Shown here: positions 1-64,000 of the stretch, in pieces | How positions within the stretch are numbered: the stretch's first letter is position 1 | Layout: each line of letters begins with the position of its first letter | From: Rebecca billardiae RCC1528 | Lineage: Eukaryota > Protista > Haptophyta | DNA length: 64,000 bases | Assembly (NCBI GenBank): GCA_965240325.2 | Contig: OZ251225.1 | Coordinates: 1,984,001 to 2,048,000 of the forward strand | Direction of reading: 5' to 3' | The notes under the pieces: generated by a model | Told to the model about the DNA's origin: nothing | Database searches by the model: none | What the model saw: only the letters and a program-made list of their open reading frames with translations | Position numbers and translations under genes: made by a program

Positions 1-449
1 CGCCCGGCGAGCAATCTGCCATCTGGCATCTGCAATGATACGGTCGGCGGCCGCCCCCTCACTACAGTCACAGACACGGAGATGACGCTCGGACGGACGG
101 CTGCTCATTGATGTCGGCACATGGAAGTATACACGGGTCGTGCGGCCACGACGCTCTGTGCGCCCATCTAGCCCTCACCCCGGGGCAGCGGGCCCCATCG
201 ACCCGCTCTGGGGGCGCCTGCCCTGCCTGCCTCGCCGCGGCACCTCCTACTGAGCTGCGCGGCTGGCGATGGTTCGGCCGGTGGTCGCGGCCTCAGCACC
301 GCCAGACAGAGCGAGCGTGTGGAGGCGCGGCAGCGGGAGGTACCCTGCGCGGAGGCGGCGGGTAGGCGCGGTGCGCAGGCGCAGCCCGGAGGCCGCGCGC
401 GCTGCGCGCCTGTCCGAGGGCGCAGCGGCGCCACCCGCTCCGCCCTGCC

Positions 450-962
450 TCATTGTAGCCGCTTGCGCTTCAGCATCGCCGCCGCACTCGCCGCGTTCGG
501 GGAGGGCTCGCACTCGCTCCAGCCGAACTTGTGCTTCTTGACGCAGCTGTCGAAGGCGCTGTCGGTCGCGTTGCGCCCCGCCTCGCTCAGGTGCCGCCGT
601 CCCCGCCCGGCAGATGGTCCGGCCTTGAGCCGCTTTGTCAGCTGCTGCACAATGTCGACCGTGCCCAGGCCCTCCCCGCGCAGTCGCGCAATCTCCTCCC
701 ACAGGAGGAGGGTGCGCTCAGCCTGGTCGGCTGTGAAGCCAGTGCGCTGCATCACCGGCTCGAGGCGCTCCATGCGCTCCCCTGCTGAGTGGCTCTCCGG
801 CTCGGCCGTGAGCAGGCGGTCGATGAGCGAGCACGATGCATCGCGCGCGTCGTACCCGTCGGCCTCGAGCAGCTTGAGCTGCTCGTGCCCTGCGCGGTCG
901 AAGAGGGCATGCGCCTGCTGGAGCGACGCCCCCTCGTCGCCCTCCACCTCGTCGTGCTGCAT
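450..962 (-). CDS. Hypothetical helical protein (170 aa)
   Basis: ATG-to-TGA ORF with protein-like composition (not the Ala/Arg/Pro noise of GC-rich shadow frames); basic C-terminus KRKR; no recognised domain. Confidence 0.55.
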   Translation of the reverse strand: MQHDEVEGDEGASLQQAHALFDRAGHEQLKLLEADGYDARDASCSLIDRLLTAEPESHSAGERMERLEPVMQRTGFTADQAERTLLLWEEIARLRGEGLGTVDIVQQLTKRLKAGPSAGRGRRHLSEAGRNATDSAFDSCVKKHKFGWSECEPSPNAASAAAMLKRKRLQ

Positions 963-1982
963 TGACTCCCACAGGCTGCCGGTGGGGGCTCCTCCGCGCC
1001 GGGTTGATGGCCGCCCTGGCCCGGTTGCTCCCTTGCCCCTTCACACAGCGTTGGGGCCCGCCTCTCCCCTGCGCGCCCTGGCTCTCGTGGCGGAGGGGCG
1101 AGCTGCGACTCACGAGCGTTGGTCGCTGGCGTCCGGCTCCTGACCACTCTCAACTCGGTCAGGACTCCGGGATTTGACGTCCGCGACTCCGACGATGCAT
1201 GACATTCTCCGCATGCGCCCCACGACACGGCTCGCTGCAGTCTTGGCGGTGCAGAGGAACCCACAGGAGATGCCCCGTTGGCGAGAGGCAGGCTGCACGG
1301 ATCAGCCTCGGTCGGCGTGCACCGAGCGGGTTGGCTGCCGACAAGAGCCCTGACAGACACGTATCATAAGCCATCATCGCAGAAACGCCGCCTAGTGGTA
1401 CGCCCGCCGCCACGGCACTCAGCCACTCTAGCGACGGCCTGTCGTTTCGGTGATGCCGCGGTCACGGTGCGACTAGTAGAGCTAAGAGCAGCGATGGACT
1501 CCTTTTGATCGAGGTACTCTCGCTCACCTAGTCGTCGTCGCGCAAGGCCGGCCGGTCGCAACGGCACTCTACGGCTCACCGTTAACGGAGTACGGACTGC
1601 GGTCACGGCGGGTGAGCCTGACGCGGGCCGACCGGCCGAGTACGGCGGTATCAAGTCGTAACACTGAGTGCCATGCTGAAACATGAAACAGCGCGGTGCC
1701 GCGGTACTCTCGCCTTGACTCATTACTGGCCGCTGACTCGGACTGAGTGAGTAAGAGTTTAGGGCGCACGTGCCGCACGGCCTGCTTCCACGGGCACGGT
1801 GACGGTCTGTCCACTCGGCCACTGAGTACTCACTCCTGCCACTCGCCAGCCCCGCCCGCCGCCCGCCGGCCCGCCCGCCGCCGTCTCAGTCTACAGTGCG
1901 CGCGCCTCGAAGCAGCGCGCAGGTGCGAGCGGCGCGTCCGCTGTCTGTCTGCTGACGCCCATCAGAACCAGCAGTGTGCTCA

Positions 1983-4900
1983 TCACCTCTTGAGCATGCT
2001 CGTCATCTTGGCCCAGTTGTGCGACCACATCTCTTCCTCCCTGAGCAGTGCGTGGCACGTGCTCGCCATCGCGCGCACCGTCTCGTGGTAGTGCGTGCGC
2101 ATCGTTGCGTACACGCGGTCGCGGCTCGCGATGGTCGAGCGGTGCGCGGGCGTGAGGAACGTGCTGAGCACGGCGGGCGGCGGCGGCGCGCCCCCGGCCG
2201 CCGGTGGCGGCGCGGCCTCCGCGGCGGGGGCGGCCTCCGCGCCGCCGACGCCGGCCGCCTCGGCAGTCAGCTCGTCAATAGGCAGCAGAGGCCACTCCTT
2301 GAGCGCGAACTTGCGGCCGGGCGGCGGCGCGGGCATGTTGTGTGCCGACTGCTGGATGAGCTCCTCGACGAGCTTCACGCGCAGCGCCTTGCGCTTCGCC
2401 TCGGGCGGCTCGTCCGGGAGCACCAGGTCGGGCGAGAAGGCGAAGTTGTCGAAGATGGTCGAGAGCACGCGCGTCACGTGCTGCAGCCGCGCGACGCACG
2501 CCGCCGCGTGCGCCGTCTCCCCTGCGAGCAGCGCGGCCTGGTGGGGGCGCAAGGGGGGCGCGGTGGGCAGGGGGAAGGGGTTGGGCCGAGGCGGTGAGCG
2601 AGTGCGGCCGATGCTGCCCGGCCCGCCGCCCACGCGCGCGGCGCAGAGCACACCGCCGCGTGAAGGGGGGCGGGGAGAACGGGCGGGCCACCCGGGCGGC
2701 ACGCGGCGCGCCGCCGCTCACCTGCAGCGTGCGCGCCGCGGCGGTGGCCGTCTGTAGCCTGTCCGCCTCGGCGGCCTCGAGTGCGTCGAGCTCGGCGCGC
2801 CGGTTGGGGTTGGAGAGCGCGGGCTTGAGCGAGGCCTCGTGCACGCGCCGCCGCTTCGCGAGGTCCGCGTGCCGCGCGTCGTACGCCTTCTTGAGCGCGC
2901 TCGAGTCTGCGCGCGCCCGCGCCTCCGCCACCGCGCGCGTCTCGTCCAGCGCCGACGCGGCCAACGCGGGGAGAATAGTTTCCAGCTCAAACAGCCGGGA
3001 GCGGAAGCGGCGGTTCTTCTCGCGGCTGCGCGCCAAGGGGCAGGGGCGTGCGTGCGCGCGTGCGTGCGCGCGTGGGTTGTGAGCGCGCGCGAATGCACAG
3101 CCAGCCGACCGGTCTGAGAGCGAGGCGCGTGGAGGCGCGCGCAGCGGCGCCGCGCGCGCGTGGGGAGCGGGCTCGGCGCCGCGCGCCGCGCGCCGCGCGC
3201 ACCGGTGCGCGGTCGCCTTGGCCGTGAACTGCGCGAGCAGCTTGGCGACGCGCTCCATCGCCTCCTCCATCGTGGGCGCAATCTCGGTGGGGCGCGTGGG
3301 CTCCCGCTCGCCCTTCTGCTGGTAGTACGCCGTATACAGCGCCTGGGCGGAGGCCGCGCGGGCAGAGCCCAAGCGCAAGTTGCCAAGGCAGGGGGCGCGG
3401 CGCGCGCGCGTGTCAGGCCGGGCGGCGGCGCGCGCAGGCCGAGTGGGTGCCGGCCGGCGTGAGCGGGGCGTGCGCCGGGCGGCCGGCGTTCGCTGCCCGG
3501 CCGCCCGCGCCGCGGAGGCTCGCGGCCGCGAGCGGGCGACGACGGCGTGGCGCGAGTCCAGGCGCGCGCCCCCCGCGCGCCGCCCCCATCAACCCGGCAC
3601 AGCGATGTGCGCGCGCCGCGCGCGCCGCGCGCGCCGCGCGCGCCGCGCCCGGCCAAGTCTCACCTTGAGCTGCTCGTGCGTGCGCGCTCGCGCGGCCTCG
3701 ATCAGCGCGATCAGCGCGTTCGGGTCGGCCCCTGGGTTCCCCGGCCCGGCGGTCGCGCCGCCCGCTGGCTCAGCCGCGCCGCCCGCCGCGCCCTTGCCTG
3801 CCGCCCCTTTCTTCTCCGCCGGCGGCGCGGCCTTGGCCGGCGGCGCGGCCGCCGCGGCCGCCGCGGCCGGCGCGCCCGCGCCGGCGGCCGGCTCGAGCGG
3901 CACGTCGAGCTCGACGTCGGGGATCGCCGAGTCGAGGATCTCGAGGTGGCGCGCGCGGCGCACCAGCCGCGCGCGCAGCTCCTCGAGCGTGCTCAGCAGC
4001 TTGGCCAGATTGCGATCTCGCTCGTCGACGGGCGTGCGCGGGTCGTGCGCGCTCACGCGCTTGTGCAGCGAGCTCAGCCTTCGCATCAGATCGGCGAGGG
4101 TGTCCTCCTCGAGCTGCGAGGAGGTGAACTCGGAGCGCATCACCGCCGCGCCGGCGGAGTGCGCGCCCTTCGCCGCCTCGATCAGCCCCACGTCCTCCTT
4201 GTTCACGCGGAACGCCTCGGCGAACGACGCCTGCGCGCCTTCCAGCTGCGCTAGCAACTCGGCGGCTATCTCGTCGATCCGCGCGTGCTCGGCGCCGTGG
4301 CACGCCTGCGCGTGGGCGTTGAGCTGGTCGAGGCGCGCCTGGAACTGCGCGATCTCGTCCGGGTGGTACTGCCCGCCCTCGTCCCACGGCTTGAGCGTCG
4401 CGCTGAACGCCGCGTTCAGATGCGTCACCTGCTCGAGCGACGCTCTGGACAGCTCGCGGAGCGCCGCGACTTGGTCGGTTGAGACCAGTCGTCGGAACGA
4501 GGCGGCGACCGCCTCCGCGTCGCGGCGCAGCCGCTCGATGGTGGCCATGTGCGAGTTCTTCGGGTGGCGCAGCTCGAGCTCGCGCCGCTGCATCTCCGAG
4601 ACGAAGCTGCCCAGCGCCTCGCGCGCACCGCGCACCGCCGTCTCAAAGTCGTTACGCAGCGCGCCGTTTCGCTTGGCGATGTAGCGCGCGTGCCGGCCGA
4701 ACCGCTCGCGGTGCGAGTAGAGTTCGTCCAAGCGTTGGTTGCGCACGTCGAGCTCGAGCCGGCCGGCGCGCGGGCGGTGCGCGAGGAGGCGCTCGTCCAG
4801 CTCCGTCCGCACCGCGCGGAACAGCTGCCCCACCTCGTCCTCCGCCACGCCCTCGAGCTCGTGCGTGCGCTGCTCGTGGTGAGACGTCGCGATCCGCGCG

Positions 4901-7787
4901 AGGTGGCGACGCAATCCGTGGAGCCGGTCAGCATCCAACTCGACGGGCGCGAGCGCGGCCGAGCCGTCGGTGTCGAGCGGCGGGATGGCGGAGGGCGCGT
5001 CGAGGCCCTCGGGTAGCGCCTCCGCGATCGCGTGCGCCGTGCGCTCCGCCGCCTCCGCCGGGTCGCTGATCTCGTCGTCGACATCCGAGCCGGCGTCCGC
5101 GTCCGCGTCCGCGTCCGCCGCGTCGGCCGACCCGACACGCCCGCCCTCGCCCTCGGCGGCGGCGGCGGGCGCCTCCGCCGCGGGCGCGCCGGTGAGCAGC
5201 GCCATCATCGCGCGGCGCGAGGCCTCCGCCTTCGCCGCCTCCGACTCCTTCTCCGTCGCGATCGCGCGCGTCTCCGCCGGCGTGAGCAGCCGGTACTCCA
5301 CGCCGCGCGCCGAGACGACGCGGAGCAGCGCGGCCGCGTTGGCGCCTTCGACGTAGGACTCCCCGCGGGCCTCTGCGCCGAGGATCTTCTCGGCCTTCCA
5401 CTCGAGGGGGAAGACGGTGCCGAAGGTGGGCTGTGTCGCCTCGTTCTCGTCCTCCGCCGCCTCCTCCTCCTCCTCCTCCTCCTCCTCCTCCTCCTCCGCG
5501 TCCGCGTCCGCGGCCGCGCCGCCGTCGGCCGCCGCGCCCTCCCCTGCCTCGCTGCCGCCCGCCTCCGAGCCACGTTCGGACGGCGGGCGCGAGCCGCCGC
5601 GCTTCGAGCGGCCGAGCTGCTGCCGGCGCTGCCGCCACTCGTTGTACTCCTCCGCCTTCACCAGCCCGATCCGCTTGTGCAGCGCCGTGCCGAACCGCTC
5701 GAGCTCGTCCGACACGTTCCCCGGGTGCGCCGTGAGTACCGCGGTCGTGCGGCGCGTGAACTGGATATACCCGTTTTCTACTTGCTTGAGTAGCTGGAGC
5801 GCCTTCTGCAGCGAGGCGGCGGCGCCGGCGTCGGAGGCGTCCTGCCGCAGCGCGAGCACGGTCTGGTCGAGCTGCGCCTCGAGCGCGCGGTCCGACTCCT
5901 CGTGCGCCGCGCGCGCGTCGTGCAGCGCCGACCGGAAGTTTCCGAAAAGTTCCTTGGCGTGCGCGTCGTGCTCGTCAAACGCCGCGCCGACGTCTCGGAA
6001 CAGAGCGATCGTCTGCAGCGCGCGCTCGTGCAGCGAGAGGAGCTGCGCGCCGAGCGCGTCCTCGACGCGGCCGATCATCGCCTCCGCGTCCGCGCGCCGC
6101 GCCGCCGCGAGCGGCTCCGCCTGCGCCGCCACCACCGCGCCCACCGCCTCGGCGTCGCCGATGTGGCCAAAGTGTTCAAGCCGCTCGCGCAGGCTGTGCA
6201 GCTGGTGTGCCACGCGCTGCTCTGTGCGCGCCTCCGCGTCGCGCAGCGCGGCGAGCGCGCTCGAGTGCATCTGCACCTCGCGCATCGTGAGCGCGGCCGC
6301 CTCCGCCGCCTTCGCGTCGCCCAGCGCCGCCGAGAGCGTGCGCTCCTCCACCGCGCCCAGCGACTCGAGCAGCCCCATGCGCTCCGCGCCGAACCGCTCC
6401 TGTTCGGCGCGCAGCTCTGCGAGGACCGCGCGCCGCTCGTCCGGGCAGACGAGCTCGGGCGCGGTGACGAAGGCCTTGAAGAGCTGGAGCGCGTGCTCGT
6501 GCCGCGCGCGGCGCCACGCCGCGAGCCGCCCCTTGTACAGCGCCTCGTGCTCGCGCTGCCGCGACACCTCGGCGATTCGGAGCTTGGCGATCAAATCTGC
6601 ATGCACCGCCTTGTTGGAGATGATCAGAAAGTTGATCTCGGCCGTCATCTTCTCGAGCTCGCGCTCGAGCTCGTTGGGCAGCATGTGGCCGATCTCGACG
6701 CACGCGTCCATCAGCTGGCACAGCTCGATGTGCGCCGCCTGCCGCCGCTCCGCCTCCGTGTCGTCCAGCTCGCTCTCGAACTCGGCGATCCACGTCGCGC
6801 GCCTCGGCCCCTGCGCTTCGATAGACTCGCCGATAGACTCGATGTCCTCGAGCTCGAGCCGGGTGAGGAAGTCGTCGTTGAGCTCCTCGAAGAAGGACTC
6901 GATCTCTGCGCGCGCGGCGGCGGCACGGCGCGCGCGCGCGGGACCGCCGCGGCCCGGTGAGCGAGCGAGCCATCGACCGCGCGGCCGCGCGAACGCTCGG
7001 TGTTTGCACGTGCGAACACCGCGCGCCGGAGCAGCAGCGGCTCGCGCGCGCAGCGAGCGCACACACCCGAGTCGTTGAGCGCCATGAGCTGCTTGAACGA
7101 GCGCGCGGACTGCGCGGTGCGCAGCTCGATCTCGACGCTCAGGTACCCCTTCCGCTTGTTGTACACCTCGATCGCCTGCTCCTGCCGCTCCTTGCGCGAC
7201 AGGCGCATCTCCTCGATGCCGACGCCTCCGGTCGTGGAGACGCTGAGTCGCGGGATCGTCGGCAGCGTGCGCACCTCGCCGGAGCCGACCTCGCGCTCCG
7301 TGGGCTGCGCGGGCGCCGAGCGGATGCTGCGCGGGCGCCGAGCGGCGAGGCGCGGGCGGCGGCGAGGGGGGCGGGGAGATCAGGACGAGCGCGCGCGCGA
7401 GGGCGCGGCGCTGCCGTGCGATCGCTCGGTGCCGTGAGCCACGAGCACGCCGCGCGCGTACTCCGCGAGGAGGGCTGGATTGGTCGGCGCAGCGAGCTCG
7501 CGCTTCGAAGGGAGCCGGCTGCTCACGCGCGGCTTGCGCAGGGTTTGCAGCAGCCCGGTCTCGGCGCTGAACGCGTTGGCGAGCGTCTGCCGCATCATCG
7601 GCCCCGGGTTTGCCGGCGTCGTGCTGAGCAGCGCGTCGACGCGGTCCGCTGTCGTCGTGCCGCCGAGCTCGGCACGCATCGCGGCGAGGTCGGCGCCGGC
7701 ATCCACGCCGGCACTATCGTACCCGCCGCCCTCCACCCACCGAGGCGGCTCCTCCTTCACGGCCTCCATGGTGGCCATGGAGGCCAT
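1983..7787 (-). CDS. CCDC180: CCDC180/CFAP76-like ciliary coiled-coil protein (DUF4455 + DUF4456-like), 6 exons
   Basis: Hand-spliced exons 7787-7462, 7326-7067, 6905-3664, 3342-3203, 3025-2722, 2537-1983; all introns GT..AG and frame preserved. Motifs LKPALSNPNRRAELDALE and C-terminal TPAHRSTIASRDRVY...WSHNW resemble the CCDC180 DUF4456 region and C-terminus as recalled. Confidence 0.75.
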
Positions 7788-7896
7788 TGTGATCGCTCCC
7801 GGGAAACGGCCGCACCGGACCCAGCGGCAGGGGGGCCTCACCACCCGTCCGGGCGGGAGACGCACAAGAAATGCATGATGCAACGTGCCGGCCCTA

Positions 7897-8501
7897 TGGA
7901 GCGCTCGTTGGAACTTGACGCCGGTTTGGCGCCCGCGCGGCGAGGGCGACGACGGGCGTACACGGGGCCCGCGGCGGCGGGAAGCGCGCGAGCGCGGCCG
8001 AGAACGGCACGGTCCGGACGCCTCTCGCCAGCCGCGGACGCGCACCGCGCCTCCTCCTCGCACGCTGCTAACTTGATCCGGGTTGAACGGTGGTTTTGCT
8101 GCCGACCAGCTCAAGTTCCACGGCTGGTCAAGGTTCGGCTTGCGACCTCGCCGCTGGTGCTTGCAAGAAGGTACACGAGTTGGTCGAACTCCCACGCACC
8201 CGCTCTGCGCTCGTCGACGCCCTCTGAAGGTGACTCGGGGTGCATGCCGGGCAGTGGAATGCAGTGGTTCGGCGTTGCCTCTCAGTCGTCCAGCGCGTAG
8301 GCCATGTAGCGCGGGTGTGGTGCGCGCATGGCCCGGTAATTCGGTCGCGGCATGTCTGTCTGGGCTGCCCAAGGCCTGCCGCACCGCAAAGCGAGCGCTC
8401 AGGAGCGTGTGCCGACCGTGCCAGCCCCGCCGAGATGGGGCACTTCGCTGGGAAATGCGGTGTCAAGTTCCAAGCCCCGCCAAGTTCCAACGAGCGCTCC
8501 A
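7897..8501. mobile_element. MITE with 21-bp perfect TIRs and TA flanks (Tc1/mariner-like)
   Basis: TGGAGCGCTCGTTGGAACTTG at 7897-7917 and its reverse complement at 8481-8501; TA on both sides (7895-96, 8502-03); extra internal CAAGTTCCA motifs; no transposase. Confidence 0.8.
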
Positions 8502-8646
8502 TACAGTTTATTTGTTTTAACGTGCGTACTGTAAGGCTCACGGTGGCAGGTTGCCGCGCCATCCTTCATCGCACGCTCTCCGAAACCGCTAGGTCTGCTA
8601 GACTGCTTTTCTGCTACGTAACTCGTAAGACAATGGCGCATGATCC

Positions 8647-10677
8647 TCAGAATGATGATGGGCCATGGACCATTGCAGTCGTTGCGGTCGCAGCAGCAGC
8701 CGAGCCGTTCCTTGCGCCGGCGCCGGCCGCACCGCCCCATCTCTCCACGTACGCCGCCTCGTCCGTGAGCTGCGTGCGCGGGTCGACGGTCGCCGTCATC
8801 AGCCGCGCTCCGCGCTCGTACCCGAAACGGTGCACGCACGCCGGCAGGGCGGAGGCCGGGATGTGGTCGCACCCCTCGTCGAGCTTGAGCGTGGGCGAGC
8901 CCGGCCCGGCGGTGCGCAGCTCGCTACGCCTGCACTGCACGCGCTCGCACGGCACCAGCCGGACGCCGTCGAACGCCGACGCCTCCACAACCTCCCCGTC
9001 ACCCACCGCGCGCGCGCTCCAGCCGGCCGGCAGCCTCAGGGGCGGTAGACTCGCGTCGTGCGCGCGCGCGCGCGCGGGGATCGGGAGCCAGATGGCGGCG
9101 AGCAGTTGTAGTACGCGCTGCTCGGAGGGCGGATCGCCCCCATCGGCTGGGTCGGCGCCAGTCTCACCGCCGCCTTGGCCGCCTGACCCATCCGCGAGGT
9201 GGCCGGTGCGGTCGTGAGAGCGCGCGCCGCCGCTGTCGCTGCCGCCATCGCCGCCCGCGCCCGCGCCACCGCCACCGCCACCGCCACCGCCACCGCCGCC
9301 GCCGCCGCCGCCTACCGCGGCCCGCCCCGCTGTGCCCACCACGACGCGCACGCACTGCTCTCGCGAGATCAGATCGAGCGAGCGCGCGATCGGCGGCTCG
9401 GAGCCGCCGTCCGCCGACCGCTTGCGACAGCTCGGCACCCATCGCCGCCACATGAAGCGGTCAGCAGGCGGCGGCCCACCAGCGAACGCGCGCCGCGCCT
9501 TGCGAGGCGGCATCTGCGCCACGGCCGCGCGGTCCGCCGCGCTCGCCGCGTCGAACGCGGCCTCGGCGGCGGCGAAGGCCGGCTCGCTCGCGCGCACCTC
9601 GCGCAGCTCGGCGTCGAGCCGCGCCGCCGCGAGCGCGTGCACGCGCGCGTCCACGCGTGTCTGTGCGCGCAGCTGCTGTAGCTCGGCCGCGGGGAGCGAG
9701 CGCAGCTGCCGCCGGGCGCGCGCGTACGCGGCCGCCTGCGCGGGCGTGAGGTCGCGCTCCGCCTCGGCGCGCGAGTTGAGCCGCGCGTAGTGCAGCTGCG
9801 CGAGCGGCAGGCCGGCGGCGCGCGCGATCAGCCGCACGCTCTCGTCGAAGCGCTCGGTCACGCCGACCACGTCGTAATCGGCGCGGAGCGAGGCCAGCAG
9901 CGAGGCCGCCTGCATTTCGCTCAGCTGGGTTTTCGAATTAAATCCGGTCGGATAGCCGAGGAGCTCCTGCGACTGCCGGTCGACGCCGAGCCACTGCGGG
10001 ACGGTCTGGTTGTGCGCGGGGTGGCGCGGGTGCATCGCCACCTCGTAGTTGAAGTCGGACACGGCGAAGGCGAGCGGCTCCCGCACGAGCGTGGCCAACA
10101 CGACGGCGCAGCCGAGGGGCCGGAGCGCGCGCCGGAGCGCGCGGATCGACGGCAGGATGGCCTCGGGGAACGCGCTGTGCGTGCTGGTGTGGAAGGTGGA
10201 GAAGGCGCGCGGGTGGGCGCGCGCGTACGCCCGAGGGTCGGCGAGCACCTCCGCGACGAACGCGAGCCACTCGAAGCGCGTCGTCTGCATCGACGCCGTC
10301 GCAAACGCCGCGCGCCACTCGGTGCGCCTCTGCACGTCGAGCATCAGCCGGGAGAAGGATTCGCCGCCCGTCTTGGCGATGTGCCGGAAGAGGAGGAGCG
10401 AGCAGTTCCCCGGCGGCGGCGCGCCGAGCGTGGCGTTGGCGCGCCGACGCGGGGGAGTGCCGCGGGCGACTGCAGCCGCCGGCCCGATGTCGCGCGGCGC
10501 GCGTGAGAGCCCGCCGCGCACCTCCCCGGGCCTCGCGCCGGCGCCCTCAAAGCTGCGCACGTCGAGCGCGCCGATCCAGCCGACGAGACGGATAAAAACG
10601 ATCGCGACGCTGCACCCCAGCACCACGGCCACACTCCACCTCATCTCTCCCCTCGAGCGCGGCTGGCCGTCCGCCAT
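8647..10677 (-). CDS. Type II membrane sulfotransferase-family protein
   Basis: N-terminal TM (WSVAVVLGCSVAIVFI), 5'-PSB-like LLFRHIAKTGGES, 3'-PB-like LATLVREPLAFAVSDFNY, and YDVVGVTERFDES. Confidence 0.75.
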   Translation of the reverse strand: MADGQPRSRGEMRWSVAVVLGCSVAIVFIRLVGWIGALDVRSFEGAGARPGEVRGGLSRAPRDIGPAAAVARGTPPRRRANATLGAPPPGNCSLLLFRHIAKTGGESFSRLMLDVQRRTEWRAAFATASMQTTRFEWLAFVAEVLADPRAYARAHPRAFSTFHTSTHSAFPEAILPSIRALRRALRPLGCAVVLATLVREPLAFAVSDFNYEVAMHPRHPAHNQTVPQWLGVDRQSQELLGYPTGFNSKTQLSEMQAASLLASLRADYDVVGVTERFDESVRLIARAAGLPLAQLHYARLNSRAEAERDLTPAQAAAYARARRQLRSLPAAELQQLRAQTRVDARVHALAAARLDAELREVRASEPAFAAAEAAFDAASAADRAAVAQMPPRKARRAFAGGPPPADRFMWRRWVPSCRKRSADGGSEPPIARSLDLISREQCVRVVVGTAGRAAVGGGGGGGGGGGGGGGGAGAGGDGGSDSGGARSHDRTGHLADGSGGQGGGETGADPADGGDPPSEQRVLQLLAAIWLPIPARARAHDASLPPLRLPAGWSARAVGDGEVVEASAFDGVRLVPCERVQCRRSELRTAGPGSPTLKLDEGCDHIPASALPACVHRFGYERGARLMTATVDPRTQLTDEAAYVERWGGAAGAGARNGSAAAATATTAMVHGPSSF

Positions 10678-10748
10678 TGCTCGCGCAGCGGAAAGCCGTT
10701 GCAGCCTTGCAGGTCCACGGGCTGGCCGGCGAGCGCGGCAAGCGCGCC

Positions 10749-12144
10749 ATGCTGTCATGGGAGACGCTGACATCGAACCGCTGGTCGCCGAGCCCGCGCC
10801 AGGGCCACACGAGCGCGTATGAGGAGACCGAGCGCCAGCGCTCCGTCTACGTCTTCGGCGGCATCGGCGTCGGCATGCTCAGCGAGCTCGCGCGTCTCGA
10901 CCTGAAGCACATGCGCTGGGAGCGCGTGCCTCTCGTCCCGACGTCCAAGGCGGTGCAGCCGATCGCGCCGCGCGCGTTCCACGCGTCCGCCGTGGTGGAC
11001 GGGTACATGTACATCTTCGGCGGCGCGGGCGAGCGCCCAGGCCAGGTGCTCGGCGACACGTGGGAGATCCACCTCGGTGCGAGCCGCCGGCGCCGGCGCC
11101 GAGCGAGCGCCGTCGCCGCGCGCGCCGCGCGCGCGCGCCCTGCCGCCGCGCCCGCCGAGGGCGTGCACCGTGCACCGCGCGCCGCGTGCACTCACGAGGC
11201 ACGCGCGCCCGTATCGCGGCGCACCGCGCCCGCGCGCACCGCGCCCGCAGAGACCGGCCGCCTCGTGAGCATCACCGCGGCGGACGGCGCGCCGCCGGTG
11301 CGCCGCGGGCACAGCGCCAGCGCTGGGCTTGGCGGTCTGGTCTTCGTGCTGGGCGGCTCGCGCTCGCTCGACCCGGCGGATCTGTACACGGGTGACGAGG
11401 TGGCGTACGTCTTCTCCGCGCGCGAGCGCCGCTGGCGCGACGCGCGCTGGCTCCTCGACGGCGCGCGCGCGTCTGAGGATGTTCACGGCGTGGGCGCGGG
11501 CGCGGGGCTGCTGGAGCGCCATGCGCATTCGGCGTCGATCATCTCGCCCGAGCGGGTGCTGCTGTTCGGCGGGTGCACGGCGCGGGGCGGGCTGGACGGG
11601 GACAATGCGAGCGTCGTGCTGCACCTGCGCACCGGCGACTGCCGCGTCCTCGCGTGCACAGGCGCGCCGCCGCCGCCTCGCCACAGCCACGCGGCCGCGG
11701 TCGTCGGGAGCTATCTCGTGATCAGCGGCGGCAAGACGACCGCACGGGTGTTTTCTGATATTCACCTGCTCGAGCCGAGCCGGCAGGAGTGGAGCCGGCC
11801 GGCGCTCACGCGCGGGCCGGCGGAGCTGGGCGCGCGGTACGGCCACGCCGCCGTCGGCGCCGCGGACCGCGTCGTCGTGTTTGGCGGCGTCGACGGCGCG
11901 GGCGTGTTCGCGCCGAATGGAATGAGTTTTTTATTCGGTCCGGCGCTGAGCGTGAGTGCAGAGAGAACGGTGGTGCGCAAGGCGGGGAGCGCGCGGAACA
12001 CGGCGCCGCCGTTCCCCGCGCTGCGCGACGGCCCGCCGCGCGGCGCCGCGCGCGACGCCGCCGCCGAGACCGCCGCCTCGCTCCACGCCGCCGGCCGCAC
12101 TGCCGGCGCGGCCGACGGCCGGAGTGGCAGCGCGCGATCTAAGC

Positions 12145-12177
<33 letters not shown>

Positions 12178-15100
12178 GCGTGCGCATCAGCGGCGACCGG
12201 CCGCAGACGCTGCTGCTCGGTGGGGAGGAGGAGGAGGAGGGGGAGCGCGGCTTCCTGCTCGACGAGCCCGAGTACGACCCCTTCGCCCAGCCCGAGCACG
12301 GCAGCGCGCACGCCTCGCGCCGATCGAGCGGCGCCGCCCCTTCGGCCGCCGCCGCCGCCGAGCTCGCCTCTCTCCGCTCGCGTGTGCACGCGCTTGAGGG
12401 TGCGTGCGCACTCGGCGCGCGCGCGGCGGCGGGCGTGCGCGAGTGGGCGGCGCGGCTGGGCGAGGTGCACGCGCGCACCTCCGCGCGCACCGACGCCCTC
12501 CTCGGCGCGTGCAGCGACTCGCTCGGCGCCGCGCGCTCAGTGCAGCTCATCCTCGGCGACGGCGGCATCGTCTCATCGTTGCAATTCGAATTATTCGTGG
12601 AGCAGCTGCGGGACACGTGTGCGAGCGAGCGGCTGACGCGGCGCGCGGCGCACGCGATCGAGGCGCTGCTCGAGGCGTCGGCGAGGGAGTGGGGCGAGCA
12701 GTCGGCCGAGCTGCTCGACGCGCTCGAGCCCGCCGCCGACCACGCCGCCGCCACCCTCCCCTGGGCGTCCAACGAGGGCGAGCGCGCGTCGGCGCACGCA
12801 GGCGCCGCCACAGCCGAGCTGGGCGCGATCGCAGCCGAGCTCGCCAGGGCGATGGCGGCGGCTGGGATGGGCGGGGAGCACGCGGCTGCGGAGGCGGCCG
12901 AGTGGGCGGAGCCGCTCCCACCCGCCGAGGCGCACGCCCCGGAGGCCGCGGCCGTCACGTCTGCCGCCGCGGCCGGCGGCGGCGGCGGCGCGTCGGCGGC
13001 CGCGCGCGCGGGCGCGGGCGCGGGCGGCGCGGCAGCCATGCTAGAAGGCGCCACGGCGGCGGCGGCCATCGCTGAGCTCAAGCTGGCGCTGGTCGACGCG
13101 CGCGCGGACCGCGACGGCGTGCTCTCGGAGCTCGCCATCGCGCACGAGCAGCTCGCCCTGCGCGAGGAGGAGGCGACGCACCTGCGCGCCACCAGCGCAA
13201 GCCTGCTTCGCACGCACGAGGCGACACAGACGCGGATCGGAGCGGCCGCGGACGCGCTCGGCGCGCTTGGGCTGTGGCGCCGCGGCGCGCGCGAGCTGGC
13301 GGAGGAGATGGCGGCGTACGCGGGGCCCGGGCTCGAGCGCGACGCCGCGGCGAACGCGCGCGGCTGGGCGAGCCGCGCGGCCGAGCTCGTCCGCGCGGCG
13401 AGCATCGCCGATCAGGCGGAGGCGGTGGCGGCGCGCGCGTTTGCCGCAGCATCGGACGGCGCGGGCGACGACGACGACAGCGGCGGCGAGAGCGACGGGA
13501 GCGGCGGCGAGCTGGGCGGCATGCTGGACGCGGCGGCGGACGACGCGAGCGCCGCGCTCCTCCTGCGCGTCGCGCGCTCGCTCCGCGCCTCGGGGCTCCG
13601 CGCCGCCGCGCACGACGCCGCCGCCGCCGAGCTGCACTCAAGACTTGCCCAGCCGAGAACGCAGCAGCCATTGCTGGCCCACGTGTTGGCGCGGCAGCAG
13701 CAGCTTGAGGGCGAGCTGCTCGACGCGCGCGCGGCGCTGCGCGCGGCGCGGTGGGCGGGCGCGGCGGAGGGCGAGGGCTCCGCCATCGCCGGCGTGGCCG
13801 AGCACAGCTCCGCGCTCGACGGCTCCACGCTCAGCGCCGCGCCGCCCGCGCCGCAGCCGCCGCAGCCGCCGCCGCCGCCGCCGCAGTCGTCATCTGAAGT
13901 TCTTCTCCGTGCCGCTGCCGTTCTGGTGGAGCTGGAGGAGCGCGTGGTGGCGGCGGGGCACGGCGGGCGCGGCGGCGCGGCGGGCGGGCAGAACGGCTCC
14001 GGCCGCGGGGGCCGAGCCTCGCCCGCGCGGCGCGGCCGGGGCCGGGCGCAGCCGTCGCCGGGCCGGCGCGCCGCGCCCGCATCCGCCAGCGGCGCCTCGG
14101 CGGCGCCGCCCGAGCCGCCGCCGAGATCGCTCGAGCTGCTGCGCGCGGCGCGCGGCGCAATGGAGGCGGCGCTGACGGACGCGGAGCTGATCCAGGCGGT
14201 GGACGCGGCGGCGGCGGGCGTCGCGCCGGACGGCTCCCAGCTCGACAGCGAGGGCGCCGGCGCGCTCGCGCACACGCTGCTGCGGCGCGCATGGAAGCTC
14301 GCTGCGCGCGCGAGCGCCGCGGTGGGCGGCGCGCCGGATGCGCTCGCGAGCGCGGAAGGAGGCGCGCCTGCGAGCGCCTGGGACCCGGAGGTCGCGGCGG
14401 TGGCGGACGGGAACGCGGCGGTGGCGACGCTCGCGCGCCACGCCTCGCGCACGCGCTCGTCGCCGCAGCACCGCAACGCCCGCGCCCGCGCCGCCGGCGC
14501 TGCCGACGCCGGCTCAGAGGCGGCGGGCTCGCCGGGCGCCAACCGCGCGCGCTCGCGCTCGCGCCGCGGCGCTAAGGGGGCTCGGGCGGCGGCGGAGGAG
14601 GAGGAGGATGACGCGATGTCTGCGCGCGAGGTGCGCCGGCTGCGCGAGGAGCTGGCCAAGGCGAAGGCTGCAAAGGAGCAGCTGGCCGCCTCGCACGCCT
14701 CGCTGCGCTCCATGTACAAGGTGCGATGCGCGGGCTGAGGCAAGGGTAGTAGCTGAGGCGTGCGCGCTGCGCTTGTTGCCTATGTGTGCGCGCGCGCGTG
14801 TGTGCGCGTGTTGCCTATGTGTGTGCGCGCGCGCGTGTGTGCGCGTGTTGCCTATGTGTGTGCGCGTGCGTGTGTGTGCGCCCGTTGCCCATGTGTGTGC
14901 GCGCGCGCGTGTGTGCGCGTGTTGCCAATGGCCCGTTGCCTATGTGATGTGTGTGCGCGCGCGCGTGTATGTCGCCACGTGTGCGTGTGTGCGCTCGCGC
15001 GCGCGCGCGCCCATCGGGCGCACGGCTGGCGCGCCCCGCGGCGGTCGCACGCGCGCCCTGGCGCGCACGCCGCCGCTCAGCACACTGCACACCCCTCGGC

Positions 15101-16080
15101 GCGCGCGCGCTCGATCGCAGGAGGAGGCGTGGAAGCTGCGCCGCATCCAGACAGACCACGCAGAGGCGGACGCGCTCACGCTGCACATCTCCGGCCTCGA
15201 GCACAGGCTGCAGGAGCAGCGCGAGAAGCAAGCGCAGCGCTGCCGGCTGCTGATGCGCTCGCACCTGCAGCGCGCGACGCACATGCGGCGCGAGGCGGAG
15301 CGGCTGCGTACGCAGCGCCTCGCGCTCGTCCAGCACTCGCGGCTCTCCGAGGCGGGGAGCGGCGCCGAGGGCGGCGCCGAGGGCGGCGACGGGCGCGGCG
15401 CGCGCGACGCGCCGCGCGGCACAGCGCCCGTGGCCGAGCCGTCGGCTGGCGCCGACGCCGCGTCAGAACCGGCGGCCGCGCGGCCGCAGCTGGGTGTCAC
15501 CGTGCACCGCGCAGCAGCAGACGCGGAGGGCGATGGCGGCGCGGACTCCGCGCCCGGCTCGCCCCGCCTGCCGTTTGCGCCGCGCTCGCCCGCGCTCTCG
15601 CTCTCCCCGTGGCCCTCTCCGCAGCTGGGGCCGCGCGCGGACAAGCTGGACAGCGGTGCGGACGGCGCCGAGCGCGACGGGTCGGTGGGGGCGCCGAGGC
15701 AGCGCAGAGACTTTGCGTCGGCTTCGCTGCTGCTCAGACATGTAAGCAAAGCGCCCCTGCGCGCACGCCGCGCGCGCCCGACGGCCCCGCGAGTCTCCGC
15801 GGCGAACGCGCGCGCGCCGCCCACTCGCCACGACGCACGCGTGCTGTGTTAGTGCACGCGCGTGTGCTCGTTGCTCACCCTCGCGTGCTGCATCCGCCGG
15901 CCTGCCTGTCGGCCCCTGCCCACTGCGGCTGCCCGACGCGATGCGCTGCGTCGTGTCGCGCAGACCTTCAAGCGGCACACCTTCGCCGCGAACGCCTTCA
16001 GGCGGCCCCTGGGCCTAGTGGATGATGATGAGGAGGAGGACGATGATGACGGCTCATCAGCGGCGGCGGCCGAACGCTAA
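10749..16080 (+). CDS. Kelch-repeat protein with long Ala-rich/coiled-coil C-terminus, 4 exons
   Basis: Kelch motifs (PRQGHTS..VYVFGG, PRAFHAS..MYIFGG, PRHSHAA..VISGG, RYGHAA..VVFGG); introns 11077-11250, 14721-15120, 15742-15963 are GT..AG and restore the frame to TAA at 16080. Confidence 0.8.
14774..14990. repeat. Intronic GT/GC-rich minisatellite (~30-bp unit GTTGCCTATGTGTGCGCGCGCGCGTGTGTGCGC)
   Basis: About 5-6 degenerate copies inside Kelch intron 2. Confidence 0.7.
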
Positions 16081-16513
16081 CGACCAGCACCTTCGCGATG
16101 ACGACGGCGACGAGTTCGTCGGGAGCAGTCGTGTCGGAGTACGCCGACTACATCTATACGCCTACTAGCTACGGCGCATCACTCGTCATCAGTCACTTAC
16201 CCGACAACACTCGACTCTCGAACTGCGCTACAACGTACTACTTGATCCGCGTAGTGGCGGCGGTAGCTATACCGGGTGCCGAGAATGCGGGCGGCCCCGA
16301 CGAGTATTTCACCATTGCGCAAGGTCATATATTGATGCTGATGCATGCTGCGCTGAGTTTAGGCTGCCAGCGGCGAATCGGCGGCTGCGGGTAGGTACAC
16401 TGCTAGCCAGTGCTGTCTGTATCATGTAGGACTCGTCACTGCTCTGTGCGCGGGCAGTCTGCGCCGCGGCCGCTCGGGCGGCTGCCAGGCCGCCGGCCTC
16501 GGGCCCCGGCTCA

Positions 16514-17662
16514 CTAGTCACTATACGCCTCGAGCAGTGAGACGAGCTGCTCGTACTTCTTGACCAGGAGACGCAGGTCGACGTGCAGGTTGCTGGAGGC
16601 TGTGCGCACCTTATTCGTCACCTCGAGCGTTCCAGCCGCCTTGCGCACGCGCACCACCTCGATGCGCTCGCCAATCACACGCGAGAGCTCGCCTTGCAGG
16701 CGCTCCTGCTCGCGGAACATCAACATGACCTGCTCCTCCGCCCAGTAGTCGTGATCGAAATCGTGGCGAGCACTGCTGTGGCCGTCGAGGTTGCCTGGCA
16801 TGCCACATCCCGCACCCGGGAATTGCGTGAGCTGCTGCCGCGGAAAGCCGCTGCCGCCGCCGGTGCTGCCACCGTGCTGCGCTGCCTGCTGGTGGATGCC
16901 CACTTCGTGGCTGCTGCTGTGCGACACCCAGCAGCTCTGCTGCTGTCCATAGTAATGGTAGGGCGGCGGCGGCGGCGGCGGCGCATTGCTGTTGTTGGTG
17001 AGCTGCGGAGGTGGCAATGGCTGCTGCTGCGGCTGCGACGGCAGCAGCTGGTGCTGAGGAGTAGCACACGCCCAGGACTGGTAGGTGTACGCTGCACCAT
17101 CATCACGCGCTGGAGCGCACCGGGGCAGGCTGTAGCCCTGCCACGACGGAGCTGGCTGGCTCATGTGCTGTGGATGCAGCGGCGGCTGCGGCTGTGGCTG
17201 CGGGCCCATGTGCACTAGGGCCCCGGCGGTGGCCGGTCCACAGCAGCGTGTGTGCTCAGACCACCACGCCTCACCGGGCTGCGCGCACGTCCTTGTCGAA
17301 GCGGCCGCGCGCCCGTGCGTGTCGGTAACGTTCGAGCAGCAGGGGCCGACAGGAAGTGGGCCAACGTCAACGTGAGTCGGATTGGCCGAGGTTGCAAAAG
17401 CGGGGGAGGGGTATACGGGGCCGGCCGCCGCAAAGAGCGATTGGTTCTTCTTGAGGTGGGAAGTGCAGTTCTGCAGATGGCTTTTCACATGGGTCCGCGT
17501 CAAGCCTGGCACGCGCATCCGCTCGAGGATCCGCGCCGGCTGGGCAGTCCCATAGCCGCCAAGCTCGTTCACGGCCGCTTCAAACCTGGCGTGGAGCTCG
17601 CGCGTCCACTTGATCCTTGGCGGCTTCGAGCCTGTCGGCTCTCCCGACGCCCGCTCGCCCAT
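16514..17662 (-). CDS. GARP/G2-like (SHAQKYF-class) MYB transcription factor, copy 1
   Basis: KPPRIKWTRELHARFEAAVNELGG..AQPARILERMRVPGLTRTHVKSHLQ, then a Q/P-rich region and a C-terminal coiled coil; ATG at 17662. Confidence 0.8.
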   Translation of the reverse strand: MGERASGEPTGSKPPRIKWTRELHARFEAAVNELGGYGTAQPARILERMRVPGLTRTHVKSHLQNCTSHLKKNQSLFAAAGPVYPSPAFATSANPTHVDVGPLPVGPCCSNVTDTHGRAAASTRTCAQPGEAWWSEHTRCCGPATAGALVHMGPQPQPQPPLHPQHMSQPAPSWQGYSLPRCAPARDDGAAYTYQSWACATPQHQLLPSQPQQQPLPPPQLTNNSNAPPPPPPPYHYYGQQQSCWVSHSSSHEVGIHQQAAQHGGSTGGGSGFPRQQLTQFPGAGCGMPGNLDGHSSARHDFDHDYWAEEQVMLMFREQERLQGELSRVIGERIEVVRVRKAAGTLEVTNKVRTASSNLHVDLRLLVKKYEQLVSLLEAYSD

Positions 17663-18383
17663 CCGCTGGCTGGGCAGCGGCAATGTTGGGCTGGTCAAGG
17701 TCTCCACCCCGAAGCGGGCGGGTGATCAAGAAGATCATCCGCGGTTCGGCGTTCGGATTTCGATTCCTTTGGTGAGATCTGGGTGAATCATGTGCCTGGT
17801 AACTCTTATATTATTCACTATAACCACTATACTCAAATTCCGCCTTCATTCGCATCGCGATCATTCCTACATCACCCGCACAGATTCGTCAAAAATATCC
17901 ATGATGACTAGTATAAATAGGGGTATACAGTATGCAGTATATATATATACTATCATCAGCATATGATTCGATATGTTCGTGAATGTTCGCGCGATTGTTA
18001 TCGAAAGCATCATATTATTATTGATGAAGTCTGAAGAGGCGGACGGGTTTTTTTTCAGGAGATAACAATGGGTATGAATACAGGGGCATTACCCATCAGC
18101 ACTCATCAGTGGGTAACCCACCAAATTTGAGGTGAGTGGAGTAGTGGACCACTAGAAGGCACCCATCATCATTCATCAACGAGTAGAATGCGGTTAGCCG
18201 AGCACTGGATTCGCCCAGATCTCCCCACGACATGAATAAGAATCTCAATGTCGATGTGGTACCAATGCGGGTAGATCGAAATCATCCATCTGAACCGGCC
18301 GTGGTTGATCTTCGGTCGCCGCACCCGCCTCCTCAAAGGAGGCCTCGACCATCCCAACATTTACATTGCCGCTGCCCAGGCGG

Positions 18384-19394
18384 ATTGGCAAGCGGGCGTC
18401 GGGAGAGCCGACAGGCTCGAAGCCGCCAAGGATCAAGTGGACGCGCGAGCTCCACGCCAAGTTTGAAGCGGCCGTGAACGAGCTTGGCGGCTATGGGACT
18501 GCCCAGCCGGCGCGGATCCTCGAGCGGATGCGCATGCCAGGCTTGACGCGGAACCATGTGAAAAGCCATCTGCAGAACTGCACTTCCCACCTCAAGAAGA
18601 ACCAATCGCTCTTTGCGGCGGCCGGCCCCACGTGGTCGAGCGTGCGCCCTGAGGCGCGGTGGCCTGAGCACCCGCACTGCTGCGGAGCCACCACCGCCCC
18701 GGTGGACGCGGGCACGCAGCCACTGCCGCCGCCACAGCCGCCGCTGCTGCAGCCACAGCACATCAGCCAGCAGCCATCGCCGTCGTGGCAGGGCTACACC
18801 CTGCCACAGTACGCGCCGACCCTGCCACAGCACGCGCCGACGCATGACGGTGCAGCGTGGCAGTTCTTGGCGTGTGCCACTCCTCAGCAGCAGCTGCCTC
18901 CGCGGTACACCAACGGCTACGCGCCGCCGCCGTCGCCACCGCCGCTTTGCCACTACGGACAGCAGCAGGGCTACTGGATGTCGCACAGCAGCCGCGAAGT
19001 GGGCATCCAGGCAGTGCAGCACGCTGGCATCACCGGCGGCGGCGCGCGTGAGCACATGGCCGGCAGCTTCCCGTGGCCGCAGCTCACGCGTTTCCCAGGT
19101 GCGGGATGTGGCTTGCCCGGCAGCCTCGACGACCACAATGCCCGCCACGACTATGTTGATGACTGCTCGGAGGAGCAGGTCATGTTCCACGATCAGGAGC
19201 GCCTGCAAGGTGAGATCTCGCGCGTGATTGCCGAGCGCATCGAGGTGGTGCACGTGCGCAAGGCGGCTGGAACGCTCGAGGTGACCAAGGACGTGCGCAC
19301 AAACTCCAGCAACCTGCTGTTCGACCTGCATCTCCTGGTCAAGAAGTATGACCAGCTCGTCTCACTGCTCGAGAACGAGGATCGGCCCGGCTGA
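18384..19394 (+). CDS. GARP/G2-like MYB transcription factor, copy 2 (equivalent start codon is ATT; possibly a pseudogene)
   Basis: Inverted paralog of 16514-17662 with an open frame; ATT at 18384 aligns to the ATG of copy 1; first in-frame ATG (18528) lies inside the MYB domain. Confidence 0.65.
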   Translation: MGKRASGEPTGSKPPRIKWTRELHAKFEAAVNELGGYGTAQPARILERMRMPGLTRNHVKSHLQNCTSHLKKNQSLFAAAGPTWSSVRPEARWPEHPHCCGATTAPVDAGTQPLPPPQPPLLQPQHISQQPSPSWQGYTLPQYAPTLPQHAPTHDGAAWQFLACATPQQQLPPRYTNGYAPPPSPPPLCHYGQQQGYWMSHSSREVGIQAVQHAGITGGGAREHMAGSFPWPQLTRFPGAGCGLPGSLDDHNARHDYVDDCSEEQVMFHDQERLQGEISRVIAERIEVVHVRKAAGTLEVTKDVRTNSSNLLFDLHLLVKKYDQLVSLLENEDRPG

Positions 19395-20059
19395 CGGCAA
19401 GCGGGCTGCGCAGACCAGCCTACTCGTGGCCGCCGACTCGCCGCTACAGCCGCAGAGGAATAGTGATACCCGGGAGAAACTGCTTGGGCCCGTGGTCGTA
19501 ACATTCTGGCGGCCAACTACTGCACCATTCACCACTTGGCCAAGTAGGCGACACTCTCGACGTCAACACGCGCGGCATCACTCACCTCTTTGTGCCTGAG
19601 CAGGCCGGACGACGTTATTGAACACCCCCCCCCAGCTGCGATCAACGTCGACAACGTGGTCGCTCACACCATCACCGTTCTGAGCTGTTCCACGTAACCG
19701 CAGTACAGTACCGCCATGACAGACTGAAGAATCAGGTGTTGGCTGCACCCTCGTGCCTGATGTAGTGTCTTCAAATCATAGCAGAAATACCGCCGCCATA
19801 CCCCGCCCATAGACTGACTACAAGGCGACGTAACAGACTCCGCGCGACGATGCCGCCTGACGAAATATATTATTGTTTTATTATTATAATAAATAATAAT
19901 ATAGTCATCAGCATATTCGTGCTCATCAGGCTTAGTTCACTGCTACCACGTTACCCGACTATCAGAACTTCCCACTACCGACAGTGAGTATACCGCCGAA
20001 GTCCTGGCAGCAGGCCACAGCCTTAATCCCGCCAGCCGCCCGGGCCGGCCTGGACCGAG

Positions 20060-20330
20060 TTCCAAAGGCCGTGCTGCGCGAGCAGCGCGAGTAGCGCGAC
20101 CACCGCGTCGGACCAGGGCTCGAGCAGGAAGTCCACGTCGAGATGCACCGCGTCGTACCCGTGCTTCTGCGCCAGCGTGCACGCCTCCTCGATGGGCAGC
20201 TGCTTGCCAAGCGCGCCGAGGTGCGGCTCGCAGGTCCCAGTCAGAGTCGGTGCCACGGTGGGAAGGTCTTGAGCAGCGAGGTGGGCGAGCCCTTGCCGGC
20301 CGTGAGTGGAGGGGCGCCGGTCGACATGAG
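20060..20330 (-). pseudogene. Decayed fragment resembling a sugar-phosphate isomerase/epimerase (xylose-isomerase-like TIM barrel) N-terminus; cassette A tail
   Basis: LGALGKQLPIEEACTLAQKHGYDAVHLDVDFLLEPWSDAVVALLAQHG; the same fragment, with different indels, follows each repeat ORF. Confidence 0.4.
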
Positions 20331-20495
20331 CGGAACAGGGGCGTGAAGTCGAGCGCGCTGAAGAACCACGGCCGGTGGCGTCGGCCGTGGCCGGTGCCGT
20401 CTCGGAATCGGCGGCCCGATGCCGGCGCTCGCTCGAACGAAAGCTCGTCGTGATGGCCGCCGGGAGTTCATCACGACGAGCCACGCTTCACGGCT

Positions 20496-21857
20496 TCATC
20501 GGCCTGCAGCGTCGCGAGCAGGGACCCTCCTGGCCATCACCACAGGTATGTCCTGTGGTTGCTGCCGTCGTGCTGCCCCCACCGCCATCGATGATGATGG
20601 TCGTCCTGGCACAGCGGTAGTGTTGATGCTTGCCGGTAGTCCCTGGTCGTAGTTGCCAGGGGCAGCCCGGATTGCATCACCTGCATTGCCACGCTGGCGC
20701 CGCTCGTCCAGGGCAAGGGCGCCATCATCGACCACCCCGTCGTCAACCGAGTGGATCGTGCCATCTGGCAAGCGCCAGCGGACGATGGTGACTGCGACGA
20801 GCGGCGGCGGTGCGGGCAGCTGCGGCGCGGCGACAGCCGCAATGCTGCCGGTGTGTTTGTGCCGTCGCTTCGCGGCGCGCGTGCCCTGGTCGCCGGTGCC
20901 ATGCTCCAGTCTGCGCTTGGGGACGGCGAGCTGAGTGTTGACCATGCCGGCCAGCTTGTGCTCAGCGCACCGGCTGGCGCGCGCGTCGCCCGGCATGCCG
21001 AAGTGAGGCTGCTTGGTGCAGCCGGCGTGACCGCACTTGGGGTTCTTCACGTCGACCATGCCGGCCAGCTTGTGCGTAGCGCACCGGCTGGCGCGCGCGT
21101 CGCCCGGCATGGCAAAGTAAGGCCCCTTGGTGCAGCCCGCGTGATCACACGTGGGGTGCTTCACGTCGACCATGCCGGCCAGCTTGTGCGTAGCGCACCG
21201 CCTGGCGCGCGCGTCGCCCGGCACGCCGAATGAAGGCCACTTCGTGCAGCCCGCGTGACCACACTTGGGGCTCCTCACGTCGACCATGCCGGCCAGCTTG
21301 TGCGTAGCGCACCGGCTGGCGCGCGCGTCGCCCGGCATGCCGAAGTGAGGCTGCTTGGTGCAGCCGGCGTGACCGCACTTGGGGTTCTTCACGTCGACCA
21401 TGCCGGCCAGCTTGTGCGTAGCACACCGGCTGGCGCGCGCGTCGCCCGGCATGCCAAAGTGAGGCTGCTTGGTGCAGCCCGCGTGAGCACACGTGGGGTT
21501 CTTCACGTCGACCATGCCGGCCAGCTTGTGCGCAGCGCACCGGCTGGCGCGCGCGTCACCCGGCATGCCGAACGAAGGCCGCGTGGTGCAGCCCGCGTGA
21601 TCACACTTGGGGTGCTTCACGTCGACCATGCCGGCCAGCTTGTGCGCAGCGCACCGGCTGGCGTGCGTGTCACCCGGCATGCCGAATGTAGGCCGCGTGG
21701 TGCAGCCGGCGTGACCACACGTGCGGGTCCTCACGTCGACCATGCCGGCCAGCTTGTGCGCAGCGCACCGGCTGGCGCGCGCGTCGCCCGGCATGCCGAA
21801 GTGAGGCCACGTGGTGCAGCCGGCGTGATCACACGTGGGGTTCTTCACGTCGACCAT
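20496..21857 (-). CDS. EsV-1-7-type Cys/His repeat protein, copy A (8 repeats)
   Basis: 38-aa repeat CxHxGCTxxPxFGMPGDARASRCAxHKLAGMVDV x8, then KRR-x13-KRRHK and a conserved ~130-aa tail; start codon uncertain (first MVDV used). Confidence 0.75.
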   Translation of the reverse strand: MVDVKNPTCDHAGCTTWPHFGMPGDARASRCAAHKLAGMVDVRTRTCGHAGCTTRPTFGMPGDTHASRCAAHKLAGMVDVKHPKCDHAGCTTRPSFGMPGDARASRCAAHKLAGMVDVKNPTCAHAGCTKQPHFGMPGDARASRCATHKLAGMVDVKNPKCGHAGCTKQPHFGMPGDARASRCATHKLAGMVDVRSPKCGHAGCTKWPSFGVPGDARARRCATHKLAGMVDVKHPTCDHAGCTKGPYFAMPGDARASRCATHKLAGMVDVKNPKCGHAGCTKQPHFGMPGDARASRCAEHKLAGMVNTQLAVPKRRLEHGTGDQGTRAAKRRHKHTGSIAAVAAPQLPAPPPLVAVTIVRWRLPDGTIHSVDDGVVDDGALALDERRQRGNAGDAIRAAPGNYDQGLPASINTTAVPGRPSSSMAVGAARRQQPQDIPVVMARRVPARDAAGR

Positions 21858-22031
21858 GCCGGCCAGCTTGTGCGCAGCGCACCGGCTGGCGTTGTGCGTC
21901 GCCGAGTCAAGGGTGTCCAGGGTCCGCAACTCGCACTGCGCAGCGCGGCAAGCTCGGCAGCTTGATGTGCCAGCTTCGCCGGCGGCCGGCCAGGATGGCT
22001 GCCGTCCCGCGACAATGACGGTGATGGAGCG

Positions 22032-22917
22032 ATGATGGGGCGCGACGACGAGGCTGCAGCCGTGGAGTACGCGTGCGGCGACGGCGAGCTCTTTCCGCGC
22101 GAGTGTGCGGAGGACTTTGCCGAGTTTGCGCCCAAGCTCGAGGGCGTGCGCGCCGCTCATGAGCGTGCCAGCGCAGCCGCAGCGACGGCCGCGCCGGGGC
22201 CAGGGCCGGCGGCGCGTCCGGGCACCGGCGCCGGCCGCGCCGGCGCGCGCGGGCACCGGCCCCGCGCCCGCCAGCGCGAGCACCGCCGAGCGAGTCGCCG
22301 CGTTCGGCCTTCCCGCGACGTACGCGCCGCGCTACCGCGTCAACTTTGCGCTCGCGCCCGAGCCGAGCGGCCGGCGGCCGCGCGGTCTGAGCGAGGCGAC
22401 GGCCGCGGCCGCGCGCGAGACGGCGCTGCTGTACGAGGACTTTGCGCAGCGCGCGGGCCTGGAGTCGCTACGCGCGCTGCGCGCCTCGCGCCTCGCTCTG
22501 CCCGTCTCCGCCGCCGAGCCCGCCATACTCTCCGCGGTGCGCGACCACCAAATAGTTATTGTGCAGGCGGAGACGGGCTCTGGAAAATCGACGCAGGTGC
22601 CGCAGATGCTGCTGCGGGCGGGGTACCGCCACGTGGTGCTGACGCAGCCGCGCCGGCTCGCGGCAATCTCGCTCGCGCGGCGCGTCGGCGCCGAGGCCCT
22701 CCGCGAGCCGCGCGGCTCCGTCGGCCACGTCGTCCGCTTCGACTCGACCGCCGGGCCGCGCGCCGCCCTGTGCTTCGTCACGGAGGGGATCCTCCTGCGC
22801 GAGGCGGTGGCGGACCCGGCGCTGCGGCGGCACGAGGTGGTGGTGCTCGACGAGGTGCACGAGCGGCACGTCGCGACCGACCTGCTCCTCGCAGTCTGCC
22901 GCCAGATGCTCGCCCAC
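22032..22917 (+). pseudogene. DHX34: DHX34 5' fragment, copy A (frameshift near 22222, truncated after DEVH...CRQMLAH)
   Basis: Near-identical to the reverse complement of 46341-47228; 2-nt deletion; diverges into unrelated sequence at 22918. Confidence 0.85.
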
Positions 22918-23121
22918 GCCGGCAGGTGCAGCCGTGCTGCGACTGCAGTAGCCTACCGCAGCACGATGTGGGTGGCCCCTGACCGATGATCGTCAACACG
23001 GCGATGGTCAATGGGCATCACGGCTCTGCTGCAGCCATCATCACGTACTGCTGCATCTAAGCAGACTATGCTGATATGTGCGCGCATATGATGCACTCAG
23101 CACTACGAGCAACTACTGCTA

Positions 23122-24743
23122 ATGGCCCGCGGTGCAGGGCGGAGCGCGCAGCGTGGAGCCCGCACCAGCGGGCCCGAACCACGTTTCAAAAAGATCTTTG
23201 ATCAAGAAAAAAGGGACGGGGGGCGATTTTTAGGGCTGGCGGAGACCGAGTTTCGAGTTTTTGAGATCGCATAGAGAGGTCTATTAGGCCGAAAATAAGC
23301 GCGTCCAGCTCATTCCCTTAAGTAAAGTGCGATCTGGACGTCAGCTGGACGTGACATTAACGTAACGGTTCGTTACGAGCGCGATTTTGTGGGTAGACTC
23401 TCGTTCATGTGTGATAGTTTGCCTCCGCCTTGATGAATATGAACTTGGCTTCGCGGCGGTTGGTATCTAGAGTCTAAAACCCGCAAGCCTTATTGAAAAT
23501 ACCCGCGCAGCTATTCGTTGCCAGCCCATTCCATAGTCACTGACTTACCGAGCTGGCGAGCTCAAAACCTGCCGTCGTCGCAAGGACGACGTGCTGTGCA
23601 GGTTTCTTCTGCTGGGGTGGCGAGCGAGCCTCGACGACTCTTGGTTGGTCCGCAAGGGGGCGCTCGATGGGCAGGTGCGCGTGGCAAGTGCCGAGTGGCG
23701 CCTGGAGCGCGCGTCTGCGGCGGGTCCCGACGGCCGTCGACATCGCGTTCGTGCCCGCTCACTAGTCACTCCGCACGCCCCCGCTGCCGCGCCCTGTCGA
23801 TGCCTGCGCGGCCGGCCGGCGCGCGGCCGCGCCGCCGCCGCCGCAGCCGCCGCCCTGTGTTCGGGCTCTCGCAAGCTCGGGGGCAGCGGCGCATGATGCC
23901 GGACTGATCGATCTCGGAGTCTCCGACTTCACCACACGCCCCCCTTGCCATGCCTCTCCGCCAGGGTCTCCCAGAACTCTTCTTCAGAGCAGGCGCAAGT
24001 CGAACTCGGAACTGGCCGCGGCCCCGCGCGCCGTCGGCTCCCCGTGGCTGTCAGCTCCGCGAGTGGCCTGGGCGCCTGGCGTGCCCAGAGCTGGCCGTGC
24101 CTCTGCGACGCGTGCCGAGCCTGACCGAGGTGTGTCACCCCGTGCACGCGCGGCGCGCGCAAGCACCGGTGCTGCATGGCTGCTCGCACCGTGCTCCCTG
24201 GCTCGCGGTCAGTCAGCTCGGCCGCGTGGTGCCTGGTGTGCACGTAGAGTCGCGCTCATGCGTCGCTCACGCCTCGCGCCCGCCTGTCGGCCGTCGCGCA
24301 GGCGCGCAGGTCGAACCCTACTGACCTGCAGATCATCTACTCCTGCGCTGCTGGCGTCGCGGCGACGACGGTCAGCGGCAGGCCCGAACGAACGGTCGAA
24401 TCCGCGCGGTCCCGCGCCGTCCGGCTCCCTGGCTGTCAGTCAGCTCCGCCGGTGGCCTGGCGTGCAAGAGTCGCGCTCGTGCGTCGATCACGCCGAGTCG
24501 CATCCGCCTGTCGGCCGTCGCGCACGCGCAGGGGGTCAGGTAAGGGCCGTCTGTGATGAGGGCAGCTCGGCCGACGACCGACATCCACACTCGGCGCACG
24601 CCGGCGGCGGCGCGGCGCTGGGGCGGCGCGCCGCTGGATGGAGTCTAGTTACACGTGTACGGGACGACTGCGACGGAGGGTGCACCGCCACCGCGGGCCC
24701 CGAACTACGTTCGTTCTACGGAAAAGGACCGCGGAACGCGGTC
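23122..24743 (+). mobile_element. Non-autonomous Helitron2/Helentron-like element, family 1, copy 1
   Basis: 5' GGCCCGCGGTG (23124), subterminal inverted copy at 24689-24699, terminal hairpin GACCGCG-GAA-CGCGGTC at 24727-24743; homologous to 34474-35228 and 36919-38502. Confidence 0.7.
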
Positions 24744-24758
24744 ATATGTACTATACTA

Positions 24759-24789
<31 letters not shown>

Positions 24790-24806
24790 ATATATAAATC
24801 TATATT

Positions 24807-26806
24807 ATGGCGCACGGCCCCCCCGAAAGGTCTGAGCGTGAGCGAAAGCCGGGGGGGGCGGCGCACGTGCTCCGCAAAATCAAAAAAGAGGATGCGCGCA
24901 GGATTTGGGGGATTTTTGTAGGTGGATTTAGGTGTGAAATCCGCATTTGACTCGATATCGCTGCTCATGATTGCGTTTGTACTGCTCCTTAATCCTTGGA
25001 TAGTAAGTAATAGAAGAAATCGAACTCGAATACAGGACAAAGACATCTCTAGCTACCTTTCTGATAGTCAAGATTCGCCTGTTGAACAGATTGCAAACAA
25101 GGTCTGAGATATCGAACATTCTTTTGATATTTCGTTCACTCACCTCATATTCATCAAGCGACGCGAGATGTTATTGCGCGGGTAGTCCGAACCGACGTTC
25201 CCGCGCGCTCTCATATCATACGGCTATCGAGCTACTGACTTGCTGATATACTCTTGGTCATCTACTGATACGACGTCAATATGCGGGTAGTCAAACCCAA
25301 TAGGCGGGTGCTGGTATCTTTGATTCCGTTCTTTGAAGATCGAGCTACGCGCGCCCGCGCTCGCTCGAAGACTGCCACTGTGCGGGTGGGCTCTCTTCAG
25401 CGAGGTCTGAGATATCGAACATTCTTTTTATATTTCGTTCACTCCTCATATTCCTCAAGCGACGCGAGATGTTATTGCGCGGGTAGTCCGAACCGACGTT
25501 CCCGCGCGCTCTCATATCATACGGCTATCGAGCGCTACTGACTTGCTGATATACTCTTGGTCATCTACTGATACGACGTCAATATGCGGGTGGTCAAACC
25601 CAATAGGCGGGTGAGTGCAGGTTCTTTGATTCCGTTCTTTGAAGATCGAGCTACGCGCGCCCGCGCTCGCTCGAAGACTGCCACTGTGCGGGTGGGCTCT
25701 CTTCAGCGAGCTCCGCGTTGGCGTGGAGTCAGCGATCAAGCTGAGGTTGCAGCGCGGCAACATCGTGCAGGGTGGGCGGGTACCGACGCCGCGCTTCGCA
25801 CGCCGTCTGCGACGGCATCAAACGCCGCGACCACCGCGGCGCCCGGCCAGCGCGGCAGCGTCGGGCCTGCTGACGGCGGGCGTGACGGTCGGGCGGGCGC
25901 TACTCGGCATCCGGGCGCGGCGGCGAGTGCAGCAGCGGTGGCGGGCGCGGCGGCTGGCAGAGCGCATCTCGCGACGAGGAAATACTCGGCGCGCACGTCA
26001 CGCCGCGCGCGGTATCGATTCGTCGCCCGGCGAGCGCGGCAGCACCGGGCCTGCTGCCATGCGGGCGTGACAGCGGCCGGGCGGGCGCCGCAGCGGTCGG
26101 GCGCTGCGCCTGCGCTGGCGCGGCACTGTGGCGGGCGGAGCGGTGGCAGACGCAGCGGCGGACGCCGCGGCGGCGGGTGCGACTGCGGGCGGAGCGCATC
26201 TCGCGACGAGGAGTTACTCGCCGCGCACGTCACGCTGCGCGCATCTTCGAGTGGTCGCTCCGCAGCGAGTGCGGGCAGCACCGGGCCGCGACAAGAAGAC
26301 GTTCGGTGCGAACTTCATGCCGCGCACATCATCGAGCGGGGGCTGCGGTGCTGCTTCGGCGAGCGCGTCAGCTGCACCTCCGGCCGAGCGACTAGTCGAC
26401 GCAAACGACGACGCGCGACGCATCGAGCTGTTCCGAGCAGCATGCCACTTGGCGCTAGTGGCAGCGGCGGGCTGTACACGCTGACGACGTAGCGAGGCGT
26501 GAGGTGGTGGTCCACGCCACCGTCGTACCGCGTCGCCTCGCGCACCCCGAGCGCGCGCGACGAGCTGTACGGGCTCGGAAGCTGACACCCCGCGCCCGGC
26601 GCCGCGACCGCCGGACCCGCGCAGGCCCGGGGCCCTCTCGGAGAGCTGACTGATTTTCGTCCGCGCGCTTTGCTGACTGGTTATGGTAGCATCGTGCCGT
26701 GTGATTGGCGGTGAAGCCAACACGACAGCAACTACCAGCCAGAGCCTACCAGGGCCGTGCGCCCTCAACTTCGTTGTTTACTACCCGAAGATCGGCATAG
26801 CCGATC
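24807..26806 (+). mobile_element. Non-autonomous Helitron2/Helentron-like element, family 2, copy 1
   Basis: 5' GGCGCACGGCCC (24809-24820), subterminal inverted copy at 26752-26763, hairpin GATCGGC-ATA-GCCGATC at 26790-26806; both ends homologous to 58661-61548. Confidence 0.7.
25100..25710 (+). repeat. ~303-bp tandem duplication inside the family-2 element
   Basis: AGGTCTGAGATATCGAACATTC...CTCTCTTCAGCGAG starts at 25100 and again at 25403. Confidence 0.85.
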
Positions 26807-26846
26807 ATATATATAGAGAGAGAGAGAGAGACTCAGAGAGAGGAGA

Positions 26847-26927
<81 letters not shown>

Positions 26928-26944
26928 AGAGAGAGAGAGAGAGA

Positions 26945-27043
<99 letters not shown>

Positions 27044-27080
27044 TATATATATAGATAGATAGATAGATAGATATATATAT
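26807..27080. repeat. Compound microsatellite (AG)n(TA)n(TAGA)n
   Basis: Directly visible. Confidence 0.95.
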
Positions 27081-27780
27081 GTGGCGTTATTGGCACAATA
27101 ACTGAGTGTCTAAGAGCGACACCAAGATCCGGCTCGCTTGGCATCATCAACCAGCTGTCCGGCCGGGGCGCCCGCCGCCCAGCGCGCGCAGTCCTGGTCG
27201 GACCCCTTTTCGGCAGCCAATCCGGTCGGCACCGGGCACCGCCTGCAGGACTTGCTCGGCGATTCCTGTTCCATCCGAGGCGACTCTTCTGGCCTCGGCG
27301 CGGCTCGGCCCAAGGTACGGGGGCGCCATGACACAAGGCGCCGAGCCGAGCAGGGGGCCCACGACACCGCACGCTACACTCTCCTCCGACCACTCTTGTG
27401 AGCTCGGCACACAGGAGGTGTATACGCTGCTTTGGTAGTCCCCTCTGCTCGGTGAGGTTGCTGCTGTCAGCGCCTCCGCCCTGCAGCGCCGCACCGCAGC
27501 CGCGTCGTCGCTCGTCCGGCATCACATTCTCGTCCAGCAGCTCACGTGCTGCCGCGTCAGCTCCGCGGCGGCGGTTCACTCCTCTCGACCACGGGCAGCT
27601 GCGCCTCCGCACTGCCCGCGCCCGTCGTTCGTTGGTAAAATCCCGACCTATGTAACATGATCGTGTCCCAATCATGATCATCATCGTGGACTGTCCCAAG
27701 ACGCAGTTCACGCCACGACCATCCAGCTCTCGGTCGTGCTCGACGCTTCGAGCGAGCAGGGCATGGCGGAGTGGTTAGAC

Positions 27781-28020
<240 letters not shown>

Positions 28021-28173
28021 GCATCGTCCGCCCGGACGATCGTTGTGTCGAGCCACCCGTCCGCCGCTCCACTGGCAGCGCTCGGTCTGCTCTCGTCAGC
28101 AGCAGGCGGGAGCAGAGTACTCGACGCGGGATTGCCGCTGAGCAGGCCCTCGGCGGCGCCGCGCCGCGCCGGG

Positions 28174-29889
28174 TCACGCGGCGCACACGGGCGGCGCGAG
28201 CACCATGACGACCGAGCCCGCCGGCGCCCAGCTGCGCGCGGTGCACAGCACGAGCAGCAGCAGTGCCCCCCAGTGCACGTACTCGCTCGCGCGCAGCAGC
28301 CTGAGCATGCTCCACGCGGTGCAGCGCGTGCCCGGCTCGGCGGCGAAGCACGCTAACTCGTCCAGGTCGAGCTCGAGCGAGGGCCCCACCAACCCCACCC
28401 CAGGCCCCACCACGATCACATCCTTGATGCGCAGATTAAACAGCACCACCTCTCGCACGAGCACGCGCAGACACCAGCCTGCCACGCGGCAAACGGCGTA
28501 GTAGTAGTCATGGCCAGCGCGGCCAGAGCAGCTCACATACAGCAGGCCGAAGAGGAACACAGGCCACAGCAAGAAGAAGTCGAGGTTGTGGTCGTTGGGC
28601 GGCACCAGCCACGATGAGCCGCCCGCTGCGTGCTTTATGATGGTCGCCAGCGCAGGCGACTTGGACATGACCTCCAACGGCGCGCCTTGCATCACGCGCA
28701 ACATCACGCGCAATGCGCCCTCCACCACGCGCACTATCGCCCACGCCGCCGGGCGCAAGCCACCGGTGAGCAGGATGCCCAGGATGCGCGCCACAGCCTC
28801 GAGCCACAGGAGGTCGTCGAGTCTGGTCAGAAAGAAGCGCGCGCAAGCGAGGGCGTTGCGCAGGAACAGTGCGTACGACAGGTCGTTCGCCGCGCGCCGC
28901 ACCTCCGGGCTCGGCGGATGCAGCTCGAGGAGCGCGTGCACGAGCGCGCCCTCCGCGCGCGGCGCGAGCTCCGTCAGCTGCTGCGCTGCGACGAATGTGG
29001 GCCAATGCGGCGGTATGAGGCTTGGCGGCGGGAGGCGCCAGCAGTACAGCTCGGCGTTGAGGATGAGCCGATCGAGGAGCTTGCACGCGACGACCTGCAA
29101 GTCGTCATCGGTCGGGTGCCGCGCCATCGCCGCCGTCACGCGGTCCCCCACGCCCGCCCGCAGCGCGAGCGCGGCGCGGCCGGGCGCGTCATCCAGCCAG
29201 TCCCCCTGACCAATCAGATCGGCCGCGGCGTCGCATGCGTCCAGGAGAAGGGACTCGCTGTGGGCGTGCTCGGCCATGGCGTGCACGAGGGCGGGGAGCG
29301 CGCACGCGCGCGCCGCGGCCTGCCGCCGCGTGCGACCCGCCCAGCCCGCGCCCGCGCCGCACAGCGTGCGCAGCAGCCGGCACGCCCATCTCACAGTCTG
29401 AATGTTGCCCGGGTGCTGCCGCAGCGCGCGCGCCGCATGGTCCGTCATGCCCGCGCGGTGCGCGCGCCGCTTGCGCCCGAGCGCGCGCGCGTCGCGCCCG
29501 TGGCAGATGTAGAAGGCCGAGGCGCATGCCGACGCCTGCACGCGCCACGAGCCCGGGTGCTGCCGCATGGCGCACTCGATCGCTTCGAGAACGCTCGCCT
29601 CGGCGGCGACGTCGCTGTGCTAAGAGCCGTCGGGCGTGTCGTCGTTGCACAGGCATTCGGCGAGCTCGCACGCGGCACGCACAACGCGCCTCGAGGTGAC
29701 GTGCTCGTTGGTCACCCTCGCCACCATTCCGAACACGCCGAACTCGACGGCGAGCCGCCTGTTCACGATCGCGGCCTCGCTCGTGCCGCGGCAGAGCTGC
29801 GTGACGGCCGTGCACGCCTCGTCCGCGCCCTCGGCGTGCGCGGGGATGGCCTGCATGGCCGCGTACACCTGGTCGGGCGAGACGTCCAT
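28174..29889 (-). pseudogene. Armadillo-like repeat protein with hydrophobic C-terminus, interrupted by one in-frame TAG (29620-29622)
   Basis: Repeated helical units (AMxxHP....Q..AC..L); ORFs 29620-29901 and 28174-29568 are in the same frame, joined across a TAG by HSDVAAEASVLEAIECA. Confidence 0.55.
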
Positions 29890-30172
29890 GCCGCCGCGCA
29901 CGCCGCTCAGCGCGGCCCAGCCTTGATGCCGCGCCGCCGCCCGCGGTCGCGGCCCCGGCGCGAACGCAGGCAGGCGAGCCGGATGGCAGGTGACACAGCG
30001 GCACAGCGCGCCGCGCGGGCGCTTTGCGCCCTGCTGCTGAGCCGAACCGGACTTTCAACTTGCGCTCCGCTGCGGCCAGCTCTGCAAGACTTGCTTGCTG
30101 CACAGGCAGGGTGGACGTCTTGCACCCAGCCGCCGAGCACCTTCATACAGCGTGCGTCGTCCTTCCGGCGCG

Positions 30173-32017
30173 ATGCCGACGGATGAGGAGCACGCGGGCG
30201 TGCTCGCGCTGTACGTGGCGCACTTTGTCGGCGCGTGGGGCGACCGCATGTGGCAGTTCGCCACGCCCATCCTCTTCGTCGACATCTTTGGCGACACGCT
30301 GCTGCCGTCCGCGCTGTACGCGATCTGCGTCTACTCGTGCTGCGTGCTGTGCGTGCCCGCGGTCGGCGCGTGGGTCGACCGGAGCGAGCGGCTATGGGTC
30401 GTGCAGCTCGCGATCGCCGTGGATAACGCGTGCGTCCTCGCCACCAGCGCGCTCCTCGCGCTCCTCGCGCTGTGCATGCTTGGCGAGGGCGGCGGCGGCG
30501 CTCCAGCGGACGCGTATGATGATGTGGCCGCCACGCCCGCATCGCTGCCGCCACGCGCGCTCGGACTGTACGCGCTGGTCGTGCTCCTCGGCTGCGTGGG
30601 TGAGGCGATGAACCAGGCGCAGAACCTCGCGATCGAGCGCGACTGGGTCGTGCAGATCTGCGGCGCCGACTCGGCGCGGCTCGGCGGCCTGAACACCGTC
30701 ATGCAGCGGATCGACCTCGTCGCGAAGGTGCTGGCGCCCGCGCTGGTGGGCGTGGCGCTGCAGCTCTCGCCGGACGCGCGGCTCGAGCGCGTGCTCGTCG
30801 GCGCCGCCCTCCTTGGCGGCTGGGCCGCGCTCGCCCTGCCGCTCGAGCTGTGCCTCGCTCTGCGCGTGTACTCGAGGCACGAGGCCGCGCTCGCGTGCAA
30901 GGAACATGAGCACCACGGAGGGCTCGTGCACGCGCACCGGTGGGGCGCGCGCGTGCACGCGCACCCCGAGCTGCCGGGTGGCGGGCTCGGCGGTGCCGAG
31001 TCGGGCGGGGAGGCGGCGCGCGACGCGCGGCACACGCACGGCGACGGCACCGAGCACGCGCACTGCGCCGGCCACGTCGAGCACGTGCACGTGGTGGACA
31101 CTTCCCGGAACCTTCCGATCGTGCTGGTGCGCGATGGCGCGGCCGGCGCGGGCGCGCGCTGCTGCGCCGATGGCGCGCGGAGCGCAGGCGCGGCGTGCGC
31201 CCGGGCGTGCCATCCGGCGGCCGCGTGCGCCGCTGCCGCGCGCCGCCTGGAGCTGTATGCGCGCCACCCGGTCGCCGGCGCGAGCGTCGCCATCTCTCTG
31301 CTCTACTCGACTGTGCTCGACAACGGTGCGCTCATGACGGCGTACCTGCAGTGGCGCCGCGTGCCGCCGGCGCTGCTCGGCGGCTCGCGCGCGGCGGGCG
31401 CGGCGTTCGGGCTGGCGGGCACGTTCGCGTTCCCGCGCGTGACCGCGCGCTTTGGCGGGCGGTTCGAGCGCACCGGGCTCGTGGCCATCTGGTCGTTCTG
31501 GCTGTGCATCGCGCCGGTCGGCGCGGCGTTCGCGCTCGGAGGCGGGCTGTCCGCCGCGGCGGACTACGTACTCCTCGGCTGCGTCGTGGCCTCGCGCGCG
31601 GCGCTGTGGACCTTCGACCTCGCGGAGACGCAGGTGATGCAGGAGCGCGTGCAGCCGCGGCTCCGCGGCACGCTCAACGGCGTGCAGACCTCGCTGTGCC
31701 AGGGCTGCTATGTCCTCGTCATGCTCGCCGGCGCCGCGTGCCATCGGCCCGCCCAGTTTGGGCTGCTGGTCGGCTGGAGCGTGGCGGCTGTGCTGCTCGC
31801 GGCGCTCACGTACACGCGCTGGTACCTGATGCAGGGGAGAACGGGCGGCGCGCTCGGCGAGGCGGCGCCGCCGCTGCTCGACGCTGACGCGGCGGCAGAG
31901 GCGGATGCCGCTACCCGCGATACCGCGGAGCCACGCGCGCTGCCACCGGCAGCCCCGCGGCCGGGCGACGAATCGGACGATGATGAGCATCATCTGACCA
32001 GCACGCAGCCTGAATGA
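30173..32017 (+). CDS. FPN1: Ferroportin (SLC40/IREG-like) metal exporter with His-rich central loop
   Basis: LYVAHFVGAWGDRMWQF, AIERDWVVQI, LNTVMQRIDLVAKVLAP, SRAALWTFDLAETQVMQE..RGTLNGVQTSL are ferroportin signatures. Confidence 0.9.
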   Translation: MPTDEEHAGVLALYVAHFVGAWGDRMWQFATPILFVDIFGDTLLPSALYAICVYSCCVLCVPAVGAWVDRSERLWVVQLAIAVDNACVLATSALLALLALCMLGEGGGGAPADAYDDVAATPASLPPRALGLYALVVLLGCVGEAMNQAQNLAIERDWVVQICGADSARLGGLNTVMQRIDLVAKVLAPALVGVALQLSPDARLERVLVGAALLGGWAALALPLELCLALRVYSRHEAALACKEHEHHGGLVHAHRWGARVHAHPELPGGGLGGAESGGEAARDARHTHGDGTEHAHCAGHVEHVHVVDTSRNLPIVLVRDGAAGAGARCCADGARSAGAACARACHPAAACAAAARRLELYARHPVAGASVAISLLYSTVLDNGALMTAYLQWRRVPPALLGGSRAAGAAFGLAGTFAFPRVTARFGGRFERTGLVAIWSFWLCIAPVGAAFALGGGLSAAADYVLLGCVVASRAALWTFDLAETQVMQERVQPRLRGTLNGVQTSLCQGCYVLVMLAGAACHRPAQFGLLVGWSVAAVLLAALTYTRWYLMQGRTGGALGEAAPPLLDADAAAEADAATRDTAEPRALPPAAPRPGDESDDDEHHLTSTQPE

Positions 32018-32480
32018 TGCCCCCCAGCGCAGATCGGAGCAGTTGCTAAGCGACTCACGCAGTGACGCCGGAGATGCAGTAAAGTCTCCGCCGCGTCTTG
32101 CCTGAGTGCCTGACTCTGGCCGATTGATGTGGACAGTATAAGTACTTGCCTCCGCAGGCGAGCAGCGGCGCGCAGTTTACGCCGGGCATGTGGACCTGCC
32201 CACCCTTCATCTTCCAGTTCTTCCCTTCGGCTGGGGCTCGATCAGTCGACGTGGCGTCGCTCACAGCGCAGGCAGGTGTTTGGCGCGGCTGCACTCTCGA
32301 GGTGGCTGGGATACAACATCCAGGTGCAGCACCCTCCCCGTGTGGTGTCAGAGCGCGCTCCCGAGCGCGTGCCTCCGAGCGCGGGGCGGCCGCTTGCTGC
32401 AATGGCCGCCTCGATGAGGTGCGGCAACGCGCCCCTCACCTGCCTGCGCCGGTCTGTTTTGTGGCGGTGTCTTTGTGCAG

Positions 32481-32540
32481 TGTTGGATGGCGTCAATCAC
32501 GCCTTAACCAAGTGTGCACGTTAAAACATAGTAAACTGTA
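32481..32540 (+). repeat. Dispersed 60-bp unit (also at 62812-62871; diverged inverted copies at ~8502-8565 and ~60675-60740)
   Basis: 57/60 identity between 32481-32540 and 62812-62871, with unrelated flanks. Confidence 0.8.
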
Positions 32541-32616
32541 ACGGTCATCCGATTCCGAATCATCGGGCGGATTCCGTAACGGGAAACGTTCGTCTGCTGT
32601 CCTCTGTTGGCGTGTG

Positions 32617-34272
32617 ATGGCGGCCGATGAAGAGATTCTCGCCGCCTCCGAGCCGGGCGACCTGCTCATGAGCGCCGGCGCCGCCAAGCGTGACGTGTTC
32701 GTGGCCGTGCGCCTGGCGCTCCTTGGCTTCACGTACTACTCGTCCATCTGGTTCATTCGGATGGGCATCTTTGCTGGATCGTGGCGCGACGAGTGCTTGC
32801 CAGGTGGCGCGGACTTCAAGGCGGCGATCGGAGTGGCGTCATTTGTCGGCTACTTGTCCGGGATGCCCTTCGCGATGCTCATCACGTCGAAGCTGCCGTA
32901 CGATCGGCTGCGACCAGCCCTCGTCGCCGTGATCTTGATCTCGGGCTCGTGCTCAGCCGCAGTCGGCGTGCTGCCACCGCTCGGTGGCGTGCTGCTGTTC
33001 GCAGGGACAACCCATGCCCTGGCGCCCGCCTGGGGGCTGCTTATGCGCTGCCTCGAAGGGCGTGCGCGCACGGAGGCGATCGCTGCGTTCGTCTCGTTCT
33101 CGTGGATCGGCCTCTCGGGCGTTGTTAAGGCGGTCGGTCGGTGGATGCTCGCCGCCGGCCTCTCTGAGCGGCAGATGGTGATGGCGTGCGCTGCGATCGG
33201 CGTGCTGGGCGGCTGCACGAGCGCAGTGCTGCTGTCCATGCAGCCGGCCCCGTCCGCCATCGACCAGTACCACTGCGGTCACCGCCCACACGCCACCTCT
33301 GCCCGCTCCGAGCTACGCAGCGTCTTGAGCCGGCACGGTGTCGGCATCGTGCCCTGCATCATGGCATACGTGATCTTGAATGTGCTTCGCATCATCCGCG
33401 ACTACTGGCAGCCGGAGCTGCTCGGCGCGCTCGGCGTGTGCGCTCCGATGGCGATGGCCGAGTCCGAGATGGGGCTCAGTGTGCTCGTCCTCGGCTTGCT
33501 GGCCATGATCTCCGCCGTGCGGGACAGCCTGACCGCCCTCCGGCTGATGTGCGCGCTGGGGCTCGCGGGCTTTGCGCTAGTCGGAGGGCTCACGCTGCTG
33601 TGGCGTGCCGGCCTGCTGGACGGCTTCCAGTGGCTCACGGGGATCGGCGCCGGGGTGTTCCTCGCGTACACGCCCCCGGGCACGGTTCTGTACGACAGGC
33701 TTTTCGCCGCCGCACGCGAGGACCTCACCAGCACGCCGGTCCTCGTCCTGGGCGACGGGTTAGGGTCGCTCTTCAGCGCGATGGTGCTGTGCTGGCTCAT
33801 GATGGTGCGGCCCGCTGATGGCGGCGATGGGGGCGCCTGCGTGGGCGCGGGCACGCACGAGGCAACGGCACACGGCAGCCCGCCGCCGCCTCCCGCGCCG
33901 CCCGCGCCGGCGGTGCCACTGGCTGGGGCGGCGGCGTGTCCGGGCGCGGACGAGTGGATGCTCCGCATCTTTGTGCGCGTGCTGCTCCTCGGCTCTGTGT
34001 GCGCCTTCGCGCTGATGTGCGCCGCCACGATCTCGTTCGACGTCACGGCGCGCAGGAGTCGCACAAAGGCAGCCGCCCGACGGCAGCGATCTGCAGATGA
34101 TCATGATGGTGGCACGCATCCCAGCGAGCTGGCAGCGGTGCCGAACGACGACCTGTCTGAGTTGGGCGACGTTGGGCTTGCCCTAGCAGCAGACGGCTCG
34201 GCGGTGCCGCAGTCTGTGGTTCAGTCGCCTGTGGTCAGTGCGCCGTTGGCCGTTGATGATGGTGATGATTAA
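32617..34272 (+). CDS. Multi-pass membrane protein, DUF5690/MFS-like transporter
   Basis: About 11-12 hydrophobic segments; LEGRARTEAIAAF..SGVVKAVG.W, LRIIRDYW.PE, G.FLAY.P...LYDRL resemble DUF5690 as recalled; no introns. Confidence 0.65.
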   Translation: MAADEEILAASEPGDLLMSAGAAKRDVFVAVRLALLGFTYYSSIWFIRMGIFAGSWRDECLPGGADFKAAIGVASFVGYLSGMPFAMLITSKLPYDRLRPALVAVILISGSCSAAVGVLPPLGGVLLFAGTTHALAPAWGLLMRCLEGRARTEAIAAFVSFSWIGLSGVVKAVGRWMLAAGLSERQMVMACAAIGVLGGCTSAVLLSMQPAPSAIDQYHCGHRPHATSARSELRSVLSRHGVGIVPCIMAYVILNVLRIIRDYWQPELLGALGVCAPMAMAESEMGLSVLVLGLLAMISAVRDSLTALRLMCALGLAGFALVGGLTLLWRAGLLDGFQWLTGIGAGVFLAYTPPGTVLYDRLFAAAREDLTSTPVLVLGDGLGSLFSAMVLCWLMMVRPADGGDGGACVGAGTHEATAHGSPPPPPAPPAPAVPLAGAAACPGADEWMLRIFVRVLLLGSVCAFALMCAATISFDVTARRSRTKAAARRQRSADDHDGGTHPSELAAVPNDDLSELGDVGLALAADGSAVPQSVVQSPVVSAPLAVDDGDD

Positions 34273-34473
34273 GGCGCGGCAAATGATGAGGCTCATGCAG
34301 GCAGGCGGAGAAGCAGCAGCAGCATCAGCTTATAATTTTATATCGTCATCCTGATCAATAAGATCATGGCGGCTACTGCTACAAACTAATAATAAATATT
34401 AGTAGTTAAACTATTACTAGCTGCTACGACGTATCGATCATCATATCATGGCGGCGGTCATCGTCGCAGATTT

Positions 34474-35228
34474 ATGGCCCGCGGTGCAGGGCAGAGCGCG
34501 CAGCGTGGAGCCCGCAGTGCGGGCCCTAACCACGTTTCAAAAAGATCTTTGATCTAGAAAAAAGGGACGGGGGCGATTTTCAGGGCCGGAGGAGACCGAG
34601 TTTCATCATCAATTTTTGAGATCCCCTTTAGCATGCATTAGGCACGAAAAGGGCACGTCCACAGGATTCCCCATAAGTAAAGCGTAGCCGGCCCCGGGCG
34701 TGAGCCGTGAGAGCTTACGAACGGGCAATATTATAGTGCAAAGTTTGACGGTTACACGTTTGATACAAACATACCCCCTTTCGAGGCAATTTTCGTCTTG
34801 GTAGTTTGCCCCCTCCCTTGATTAATGGTGTGAAGTAGTGCCTGTGACGTCCGGCGACGTTGGTCGGATCAGATCAGTGGCAGACTCTGAGTCACTCACT
34901 GAGTCTCACTCTGTCTGAGTGTCATTCGGGCGATGACGGCGAGATGCCCGCCTCAGATGGCATCTGGCTACGGGTGACGCCGTGCTCCCTCTCGCCCGCG
35001 GCCCGATCGGTCACCGGCCGTGTAGCTACGGTGAGAAGTTTATAGGCACTGCAGAGCCCAGAGTCAGAGACGAGTGAGAGTGAGAGTGAGAATGCGAACG
35101 TATTGAGTTATAGCGTAGATAGTCCGACGATTCATGCGCTGACAAACTGCGACGGATGAGTGCCACGGCCACCGCGGGCCCCGAACTGCGTTGGTTCTGA
35201 TGACGAAGAAGGACCGCGGAACGCGGTC
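34474..35228 (+). mobile_element. Family-1 Helitron2-like element, copy 2 (short, different interior)
   Basis: Same ~200-bp 5' end as 23122; sub-TIR at 35170-35180; hairpin at 35212-35228. Confidence 0.65.
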
Positions 35229-35864
35229 CTACTAACGACGTGGTATGCAACGGCCAGGCGTCAGAGTCAGCAAGCTGTAGCAGCAGATCGAGCAGCAGAG
35301 ACAAACACCAGGATCAGCGCTCCTCGCCGTCGTCCCCCCCCTCTCAGTCGCCCATCACTCCATCGCCGAGCGGAAGCTCGACCGACTTATAAGTACTTTA
35401 ATATATTTAACGACGTGGTATGCAACCGGCAAGCGTCAGGCTATACTGAATTCGGATTCATTATTTTCGGGTCGATCACTCGTCGTCGTAGCTATAATTA
35501 ATGATGATGTCAAAGTCGTCTATATATAACTGATGAGCAATTAGAGCATCATCGATCTAACTACGTCTACCGCCACTCACTCACAGCTACTCTACCGTAC
35601 GACACACTAGCTTGTGAATGTCAGTGACGTACTGCCACGCAGCCTCAGACTGGGACCAGAGGAGTAGTTACTGTAGCCTCACTAAGTACTGACACTAAGT
35701 ACGCCGACACGGTACGCGCGCCGTGCGCCTACGTGCCCGTCTTAGAAGTTACTGCACGTCGTATCGTCCGCCCTCCGATGTAGCCGACCGCAGCAGGCCG
35801 ACGATGAAGCAAGGATGAATGGGGTGGACGGTATGCACAGCGTCGCAGACCGTCGCAGCGGGGC

Positions 35865-36488
35865 TCATGATCCCTCCGACGCCTCGTTGAGCAGCGTGGC
35901 GCGCGCGAGGACGTAGATGCTTGCGGGCTTGATGCCCGACTGCGCGTACAGGACGCGGAAGTCTTCGTCCATGTACGTATGCCGCCAGATGCCGACCTGG
36001 GAGAGCGGCTTGTCCTTCACGAGCGGCAGCCCGAGCACTGAGAACGAGATCGACTGGAACGTTACCTTCCACGTGCTCGTGTCCTCCACGTCCCACGTCG
36101 CCTTCAGCTCACCCTTCACAAGGTCGGCGTCGCCCGGCCCGAGGAGCACGAGGTTGGAGTACGCGCGGGTGGGAGGGAAGTCGTCGAAGCGCTGCTGCAC
36201 GCGCCCGACGAATGGGCCCAGCCGGCCCGCCGAAGAGCTCGACGTGTCGGTGTACACCAGCTCCCAACATCCAGCGACAAGCGGCGACTCCGACACATCT
36301 GGCGTGGGGTTCTGCTCCTCGAGGAGATGGGTGAGCGCGACGATCTGCGCGGCCGTGCCCGGGTCTGCAGTCACGCCGTTGTCCGTGCCGCGCGCGAGCT
36401 TAATGATGGACCGCTTGATCGGCACCACGCTCGCATGACCGGCCGAGGCGAGCAGGAGCGTGATATGCGCGATCGCGACCGCCGCCAT
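35865..36488 (-). CDS. PAP/fibrillin-domain protein with N-terminal signal peptide (probably plastid-targeted)
   Basis: IKRSIIKLARGTDNG..LEEQNPTP...VAGCWELVYT...WRHTYMDEDFRV..IYVLAR; hydrophobic N-terminus. Confidence 0.85.
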   Translation of the reverse strand: MAAVAIAHITLLLASAGHASVVPIKRSIIKLARGTDNGVTADPGTAAQIVALTHLLEEQNPTPDVSESPLVAGCWELVYTDTSSSSAGRLGPFVGRVQQRFDDFPPTRAYSNLVLLGPGDADLVKGELKATWDVEDTSTWKVTFQSISFSVLGLPLVKDKPLSQVGIWRHTYMDEDFRVLYAQSGIKPASIYVLARATLLNEASEGS

Positions 36489-36918
36489 GATCGGCCGGGA
36501 AAAACGCGACGACGTCGAGGACGCGGGAATAAAAAAAGACCGCCCTTGACAGCGCTCTGGACTCACTTGAGGTGGGGGGGCCGCGTGGATACACGCGTGA
36601 GGTGCCCTGCTATGGTAGCCTGCATATCATAATAACCGAGCGCGCGGTTATCACTATAAGTCATCTCACCGTTGTCCGTTGCTCGGCCTCGGGCGCTGCC
36701 GTGCGCGCACCACGCGCCGGCTGATCAACATTGAATCAACGATCATGATGTGACTCGTGTAAGAGTCAGCTGCACGTCAGTAGAGTAAGAGTAGTAGGCT
36801 CCGCTACGACTACTACAGTTTACTAAGAATAACTGAGACGCACACAGCTCAGGCAGGCGAGATACAGTATGTAAGTTGTAAAAGAGTGACGACGACAGAC
36901 TGTCGACTCACTGAATAT

Positions 36919-38502
36919 GACCGCGTTCCGCGGTCCTTTTCCGTAGAACGAACGTAGTTCAGGGCCCGCGGTGGCGGTGCACCCTCCATCGCAGTCGTCT
37001 ATTGACAGACCCGGAGTTGCATGCCCGTACAACTAGACTCCAGCGGCGCGCCGCCGCCCGCCGCGCCGGGCGCGGGCCCATCGCACTTCGCAGCCGCCGG
37101 CGCGGCGCCGATTGTGTACTACAGGCGGATGCGACGAGGCGTGATCGACGCATGAGCGCGACTCCACGTGCACGCCAGGCCACGCGAAGCTGACAGCCAG
37201 GGAGCACGGTGCGGGGCCGCGGATTCGTTCGGGCCGCTGCTGCTGACTGACCGCTGTGGCGCTGTCCCGCGGGTCACCGCGCACCGACCGGCAGCGCCAG
37301 GATAGTAGATGATTTGCACTGGTCCGAGTAGGGTTCGACCAGCGCCTGCGCGACGGCCGACAGGCGGGCGCGAGGCGTGATCGACGCATGAGCGCAACTC
37401 TACGTGCACGCCAGGCCACGCGGAGCTGACAGCCCGAGGGAGCACGGTGCCGAGGTCGGAGGTGCGAGCGGGCACCAGTGTCCAGTCACGGATCGTTCGC
37501 GCACGCCGCGCGTGCACGGGCTGACACACCTCGATCAGGCTCGGCACGCGTTGCAGAGGCACAGCCAGCTCTGGGGACGTCACGCACCACCGTCGCCCGC
37601 GCAGCTCGTCCTCCTCGTAGAGTACCGTTCAGTTCCGAGGCGTAGCCCTCGCTCAGCGTCGACCGTCGACGATGTCAGACTCGGATCGTCGGCGCTCTCC
37701 GGAAAGGCATGGCAAGGGCGGCGCGTGGTGAAGTCGAAGACTCAGAGATCGATCAGTCCGGCATCAGGCGCCGCTGCCCCCGAGCTTGCGAGAGCCCGAA
37801 TACAGGGCGGCTGCCGCGGCGCGGCCGCCGGGCGCCCCGGCGACCGGGCGCCGGCGGCCGCGCGCAGGCATCGACACGGGGCGGCGGGGGCGCGCGGAGT
37901 GAGCGGGGGCACGAACGCGATGTCGACGGCAGTCGGGACCCGCCGCAGCCGCGCGCTCCAGGCGCCACTCGCCGCGCGCACCTGCCCATCGCCGTCCTCA
38001 CCCGTCGGCCGCTCGTGGCTGGCGCCTCCTGAGCTCCTGTCGTCGCCGCAGCCGCGACAAACGCGGGCCGCACACGCCGCGCGCCGCGCCCCCTCCGGCT
38101 CCGAATACGGATAGCTGCGGCGGGTATTTTCAATCTCTCGCACTATTGGAGTTGGTTGGACGATTATGTCAACGGTCGTTCTTGGCATCTTGCAGCGGCG
38201 AGGCCATATTATTTTACTATGGTCACACTACATTAAGGAGAGTCTACCCACAATTACCCTGCCTCGCACAGTTGGGCGCGGGTTTCGTTGATTCCTCTGT
38301 TCACTATTCAAGACGGCGGACGCGCCCTTTTTCGACGAGGATGCACCTGTAAGGGAGTCTCAAAATTCGAAACTCGGTCTCCTCCAGCCCTGAAAATCGT
38401 CCCCCGTCCCTTTTTTCTTTGATCAAAGATCTTTTTGAAACGTGGTTCGGGCCCGCTGGTGCGGGCTCCACGCTGCGCGCTCCGCCCTGCACCGCGGGCC
38501 AT
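36919..38502 (-). mobile_element. Family-1 Helitron2-like element, copy 3 (inverted)
   Basis: Hairpin at 36919-36935, sub-TIR at 36963-36973, 5' TIR at 38490-38500; interior colinear with 23122-24743. Confidence 0.7.
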
Positions 38503-38803
38503 GATCGTCGTGCCGCTGCTGAGTCGACGGTGAGTCGACACCGGAGTCTGCTGTCTCTATAGTCTCCACACGGCAGAGTCGTGCTGTGTTGAGTGCAGCG
38601 CAGGGACCAGTAGGCCACAGCAACATCAGGTGCTGCACCGCTCTAGTGCTGCCAATATGCCAGCAAGCGCCGCGACAGCAATAATAAATATCAACATCAC
38701 TGTCATTATTTTTTAGGCGGGCAAGCTTATTATCGCACGGCTAATTCGAAGCTGATTAGAGTGATGCTGTCGCTTATAATATTTCATAATTATAAATAAA
38801 TAC

Positions 38804-38960
<157 letters not shown>

Positions 38961-39178
38961 AACTGCGCATGCATAGCACTGATGACGTCGTCGCGCGACA
39001 GATATTATTATAATATATTATTTGAATTAACTTCGTCGATCGTCTGCTATTGCTAATGACTAATCTCACATCTGTCGCAGATTCGGCAGCCAACCGCAGA
39101 GCTGAGCACCGCTACTGAATAACAGCTATAAGCCGTTACAAGCGGGCTCAGCCGCGTCACTCGGCCAGACGGTCGTCA

Positions 39179-42100
39179 TCAGACAATGCTGGTCCCGGCG
39201 GCGGCGTCGGCTGCGGTGTCACTCAGCCGGTGGTTCGCGTCGGACTTATTCGCCTCGTCGACCATCTCTTCCACCGCGCGCTGCACGGTGGGCAGCAGCG
39301 CGCGCACCTCCGAGTTGGCGCGCGTGACGGTCGTCAGCTCGATGGCGTGCGCAAGCGCGCGGCTCGCACCGCCGGCGCTGCCGCGCAGCTCGGGCGCGCC
39401 GCCGGGCGAGGCGCTCGTCCACATCACGTGGAACGCGTCGATGGCGGAGACGACGGCGCGGCGCGCGTCGGCGCTCGCGCCGATGACCAGAACGTCGATG
39501 TCGGCGGGGGTGCCGCCGGTCGCGTGCCAAGCGACCAGCCGGCCGGCGCAGCCCACGTCCTCGGCGAAGCGCGGGCCGACCACGCAGAGCAGCCGGCGCG
39601 CGCGGCACATGGCGACCACCTCGTGCGCGAGCTGCTGCCGCGCGTCGAGGATCGGGTCTGCGCACAGCTCGTCCAGCCACACCGTCGGCGCGTCCCCGGT
39701 GCGCGCGGCGTGCTCGAGCGCCCATGTGCGCAGCGCGTGCAGCCGCGCGCCCGGCGCGTCGGCGCGCGAGTGCACGACGAGCCACTCGACTGCGTGCGGC
39801 TGCTGCGCGCGGTCCACCGAGTCCACGCGCGTCGTCGCGAAGTGCGACGTCAGGCTGAACCCGCGGAGTCTCAGCGCGCCCCGCGCCGCTGCGCTCGCAA
39901 GGTGCGCCGTCGGCCGCGCGAGCACGGCGCCCGAATGCAGCCTAGGCGCGGCGCGAGCGGAGCCGACGGTCGCCCACGCCGAGCGATCGCTCAAGTCGGC
40001 GGCCACGCCGTCCAGATCGCCGGCCCTGATCGGGCGGCCGCCAGCAACGTCGTCGGCGGCGGCGTCGCCCCTGCTGTGCGCCGCTCGGCGCAGCCGCGCG
40101 CGCCACCCGCCGCCGCCACCGAAGCTGCCCAAGCCTGTTGCGGCGGTTGGCGCGTGGTGGAGCCGCAGCGCTCGCAGCAAGCGCGCGTCGAGCGGAGCCC
40201 CGTGGAGCGCGCGCAGCGCCTCGGGCACGAGCCGCGCGGGCTCCACCGCCTCCCCCGAGCCGAAGCCCACAAGCGGGGCGAGAGCGACCGCAAGGCCTTC
40301 GCGGTGCGCGCACGCGGTCCAAGCCAGCAGCGCTTGCGCGCGCGTGCGCGCGCGAGGCGCGAGCGTGGCGGCACCCAGCAGCAGGAGCAGCGTCGAGCGC
40401 AGTGCAACGAACGGCATCAGCGCGGCGCCCTGCGCGACGCCCGCGTCGCGCTCCTGCAAGCAGCGCGAGAACACGAGCACGGCGGCCGGCAGGCCGATGA
40501 CCGCGACCTGCGCCACGACGAACGCCCAGAGCGCTCGCTGACGCACAGCCTGCCGCTGAGTGCCTCCGAGCGCGTGCGCGCGTGCCCACGCGGCGCCCAG
40601 CCACAGCACTCCGCAGGTGCAGAAGATGAAGATGGCGCAGAGGTGAGCAGCGTTTGCCGCCCACATCGCGGGCGTGGGCGGCGCGCTCCCGCAGAACGTC
40701 ATCGCGCCCGGCTCGCGCCGCAGTTGCGCTGGGATCGCCCTGAGCAGGCTGAAGGGACGGACGAGGAAACTTGCCGTGAGCGCAAGCGCGACAGTGTTTG
40801 TCGCGCGCGCGAACGACGCAATCGGCTGCAGCGCGAGCACGGCCAGCACGGCCGCCAGCAGCTGCAAGGACCCGCCCGAGAGACCGACCATCTGATGAAG
40901 CGCGCGGCCCTCCACGTCCGCCGCGGCCGGCTGCGGCGTCGAAACGGCCCAGAGCAACGCACTGACACAGAGCGCGCCGAGCAGCGCCGAGCTGACAGCA
41001 GCGACGCGCGTCACGCGCTGCAGGCGGCCGTGTGCGTCCGTCAGCGCCTGGTCGAGGAGAGCGACGATGGCCGCCGGCTCGAGCACGTCGCCCTCGCGCT
41101 TGCGCGCGGCGGGCACCGACGGCACGCCGCTGCGCGCCGCCGTGCCGCGCATGACGCGCGCCGCATGACGCGCACCGGTGGGCGCGTGCCGCGACGCACC
41201 GGGCGGCGCGCGCGCGGGCTCGGGCGCGCGCTCCGCGTCGGCGCCAGCGCCCTCGGCGGCGGCGGTGGCAGCGGGCTCGACCTGGGCTCGCGAGCCATGG
41301 GACCTCTCGTCGCGCGAGGGCTTGCGCGCCACGCCGCCCGGGTCGCCCATCAGCTGACGGTTGACGGGCAGCGGTGGCGCGGTGGCGAGCACAACGTCGT
41401 CTGCGCGCGAGCCGAGAGCGGCGCATGCGCGCAGCGCAGGAGTGGGCGCGCGCGCAGCCGGCAGTCAGGGCACCGCTGCCGCAGCGCAGCGGTGCGGCCG
41501 CGAGCCGCGGCACGCGGCGCGGCGAGCCGGCCAGGCGTGCGCGCCATCCGGCGCGGCGCAGTGCGGTGCGCGGCGCGCGGTACGCGGCGCGCGTGGTGAT
41601 GTGCGCGGCGCGCGGTGCGCGGCGCGCGGTGCTGCCGGTGCATGCTTCTTACGATACACATGTCGCAGCATCTCAATCACAGCCTCCGCGCCGATGCCAT
41701 GCTCGGCGCTGAGGAAGAGCGCGTGTGCCGCCGGCGGCGCGGATGGTGACAGCCGCAGCTCGGCGCGGGCACAGCGCGCGAACGGCTCCGAGAGCGGAGC
41801 GGGCAGTGCGCTCATCAGCGTCACGACTGCGGTGCACGGCGCACGCGCGGCACAACGGGCGCGCGCGCCGCGGCGGCCCGGCAGCGTGCGGCGGTCAGCG
41901 GAACGCGCGCACGCCGGGGATCAAGGGCATGGCGGCATCGCACGGCGCTGCTCGCGCACAGGCGCGCGTCGCGCGCTCGCTTGCGCGAGGTGCGCGAGCG
42001 CGCGAGGCGCGCCCAGAGTGTGCTGGCGCGACGGGAGTGTGCTGGCGCGAGTGCGCGATGTGCGCGCGTGACACACACACGCGCAGGTGCGCCCACCGTC

Positions 42101-42560
42101 ATAGGGCTTGATGTACCCGTTGAGGTGCGGCACGATGTCGGCGGTGCCGTCGAGGTGCTCGAAGCCCGCCGCATCAAAGGCCTCCGCGTCCACGCCGCAG
42201 AACGTCTCAAAGTACCACGCCTTGGAGCAGCGCGCGGGCAGCCTGCCCTCGCACAGCTTCTTCCAGAGGCCCTCGAGGCCGAGGAACTGCGCGTCTGCCA
42301 GGTAGCGCATCACGTGCGAGTGCGTGCGCGTGGCGAAGGAGCGGGCGAGCTGCATGGGGAGCAGCGGCGTCGCGTGCCGGCTCACCACCGTGAGCGGCAG
42401 CCCCCGCCCGAAGCAAAAGTCGTACACCGCCTGCGCGCCACGCACGTCAAAGTTGCTGTTGGTCGACGTGTCGGCGATCCAGCGCTGTGCCGCCTCGTCG
42501 TACTCGAGGCCGGCCTGCACGGCGACGACTCCGCCAACACTCCACTCCGCCAACAGCTCT
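39179..42560 (-). CDS. Spliced gene: partial XopQ/HopQ1-like nucleoside-hydrolase-fold domain + ~6-7 TM helices + degenerate TIR-like C-terminal domain; 5' end unresolved
   Basis: Introns 42096-41827 (GTGGGC..CAG) and 41652-41401 (GTAAG..CAG) join three ORFs in frame: ...KPYD|VVTLMSAL...HVY|HDVVLATAPP...; no in-frame ATG upstream of the domain before a TGA near 42630. Confidence 0.6.
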
Positions 42561-42980
42561 CGCGAACTTACACCGACAGGAATCAGGATTCCAAAAATTC
42601 CATGATGCGGCCCGCTCCGACGCGCCCGTCATTGTCACCGGGCCCGTGCCGCGTGCGCGGTGCAAGCAGTGTCCCGTGAGTCCGACGGCGACAGGTGCCG
42701 TCAGGCCTGTAGTCTAGTGTCGTCTGAGTAGCACTGTCTCGTGCAATCCGAAAATAGGCACCAGAGGTTTGACTCATGACTGTGTCGGTCGGCGTCGCCC
42801 CGGGCCGGCAGCTGCCGCCCGCGGCGGCGGCCCGCGGGAGTCCGAGGCCCGGAGACGGTGATCCGACTCCGAGTCCGAGCCCGGCGCTCGACGCGCGACC
42901 TGTCACCGTATCCGCCGTATGAGACAGGAGAGTGTAAGATGTCCGACGCGCCGGCCGCACATCGTCGTTGCTGGGCGGAG

Positions 42981-45177
42981 TCAGCCGTCGCCGTGCGAGC
43001 GCTGATGCTCGCGCAGCTGCGCCAGCGTGACGATCAGCTTGGCGTGGCACGTCGGGCACGTCCAGTGGCGCGCCATGTGCTCACTGAAGCCGCTGCGCTC
43101 GTTGCCGCCCTCGGCGTCGGCGCGGGGCGCGGGCGCGCGGGCTGCCGACGCGCCCGCGCCGTGCCCTGGCGGGCCTGCCACCGGCGCCACGCCCGCTGCC
43201 GGCTGCTCGTGCCGCGGCCGAGCCGGCGGCGCGGCGAGCGCTCCCCAGCGCAGCCAGACCGCCACGTCCACACCGCGCGGCACCCTGTCCAGGCAGGCGT
43301 CTACCGCGGCGCGGTCGCCGCCCGCGGCCATCACGTCCGTCTGCAGCGCGTCCGCCTCCGCCTGCGCCAGCCGCAGCAGCCCGATCACCGCGGCCGGCCG
43401 CACCGGCCGCGGCGCGTCGCCGGCCGTGCGCGCGCAGAGGAACGCCTCGAGCTGCGCGCGCAGCGATTCAGGCTCGGCGCCGAAGGGCAGAGGGTCGGCG
43501 GCGCGCGCGATGTGCGCGATGGGCGCGGGCATCGAGCGCAGCGCGTCCTCGCGCGGCGCGCGCGGGTGCTGTGCCGCGATCGCGGCCGCGTCCGCCTCGT
43601 CCGCGCGCGCGTCCTCACGCGCACCCCCGCTCACCGCGCGCGCCCCGGAGCACACAGAGTTGCCTGAGCGGCCGCCGTCGTCGCGCGCGGCCGCCGAGCC
43701 GCGCGCGCGCTTGCGCCCGCCACCGCGTCGGGAGTCGGCGGGCTCCGGGCCGTCGTCCGCGCCACCGTCGTCCGCGCCCAGGCCGCCCTCAGCGGTGGCG
43801 GCGCGCACCGCGCGGGCCAGCTCGAGCTGCAGAGCCAGCCGCAACTCATGCGCGCGGAGCAGCAGCTGAGCGCACCCGCCGCTGCCGTGGCGCGCGGCGC
43901 GCGGCGCCGCCGCAGTCGCGCGCGCGGCAGCTGCCGTCGGCGCTTGGTCAGCGGCCGGTGCGCGCGGCGCCTGCGCCCGCTGCCCGTCCTCCCCCCGCGG
44001 GTCCGCACGCGCCGCGTCGCGTGGGCTGTGCACCTCGCGCTCGGCCTCGAGCTCGCGCAACTCGGGAGCGCGCGGCCCGAGATCGGCCTCCAGATCGAGA
44101 TCGGCCTCGAGATCGAAGAGCAGCCAATCATCGATCAGCAGCCGGCGGCAGCATTCGCTCGTCTCCACGCGGCCGGCGGCGAGGAGGAGCGAGGGCAGCG
44201 CGCGCGTGGGCACCGCGCCGAGCACGTACGGCCGCGTGGTGTGCAGCACGCTCGCGTAGCCGTACGCGCGCGCGCCGCCGCCGCCGCCACTGCCGCCGCC
44301 GCCATCGCCGCCGCCGCGCGGCGCGGGCGCGCGCAGCGGTTCACCCCACAGCGCCGACGACGGGTGCACGCGCGCGTCCACGCCGTGTCGGGTGCAGAGC
44401 AGCTGCTCGGCGGGCGGGAGCGAGCCGTTCGCCGCGTGCGCGACGGCGACGTTGGGGTAGCACGCGGCGAAGAGCGCGTGCCGCAGCAGCGCCTCCGCCG
44501 CGCCATCGCTGCCGTCGGCATCGGCGGCAGCGCCCGTGCGGCCATGCGCGGCCGCGGCCGCGCCGCCGTCCACGCCATGTGCCGCCGCCGCGCGGAGCGC
44601 GCCGCCGCCCGCGCGCATGAGCTGCGCGTGGCGGAACGCGACGCCCGCCAGGGCAGATTCGTCCTCCTCCGCCTCCTCGCCCCCCGCCTCCGCCTCCTCG
44701 CCGCCGCCCATCCCAGCGGCAAGCCCAGTCAGCTCGCCGTCGGCGCCGCGCGCCAACACAAGCGGCCGCGCGCGCCCGAGTGTGTCCAAGTCGCGCGCCG
44801 ACCGCAGCGCGCCGAGCTCGGCGGCGCTGATCGAGGTGCGCGGCGCGCGGCGCGCGGCGCTCGCGCGCGCGCCCGCGCGCGCGCAGAGCACGCGCAGCTG
44901 CCGCCGCAGCTGCAGCTCGAGCTGGCACGCGTCGTACAACTTCACCTCGTCGAGCGCGCGCGCGCGGCACCAAGCGCGGCCCGCGGCGCCGCCCGCGCGC
45001 GCCGCCACGATGGCGGAGGGCGCGGGCGCGCCGCCGCGTGGCGCGGGGCCGGCGCCGCCCGCGCGCCCTTCGACGACCGCGAGCCACTTGGCGCGCAGCT
45101 CGAGCAGGCACAGCGCGTCGCCGCGCGAGCGGTCGCCCAGGGCCGCGTCCCTCGCGCGCGCCACAGGCTCTGCCAGT

Positions 45178-45246
<69 letters not shown>

Positions 45247-47228
45247 AGCAAGGGAGACGGGACGGAGATGAGGGCGCTGGCGCCGAGCGCGGCGTCGAGG
45301 CAGCCGAGCGCGGCGCCGAGCGCGCACAGCCGGCCGACGAGCGGCTCGACTGGCAGGAACGCGAGGAACGTGCCCAGTGCCGTCAGCGTCTCGTCGTCGA
45401 CGTCGCCTGCCGTCGCGCCCGCCGCGCGCAGCGCGCGCTCGGCCGCGCGCGCCGCGCGCCGCGGCGGCGGGTCGAGAAACGGAAAGGACTCGAGGCGGCC
45501 GCGGAAGCCGAGCGCGCGCACGTGGAGGAGCACGCCCTCGGGCGGGACGCGGCGCACCTCCGGCGGCTCGTGCGCCGCCATCCCCTCCAGCTCCGCGCGC
45601 GAGTACAGCCGGAACGCCAGCCCAGGCCCGGTGCGGCCGGCGCGCCCCGCGCGCTGCGCCGCCGCCGCCTGTGAGATCCAAGCCGTCGCGAGCGTGCGGA
45701 CCGCGCCCGCCGCCTGGTGGGACATCACCTTGCCCAGCCCGCAGTCGATGACGAAGCGCACGCCGGGGATCGTCACCGACGTCTCGGCGATGTTCGTCGC
45801 GAGCACCAGCTTGCGCACGCCCGGCGGCGCCGGCCGGAACGCCGCCGCCTGCTCGTCGGCCGAGAGAGAACCGTGCAACGCTACTAGCACCCACCGGCCG
45901 GCGCGCGCCGCGTATGGCGCGAGCGTATCTCGGAGGGCGGAGATCTCGCGCGCGCCGGGGAGGAAGCAGAGGCAGTCCCCGCGCTCGGCGCGCGGCGTGC
46001 TCTCGTCGATCCGCTGCAGCAGGTGCACGTACCGCGCGGGCGCGAGCAGCTCGCCGATGCGTGACGGGTGCAGCCGGCGGTTGGCGCCGCCGCCGGCCTC
46101 AGCGCCGCCGTCATCGCCGCCGCCGCCGCCGCCGCCGCGTGCCGCGCCGTGCGCGAGCGACGGGCGCCCTCGCCGCCCATCCGCGCCGTTGGGCACGCCC
46201 ACGTGCTCGATCGCCACCGGGAACGAGCGGCCGGGCACCGTGACCAGCGCCGGCTCCGCGCCGGTCCCCTCGCGCAAGTAAGCGCAGAGCGCGCTCGCGT
46301 CCAGAGTAGCTGACATCAGCAGCAGCCGCGCGCGCGGTCGGTGGGCGAGCATCTGGCGGCAGACGGCGAGGAGCAGGTCGGTCGCGACGTGCCGCTCGTG
46401 CACCTCGTCGAGCACCACCACCTCGTGCCGCCGCAGCGCCGGGTCCGCCACCGCCTCGCGCAGGAGGATTCCCTCAGTGACGAAGCACAGGGCGGCGCGC
46501 GGCCCGGCGGTCGAGTCGAAGCGGACGACGTGGCCGACGGAGCCGCGCGGCTCGCGGAGGGCCTCGGCACCGACGCGCCGCGCGAGCGAGATCGCCGCGA
46601 GCCGGCGCGGCTGCGTCACCACCACGTGGCGGTACCCCGCCCGCAGCAGCATCTGTGGCACCTGCGTCGATTTCCCAGAGCCCGTCTCCGCCTGCACAAT
46701 AACTATTTGGTGGTCGCGCACCGCGGAGAGGATGGCGGGCTCGGCGGCGGAGACGGGCAGGGCGAGGCGCGAGGCGCGCAGCGCGCGCAACGACTCCAGG
46801 CCCGCGCGCTGCGCAAAGTCCTCGTACAGCAGCGCCGTCTCGCGCGCGGCCGCGGCCGTCGCCTCGCTCAGACCGCGCGGCCGCCGCCCGCTCGGCTCGG
46901 GCGCGAGCGCAAAGTTGACGCGGTAGCGCGGCGCGTACGTCGCGGGAAGGCCGAGCGCGGCGACTCGCTCGGCGATGCTCGCGCTGGCGGGCGCGGGGCC
47001 GGTGCGCGCGCGCGCCGGCGCGGCCGGCGCCGGCGCGGCCGGACGCGCGGCCGGCCCCGGCCCCGGCGCGGCCGTCGCTGCGGCTGCGCTGGCACGCTCA
47101 CGAGCGGCGCGCACGCCCTCGAGCTTGCGCGCAAACTCGGCAAAGTCCTCCGCACACTCGCGCGGAAAGAGCCCGCCGTCGCCGCACACGTACTCCACGG
47201 CTGCAGCCTCGTCGTCGCGCCCCGTCAT
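42981..47228 (-). CDS. DHX34: DHX34-like DEAH-box RNA helicase (NMD factor), full length
   Basis: Motifs AETGSGKST, TQPRR, DEVH, SAT, TNIAETSVT, QRAGRAGR; DHX34-type N-terminus LPATYAPRYRVN..LLYEDFAQR and C-terminal CxxC..H..H finger. Confidence 0.88.
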
Positions 47229-47319
47229 CGCTCCATCATCTATCAGACTATCACCGTCATTGTTGCGGGACGGCAGCCATCCTGGCCGGCCGCCGGCGAA
47301 GCTGGTGAGCACATCAAGC

Positions 47320-48830
47320 CACCGCTAACCACTGGGGACACGGCACCCAGGGTCGGAGAAAATCGGCGCGCTTTTTATTTCCGCCTTGCATTTATTCAGC
47401 CGCGCGCTGCGCGGCGGACGCGCGCGTCTCGGGCGAGCGGGCGACGGCGCCGCGCTCCCGTGCGTGTGGACGATCCCGCGAGCGCAGAGCCGGCGAGCTA
47501 GGCTGGGCAGTCGTGCTGAAGTGCCATTCGCCGCTTCGCGCCGCGCATCGCATTCGGCTGTACTTGCCTCGGGCCAGCACTTGTCTGTGCACACCGCCAC
47601 ACGGCCAGCCTCGCCCGCGTGCGCCATGCGAGGCGAGACACACACAGAGCATGCGCTTCCGCGCGGCGAGGCCTACGCTGTACGCACTGCGCTACCTTGC
47701 GCCGCCGCGCATGAGCGCGGGTCCGAACAGCTGCGTTCAGGTGTGCTGATTGCATCATTCATGCGAGCCGATTGGTCGAACAAGCGCTCTGGCCCGACGA
47801 TGACGTTGCAGCGCACGCCATGCTGATATGCGGTGACGCGGAGCATGTGCGCTCGCGCGGAGTGGCCACACACGTGACCGCTGTCCAGCTCTGCCCCGGC
47901 ATTGAACTCCCTGACTCGTGCTCCGACGTCAATCTTGGCCCGAGCTAGTACGTGCATGCATGCGTGCTGATGCAGAATATACCTGAACGAGGCCCATGAT
48001 GGCCTGCGTGTATGTGCCTCCTCGGATGACATGGCGCGTGTATGAATGTGTGTATACTACCTTGTCAAGCAGTAGCTCACGTCTGGACGTTCGTGTCGAA
48101 CTTGACGGTGCGCATCGTGCACACACGGTCAGCCTTGATAGACGCACCCGTGCAGCCGGAAGGCAGCATCAGCCTGCCTAAGACGTGAGCATCCAGCCCC
48201 GACGCCGCTTCCGGTGCCTGAATGGCGCGCGCTCCTTTCACGCGGGAATGTACTCACTACATCACTATCCAGAAGGGCGCATGTCAGTGCTTTGCATGCT
48301 CACACGACCCTCGCCGTAGGTCGATGCCAACCGCTGCGTGATGCTCGATCATGCCTTTTGACGGCTGTGTGACCCGTGCAGATGCGTATGCCAGGCAGCG
48401 TACTGTGACGAGCGATGCCGCGTGCATAAACTACCTGGACATTGCCCAGTGCAACCAAGTGCCGGACGCCGACGCCGCTGCTCGCGGCACGCGTGCAGTC
48501 AGCCGAGGAATGCACACAACTTCCTTGTTGGTGCGGCGCACGCGATGGCCTGAGGCGCGGCGGATGCAGTGATTCCGAACGGCGAGCGGTGGAACGACGC
48601 AAATGGCTGCTCTTCAGCCGCGCTCAACCACGCGCACCGCCTTCGCGGGCACGCAACTACCGCAGGAGGGCGCGCAGTCGGCGCCCATCTCGCCCCTCCA
48701 GCGCCGCCCAGCGCGCTGTCAGCGCAGCCGCCAGCGGCAGAGGTTGGTGGTGCTCTGACGGCATCACCAACATATTCGGAAAAGAAAATCCCCACCCGAA
48801 ATTCCTGCGCCCAGTGGGACCTTTGATCGG
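47320..48830. mobile_element. 1.5-kb insertion between DHX34 and EsV-1-7 copy B
   Basis: Absent from cassettes A, C and D (empty site CACATC-AAGC-TGCC in A and D); AAGC on both sides (47316-19, 48831-34); degenerate inverted ends containing CCACTGGG / CCCAGTGG. Confidence 0.6.
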
Positions 48831-48925
48831 AAGCTGCCGAGCTTGCCGCGCTGCGCAGTGCGAGTTGCGGACCCTGGACACCCTTGGCTCGGCGACGCGC
48901 GCGCAGTCGGTGCGCTGCGCACAAG

Positions 48926-51205
48926 ATGGACGACGTGAGCAGCCGCAAGTGTGGTCACACCGGCTGCACCACGTGGCCTCACTTCGGCATGCCGGGCGAC
49001 GCGCGCGCCAGCCGGTGCGCTGCGCACAAGCTGGCGGGCATGGTCGACGTGAAGAGCCCCAAGTGTGGTCACGCGGGCTGCACCACGCAGCCTTCGTTCG
49101 GCATGCCGGGCGACGCGCGCGCCAGCCGGTGCGCTACGCACAAGCTGGCCGGCATGGTCGACGTGAGCAGCCGCAAGTGTGGTCACACCGGCTGCACCAC
49201 GCGGCCTAACTTCGGCATGCCGGGCGACGCGCGCGCCAGTCGGTGCGCTGCGCACAAGCTGGCCGGCATGGTCGACGTGAGCCACCCCAAGTGTGGTCAC
49301 ACCGGCTGCACCACGCATCCTAACTTTGGCATGCCGGGCGGCGCGCGCGCCAGTCGGTGCGCTACGCACAAGCTGGCGGGCATGGTCGACGTGAAGAGCC
49401 CCAAGTGTGGTCACGCGGGCTGCACCACGCAGCCTTCGTTCGGCATGCCGGGCGACGCGCGCGCCAGCCGGTGCGCTACGCACAAGCTGGCCGGCATGGT
49501 CGACGTGAGCAGCCGCAAGTGTGGTCACACCGGCTGCACCACGCGGCCTAACTTCGGCATGCCGGGCGACGCGCGCGCCAGTCGGTGCGCTGCGCACAAG
49601 CTGGCCGGCATGGTCGACGTGAGCCACCCCAAGTGTGGTCACACCGGCTGCACCACGCATCCTAACTTTGGCATGCCGGGCGACGCGCGCGCCAGTCGGT
49701 GCGCTACGCACAAGCTGGCCGGCATGGTCGACGTGAGCAGCCGCAAGTGTGATCATGCTGGCTGCACCACGCGGCCTTACTTCGGCAAGCCGGGTGACGC
49801 GCGCGCCAGCCGGTGCGCTACGCACAAGCTGGCCGGCATGGTCGACGTGAGGAGCCGCAAGTGTGATCACGCGGGCTGCACCACGCGGCCTTACTTCGGC
49901 ATGCCGGGTGACGCGCGCGCCAGCCGGTGCGCTGCGCACAAGCTGGCCGGCATGGTCGACGTGAAGCACCCCAAGTGTGATCACGTCGGCTGCACCAAGC
50001 GGCCTTACTTCGGCATGCCGGGCGATGCGCGCGCCAGCCGGTGCGCTGCGCACAAGCTGGCCGGCATGGTCGACGTGAGAAACCCCAAGTGTGGTCACGC
50101 CGGCTGCACCAAGCAGCCTTACTTCGGCATGCCGGGCGACGCGCGCGCCAGTCGGTGCGCTACGCACAAGCTGGCCGGCATGGTCGACGTGAGCAGCCGC
50201 AAGTGTGATCATGCTGGCTGCACCACGCGGCCTTACTTCGGCAAGCCGGGTGACGCGCGCGCCAGCCGGTGCGCTACGCACAAGCTGGCCGGCATGGTCG
50301 ACGTGAGGAGCCGCAAGTGTGATCACGCGGGCTGCACCACGCGGCCTTACTTCGGCATGCCGGGTGACGCGCGCGCCAGCCGGTGCGCTGCGCACAAGCT
50401 GGCCGGCATGGTCGACGTGAAGCACCCCAAGTGTGATCACGTCGGCTGCACCAAGCGGCCTTACTTCGGCATGCCGGGCGATGCGCGCGCCAGCCGGTGC
50501 GCTGCGCACAAGCTGGCCGGCATGGTCGACGTGAGAAACCCCAAGTGTGGTCACGCCGGCTGCACCAAGCAGCCTTACTTCGGCATGCCGGGCGACGCGC
50601 GCGCCAGTCGGTGCGCTACGCACAAGCTGGCCGGCATGGTCGACGTGAAGAACCCCACGTGCGGTCACGCCGGCTGCACCATGCGGCCTTACTTCGGCAT
50701 GCCAAGCGACGCGCGCGCCAGCCGATGCGCTACTCACAAGCTGGCCGGCATGGTGTTCAGTCGACTCGCCGTCTCCAAGCGCAGGCTGGAGCATGGCACC
50801 GGCGACCAGGGCACACGCGCCGCGAAGCGACGGCACAAACACACCGGCAGCATTGCGGCTGTTACGGACGCCGCGCCGCAGCTGGCCGCACCGCCGCCGC
50901 TCGTCGCAGTCACCATCGTCCGCTGGCGCTTGCCAGATGGCACGATCTACTCGGTTGATGACGGGGTGGTCGATGATGGTGCCCTTGCCCTGGACGAGCG
51001 GCATCAGCGTGGCAATGCAGGTGACGCAATCCGGGCTGCCCCTGGCAACTGCGACCAGGGACTACCTGCAAGCATCAACACTACCGCTGCGCCAGGACTA
51101 CCATCATCATCGATGGCGGCGGGGGCAGCACGACGGCAGCAACCAGAGGACATACCTGTGGTGATGGCCAGGAGGGTCCCGGCCCGCGACGCCGCAGGCC
51201 GATGA
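48926..51205 (+). CDS. EsV-1-7-type repeat protein, copy B (16 repeats)
   Basis: Sixteen 114-bp units, uninterrupted frame, same NLS-like motif and tail. Confidence 0.8.
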   Translation: MDDVSSRKCGHTGCTTWPHFGMPGDARASRCAAHKLAGMVDVKSPKCGHAGCTTQPSFGMPGDARASRCATHKLAGMVDVSSRKCGHTGCTTRPNFGMPGDARASRCAAHKLAGMVDVSHPKCGHTGCTTHPNFGMPGGARASRCATHKLAGMVDVKSPKCGHAGCTTQPSFGMPGDARASRCATHKLAGMVDVSSRKCGHTGCTTRPNFGMPGDARASRCAAHKLAGMVDVSHPKCGHTGCTTHPNFGMPGDARASRCATHKLAGMVDVSSRKCDHAGCTTRPYFGKPGDARASRCATHKLAGMVDVRSRKCDHAGCTTRPYFGMPGDARASRCAAHKLAGMVDVKHPKCDHVGCTKRPYFGMPGDARASRCAAHKLAGMVDVRNPKCGHAGCTKQPYFGMPGDARASRCATHKLAGMVDVSSRKCDHAGCTTRPYFGKPGDARASRCATHKLAGMVDVRSRKCDHAGCTTRPYFGMPGDARASRCAAHKLAGMVDVKHPKCDHVGCTKRPYFGMPGDARASRCAAHKLAGMVDVRNPKCGHAGCTKQPYFGMPGDARASRCATHKLAGMVDVKNPTCGHAGCTMRPYFGMPSDARASRCATHKLAGMVFSRLAVSKRRLEHGTGDQGTRAAKRRHKHTGSIAAVTDAAPQLAAPPPLVAVTIVRWRLPDGTIYSVDDGVVDDGALALDERHQRGNAGDAIRAAPGNCDQGLPASINTTAAPGLPSSSMAAGAARRQQPEDIPVVMARRVPARDAAGR

Positions 51206-52173
51206 AGCCGTGAAGCGTGGCTCATCGTGATGATTTCCCGGCGGCCATCACGGCCAGCTTGCGTTTGAGCGAGCGCCGCCATCGGGCCGCCGATTCCGAG
51301 ACGGCACCGGCCACGGCCGACGCCACCGGCCGTGGTTCTTCAGCGCGTTCGACTTCACGCCCCTGTTCCGCTCATGTCGACAGGCGCCCCTCCACTCGCG
51401 GCCGGCAGGGGCTCGCCCACCTCGCTGCTCAAGACCTTCCCACCGTCACACCGTGGCACCGACTCTGACTGGGACCTGCCAGCCGCACGTCGGCACGCTC
51501 GGCTGTCGGCAAGCAGCTGCCCATCCCGGAGGCGTGCGCGCTGGCGCAGAAGCACGGGTACGACGCGGTGCATCTTGACGTGGACTTCCTGCTCGAGCCC
51601 TGACCCGACGCGGTGGTCGCGCTGCTCGCTCAGCACTGCGGCGCCTCCGGAACTTCCAGGCCGGCCCGGGCGGCTGGCTGGATGAAGGCTGCAGCCTGCT
51701 GCCACAGCTGCTGACAGCTGCGGAGCTGCCAGGACTGGTACTGGTAGCGTGGTGGGATACTTGACGAGTGGTACTGGTGACCTGTAGTCAGCTACTCTAA
51801 CTCTGTCCTGGACCTGAGCACGAATGATGACGAGTGACGAATGTGGCAGTCGCCAGTCGGCGACCGAGTCGTCGTAGACTCGTCGTAGCTAGTCGTACGT
51901 AGTAGTAGACGGTAGTAGTGTCGTCTGCTGCTTGCAGACTTTCATTGCGCGTAGTGCTGCTGATGATGCGCATCATCGTCATCGATCACGCTGCGCGCGC
52001 ATATCATTTGCTTAGACGCAGCAGACGAACGTGATGATGCATGGCAGCAGCAGAGTCTCAGTGATGCCCACTGGTAACCATCGTCGTACGTTGACGATCG
52101 TCGGTCAGGGGCCATTCGCATCGTGCTGCGGTAGGCTATGTACTGCAGTCGCAGCACGGCTGCACCCGCCGGC

Positions 52174-53063
52174 GTGGGCGAGCATCTGGCGGCAGACTGC
52201 GAGGAGCAGGTCGGTCGCGACGTGCCGCTCGTGCACCTCGTCGAGCACCACCACCTCGTGTGCCGCCGCAGCGCCGGGTCCGCCACCGCCTCGCGCAGGA
52301 GGATCCCCCCAGCGACGAAGCACAGGGCGGCGCGCGGCCCGGCGGTCGAGTCGAAGCGGACGACGTGGCCGACGGAGCCGCGCGGCTCGCGGAGGGCCTC
52401 GGCACCGACGCGCGGCGCGAGCGAGATCGCCGCGAGCCGGCGCGGCTGCGTCACCACCACGTGGCGGTACCCCGCCCGCAGCAGCATCTGTGGCACCTGC
52501 GTCGATTTCCCAGAGCCCGTCTCCGCCTGCACAATAACTATTTGGTGGTCGCGCACCGCGGAGAGGATGGCGGGCTCGGCGGCGGAGACGGGCAGGGCGA
52601 GGCGCGAGGCGCGCAGCGCGCGCAACGACTCCAGGCCCGCGCGCTGCGCAAAGTCCTCGTACAGCAGCGCCGTCTCGCGCGCGGCCGCGGCCGTCGCCTC
52701 GCTCAGACCGCGCGGCCGCCGCCCGCTCGGCTCGGGCGCGAGCGCAAAGTTGACGCGGTAGCGCGGCGCGTACGTCGCGGGAAGGCCGAGCGCGGCGACT
52801 CGCTCGGCGATGCTCGCGCTGGCGGGCGCGGGGCCGGTGCGCGCGCGCGCCGGCGCGGCCGGCGCCGGCGCGGCCGGACGCGCGGCCGGCCCCGGCCCCG
52901 GCGCGGCCGTCGCTGCGGCTGCGCTGGCACGCTCACGAGCGGCGCGCACGCCCTCGAGCTTGCGCGCAAACTCGGCAAAGTCCTCCGCACACTCGCGCGG
53001 AAAGAGCCCGCCGTCGCCGCACACGTACTCCACGGCTGCAGCCTCGTCGTCGCGCCCCGTCAT
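52174..53063 (-). pseudogene. DHX34: DHX34 5' fragment, copy C (+2 frameshift near 52261, truncated at the same point as copy A)
   Basis: Almost identical to 46341-47228. Confidence 0.85.
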
Positions 53064-53187
53064 CGCTCCATCATCTATCACCGTCATTGTTGCGGGACGG
53101 CAGCCATCCTGGCCGGCCGCCGGCGAAGCTGGCAAGCTGCCGAGCTTGCCGCGCTGCGCAGTGCGAGTTGCGGACCCTGGACCAAGG

Positions 53188-54189
53188 ATGGACACCCTTG
53201 CCTGGACACCCTTCCGGCTTGGCTCGGCGACGCACAACGCCAGCCGGTGCGCTGCGCACAAGCTGGCCGGCATGGTCGACGTGAGCAGCCGCAAGTGTGG
53301 TCACGCCGGCTGCACCACGTGGCCTCACTTCGGCATGCCGGGCGACGCGCGCGCCAGCCGGTGCGCTGCGCACAAGCTGGCCGGCATGGTCGACGTGAAG
53401 CACCCCACGTGTGGTCACGCAGGCTGCACCACGCGGCCTTACTTTGGCTTGCCCGGCGACGCGCGCGCCAGCCGGTGCGCTACGCACAAGCTGGCCGGCA
53501 TGATCGACGTGAAGAACCCCAAGTGCGGTCACGCCGGCTGCACCACGCGGCCTTCGTTCGGCATGCCAGGCGACGCGCGCGCCAGCCGGTGCGCTACGCA
53601 CAAGCTGGCCGGCATGGTCGACGTGAAGAACCCCACGTGTGGTCACGCCGGCTGCACCAAGGGGCCTTCGTTCGGCATGCCGGGTGACGCGCGCGCCAGC
53701 CGGTGCGCTACGCACAAGCTGGCCGGCATGGTGAACACTCGGCTCGCCGTCTCCAAGTCCAAGCGCAGGCTGGAGCATGGCACCGGTGACCAGGGCACAC
53801 GCGCCGCAAAGCGACGGCACAAACACACCGGCAGCATTGCGGCTGTCTCGGACGCAGCGCTGCAGCTGCCCGCACCGCCGCCGCTCGTCGCAGTCACCAT
53901 TGTCCGCTGGCGCTCGTCAGATGGCACGATCCACTCGGTTGACGACGGGGTGGTCGATGATGGTGCCCTTGCCCTGGACGAGCGGCGTCAGCGTGGCAAT
54001 GCAGGTGACGCAATCCGGGCTGCCCCTGGCAACTACGACCAGGGACCACCAGCAAGCATCAACACCACAGCTGTGCCAGCACTACCATCATCATCGATGG
54101 TGGCAGGAGCAGCACGACGACAGCAACCACAGGACATACCTGTGGTGATGGCCAGGAGGGTCCCGGCCCGCGACGCTGCAGGCCGATGA
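53188..54189 (+). CDS. EsV-1-7-type repeat protein, copy C (4 repeats)
   Basis: Open frame, 4 units plus tail; frame is also open upstream to ATG 52810, antisense to the DHX34 fragment. Confidence 0.75.
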   Translation: MDTLAWTPFRLGSATHNASRCAAHKLAGMVDVSSRKCGHAGCTTWPHFGMPGDARASRCAAHKLAGMVDVKHPTCGHAGCTTRPYFGLPGDARASRCATHKLAGMIDVKNPKCGHAGCTTRPSFGMPGDARASRCATHKLAGMVDVKNPTCGHAGCTKGPSFGMPGDARASRCATHKLAGMVNTRLAVSKSKRRLEHGTGDQGTRAAKRRHKHTGSIAAVSDAALQLPAPPPLVAVTIVRWRSSDGTIHSVDDGVVDDGALALDERRQRGNAGDAIRAAPGNYDQGPPASINTTAVPALPSSSMVAGAARRQQPQDIPVVMARRVPARDAAGR

Positions 54190-55176
54190 AGCCGTGAAGC
54201 GTGGCTCATCGTGGTGCTCTCCCGGCGGGCATCACTGCCAGCTTTCGTTTGAGAGCGAGCGCCGGCATCGGGCAGCCGATTCCGAGACGGCACCGGCCAC
54301 GGCCGACGCCACCGGCCGTGGTTCTTCAGCGCGCTCGACTTCACGCCCCTGTTCCGCTCATGTCGACAGGCGCCCCTCCACTCACGGCCGGCAAGGGCTC
54401 GCCCACCTCGCTGCTCAAGACCTTCCCACCGTGGCACCGACTCTGACTGGGACATGCGAGCCGCACCTCGGCGCGCTCGGCAAGCAGCTGCCCATCCAGG
54501 AGGCGTGCGCGATGGCGCAGAAGCACGGGTACGACGCGGTGCATCTCGACGTGGACTCCCTGCTCGAGCCCTGGGCCGACGCGGTGGTCGGGCTGCTCGC
54601 GCAGCACGGCCTCCGGAACTTCCAGGCCGGCCACAGTGGCGGCTGGCGGGAAGGCTGCGGCCTGCCAGGACCGTAGTCGCGCCAGTGGCAGCATTGCGGG
54701 AATCTGGATCAGTAGATGACGATTGGTCGCGTGGTAACTCTATTGTCGTCACTCACTACTCCCTGAGCACGAATCCATGCGGTCCCGATGGTCCGGTCGT
54801 CGGTTGCCAGACATGCAGTCACGACTGTGCATGACTCATCACTATCTAGTCGTAGTGTCTGCTGCATGGTGTCGGCGTACCGCGTAGTGCTCATGAGATT
54901 GAGTGATGCCATAAGATGCCAGCAGTAGCTCTAGTTACTGCCTCTAGTCCAATGATGACTTGTGTCTTGTGCACTCGCGCGCGTGCATCATCAGCCCATG
55001 CGCGCGTGCATCATCATCAGCATGCGCGCGCGCATATCATCATCGTCTGCTTAGATGCAGTAGCAGTACGTGATGATGGCAGCAGAGCGTGATGCCAGTT
55101 GACCATCGACAGCATCGTGTTGACGATCGTTGGTCAGGGCGGACAGGGCCACAGTGACAGAGCGGTGCGAAGCCTG

Positions 55177-55900
55177 GCGGTCGAGTCGAAGCGGACGACG
55201 TGGCCGACGGAGCCGCGCGGCTCGCGGAGGGCCTCGGCGCCGACGCGCCGCGCCAGCGAAATTGCCGCGAGCCGGCGCGGCTGCGTCACCACCACGTGGC
55301 GGTACCCCGCCCGCAGCAGCATCTGTGGCACCTGCGTCGATTTCCCAGAGCCAGTCTCCGCCTGCACGAGAACCATTTGGTGGTCGCGCACCGCGGAGAG
55401 GATGGCGGGCTCGGCGGCGGAGACGGGCAGGGCGAGGCGCGAGGCGCGCAGCGCGTGTAGCGACTCCAGGCCCGCGCGCTGCGCAAAGTCCTCGTACAGC
55501 AGCGCCGTCTCGCGCGCGGCCGCGGCCGCCGCCTCGCTCAGACCGCGCGGCCGCCGCCCGCTCGGCTCGGGCGCGAGTGCAACGTTGACGCGGTAGCGCG
55601 GCGCGTACGTCGCGGGAAGGCCAAGCGCGGCGACTCGCTCGGCGATGCTCGCGCTGGCGGGCGCGGGGCCGGTGCCCGCGCGCGCCGGCGCGGCCGGCGC
55701 CGGCGCGGCCGGACGCGCCGCCGGCCCCGGCCCCGGCGCGGCCGTCGCTGCGGCTGCGCTGGCACGCTCACGAGCGGCGCGCACGCCCTCGAGCTTGCGC
55801 GCAAACTCGGCAAAGTCCTCCGCACACTCGCGCGGAAAGAGCCCGCCGTCGCCGCACACGTACTCCACGGCTGCGGCCTCGTCGTCGCGCCCCAAGTCAT
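55177..55900 (-). pseudogene. DHX34: DHX34 5' fragment, copy D (frameshift right after the ATG; truncated at RFDST)
   Basis: ATG ACTT GGG CGC vs ATG ACG GGG CGC in the intact gene; further internal deletion before motif II. Confidence 0.85.
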
Positions 55901-56074
55901 CGCTCCATCACCGTCATTATTGCGGGACGGCAGCCATCCTGGCTGGCCGCCGGAGAAGCTGGCACATCAAGCTGCCGCGCTTGCCGCGCTGCGCAGTGCG
56001 AGTTGCGGACCCTGGACACCCTTGGCTCGGCGACGCACAACGCCAGCCGGTGCGCTGCGCACAAGCTGGCCGGC

Positions 56075-57100
56075 ATGGTCGACGTGAAGCACCCTACGTG
56101 TGATCACGCGGGCTGCACAAAGCAGCCTTCGTTCGGCATGCCGGGCGACGCGCGCGCCAGCCGGTGCGCTACGCACAAGCTGGCCGGCATGGTCGACGTG
56201 AGAAACCTCAAGTGTGGTCACACCGGCTGCATCACGCGGCCTTACTTCGGCATGCCGGGCGACGCGCGCGCCAGCCGGTGCGCTACGCACAAGCTGGCCG
56301 GCATGGTCGACGTGAAGCACCCCACGTGTGATCACGCGGGCTGCACCAAGCAGCCTTCGTTCGGCATGCCGGGCGACGCACGCGCCAGCCGGTGCGCTAC
56401 GCACAAGCTGGCCGGCATGGTCGACGTGAGAAACCTCAAGTGTGGTCACACCGGCTGCATCACGCGGCCTTACTTCGGCATGCCGGGTGAAGCGCGCGCC
56501 AGCCGGTGCGCTGCGCACAAGCTGGCCGGCATGGTCGACGTGAAGAACCCCACGTGTGCTCACGCGGGCTGCACCACGCGGCCTTACTTCGGCATGCCGG
56601 GTGACGCGCGCGCCAGCCGGTGCGCTACGCACAAGCTGGCCGGCATGGTGTTCAGTCGACTCGCCGTCCCCAAGCGCAGGCTGGAGCATGGCACCGGCGA
56701 CCATGGCACGCGCGCAGCGAAGCGACGGCACAAACACAGCAGCCGCATTGCGGCTGTCTCGGACGCCGCACCACAGCTGGCCGCACCGTCGCCGCTCGTC
56801 GCAGTCACCATCGTCCGCTGGCGCTTGCCAGATGGCACGATCCACTCGGTTGACGACGGGGTGGTCCATGATGGTGCCTTTGCCCTGGACGAGCGGCGCC
56901 AGCGTGGCAATGCAGGTGACGCAATCCGGGCTGCCCCTGGCAACTGCGACCAGGGACTACCGGCAAGCATCAACACTACCGCTGCGCCAGGACGACCATC
57001 ATCATCGATGGCGGCGGGGGCAGCACGACGGCAGCAACCACAGGACATACCTGTGGTGATGGCCAGGAGGGTCCCGGCCCGCGACGCTGCAGGCCGATGA
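56075..57100 (+). CDS. EsV-1-7-type repeat protein, copy D (5 repeats)
   Basis: Open frame, 5 units plus tail. Confidence 0.75.
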   Translation: MVDVKHPTCDHAGCTKQPSFGMPGDARASRCATHKLAGMVDVRNLKCGHTGCITRPYFGMPGDARASRCATHKLAGMVDVKHPTCDHAGCTKQPSFGMPGDARASRCATHKLAGMVDVRNLKCGHTGCITRPYFGMPGEARASRCAAHKLAGMVDVKNPTCAHAGCTTRPYFGMPGDARASRCATHKLAGMVFSRLAVPKRRLEHGTGDHGTRAAKRRHKHSSRIAAVSDAAPQLAAPSPLVAVTIVRWRLPDGTIHSVDDGVVHDGAFALDERRQRGNAGDAIRAAPGNCDQGLPASINTTAAPGRPSSSMAAGAARRQQPQDIPVVMARRVPARDAAGR

Positions 57101-58660
57101 AGCCGTGAAGCGTGGCTCGTCGTGGTGCTCTCCCGGCGGCCATCACGACGAGCTTTCGTTTGAGCGAGCGCCGGCATCGGGCCGCCGATTCCGAGACGGC
57201 ACCGGCCACGGCCGACGCCACCGGCCGTGGTTCTTCAGCGCGTTCGACTTCACGCCCCTGTTCCGCTCGTGTCGACCGGCGCCCCTCCACTCGCGGCCGG
57301 CAAGGGCTCGCCCACCAAGCTGCTCAAGACCTTCACCGTGGCACCTACTCTGACTGGGACCTGCGAGCAGCACGTCGGCGCGCTCGGCAAGCAGCTGCCT
57401 ATCCCGGAGGCGTGCGCGCTGGCGCAGAAGCACGGGTACGGCGCGGTGCATCTCGACGTGGAGTTCCTGCTCGAGCCCTGGCCCGACGCTGTGGTCGCTC
57501 TGCTCGCGCAGCACGGCGCCTCCTGAACCTCCAGGCCGGCCCGGGCGGCTGGCAGCGGGATGAAGGCTGCGGCCTGCTGCCACAGCTGCTGATAGCTGCC
57601 AGGACTCGTGGTGGGATATTGTGGGATATTGATGACGTGGTTCTCTGGTACTGGCAACCTGTCGTGAGCTGTCCTGATGAGTAGAATGTGACAGTCGTCG
57701 TACAGTACTCTCGTACTCTGAGTTCCGCGTACTCGTAGGCTTCACTCCGTATAGTGACTAGTGAGTCTGTGCTGAGCTGTACTTACTGTATACAGGGTCT
57801 CCAACATTAAACCGGGACATCACTTTGGGCAGCAGCTCAGCGTACGGCCTGTGGCTGCCTCGCGCGGGGTCAGGAGCGGCCAGCTCGGCTCGTGTGCACC
57901 CCACTAGGTCTGTCTGCGACCGCGCATAGCCGGGCAGCCCGCGTGCGGCGTGGAGCACCCCTCTGGGTCATGCGGACAGTCGGCACAAGGCTGGTCTTGA
58001 GGGCAGTGATGAGTGAAGCAGCCGTGTGGCTTCTGCGCATGTCTGTAGCCAGCAAGCCCGCTCAAGGCCGCGCAGATATTATTACGTGGCATGGTCGATG
58101 ACTATGCGGCATGCGCTCGACAGCCCTGGGCAAGCCCGGACGTAGGCGTAGCGCTACACCAGGAGTATATACGGCCCGATCGGACCAGCCTACCAGTTGC
58201 GCACCTCGCTTGCACAGCTGCTGCACAGCCCATCGATCGGCTCTGGCCGTGCAGGCAAGGGCTACAGTCGGCGCCACTACCCGCAGCGAACGCTGGAGAC
58301 CCACCAGTGCGCGCACCAACCCGCCCGCCGCCAAATGCAACCGTGCGCCAGATACGAATTTTAGCAGGCATGCCACCCGCGGGGGCTCCGTGGACCTGTT
58401 CAGAGCCAACCGCTAGTCGGTTGAGCTGTACATCCAAGCCAGCCCTGGCCACACGCTGAGCGCGCCGCTCGCTGCACCCACACCCTCAGTGACCCTGTCG
58501 TCATCCGAGGAGTAAGGTCCATGGCGCTCATGTGAGCCTCTGGCCCATCTCATCGTTAGCAGCCGTACCAGTAGTCAGCAAAAATCAGTGTCCGAACAAT
58601 TGTTGGGGACTGACCTGTAGTAACAGGCGGCTATGCAATTAGTACTACTTTAAATATTAT

Positions 58661-61443
58661 GATCGGCTACGCCGATCTTCGGGTAGTAAACAACGAAGTT
58701 GAGGGCGCACGGCCCTGGTATCTAGTTGTCGCGCGCGTTCTTCACGACTGCTGAATCACGTTGCGCGCGCGCCCGGCGCGTCGCCGTACACGAGGGCGAC
58801 TGCGAGCACGGGTTAGACTGAGAGGGGAGCACGGCGTCGCCCGCCTAGCTGCGGCTAGCATATGTTATTATGCCACCTCGCCATCGTCGCAGAGAGTGCA
58901 GACTCGCCGCTCGCAGATCTAAGCCTGTGGCTCGTCTCGTCGGTCAGGCAGTCAGGCATCCGTCGAGTGATGACTGCGTCAGACGACTGCGCGTTGCAGC
59001 CGCAGCCATACCGTACATACATACGCTCTCAGCGGGACTACGCGCGAGTTGTTCATCTGCCCTTCTAACGGTGCCGGCACGTGGCGCGACGATTCTGGCG
59101 TCATTATCACTTGACGACTCGACTGATCACGACGAGTGCCGTCATCGTCTGGTTCCCCTGAGAAGTCTTCTGGAATGCATCAGCGACATGCTCCCGCAGC
59201 CTGGTCAGTGGTCCAAGCCAGTCACATCCGGCAGCCTGACATCATCCCACCCACATGCCGCGCGGGCAGAGAGGCGCGCTATGCCCACGCGACTGGCTTC
59301 CTAGAAGCTGCCGTGACGGAACGAGTGTCAGCAGTGGACCGCCGGCCGGTGCCGCGCGCCGCACCGCCGGGCCCAATGGCAACGATGAACACCCGGTGGC
59401 CGGCGGTGCGGCCCTAGGCTAGTGCGCCGGATCTAATTCTATCGCGTATAGAACGACCGGCCGTGACGCGCTCTGCATCACGTACATTCGGACGCGGCAA
59501 TGAGCAGCATGCACCACCGTCCGGCCGTCTCAGGTCGCTGTCGTCGGCAGCCAGCCGGTGCCGGGCACGGTGGCGCCGGGCGCTCGCAGCTGAAGGACCG
59601 CGATCAAGGATTGATTGCCAAGTCCGTGAGTGAAGTCGTCAGCCGCGACGACTGGGAAGTTGAGCCTGATGCTGCCCGCTGCCGGTTCGCGGGACGAATG
59701 ACGAGCAGCCTATGGTCCGTGAACCTGCGTCAGCTCCTAGAACTCTTCCAGACGTGGTGAGGATATCCCTCACTGCGAACTCAGCCCTCTCGCGCTGACG
59801 CAGCGCGTAGACCTTGCGGCCTGCTGCGTGCCGCGAGCTATCGGACAGCGCGGCCCGCCGGCCGCGGGCCTTGGGCGGCGGGTCGACGGCTCCAGGCAGC
59901 TGCGGAGGACGCGGAGGCCGGTCGCATCCCGGCCAATGCGTGGGCATCGGCCCGGCGGTTGGGCCCGTCAGCACGTCGGCAAGCGCTCTGATGCCACTCG
60001 ACTCTCGAGACTGGCTGCCGAGCCGTGTCGCGCAACCGTGCCCGGCAAGACACGTGGGTCCGCGCCGAGCGTTCACCGGCCTCCGAACCCGCGCACGCCT
60101 ACCAGCCCAGGGCCAGGGCACGCGCCGTCGAGCTGCCCAGTCGCAAGCAGCTCGACAGCCCCGCTGTGTGCGCGCGCCCTGCCGGTCCGTCCGCTGCCCG
60201 CTCGAGGGCGAGCACGCGGCGCCTCACCTGTCGACCACGACAGCGCGCCTCGCGTGCACACTCTGACGGCGAGGCCCGGGATCTGGGCATGCGATGGCAC
60301 TACCCGCGCCTCCGCCAAGTCTCGGCCTGGCCGAGGGGTGCAACACCGGCCGAGCCCTCGGCCCGGCGCGCCGCCGCCAGCCTGAATGCGCTGAAAAGCC
60401 CCGAAGCCGTGCGCGGCAGGCCTGCGCGTGCGAGCGGCGATGGGCGTGGGCGGCGTTGCGCGGCGCGAAGTGGGCCAGGGGCATACGTCAGCCTCGACTC
60501 CGCCGCGTCGCGCGCGGCCGAGCGCGCGCTCTGCGCGCGGGGCGCGCGACGCGAGGCGGGCGCTCGCGCACACACACGGCCATCCCATCCGGGCTGGGGA
60601 GGCTCTGCGACGGCTCAAGCCCCGCGCCGCCTCGCAACCCGACCTTGCACTGCTGCGCACTCTGAACCCCGTACTACAGTTTACTATGATTTAACTTTGC
60701 ACTTGCATATGTATGTGATTAAGGCGACAACCGTCCAAAAACGGACAGAGATGAGATAGGCAGAGAGCCCAGAAATGACGGTTCGTTAGCTCGTACCATT
60801 ATAAAACTTTACCACCTTGATAACCGTATGAACCAGGGCGCGCGGGAACGTCGATTCAAGCTACCCGCGCAATACCATATCGCGTCGCTGCCATCATTGT
60901 TGATGAGCGAATTCAGGCCTCATCAACAAATGATCATATGGGTCGAGAGCGAGAATGTTCGCCTTCAGGCTGTGTCGTTCATCTGAAATACAAGAATTGG
61001 ATTGCCACCGAACCAAATGTTTGGTTCGCTTTATGCAGAATCTCGTTTCAGTTGAATGGCGGGCGATCGTCTTTCGTTGAAACGGTGTTTTTGAAGCGCA
61101 GTTCTCTTAAGAGAAGAGGGATGCGTCTAATCTAAAACGCTGTTTTTCAGAAGCGCGTGAATCAAAGCTGACGACCCAACCTATCGTTTCTATGGTTGGC
61201 GAGCTGTTTCAGGCTCTTACAATTCAGGCATCTGTTACTATGACGGAATGTTCTAACACACGGCTGGTGTTATGTGCTATTCCACTCTGCATTCCCCTAA
61301 GTGTTACTATCGTTAAAATTAAGGGGCAGTACAAACGCAATCATTGCGGCAGCGATATCCACTCATACGCGGTGGCCACCTACCGAAAAATCCCCAAAAT
61401 CCTGCGCGCATCCTCTTTTTGATTTTGCGGAGCACGTGCGCCG

Positions 61444-61474
<31 letters not shown>

Positions 61475-61497
61475 CTTTCGCTCACGCTCAGACCTTT

Positions 61498-61538
<41 letters not shown>

Positions 61539-61548
61539 CGTGCGCCAT
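58661..61548 (-). mobile_element. Family-2 Helitron2-like element, copy 2 (inverted, longer interior, expanded poly-C/poly-G)
   Basis: Hairpin at 58661-58677, sub-TIR at 58704-58715; 5' end 61385-61548 and internal block 60815-60890 match copy 1. Confidence 0.65.
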
Positions 61549-61743
61549 TATTATTATTATTACCATTCAGACGGGCATTGCCAGGTTGCACCCGGCAATG
61601 CTGCATTCACCCCGGTCCTACCGGAATGCAGGGCTCGCCCCGCTGGCCGCTCCAAGTAGTGCCGCGCCCGCACAGCGCACTGCGGCCACTTCATCGTCAT
61701 CAAATATATTGCGTATTCATCGTCAATAATGATATTCATGCAG

Positions 61744-61745
<2 letters not shown>

Positions 61746-61832
<87 letters not shown>

Positions 61833-61870
61833 TCCCCTTTATCTCTCTCTCTCTATTCCCCTTTATTACG
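61746..61870. repeat. (CT)n microsatellite
   Basis: Directly visible. Confidence 0.9.
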
Positions 61871-62107
61871 GGTTCCGGGTGATCAGACTGGCCGGCAGCC
61901 GAAGCCTCCCGGAGCCCTACCCTGGCCAGCCCCCAATTCCACTGAGGCTGCTGCAGATAAGTCGCTGTCCGGGGCAGGAGCCAGTGGCAGGTGCCGGTCA
62001 CTAGCACATCGTCGGTCCGCCAGCGGTCGGTCACTCTCAGGCCAGGGTCCGGCAGTTCAAATACGGCGAGCAAACTCAGTAGGGCGCCAGCCCAGGAGCA
62101 GGTCGGT

Positions 62108-62980
62108 GCGCGCATGATGGTATGGTACTGCTGCACGCATGGTATGGTACTGCTGCGCGCATGGTATGGTAATGCAGCATGGCTGTATGGTATGAGTACT
62201 GCTGCGCGCATGGTATGGTACTGCATGGTACTGTATACATATGGTATGGTACTGCTGCTGTGCGCATGGTATGGTACTGCATGGTATGGTACTGCATGAT
62301 GGTACGTACTGTATGGTATGGCACTGCTGCGCGCATGGTACATATATGGTACTGCTGCGCGCATCAGCATGGTATGGTACTGCTTGGTAATGCATGGTAT
62401 ATGGTACTGCTGTGCGCATGGTATGGTACTGCATCATGGTATGGTACTGCTGTGCGCATGGTATTGGTAATGCAGCATGGCTGTATGGTATGAGTACTGC
62501 TGCGCGCATGGTATGGTACTGCACGGTATGGTATTGCATGATGGTACTGTATGGTATGGTTCTGCTGTGCGCATGGTACGTACGGTGACCTAATGGTGCT
62601 GCAGTGCACATGGTATGGTACTGCACGGTACTGTATGGTATGGTAATGCTGTGCGCATGGTACGTATGGTGCTGCTGTGCGCATGGTATGGTACTGCATG
62701 GTACTGTATGGTATGGTACTGCTGTGCGCATGGTATGGTACTGCATCATGGTATGGTACTGCTGTGCGCATGGTATGGTACTGCATGGTATGGTACTGCA
62801 TGATGGTACTATGTTGGATGGCGTTAATCACACCTTAACCAAGTGTGCACGTTAAATCATAGTAAACTGTATCAGCATGGTATGGTACTGCTGCGCGCAT
62901 GGTATGGTACTGCTGTGCGCATGGTATGGTGCTGCATGGTATGGTGTGGTACTGCATCGTATGGTACTGCGCGCATGCAC
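62108..62980. repeat. Degenerate satellite built from ATGGT / ACTGC / GCGC modules
   Basis: Recurrent GCATGGTATGGTACTGCTG units; the ORFs here are repeat translations. Confidence 0.9.
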
Positions 62981-63719
62981 ATCGATCATGCGATGTACCG
63001 AGCTGACAGCATGATGCGCATCATGCGACGATTGTCGTGTACCGAGCTGACAGCATGATGTGAGCTCATGGCAGTCAGCACCACCACCATCTGCTACTAC
63101 TGTCCTACCACTACAACGCCAGTCTACCGCCATCAAGCTGTTCCGACCACCACCACCTACTACTTCCACCGCCGCCACCACCGCCACCACCATCACCACC
63201 ACAACGCCTGAAGGAGGAAGCAGCCCGACACTAGGCTTGAAGGCCCGCCCGCACGCGTGCGGTGCGCGCGGCTGCGGTTGGCGCTTGGATCAGTCGGGCG
63301 GCAGGGGCGAGATTGACGTACGATGCAGCAGCTTCTGAAGCTGCTGCTTCCTCCTTCCGTCGAGCTGCTGTCTGAAGGAGGAAGCAGCACTGCGCGAAGC
63401 AGCCTCAGGCAGCAAACACTAATAAGCAGAAACGCGCGCGCGGGGCGAGGAGCGGCGGTCGCGGCGCGGGGGTCGGAAGGACAGCCGGGGCGGAATTCAC
63501 GTATGAGGGGCACTCGTCACTATGCCGCATGCGCATCGGCACTCACCACGCGCCGCCTCCACTGGGGTGTCCGCGGTCGCAGGAGCGTGCGCCTCGCGAA
63601 GCAGGCGCCGCGTCAAAACGCGGCGGCACAGGTCCGGCACGTGCCGGTTCCGGTCCGTTGGAGCAGGGTAGAGAGCAGTGTGCACGCTATGATGCGAGTA
63701 ATAATGAGTTGCTCATCCG

Positions 63720-64000
63720 TGCACCACTCGGCAAATAATACAGGTGAAAGGAGGGTTGCACCAAAGTTGCACCACCACTGCTGCACCACTCCGAATAATA
63801 ATACATCAGACGATGAAAGGAGGGGTGGGTGCACTTGTTGGGTGCACGACCACTGCTGCACCACTCCGGATGATACACATGAAAGGAGGGGTGCACCAGC
63901 ACCGCACTCCGTGCACCACTCCAAATAATACAGATGAAAGGAGGGTTGATGCACCACCACTGCTGCACCACTCCGAATAATACATCAGACGATGAAAGGA
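63720..64000. repeat. ~50-75-bp tandem repeat (GATGAAAGGAGGG..TGCACCACTCCGAATAATACA), runs off the window end
   Basis: 4-5 degenerate copies visible. Confidence 0.8.

What the first reader, a model, noticed from the sequence alone, without database searches (positions are those of the whole stretch)
19950..57700. Four-copy cassette in which repeat genes appear to carry the DHX34 5' end/bidirectional promoter with them
Seen: each repeat ORF lies head-to-head with a DHX34 5' end, with start codons only ~125-180 bp apart in A, C and D. B pairs with the intact helicase, C and D follow in tandem, and A is an inverted copy ~30 kb away that shares C's exact truncation junction (..CRQMLAH|GCCGGC..GGTGCAGCC). 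Each of the three DHX34 fragments has its own frameshift, while all four repeat ORFs are intact. Inference: selection keeps the repeat genes, and the ~0.7-0.9 kb of DHX34 is kept as promoter DNA, which would tie expression to an RNA-surveillance helicase. The fragments could also yield aberrant or antisense RNA against DHX34, since the frames of A and C stay open into the helicase antisense strand.
Basis: partly seen in the sequence, partly recalled or inferred. Interest (0 to 1): 0.75.

Follow-up and report, generated by a model that had tools for sequence, protein, structure and literature searches.

The report
Duplicated zinc-repeat genes dragging helicase stub
An alga has copied one cysteine-repeat gene at least ten times, and every copy still carries the broken front end of the neighbouring helicase gene because all descend from a single sloppy duplication, an ordinary by-product of gene-family growth rather than a new regulatory device.

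Summary
The window, from a 72-Mb, ~70% GC algal genome (not human), has four head-to-head units. Each pairs an EsV-1-7 (PF19114) cysteine-repeat gene with the 5' end of one DEAH, DHX34-like helicase gene.

- The genome holds 11 such cassettes: one with the intact helicase and 10 with fragments.
- Seven fragments stop at the same junction, after helicase codon 296. Three are further shortened.
- So there was one founding partial duplication, which was then amplified.
- All 11 repeat ORFs are intact, with pN/pS about 0.45 in the non-repeat tail.
- The helicase stubs evolve neutrally: private substitutions fall 23/26/29 over the codon positions, and frameshifts are scattered.
- Their low divergence (about 3%) is uniform over the former coding sequence. 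It fits gene conversion: B and C differ at 1 site in ~825 bp, against 5.5% in the tail.
- Transposons have landed in the ~175-bp divergent intergenic region in three copies, including the intact pair.
- The closest paralogue is intact without any helicase DNA.
- No Argonaute (Piwi) domain was found in the genome.

Verdict: this is hitch-hiking pseudogene DNA plus a shared compact promoter region. It is a new instance of a known kind and of modest interest. Another window of this scan noted tandem EsV-1-7 arrays in the same genome.

The parts
42981..47228 (-). Intact single-copy DEAH/RHA helicase gene (DHX34-like), 1415 aa from the first ATG. It is the source of all the stubs.
   Evidence: DEAD and Helicase_C domains. 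Best solved relatives are Prp22/DHX8-type DEAH helicases, E about 1e-79. Atlas feature neighbours are DHX34 clusters at 0.98. The 3' 3.36 kb is unique in the genome.
47320..48830 (.). 1.5-kb transposon-like insertion that splits the helicase/repeat-gene intergenic region of unit B. The core shared with other genomic copies is about 47329-48817.
   Evidence: Absent from A, C and D in the alignment. At least 40 dispersed copies at 92-100% identity genome-wide.
48926..51205 (+). Repeat gene B: EsV-1-7 array of 16 Pfam modules of 38 aa (114 nt), followed by a ~150-aa basic tail.
   Evidence: PF19114 at 736 bits with 16 stretches. Intact ORF of 759 aa.
51206..52173 (+). 3' flank of B, an indel-rich spacer, and the ~190-bp 'junction DNA' (51967-52173) that precedes the stub in every derived copy.
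52174..53063 (-). Helicase stub C (codons 1-296, with a 2-nt insertion at CDS position 801). It differs from B at 1 of ~825 bp from position 750 to the intergenic region, which marks a gene-conversion tract.
53064..53271 (.). Divergent intergenic region of unit C (208 bp). The last ~57 bp before the repeat ATG are a decayed half-module.
53272..54189 (+). Repeat gene C: 305 aa, 4 Pfam modules.
55157..55900 (-). Helicase stub D. It has a 2-nt insertion just after the ATG and lacks the distal 142 nt, a deletion shared with out-of-window copy H.
56075..57100 (+). Repeat gene D: 341 aa, 5 modules. Its 3' flank runs to about 57599.
20496..21857 (-). Repeat gene A (inverted copy): 453 aa, 8 modules. 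Its 3' flank runs down to about 20005.
22032..22917 (+). Helicase stub A (codons 1-296, with a 2-nt deletion at CDS position 191).
22918..23095 (+). Junction DNA of unit A, homologous to 51967-52173. It shows that A derives from a C-like copy and not directly from B.

Best explanation
The cassette is an ordinary product of gene-family growth. It needs no selection on the helicase-derived coding DNA.

1. Starting state. An EsV-1-7 cysteine-repeat gene lay head-to-head with a single-copy DEAH (DHX34-like) helicase gene, about 175 bp between start codons.
2. Founding event. One tandem duplication had its left breakpoint 888 nt into the helicase coding sequence. It produced a copy made of a helicase stub, the whole divergent intergenic region and the repeat gene. 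Unit C sits where that founder would be.
3. Amplification. The unit was then multiplied by further tandem and dispersed segmental duplication, to 10 derived copies over about 350 kb of contig 7 plus one on contig 13. Every copy therefore carries the stub by descent.
4. Fate of the parts. The repeat genes stay intact under purifying selection. They very probably use the compact intergenic region as their promoter (inferred). The ex-coding helicase DNA is a hitch-hiking pseudogene that takes frameshifts and neutral substitutions.
5. Homogenisation. Gene conversion and unequal exchange between copies, and with the intact gene, partly homogenise the stubs.
For: - The genome has 11 loci with the helicase 5' end. 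Each adjoins an EsV-1-7 gene in the same head-to-head layout.
- Seven stubs end at the same nucleotide, after codon 296, and are preceded by homologous junction DNA. D and H share one extra deletion, and K is shorter.
- The rest of the helicase is single-copy.
- All 11 repeat ORFs are intact and share the same tail. The tail has pS 0.091 and pN 0.041.
- Private substitutions in the stubs fall 23/26/29 over codon positions 1/2/3. Frameshifts are scattered and partly shared between subsets of copies.
- Diversity is flat at about 3% across the stub.
- B and C differ at 1 site in ~825 bp, against 5.5% in the tail. E and H differ by 1.1% against 6.5%. The stub tree and the tail tree disagree.
- Tandem clustering of EsV-1-7 genes is already reported in brown algae (10.1101/2024.02.19.579948). 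Other arrays occur in this genome.
Against: - The stubs are less diverged from one another (about 3%) than the 3' flank (5-7%), the junction DNA (about 8%) or synonymous sites of the tail (about 9%). Some constraint on the stub therefore cannot be excluded. I attribute the difference to gene conversion and to the indel-prone, low-complexity flanks, but I did not prove this.
- In the tandem arrays the spacers between units align poorly. That is unusual for simple unequal crossing-over.
- There are no expression data, so promoter use is inferred only.
Confidence: 0.75

Rival explanations
1. Selection retains the 0.7-0.9 kb helicase segment as promoter or enhancer DNA, and this couples the repeat genes' expression to the helicase's bidirectional promoter.
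For: - All 10 derived copies keep at least ~490 nt of the stub and the complete intergenic region.
- The stubs are 2-3 times less diverged than neighbouring non-coding or synonymous sites.
- The three partial losses (D/H and K) all removed the promoter-distal end.
- Three copies (B, I, J) carry transposon insertions in the ~175-bp intergenic region, while the 8.2 kb of stub has none. My arithmetic gives p of about 0.007. This fits open, promoter-like chromatin.
Against: - Retention is fully explained by one founding junction and the young age of the copies.
- Diversity is flat along the stub, not lowest near the start.
- The distance of each stub to the intact gene equals the neutral per-lineage expectation (my inference).
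- Clear conversion tracts explain the homogeneity.
- ORFs stay intact where transposons separate the stub from the gene by 1.5-3.6 kb (B, I, J), where a 1.1-kb palindromic insertion does so in K, and in the closest paralogue, which has no helicase DNA.
Confidence: 0.12
2. The cassette is cargo of a mobile element, through Helitron/Helentron-type or Pack-type gene capture. It spread by transposition and not by segmental duplication.
For: - The copies are dispersed, lie in both orientations, and one is on another contig. All share one capture-like junction.
- Hairpin-bearing repeat termini abut copies A and J.
- The spacers in the arrays are poorly conserved.
Against: - No shared sharp termini, terminal inverted repeats or target-site duplications were found at the cassette ends.
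- The ends of homology differ between copies, from about -91 to -200 bp on the left, and the right ends vary.
- Most copies lie in local tandem arrays within 350 kb.
- The repeat termini next to A and J are on opposite sides and look like independent insertions.
Confidence: 0.08
3. The stubs are functional RNA genes. They would make antisense or decoy transcripts that regulate the helicase (DHX34) or nonsense-mediated decay.
For: - The stubs keep the helicase start and upstream DNA, so they could be transcribed.
- In the tandem arrays the upstream repeat gene converges on the next stub, so read-through would give helicase-antisense RNA (layout).
Against: - The substitution pattern is neutral and the frameshifts and deletions vary between copies.
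- No Rfam family matches the region.
- No Piwi/Argonaute domain was detected in the 72-Mb genome. Introns could hide one.
- There are no expression data.
Confidence: 0.03
4. The copies are assembly artefacts.
For: Repeat-rich arrays of 114-nt modules are hard to assemble.
Against: - The copies differ by 2-9%, in module number, in private indels and in transposon insertions.
- The assembly has 41 contigs for 72 Mb.
Confidence: 0.02

Closest known systems
Tandem or segmental duplications that capture part of a neighbouring gene, as surveyed in Drosophila (PMC4069613, PMC5460883; titles and abstracts seen)
   Same: One breakpoint lies inside a neighbouring gene. This leaves a truncated, decaying fragment next to a complete duplicated gene, and later copies inherit the same junction.
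   Different: Here the unit was amplified to 10 derived copies. The captured piece is the 5' end on the far side of a shared ~175-bp divergent intergenic region. The fragments still exchange sequence with the functional gene.
EsV-1-7 domain gene family of brown algae, including IMMEDIATE UPRIGHT (10.1101/2024.02.19.579948)
   Same: The same Pfam motif (PF19114), large lineage-specific expansions, and genes clustered in tandem arrays.
   Different: The host is a very GC-rich alga that earlier notes call haptophyte-type, not a brown alga. The arrays hold 4-16 near-identical 38-aa modules plus a basic tail. The paper says most other lineages have few or no members, whereas this genome gives more than 2,000 candidate motif matches.
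Gene/pseudogene pairs that undergo gene conversion, such as CYP21A2/CYP21A1P or GBA/GBAP1 in humans (from my own knowledge, not checked here)
   Same: A functional gene and a nearby truncated or frameshifted copy share a long tract of identity (B/C: 1 difference in ~825 bp), while the flanks have diverged.
   Different: The direction and any consequences are unknown here. There are ten potential partners, not one.
Bidirectional (divergent) promoters of head-to-head gene pairs (PMC3403606; title and abstract seen)
   Same: Two start codons lie 174-208 bp apart on opposite strands.
   Different: There is no transcription evidence. In the only pair with an intact helicase, a 1.5-kb transposon now splits the region.

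Membership tests
EsV-1-7 cysteine-rich repeat proteins (Pfam PF19114) | Match to the PF19114 profile above its curated cut-off of 25 bits | tested here: met
   A scores 398.8 bits (8 stretches), B 736.3 bits (16) and C 212.9 bits (4). D was not scanned from its + strand ORF; five modules were seen by pattern.
EsV-1-7 cysteine-rich repeat proteins (Pfam PF19114) | Repeated Cys/His motif of the C-x4-C ... C-x2-H type in each module | tested here: met
   Translations show the motif in every 38-aa module of all 11 copies.
DHX34 orthologue (DEAH/RHA helicase) | DEAH-type ATP-binding domain and the helicase C-terminal domain | tested here: met
   PF00270 and PF00271 score above their cut-offs. E about 1e-79 to DEAH helicases (Prp22/DHX8, DHX9, DHX36, HrpA).
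DHX34 orthologue (DEAH/RHA helicase) | HA2/ratchet and OB-fold auxiliary domains | tested here: inconclusive
   OB_NTP_bind gives only E = 0.019 (15.5 bits, below the cut-off) and HA2 is not reported. The protein has long low-complexity inserts.
DHX34 orthologue (DEAH/RHA helicase) | C-terminal DHX34-type C2H2 finger, and closer to DHX34 than to other DEAH paralogues | tested here: inconclusive
   A CxxC...HxxxxH motif sits at the extreme C-terminus, but the Pfam scan gave only weak generic zinc-finger matches. Atlas feature neighbours are DHX34 clusters at 0.98, which is a lead and not an orthology test. No DHX34 chain was among the solved-structure hits.
Partial-gene segmental duplication (hitch-hiking pseudogene fragment) | Identical truncation junction shared by the copies, and a single full-length source gene | tested here: met
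Partial-gene segmental duplication (hitch-hiking pseudogene fragment) | Neutral decay of the fragment: frameshifts, and substitutions evenly spread over the codon positions | tested here: met
   private substitutions fall 23/26/29, and 8 of the 9 stubs covering at least ~746 nt have a frameshift (J has none; K, the tenth and shortest at ~490 nt, has none in the part it retains).
Bidirectional promoter pair | Head-to-head genes with starts less than 1 kb apart | tested here: met
   174, 208 and 174 bp in A, C and D. B is 1697 bp, or 186 bp without the transposon.
Bidirectional promoter pair | Divergent transcription start sites, or co-expression from the shared region | not testable with these tools
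   No RNA-seq, CAGE or chromatin data are available.
Transposon-mediated gene capture (Helitron/Helentron, Pack-type) | Defined element termini (or terminal inverted repeats) and target-site features at the cassette ends, shared by the copies | tested here: not met
   the ends of homology are staggered, and no shared termini, inverted repeats or target-site duplications were seen. The inspection was by alignment and by eye, not with a dedicated tool.

The most novel reading that the evidence does not exclude
The helicase's compact divergent promoter, together with the stub, may have become a portable expression module. A lineage-specific EsV-1-7 subfamily would depend on it. The stubs would be transcribed into RNAs bearing premature stop codons, or converging RNAs, that feed back on the helicase or on the decay pathway it serves. 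Gene conversion from the intact gene would keep the module fresh.
Probability: 0.07. Interest if true: 0.55.

Novelty: new member of a known kind. Interest (0 to 1): 0.22.

Why it matters
The main value is as a caution. Four neighbouring copies that all carry the same gene stub look selected. Genome-wide, however, the pattern reduces to one founding breakpoint followed by amplification.

The locus is also useful in its own right:
- It is a clean natural series: 11 copies, datable, with different module numbers, stub lengths and transposon insertions. It could be used to study how EsV-1-7 arrays expand in a non-brown alga.
- It could show how gene conversion links a single-copy essential-type helicase to ten pseudogene fragments.
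- It could show whether transposons target compact promoters in this genome.

If RNA data later show that the stubs are needed for expression, or are transcribed against the helicase, the interest would rise.

Tried and rejected
- Bacterial reading of 'DHX34' as HrpA. Rejected: the genome is 72 Mb with thousands of EsV-1-7 motifs, so it is eukaryotic. It is not human (70% GC, algal gene content), so the human-contig rule did not apply.
- Transposon capture of the whole cassette. I looked for shared termini, inverted repeats and target-site duplications in 1.2-kb flanks of all copies and found none.
- Promoter constraint. A sliding-window diversity scan showed no dip towards the start. The intergenic alignment shows conserved blocks but also an indel hotspot.
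- Non-coding RNA or tRNA in the cassettes. There are no Rfam hits. The only tRNA call (39473-39557) lies outside the cassettes.
- DHX34-specific zinc finger by Pfam. Only weak generic hits were found.
- Ancestral promoter in paralogues. The nearest paralogues (contigs 13, 11, 24) share only module-derived sequence upstream of the ATG.
- Bacterial promoter and terminator scans were not used, because they do not apply to a eukaryote.
- The large protein searches were not spent, because no claim here rests on them.
Full report
**What the sequence is.** The window is G000 contig 7, 1,984,001-2,048,000, from a 72-Mb, 41-contig assembly. GC content is 56-80% in 2-kb windows. The repeat ORFs match Pfam PF19114, the EsV-1-7 cysteine-rich motif, at 213-736 bits. 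A six-frame scan gives more than 2,000 candidate motif matches genome-wide. Earlier notes of this scan call the organism a haptophyte-type alga; I did not test that.

**Checking the observation.** Self-BLAST, repeat finding and a four-way alignment confirm four units.
- A, inverted: repeat CDS 20496-21857(-), helicase stub 22032-22917(+).
- B: intact helicase CDS 42981-47228(-), repeat CDS 48926-51205(+).
- C: stub 52174-53063(-), repeat CDS 53272-54189(+).
- D: stub 55157-55900(-), repeat CDS 56075-57100(+).

The start codons are 174, 208 and 174 bp apart in A, C and D. A and C stop at the same helicase nucleotide, after codon 296 (..CRQMLAH). That point lies between helicase motifs II and III. 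Both are preceded by homologous 'junction' DNA. Each in-window stub has a frameshift. All four repeat ORFs are intact, with 8, 16, 4 and 5 modules of 38 aa, and they share a tail of about 150 aa with a basic KRR...KRRHKH stretch. The frames that stay open into the helicase antisense strand are what 70-75% GC DNA gives by chance. By my arithmetic, about 1.4% of codons would be stops.

**The picture is larger than four copies.** A search of the whole genome with the 979-bp helicase 5' end found 11 loci at 94-100% identity.
- A to D lie in the window.
- E lies about 1 kb beyond the window's end.
- F, G and H form a tandem trio about 90 kb further on, on the other strand.
- I lies about 16 kb before the window.
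- K lies about 200 kb before the window.
- J is on contig 13.

Every one adjoins an EsV-1-7 gene in the same head-to-head layout. The remaining 3.36 kb of the helicase is single-copy. Seven stubs (A, C, E, F, G, I, J) end at the identical junction, preceded by the same ~90-200 bp of junction DNA. D and H share one further 142-nt distal deletion with the same filler. K keeps only about 490 nt. So there was one founding partial duplication. Unit C lies exactly where a tandem founder of B would lie, with B's downstream flank joined to helicase position 888. All other copies descend from that product, and A derives from a C-like copy, not from B.

**Are the stubs under selection?** Three results say no.
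- Against the intact gene, private substitutions in the stubs fall 23, 26 and 29 times on codon positions 1, 2 and 3.
- Mean pairwise diversity is about 3% in the stub. It is 5.5% in the tail CDS, 5-7% in the 3' flank and about 8% (with many indels) in the junction DNA. Synonymous sites of the tail give 9%. Taken alone, this could suggest constraint on the stub.
- However, diversity is flat along the 888 nt and does not fall towards the promoter. Each stub's distance to B is 2.2-3.9%, about half the ~5.5% pairwise divergence of the tail plus proximal 3' flank. I read that as the neutral per-lineage rate.

There is also direct evidence of sequence exchange. B and C differ at one site in ~825 bp, but by 5.5% in the tail. 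E and H differ by 1.1% against 6.5%. Shared indels and the two trees conflict. Conversion templated by the intact gene would also explain why the homogeneity stops sharply at the junction, because B has no homology beyond it. This last point is my inference.

**Are the repeat genes under selection?** Yes, moderately. All 11 ORFs are intact (I's tail runs off the fetched DNA), and pN/pS is about 0.45 in the tail.

**The promoter question.** The true intergenic DNA is only about 120 bp. The last ~57 bp before the repeat ATG are a decayed half-module. The closest paralogue lacking helicase DNA is at contig 13, 2,389,121-2,390,371. Its tail is 90% identical and its ORF is intact at 416 aa. It shares sequence with the cassette only from that half-module onward. 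More distant arrays on contigs 11 and 24 share only module sequence. The ~120 bp next to the helicase start is therefore specific to this subfamily, and it is the obvious candidate promoter. Any duplication that keeps the gene expressed must include it, and with it at least the edge of the helicase.

Several results argue against any need for the 0.7-0.9 kb of former coding DNA:
- Stubs of about 746 nt (D, H) and about 490 nt (K) sit beside intact genes.
- Four copies carry large insertions between the stub and the gene, at four different sites.
  - B has a 1.5-kb element with at least 40 near-identical genomic copies.
  - J has a 1.67-kb element with terminal inverted repeats and at least 15 copies.
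  - I has 3.6 kb made of three repeat families.
  - K has a 1.1-kb palindromic insertion whose arms are made of the cassette's own promoter sequence.
- The contig-13 paralogue has no stub at all.

Three copies carry transposon insertions in about 1.9 kb of intergenic target, whereas the 8.2 kb of neutral stub has none. My binomial estimate gives p of about 0.007. This suggests that the intergenic region is open, promoter-like chromatin. It is indirect support for promoter activity in the copies, not for a role of the stub.

**Antisense or decoy RNA.** This cannot be tested here. From the layout, a transcribed stub would give sense RNA with premature stop codons, running into the 3' end of the preceding repeat gene. 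Helicase-antisense RNA would need read-through from that gene. No Rfam family matches the region. A six-frame search found no Piwi (Argonaute) domain in the genome, although introns could hide one.

**Helicase identity.** The protein is a DEAH/RHA helicase. Its language-model feature neighbours are DHX34 clusters at 0.98, and it ends in a CxxC...HxxxxH motif. Pfam did not confirm a DHX34-specific finger or the HA2/OB domains. 'DHX34-like' is reasonable, but orthology is not shown.

**How the copies spread.** The ends of cassette homology are staggered, and I saw no shared termini, inverted repeats or target-site duplications. In the tandem arrays the 270-1000 bp spacers share only islands of homology. 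Solitary copies begin and end in this AT-rich, microsatellite-like spacer. That would fit break-prone spacers, or looped-out single units that re-inserted, but this is speculation.

**Comparison and verdict.** Tandem duplications that capture part of a neighbouring gene are common (PMC4069613, PMC5460883). Tandem arrays of EsV-1-7 genes are already described in brown algae (10.1101/2024.02.19.579948). Another window of this scan noted such arrays in this same genome. This locus is a new and tidy instance of a known kind: an 11-member cassette family founded by one partial duplication, with a hitch-hiking helicase pseudogene stub that still exchanges sequence with its functional parent. I score interest at about 0.2. 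It would rise if RNA data showed that the stub is required for expression or is transcribed against the helicase.

Noticed in passing
window 47320-48830: A 1.5-kb non-coding dispersed repeat (core about 47329-48817) has at least 40 copies at 92-100% identity across the genome, most at 96% or more. It is evidently a recently active non-autonomous transposon. Here it sits 92 bp upstream of the ATG of the only intact helicase copy.
   Followed up: partly
window 46480-47305 versus 52320-53132: A gene-conversion tract links the functional helicase and the neighbouring stub C: 1 difference in ~825 bp, while the flanks differ by 3-5%. The direction is unknown. A stub-to-gene event that reached a frameshift would break the single-copy helicase.
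   Followed up: partly
L007:5668-6778 (contig 7, 1,776,668-1,777,778): In copy K the intergenic region holds a 1.1-kb insertion. It is bounded by inverted repeats of at least 55 bp that are built from the cassette's own promoter sequence, so it looks like a palindromic rearrangement and not a transposon.
   Followed up: no
L008:7121-8371 (contig 13, 2,389,121-2,390,371): The closest paralogue of the cassette genes has a 90%-identical tail and an intact 416-aa ORF with 7 modules, but no helicase DNA. Its upstream region is unrelated from 57 bp before the ATG and contains a GC-rich hairpin like those at repeat termini.
   Followed up: partly
window 23096-23200 and L005 about 2970-3030: A similar GC-rich hairpin-bearing sequence abuts copy A upstream and copy J downstream. 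It looks like the terminus of a common repeat family, possibly Helitron-like.
   Followed up: no
L004:5160-8753: The 3.6-kb insertion in copy I is a stack of three different dispersed repeat families, of about 0.7, 1.1 and 1.3 kb, each with many 94-99% identical copies elsewhere.
   Followed up: partly
window 26866-27092 and 27832-28040: Two arrays of an 8-bp microsatellite lie about 900 bp apart (repeat family D18).
   Followed up: no
window 23665-24511 versus 37121-37991: An inverted pair of about 0.9 kb at 78% identity lies between unit A and the helicase. It was not examined.
   Followed up: no
whole genome (G000): A six-frame search found no Piwi-domain (Argonaute) match at E <= 1e-5 in the 72-Mb assembly.
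   Followed up: no
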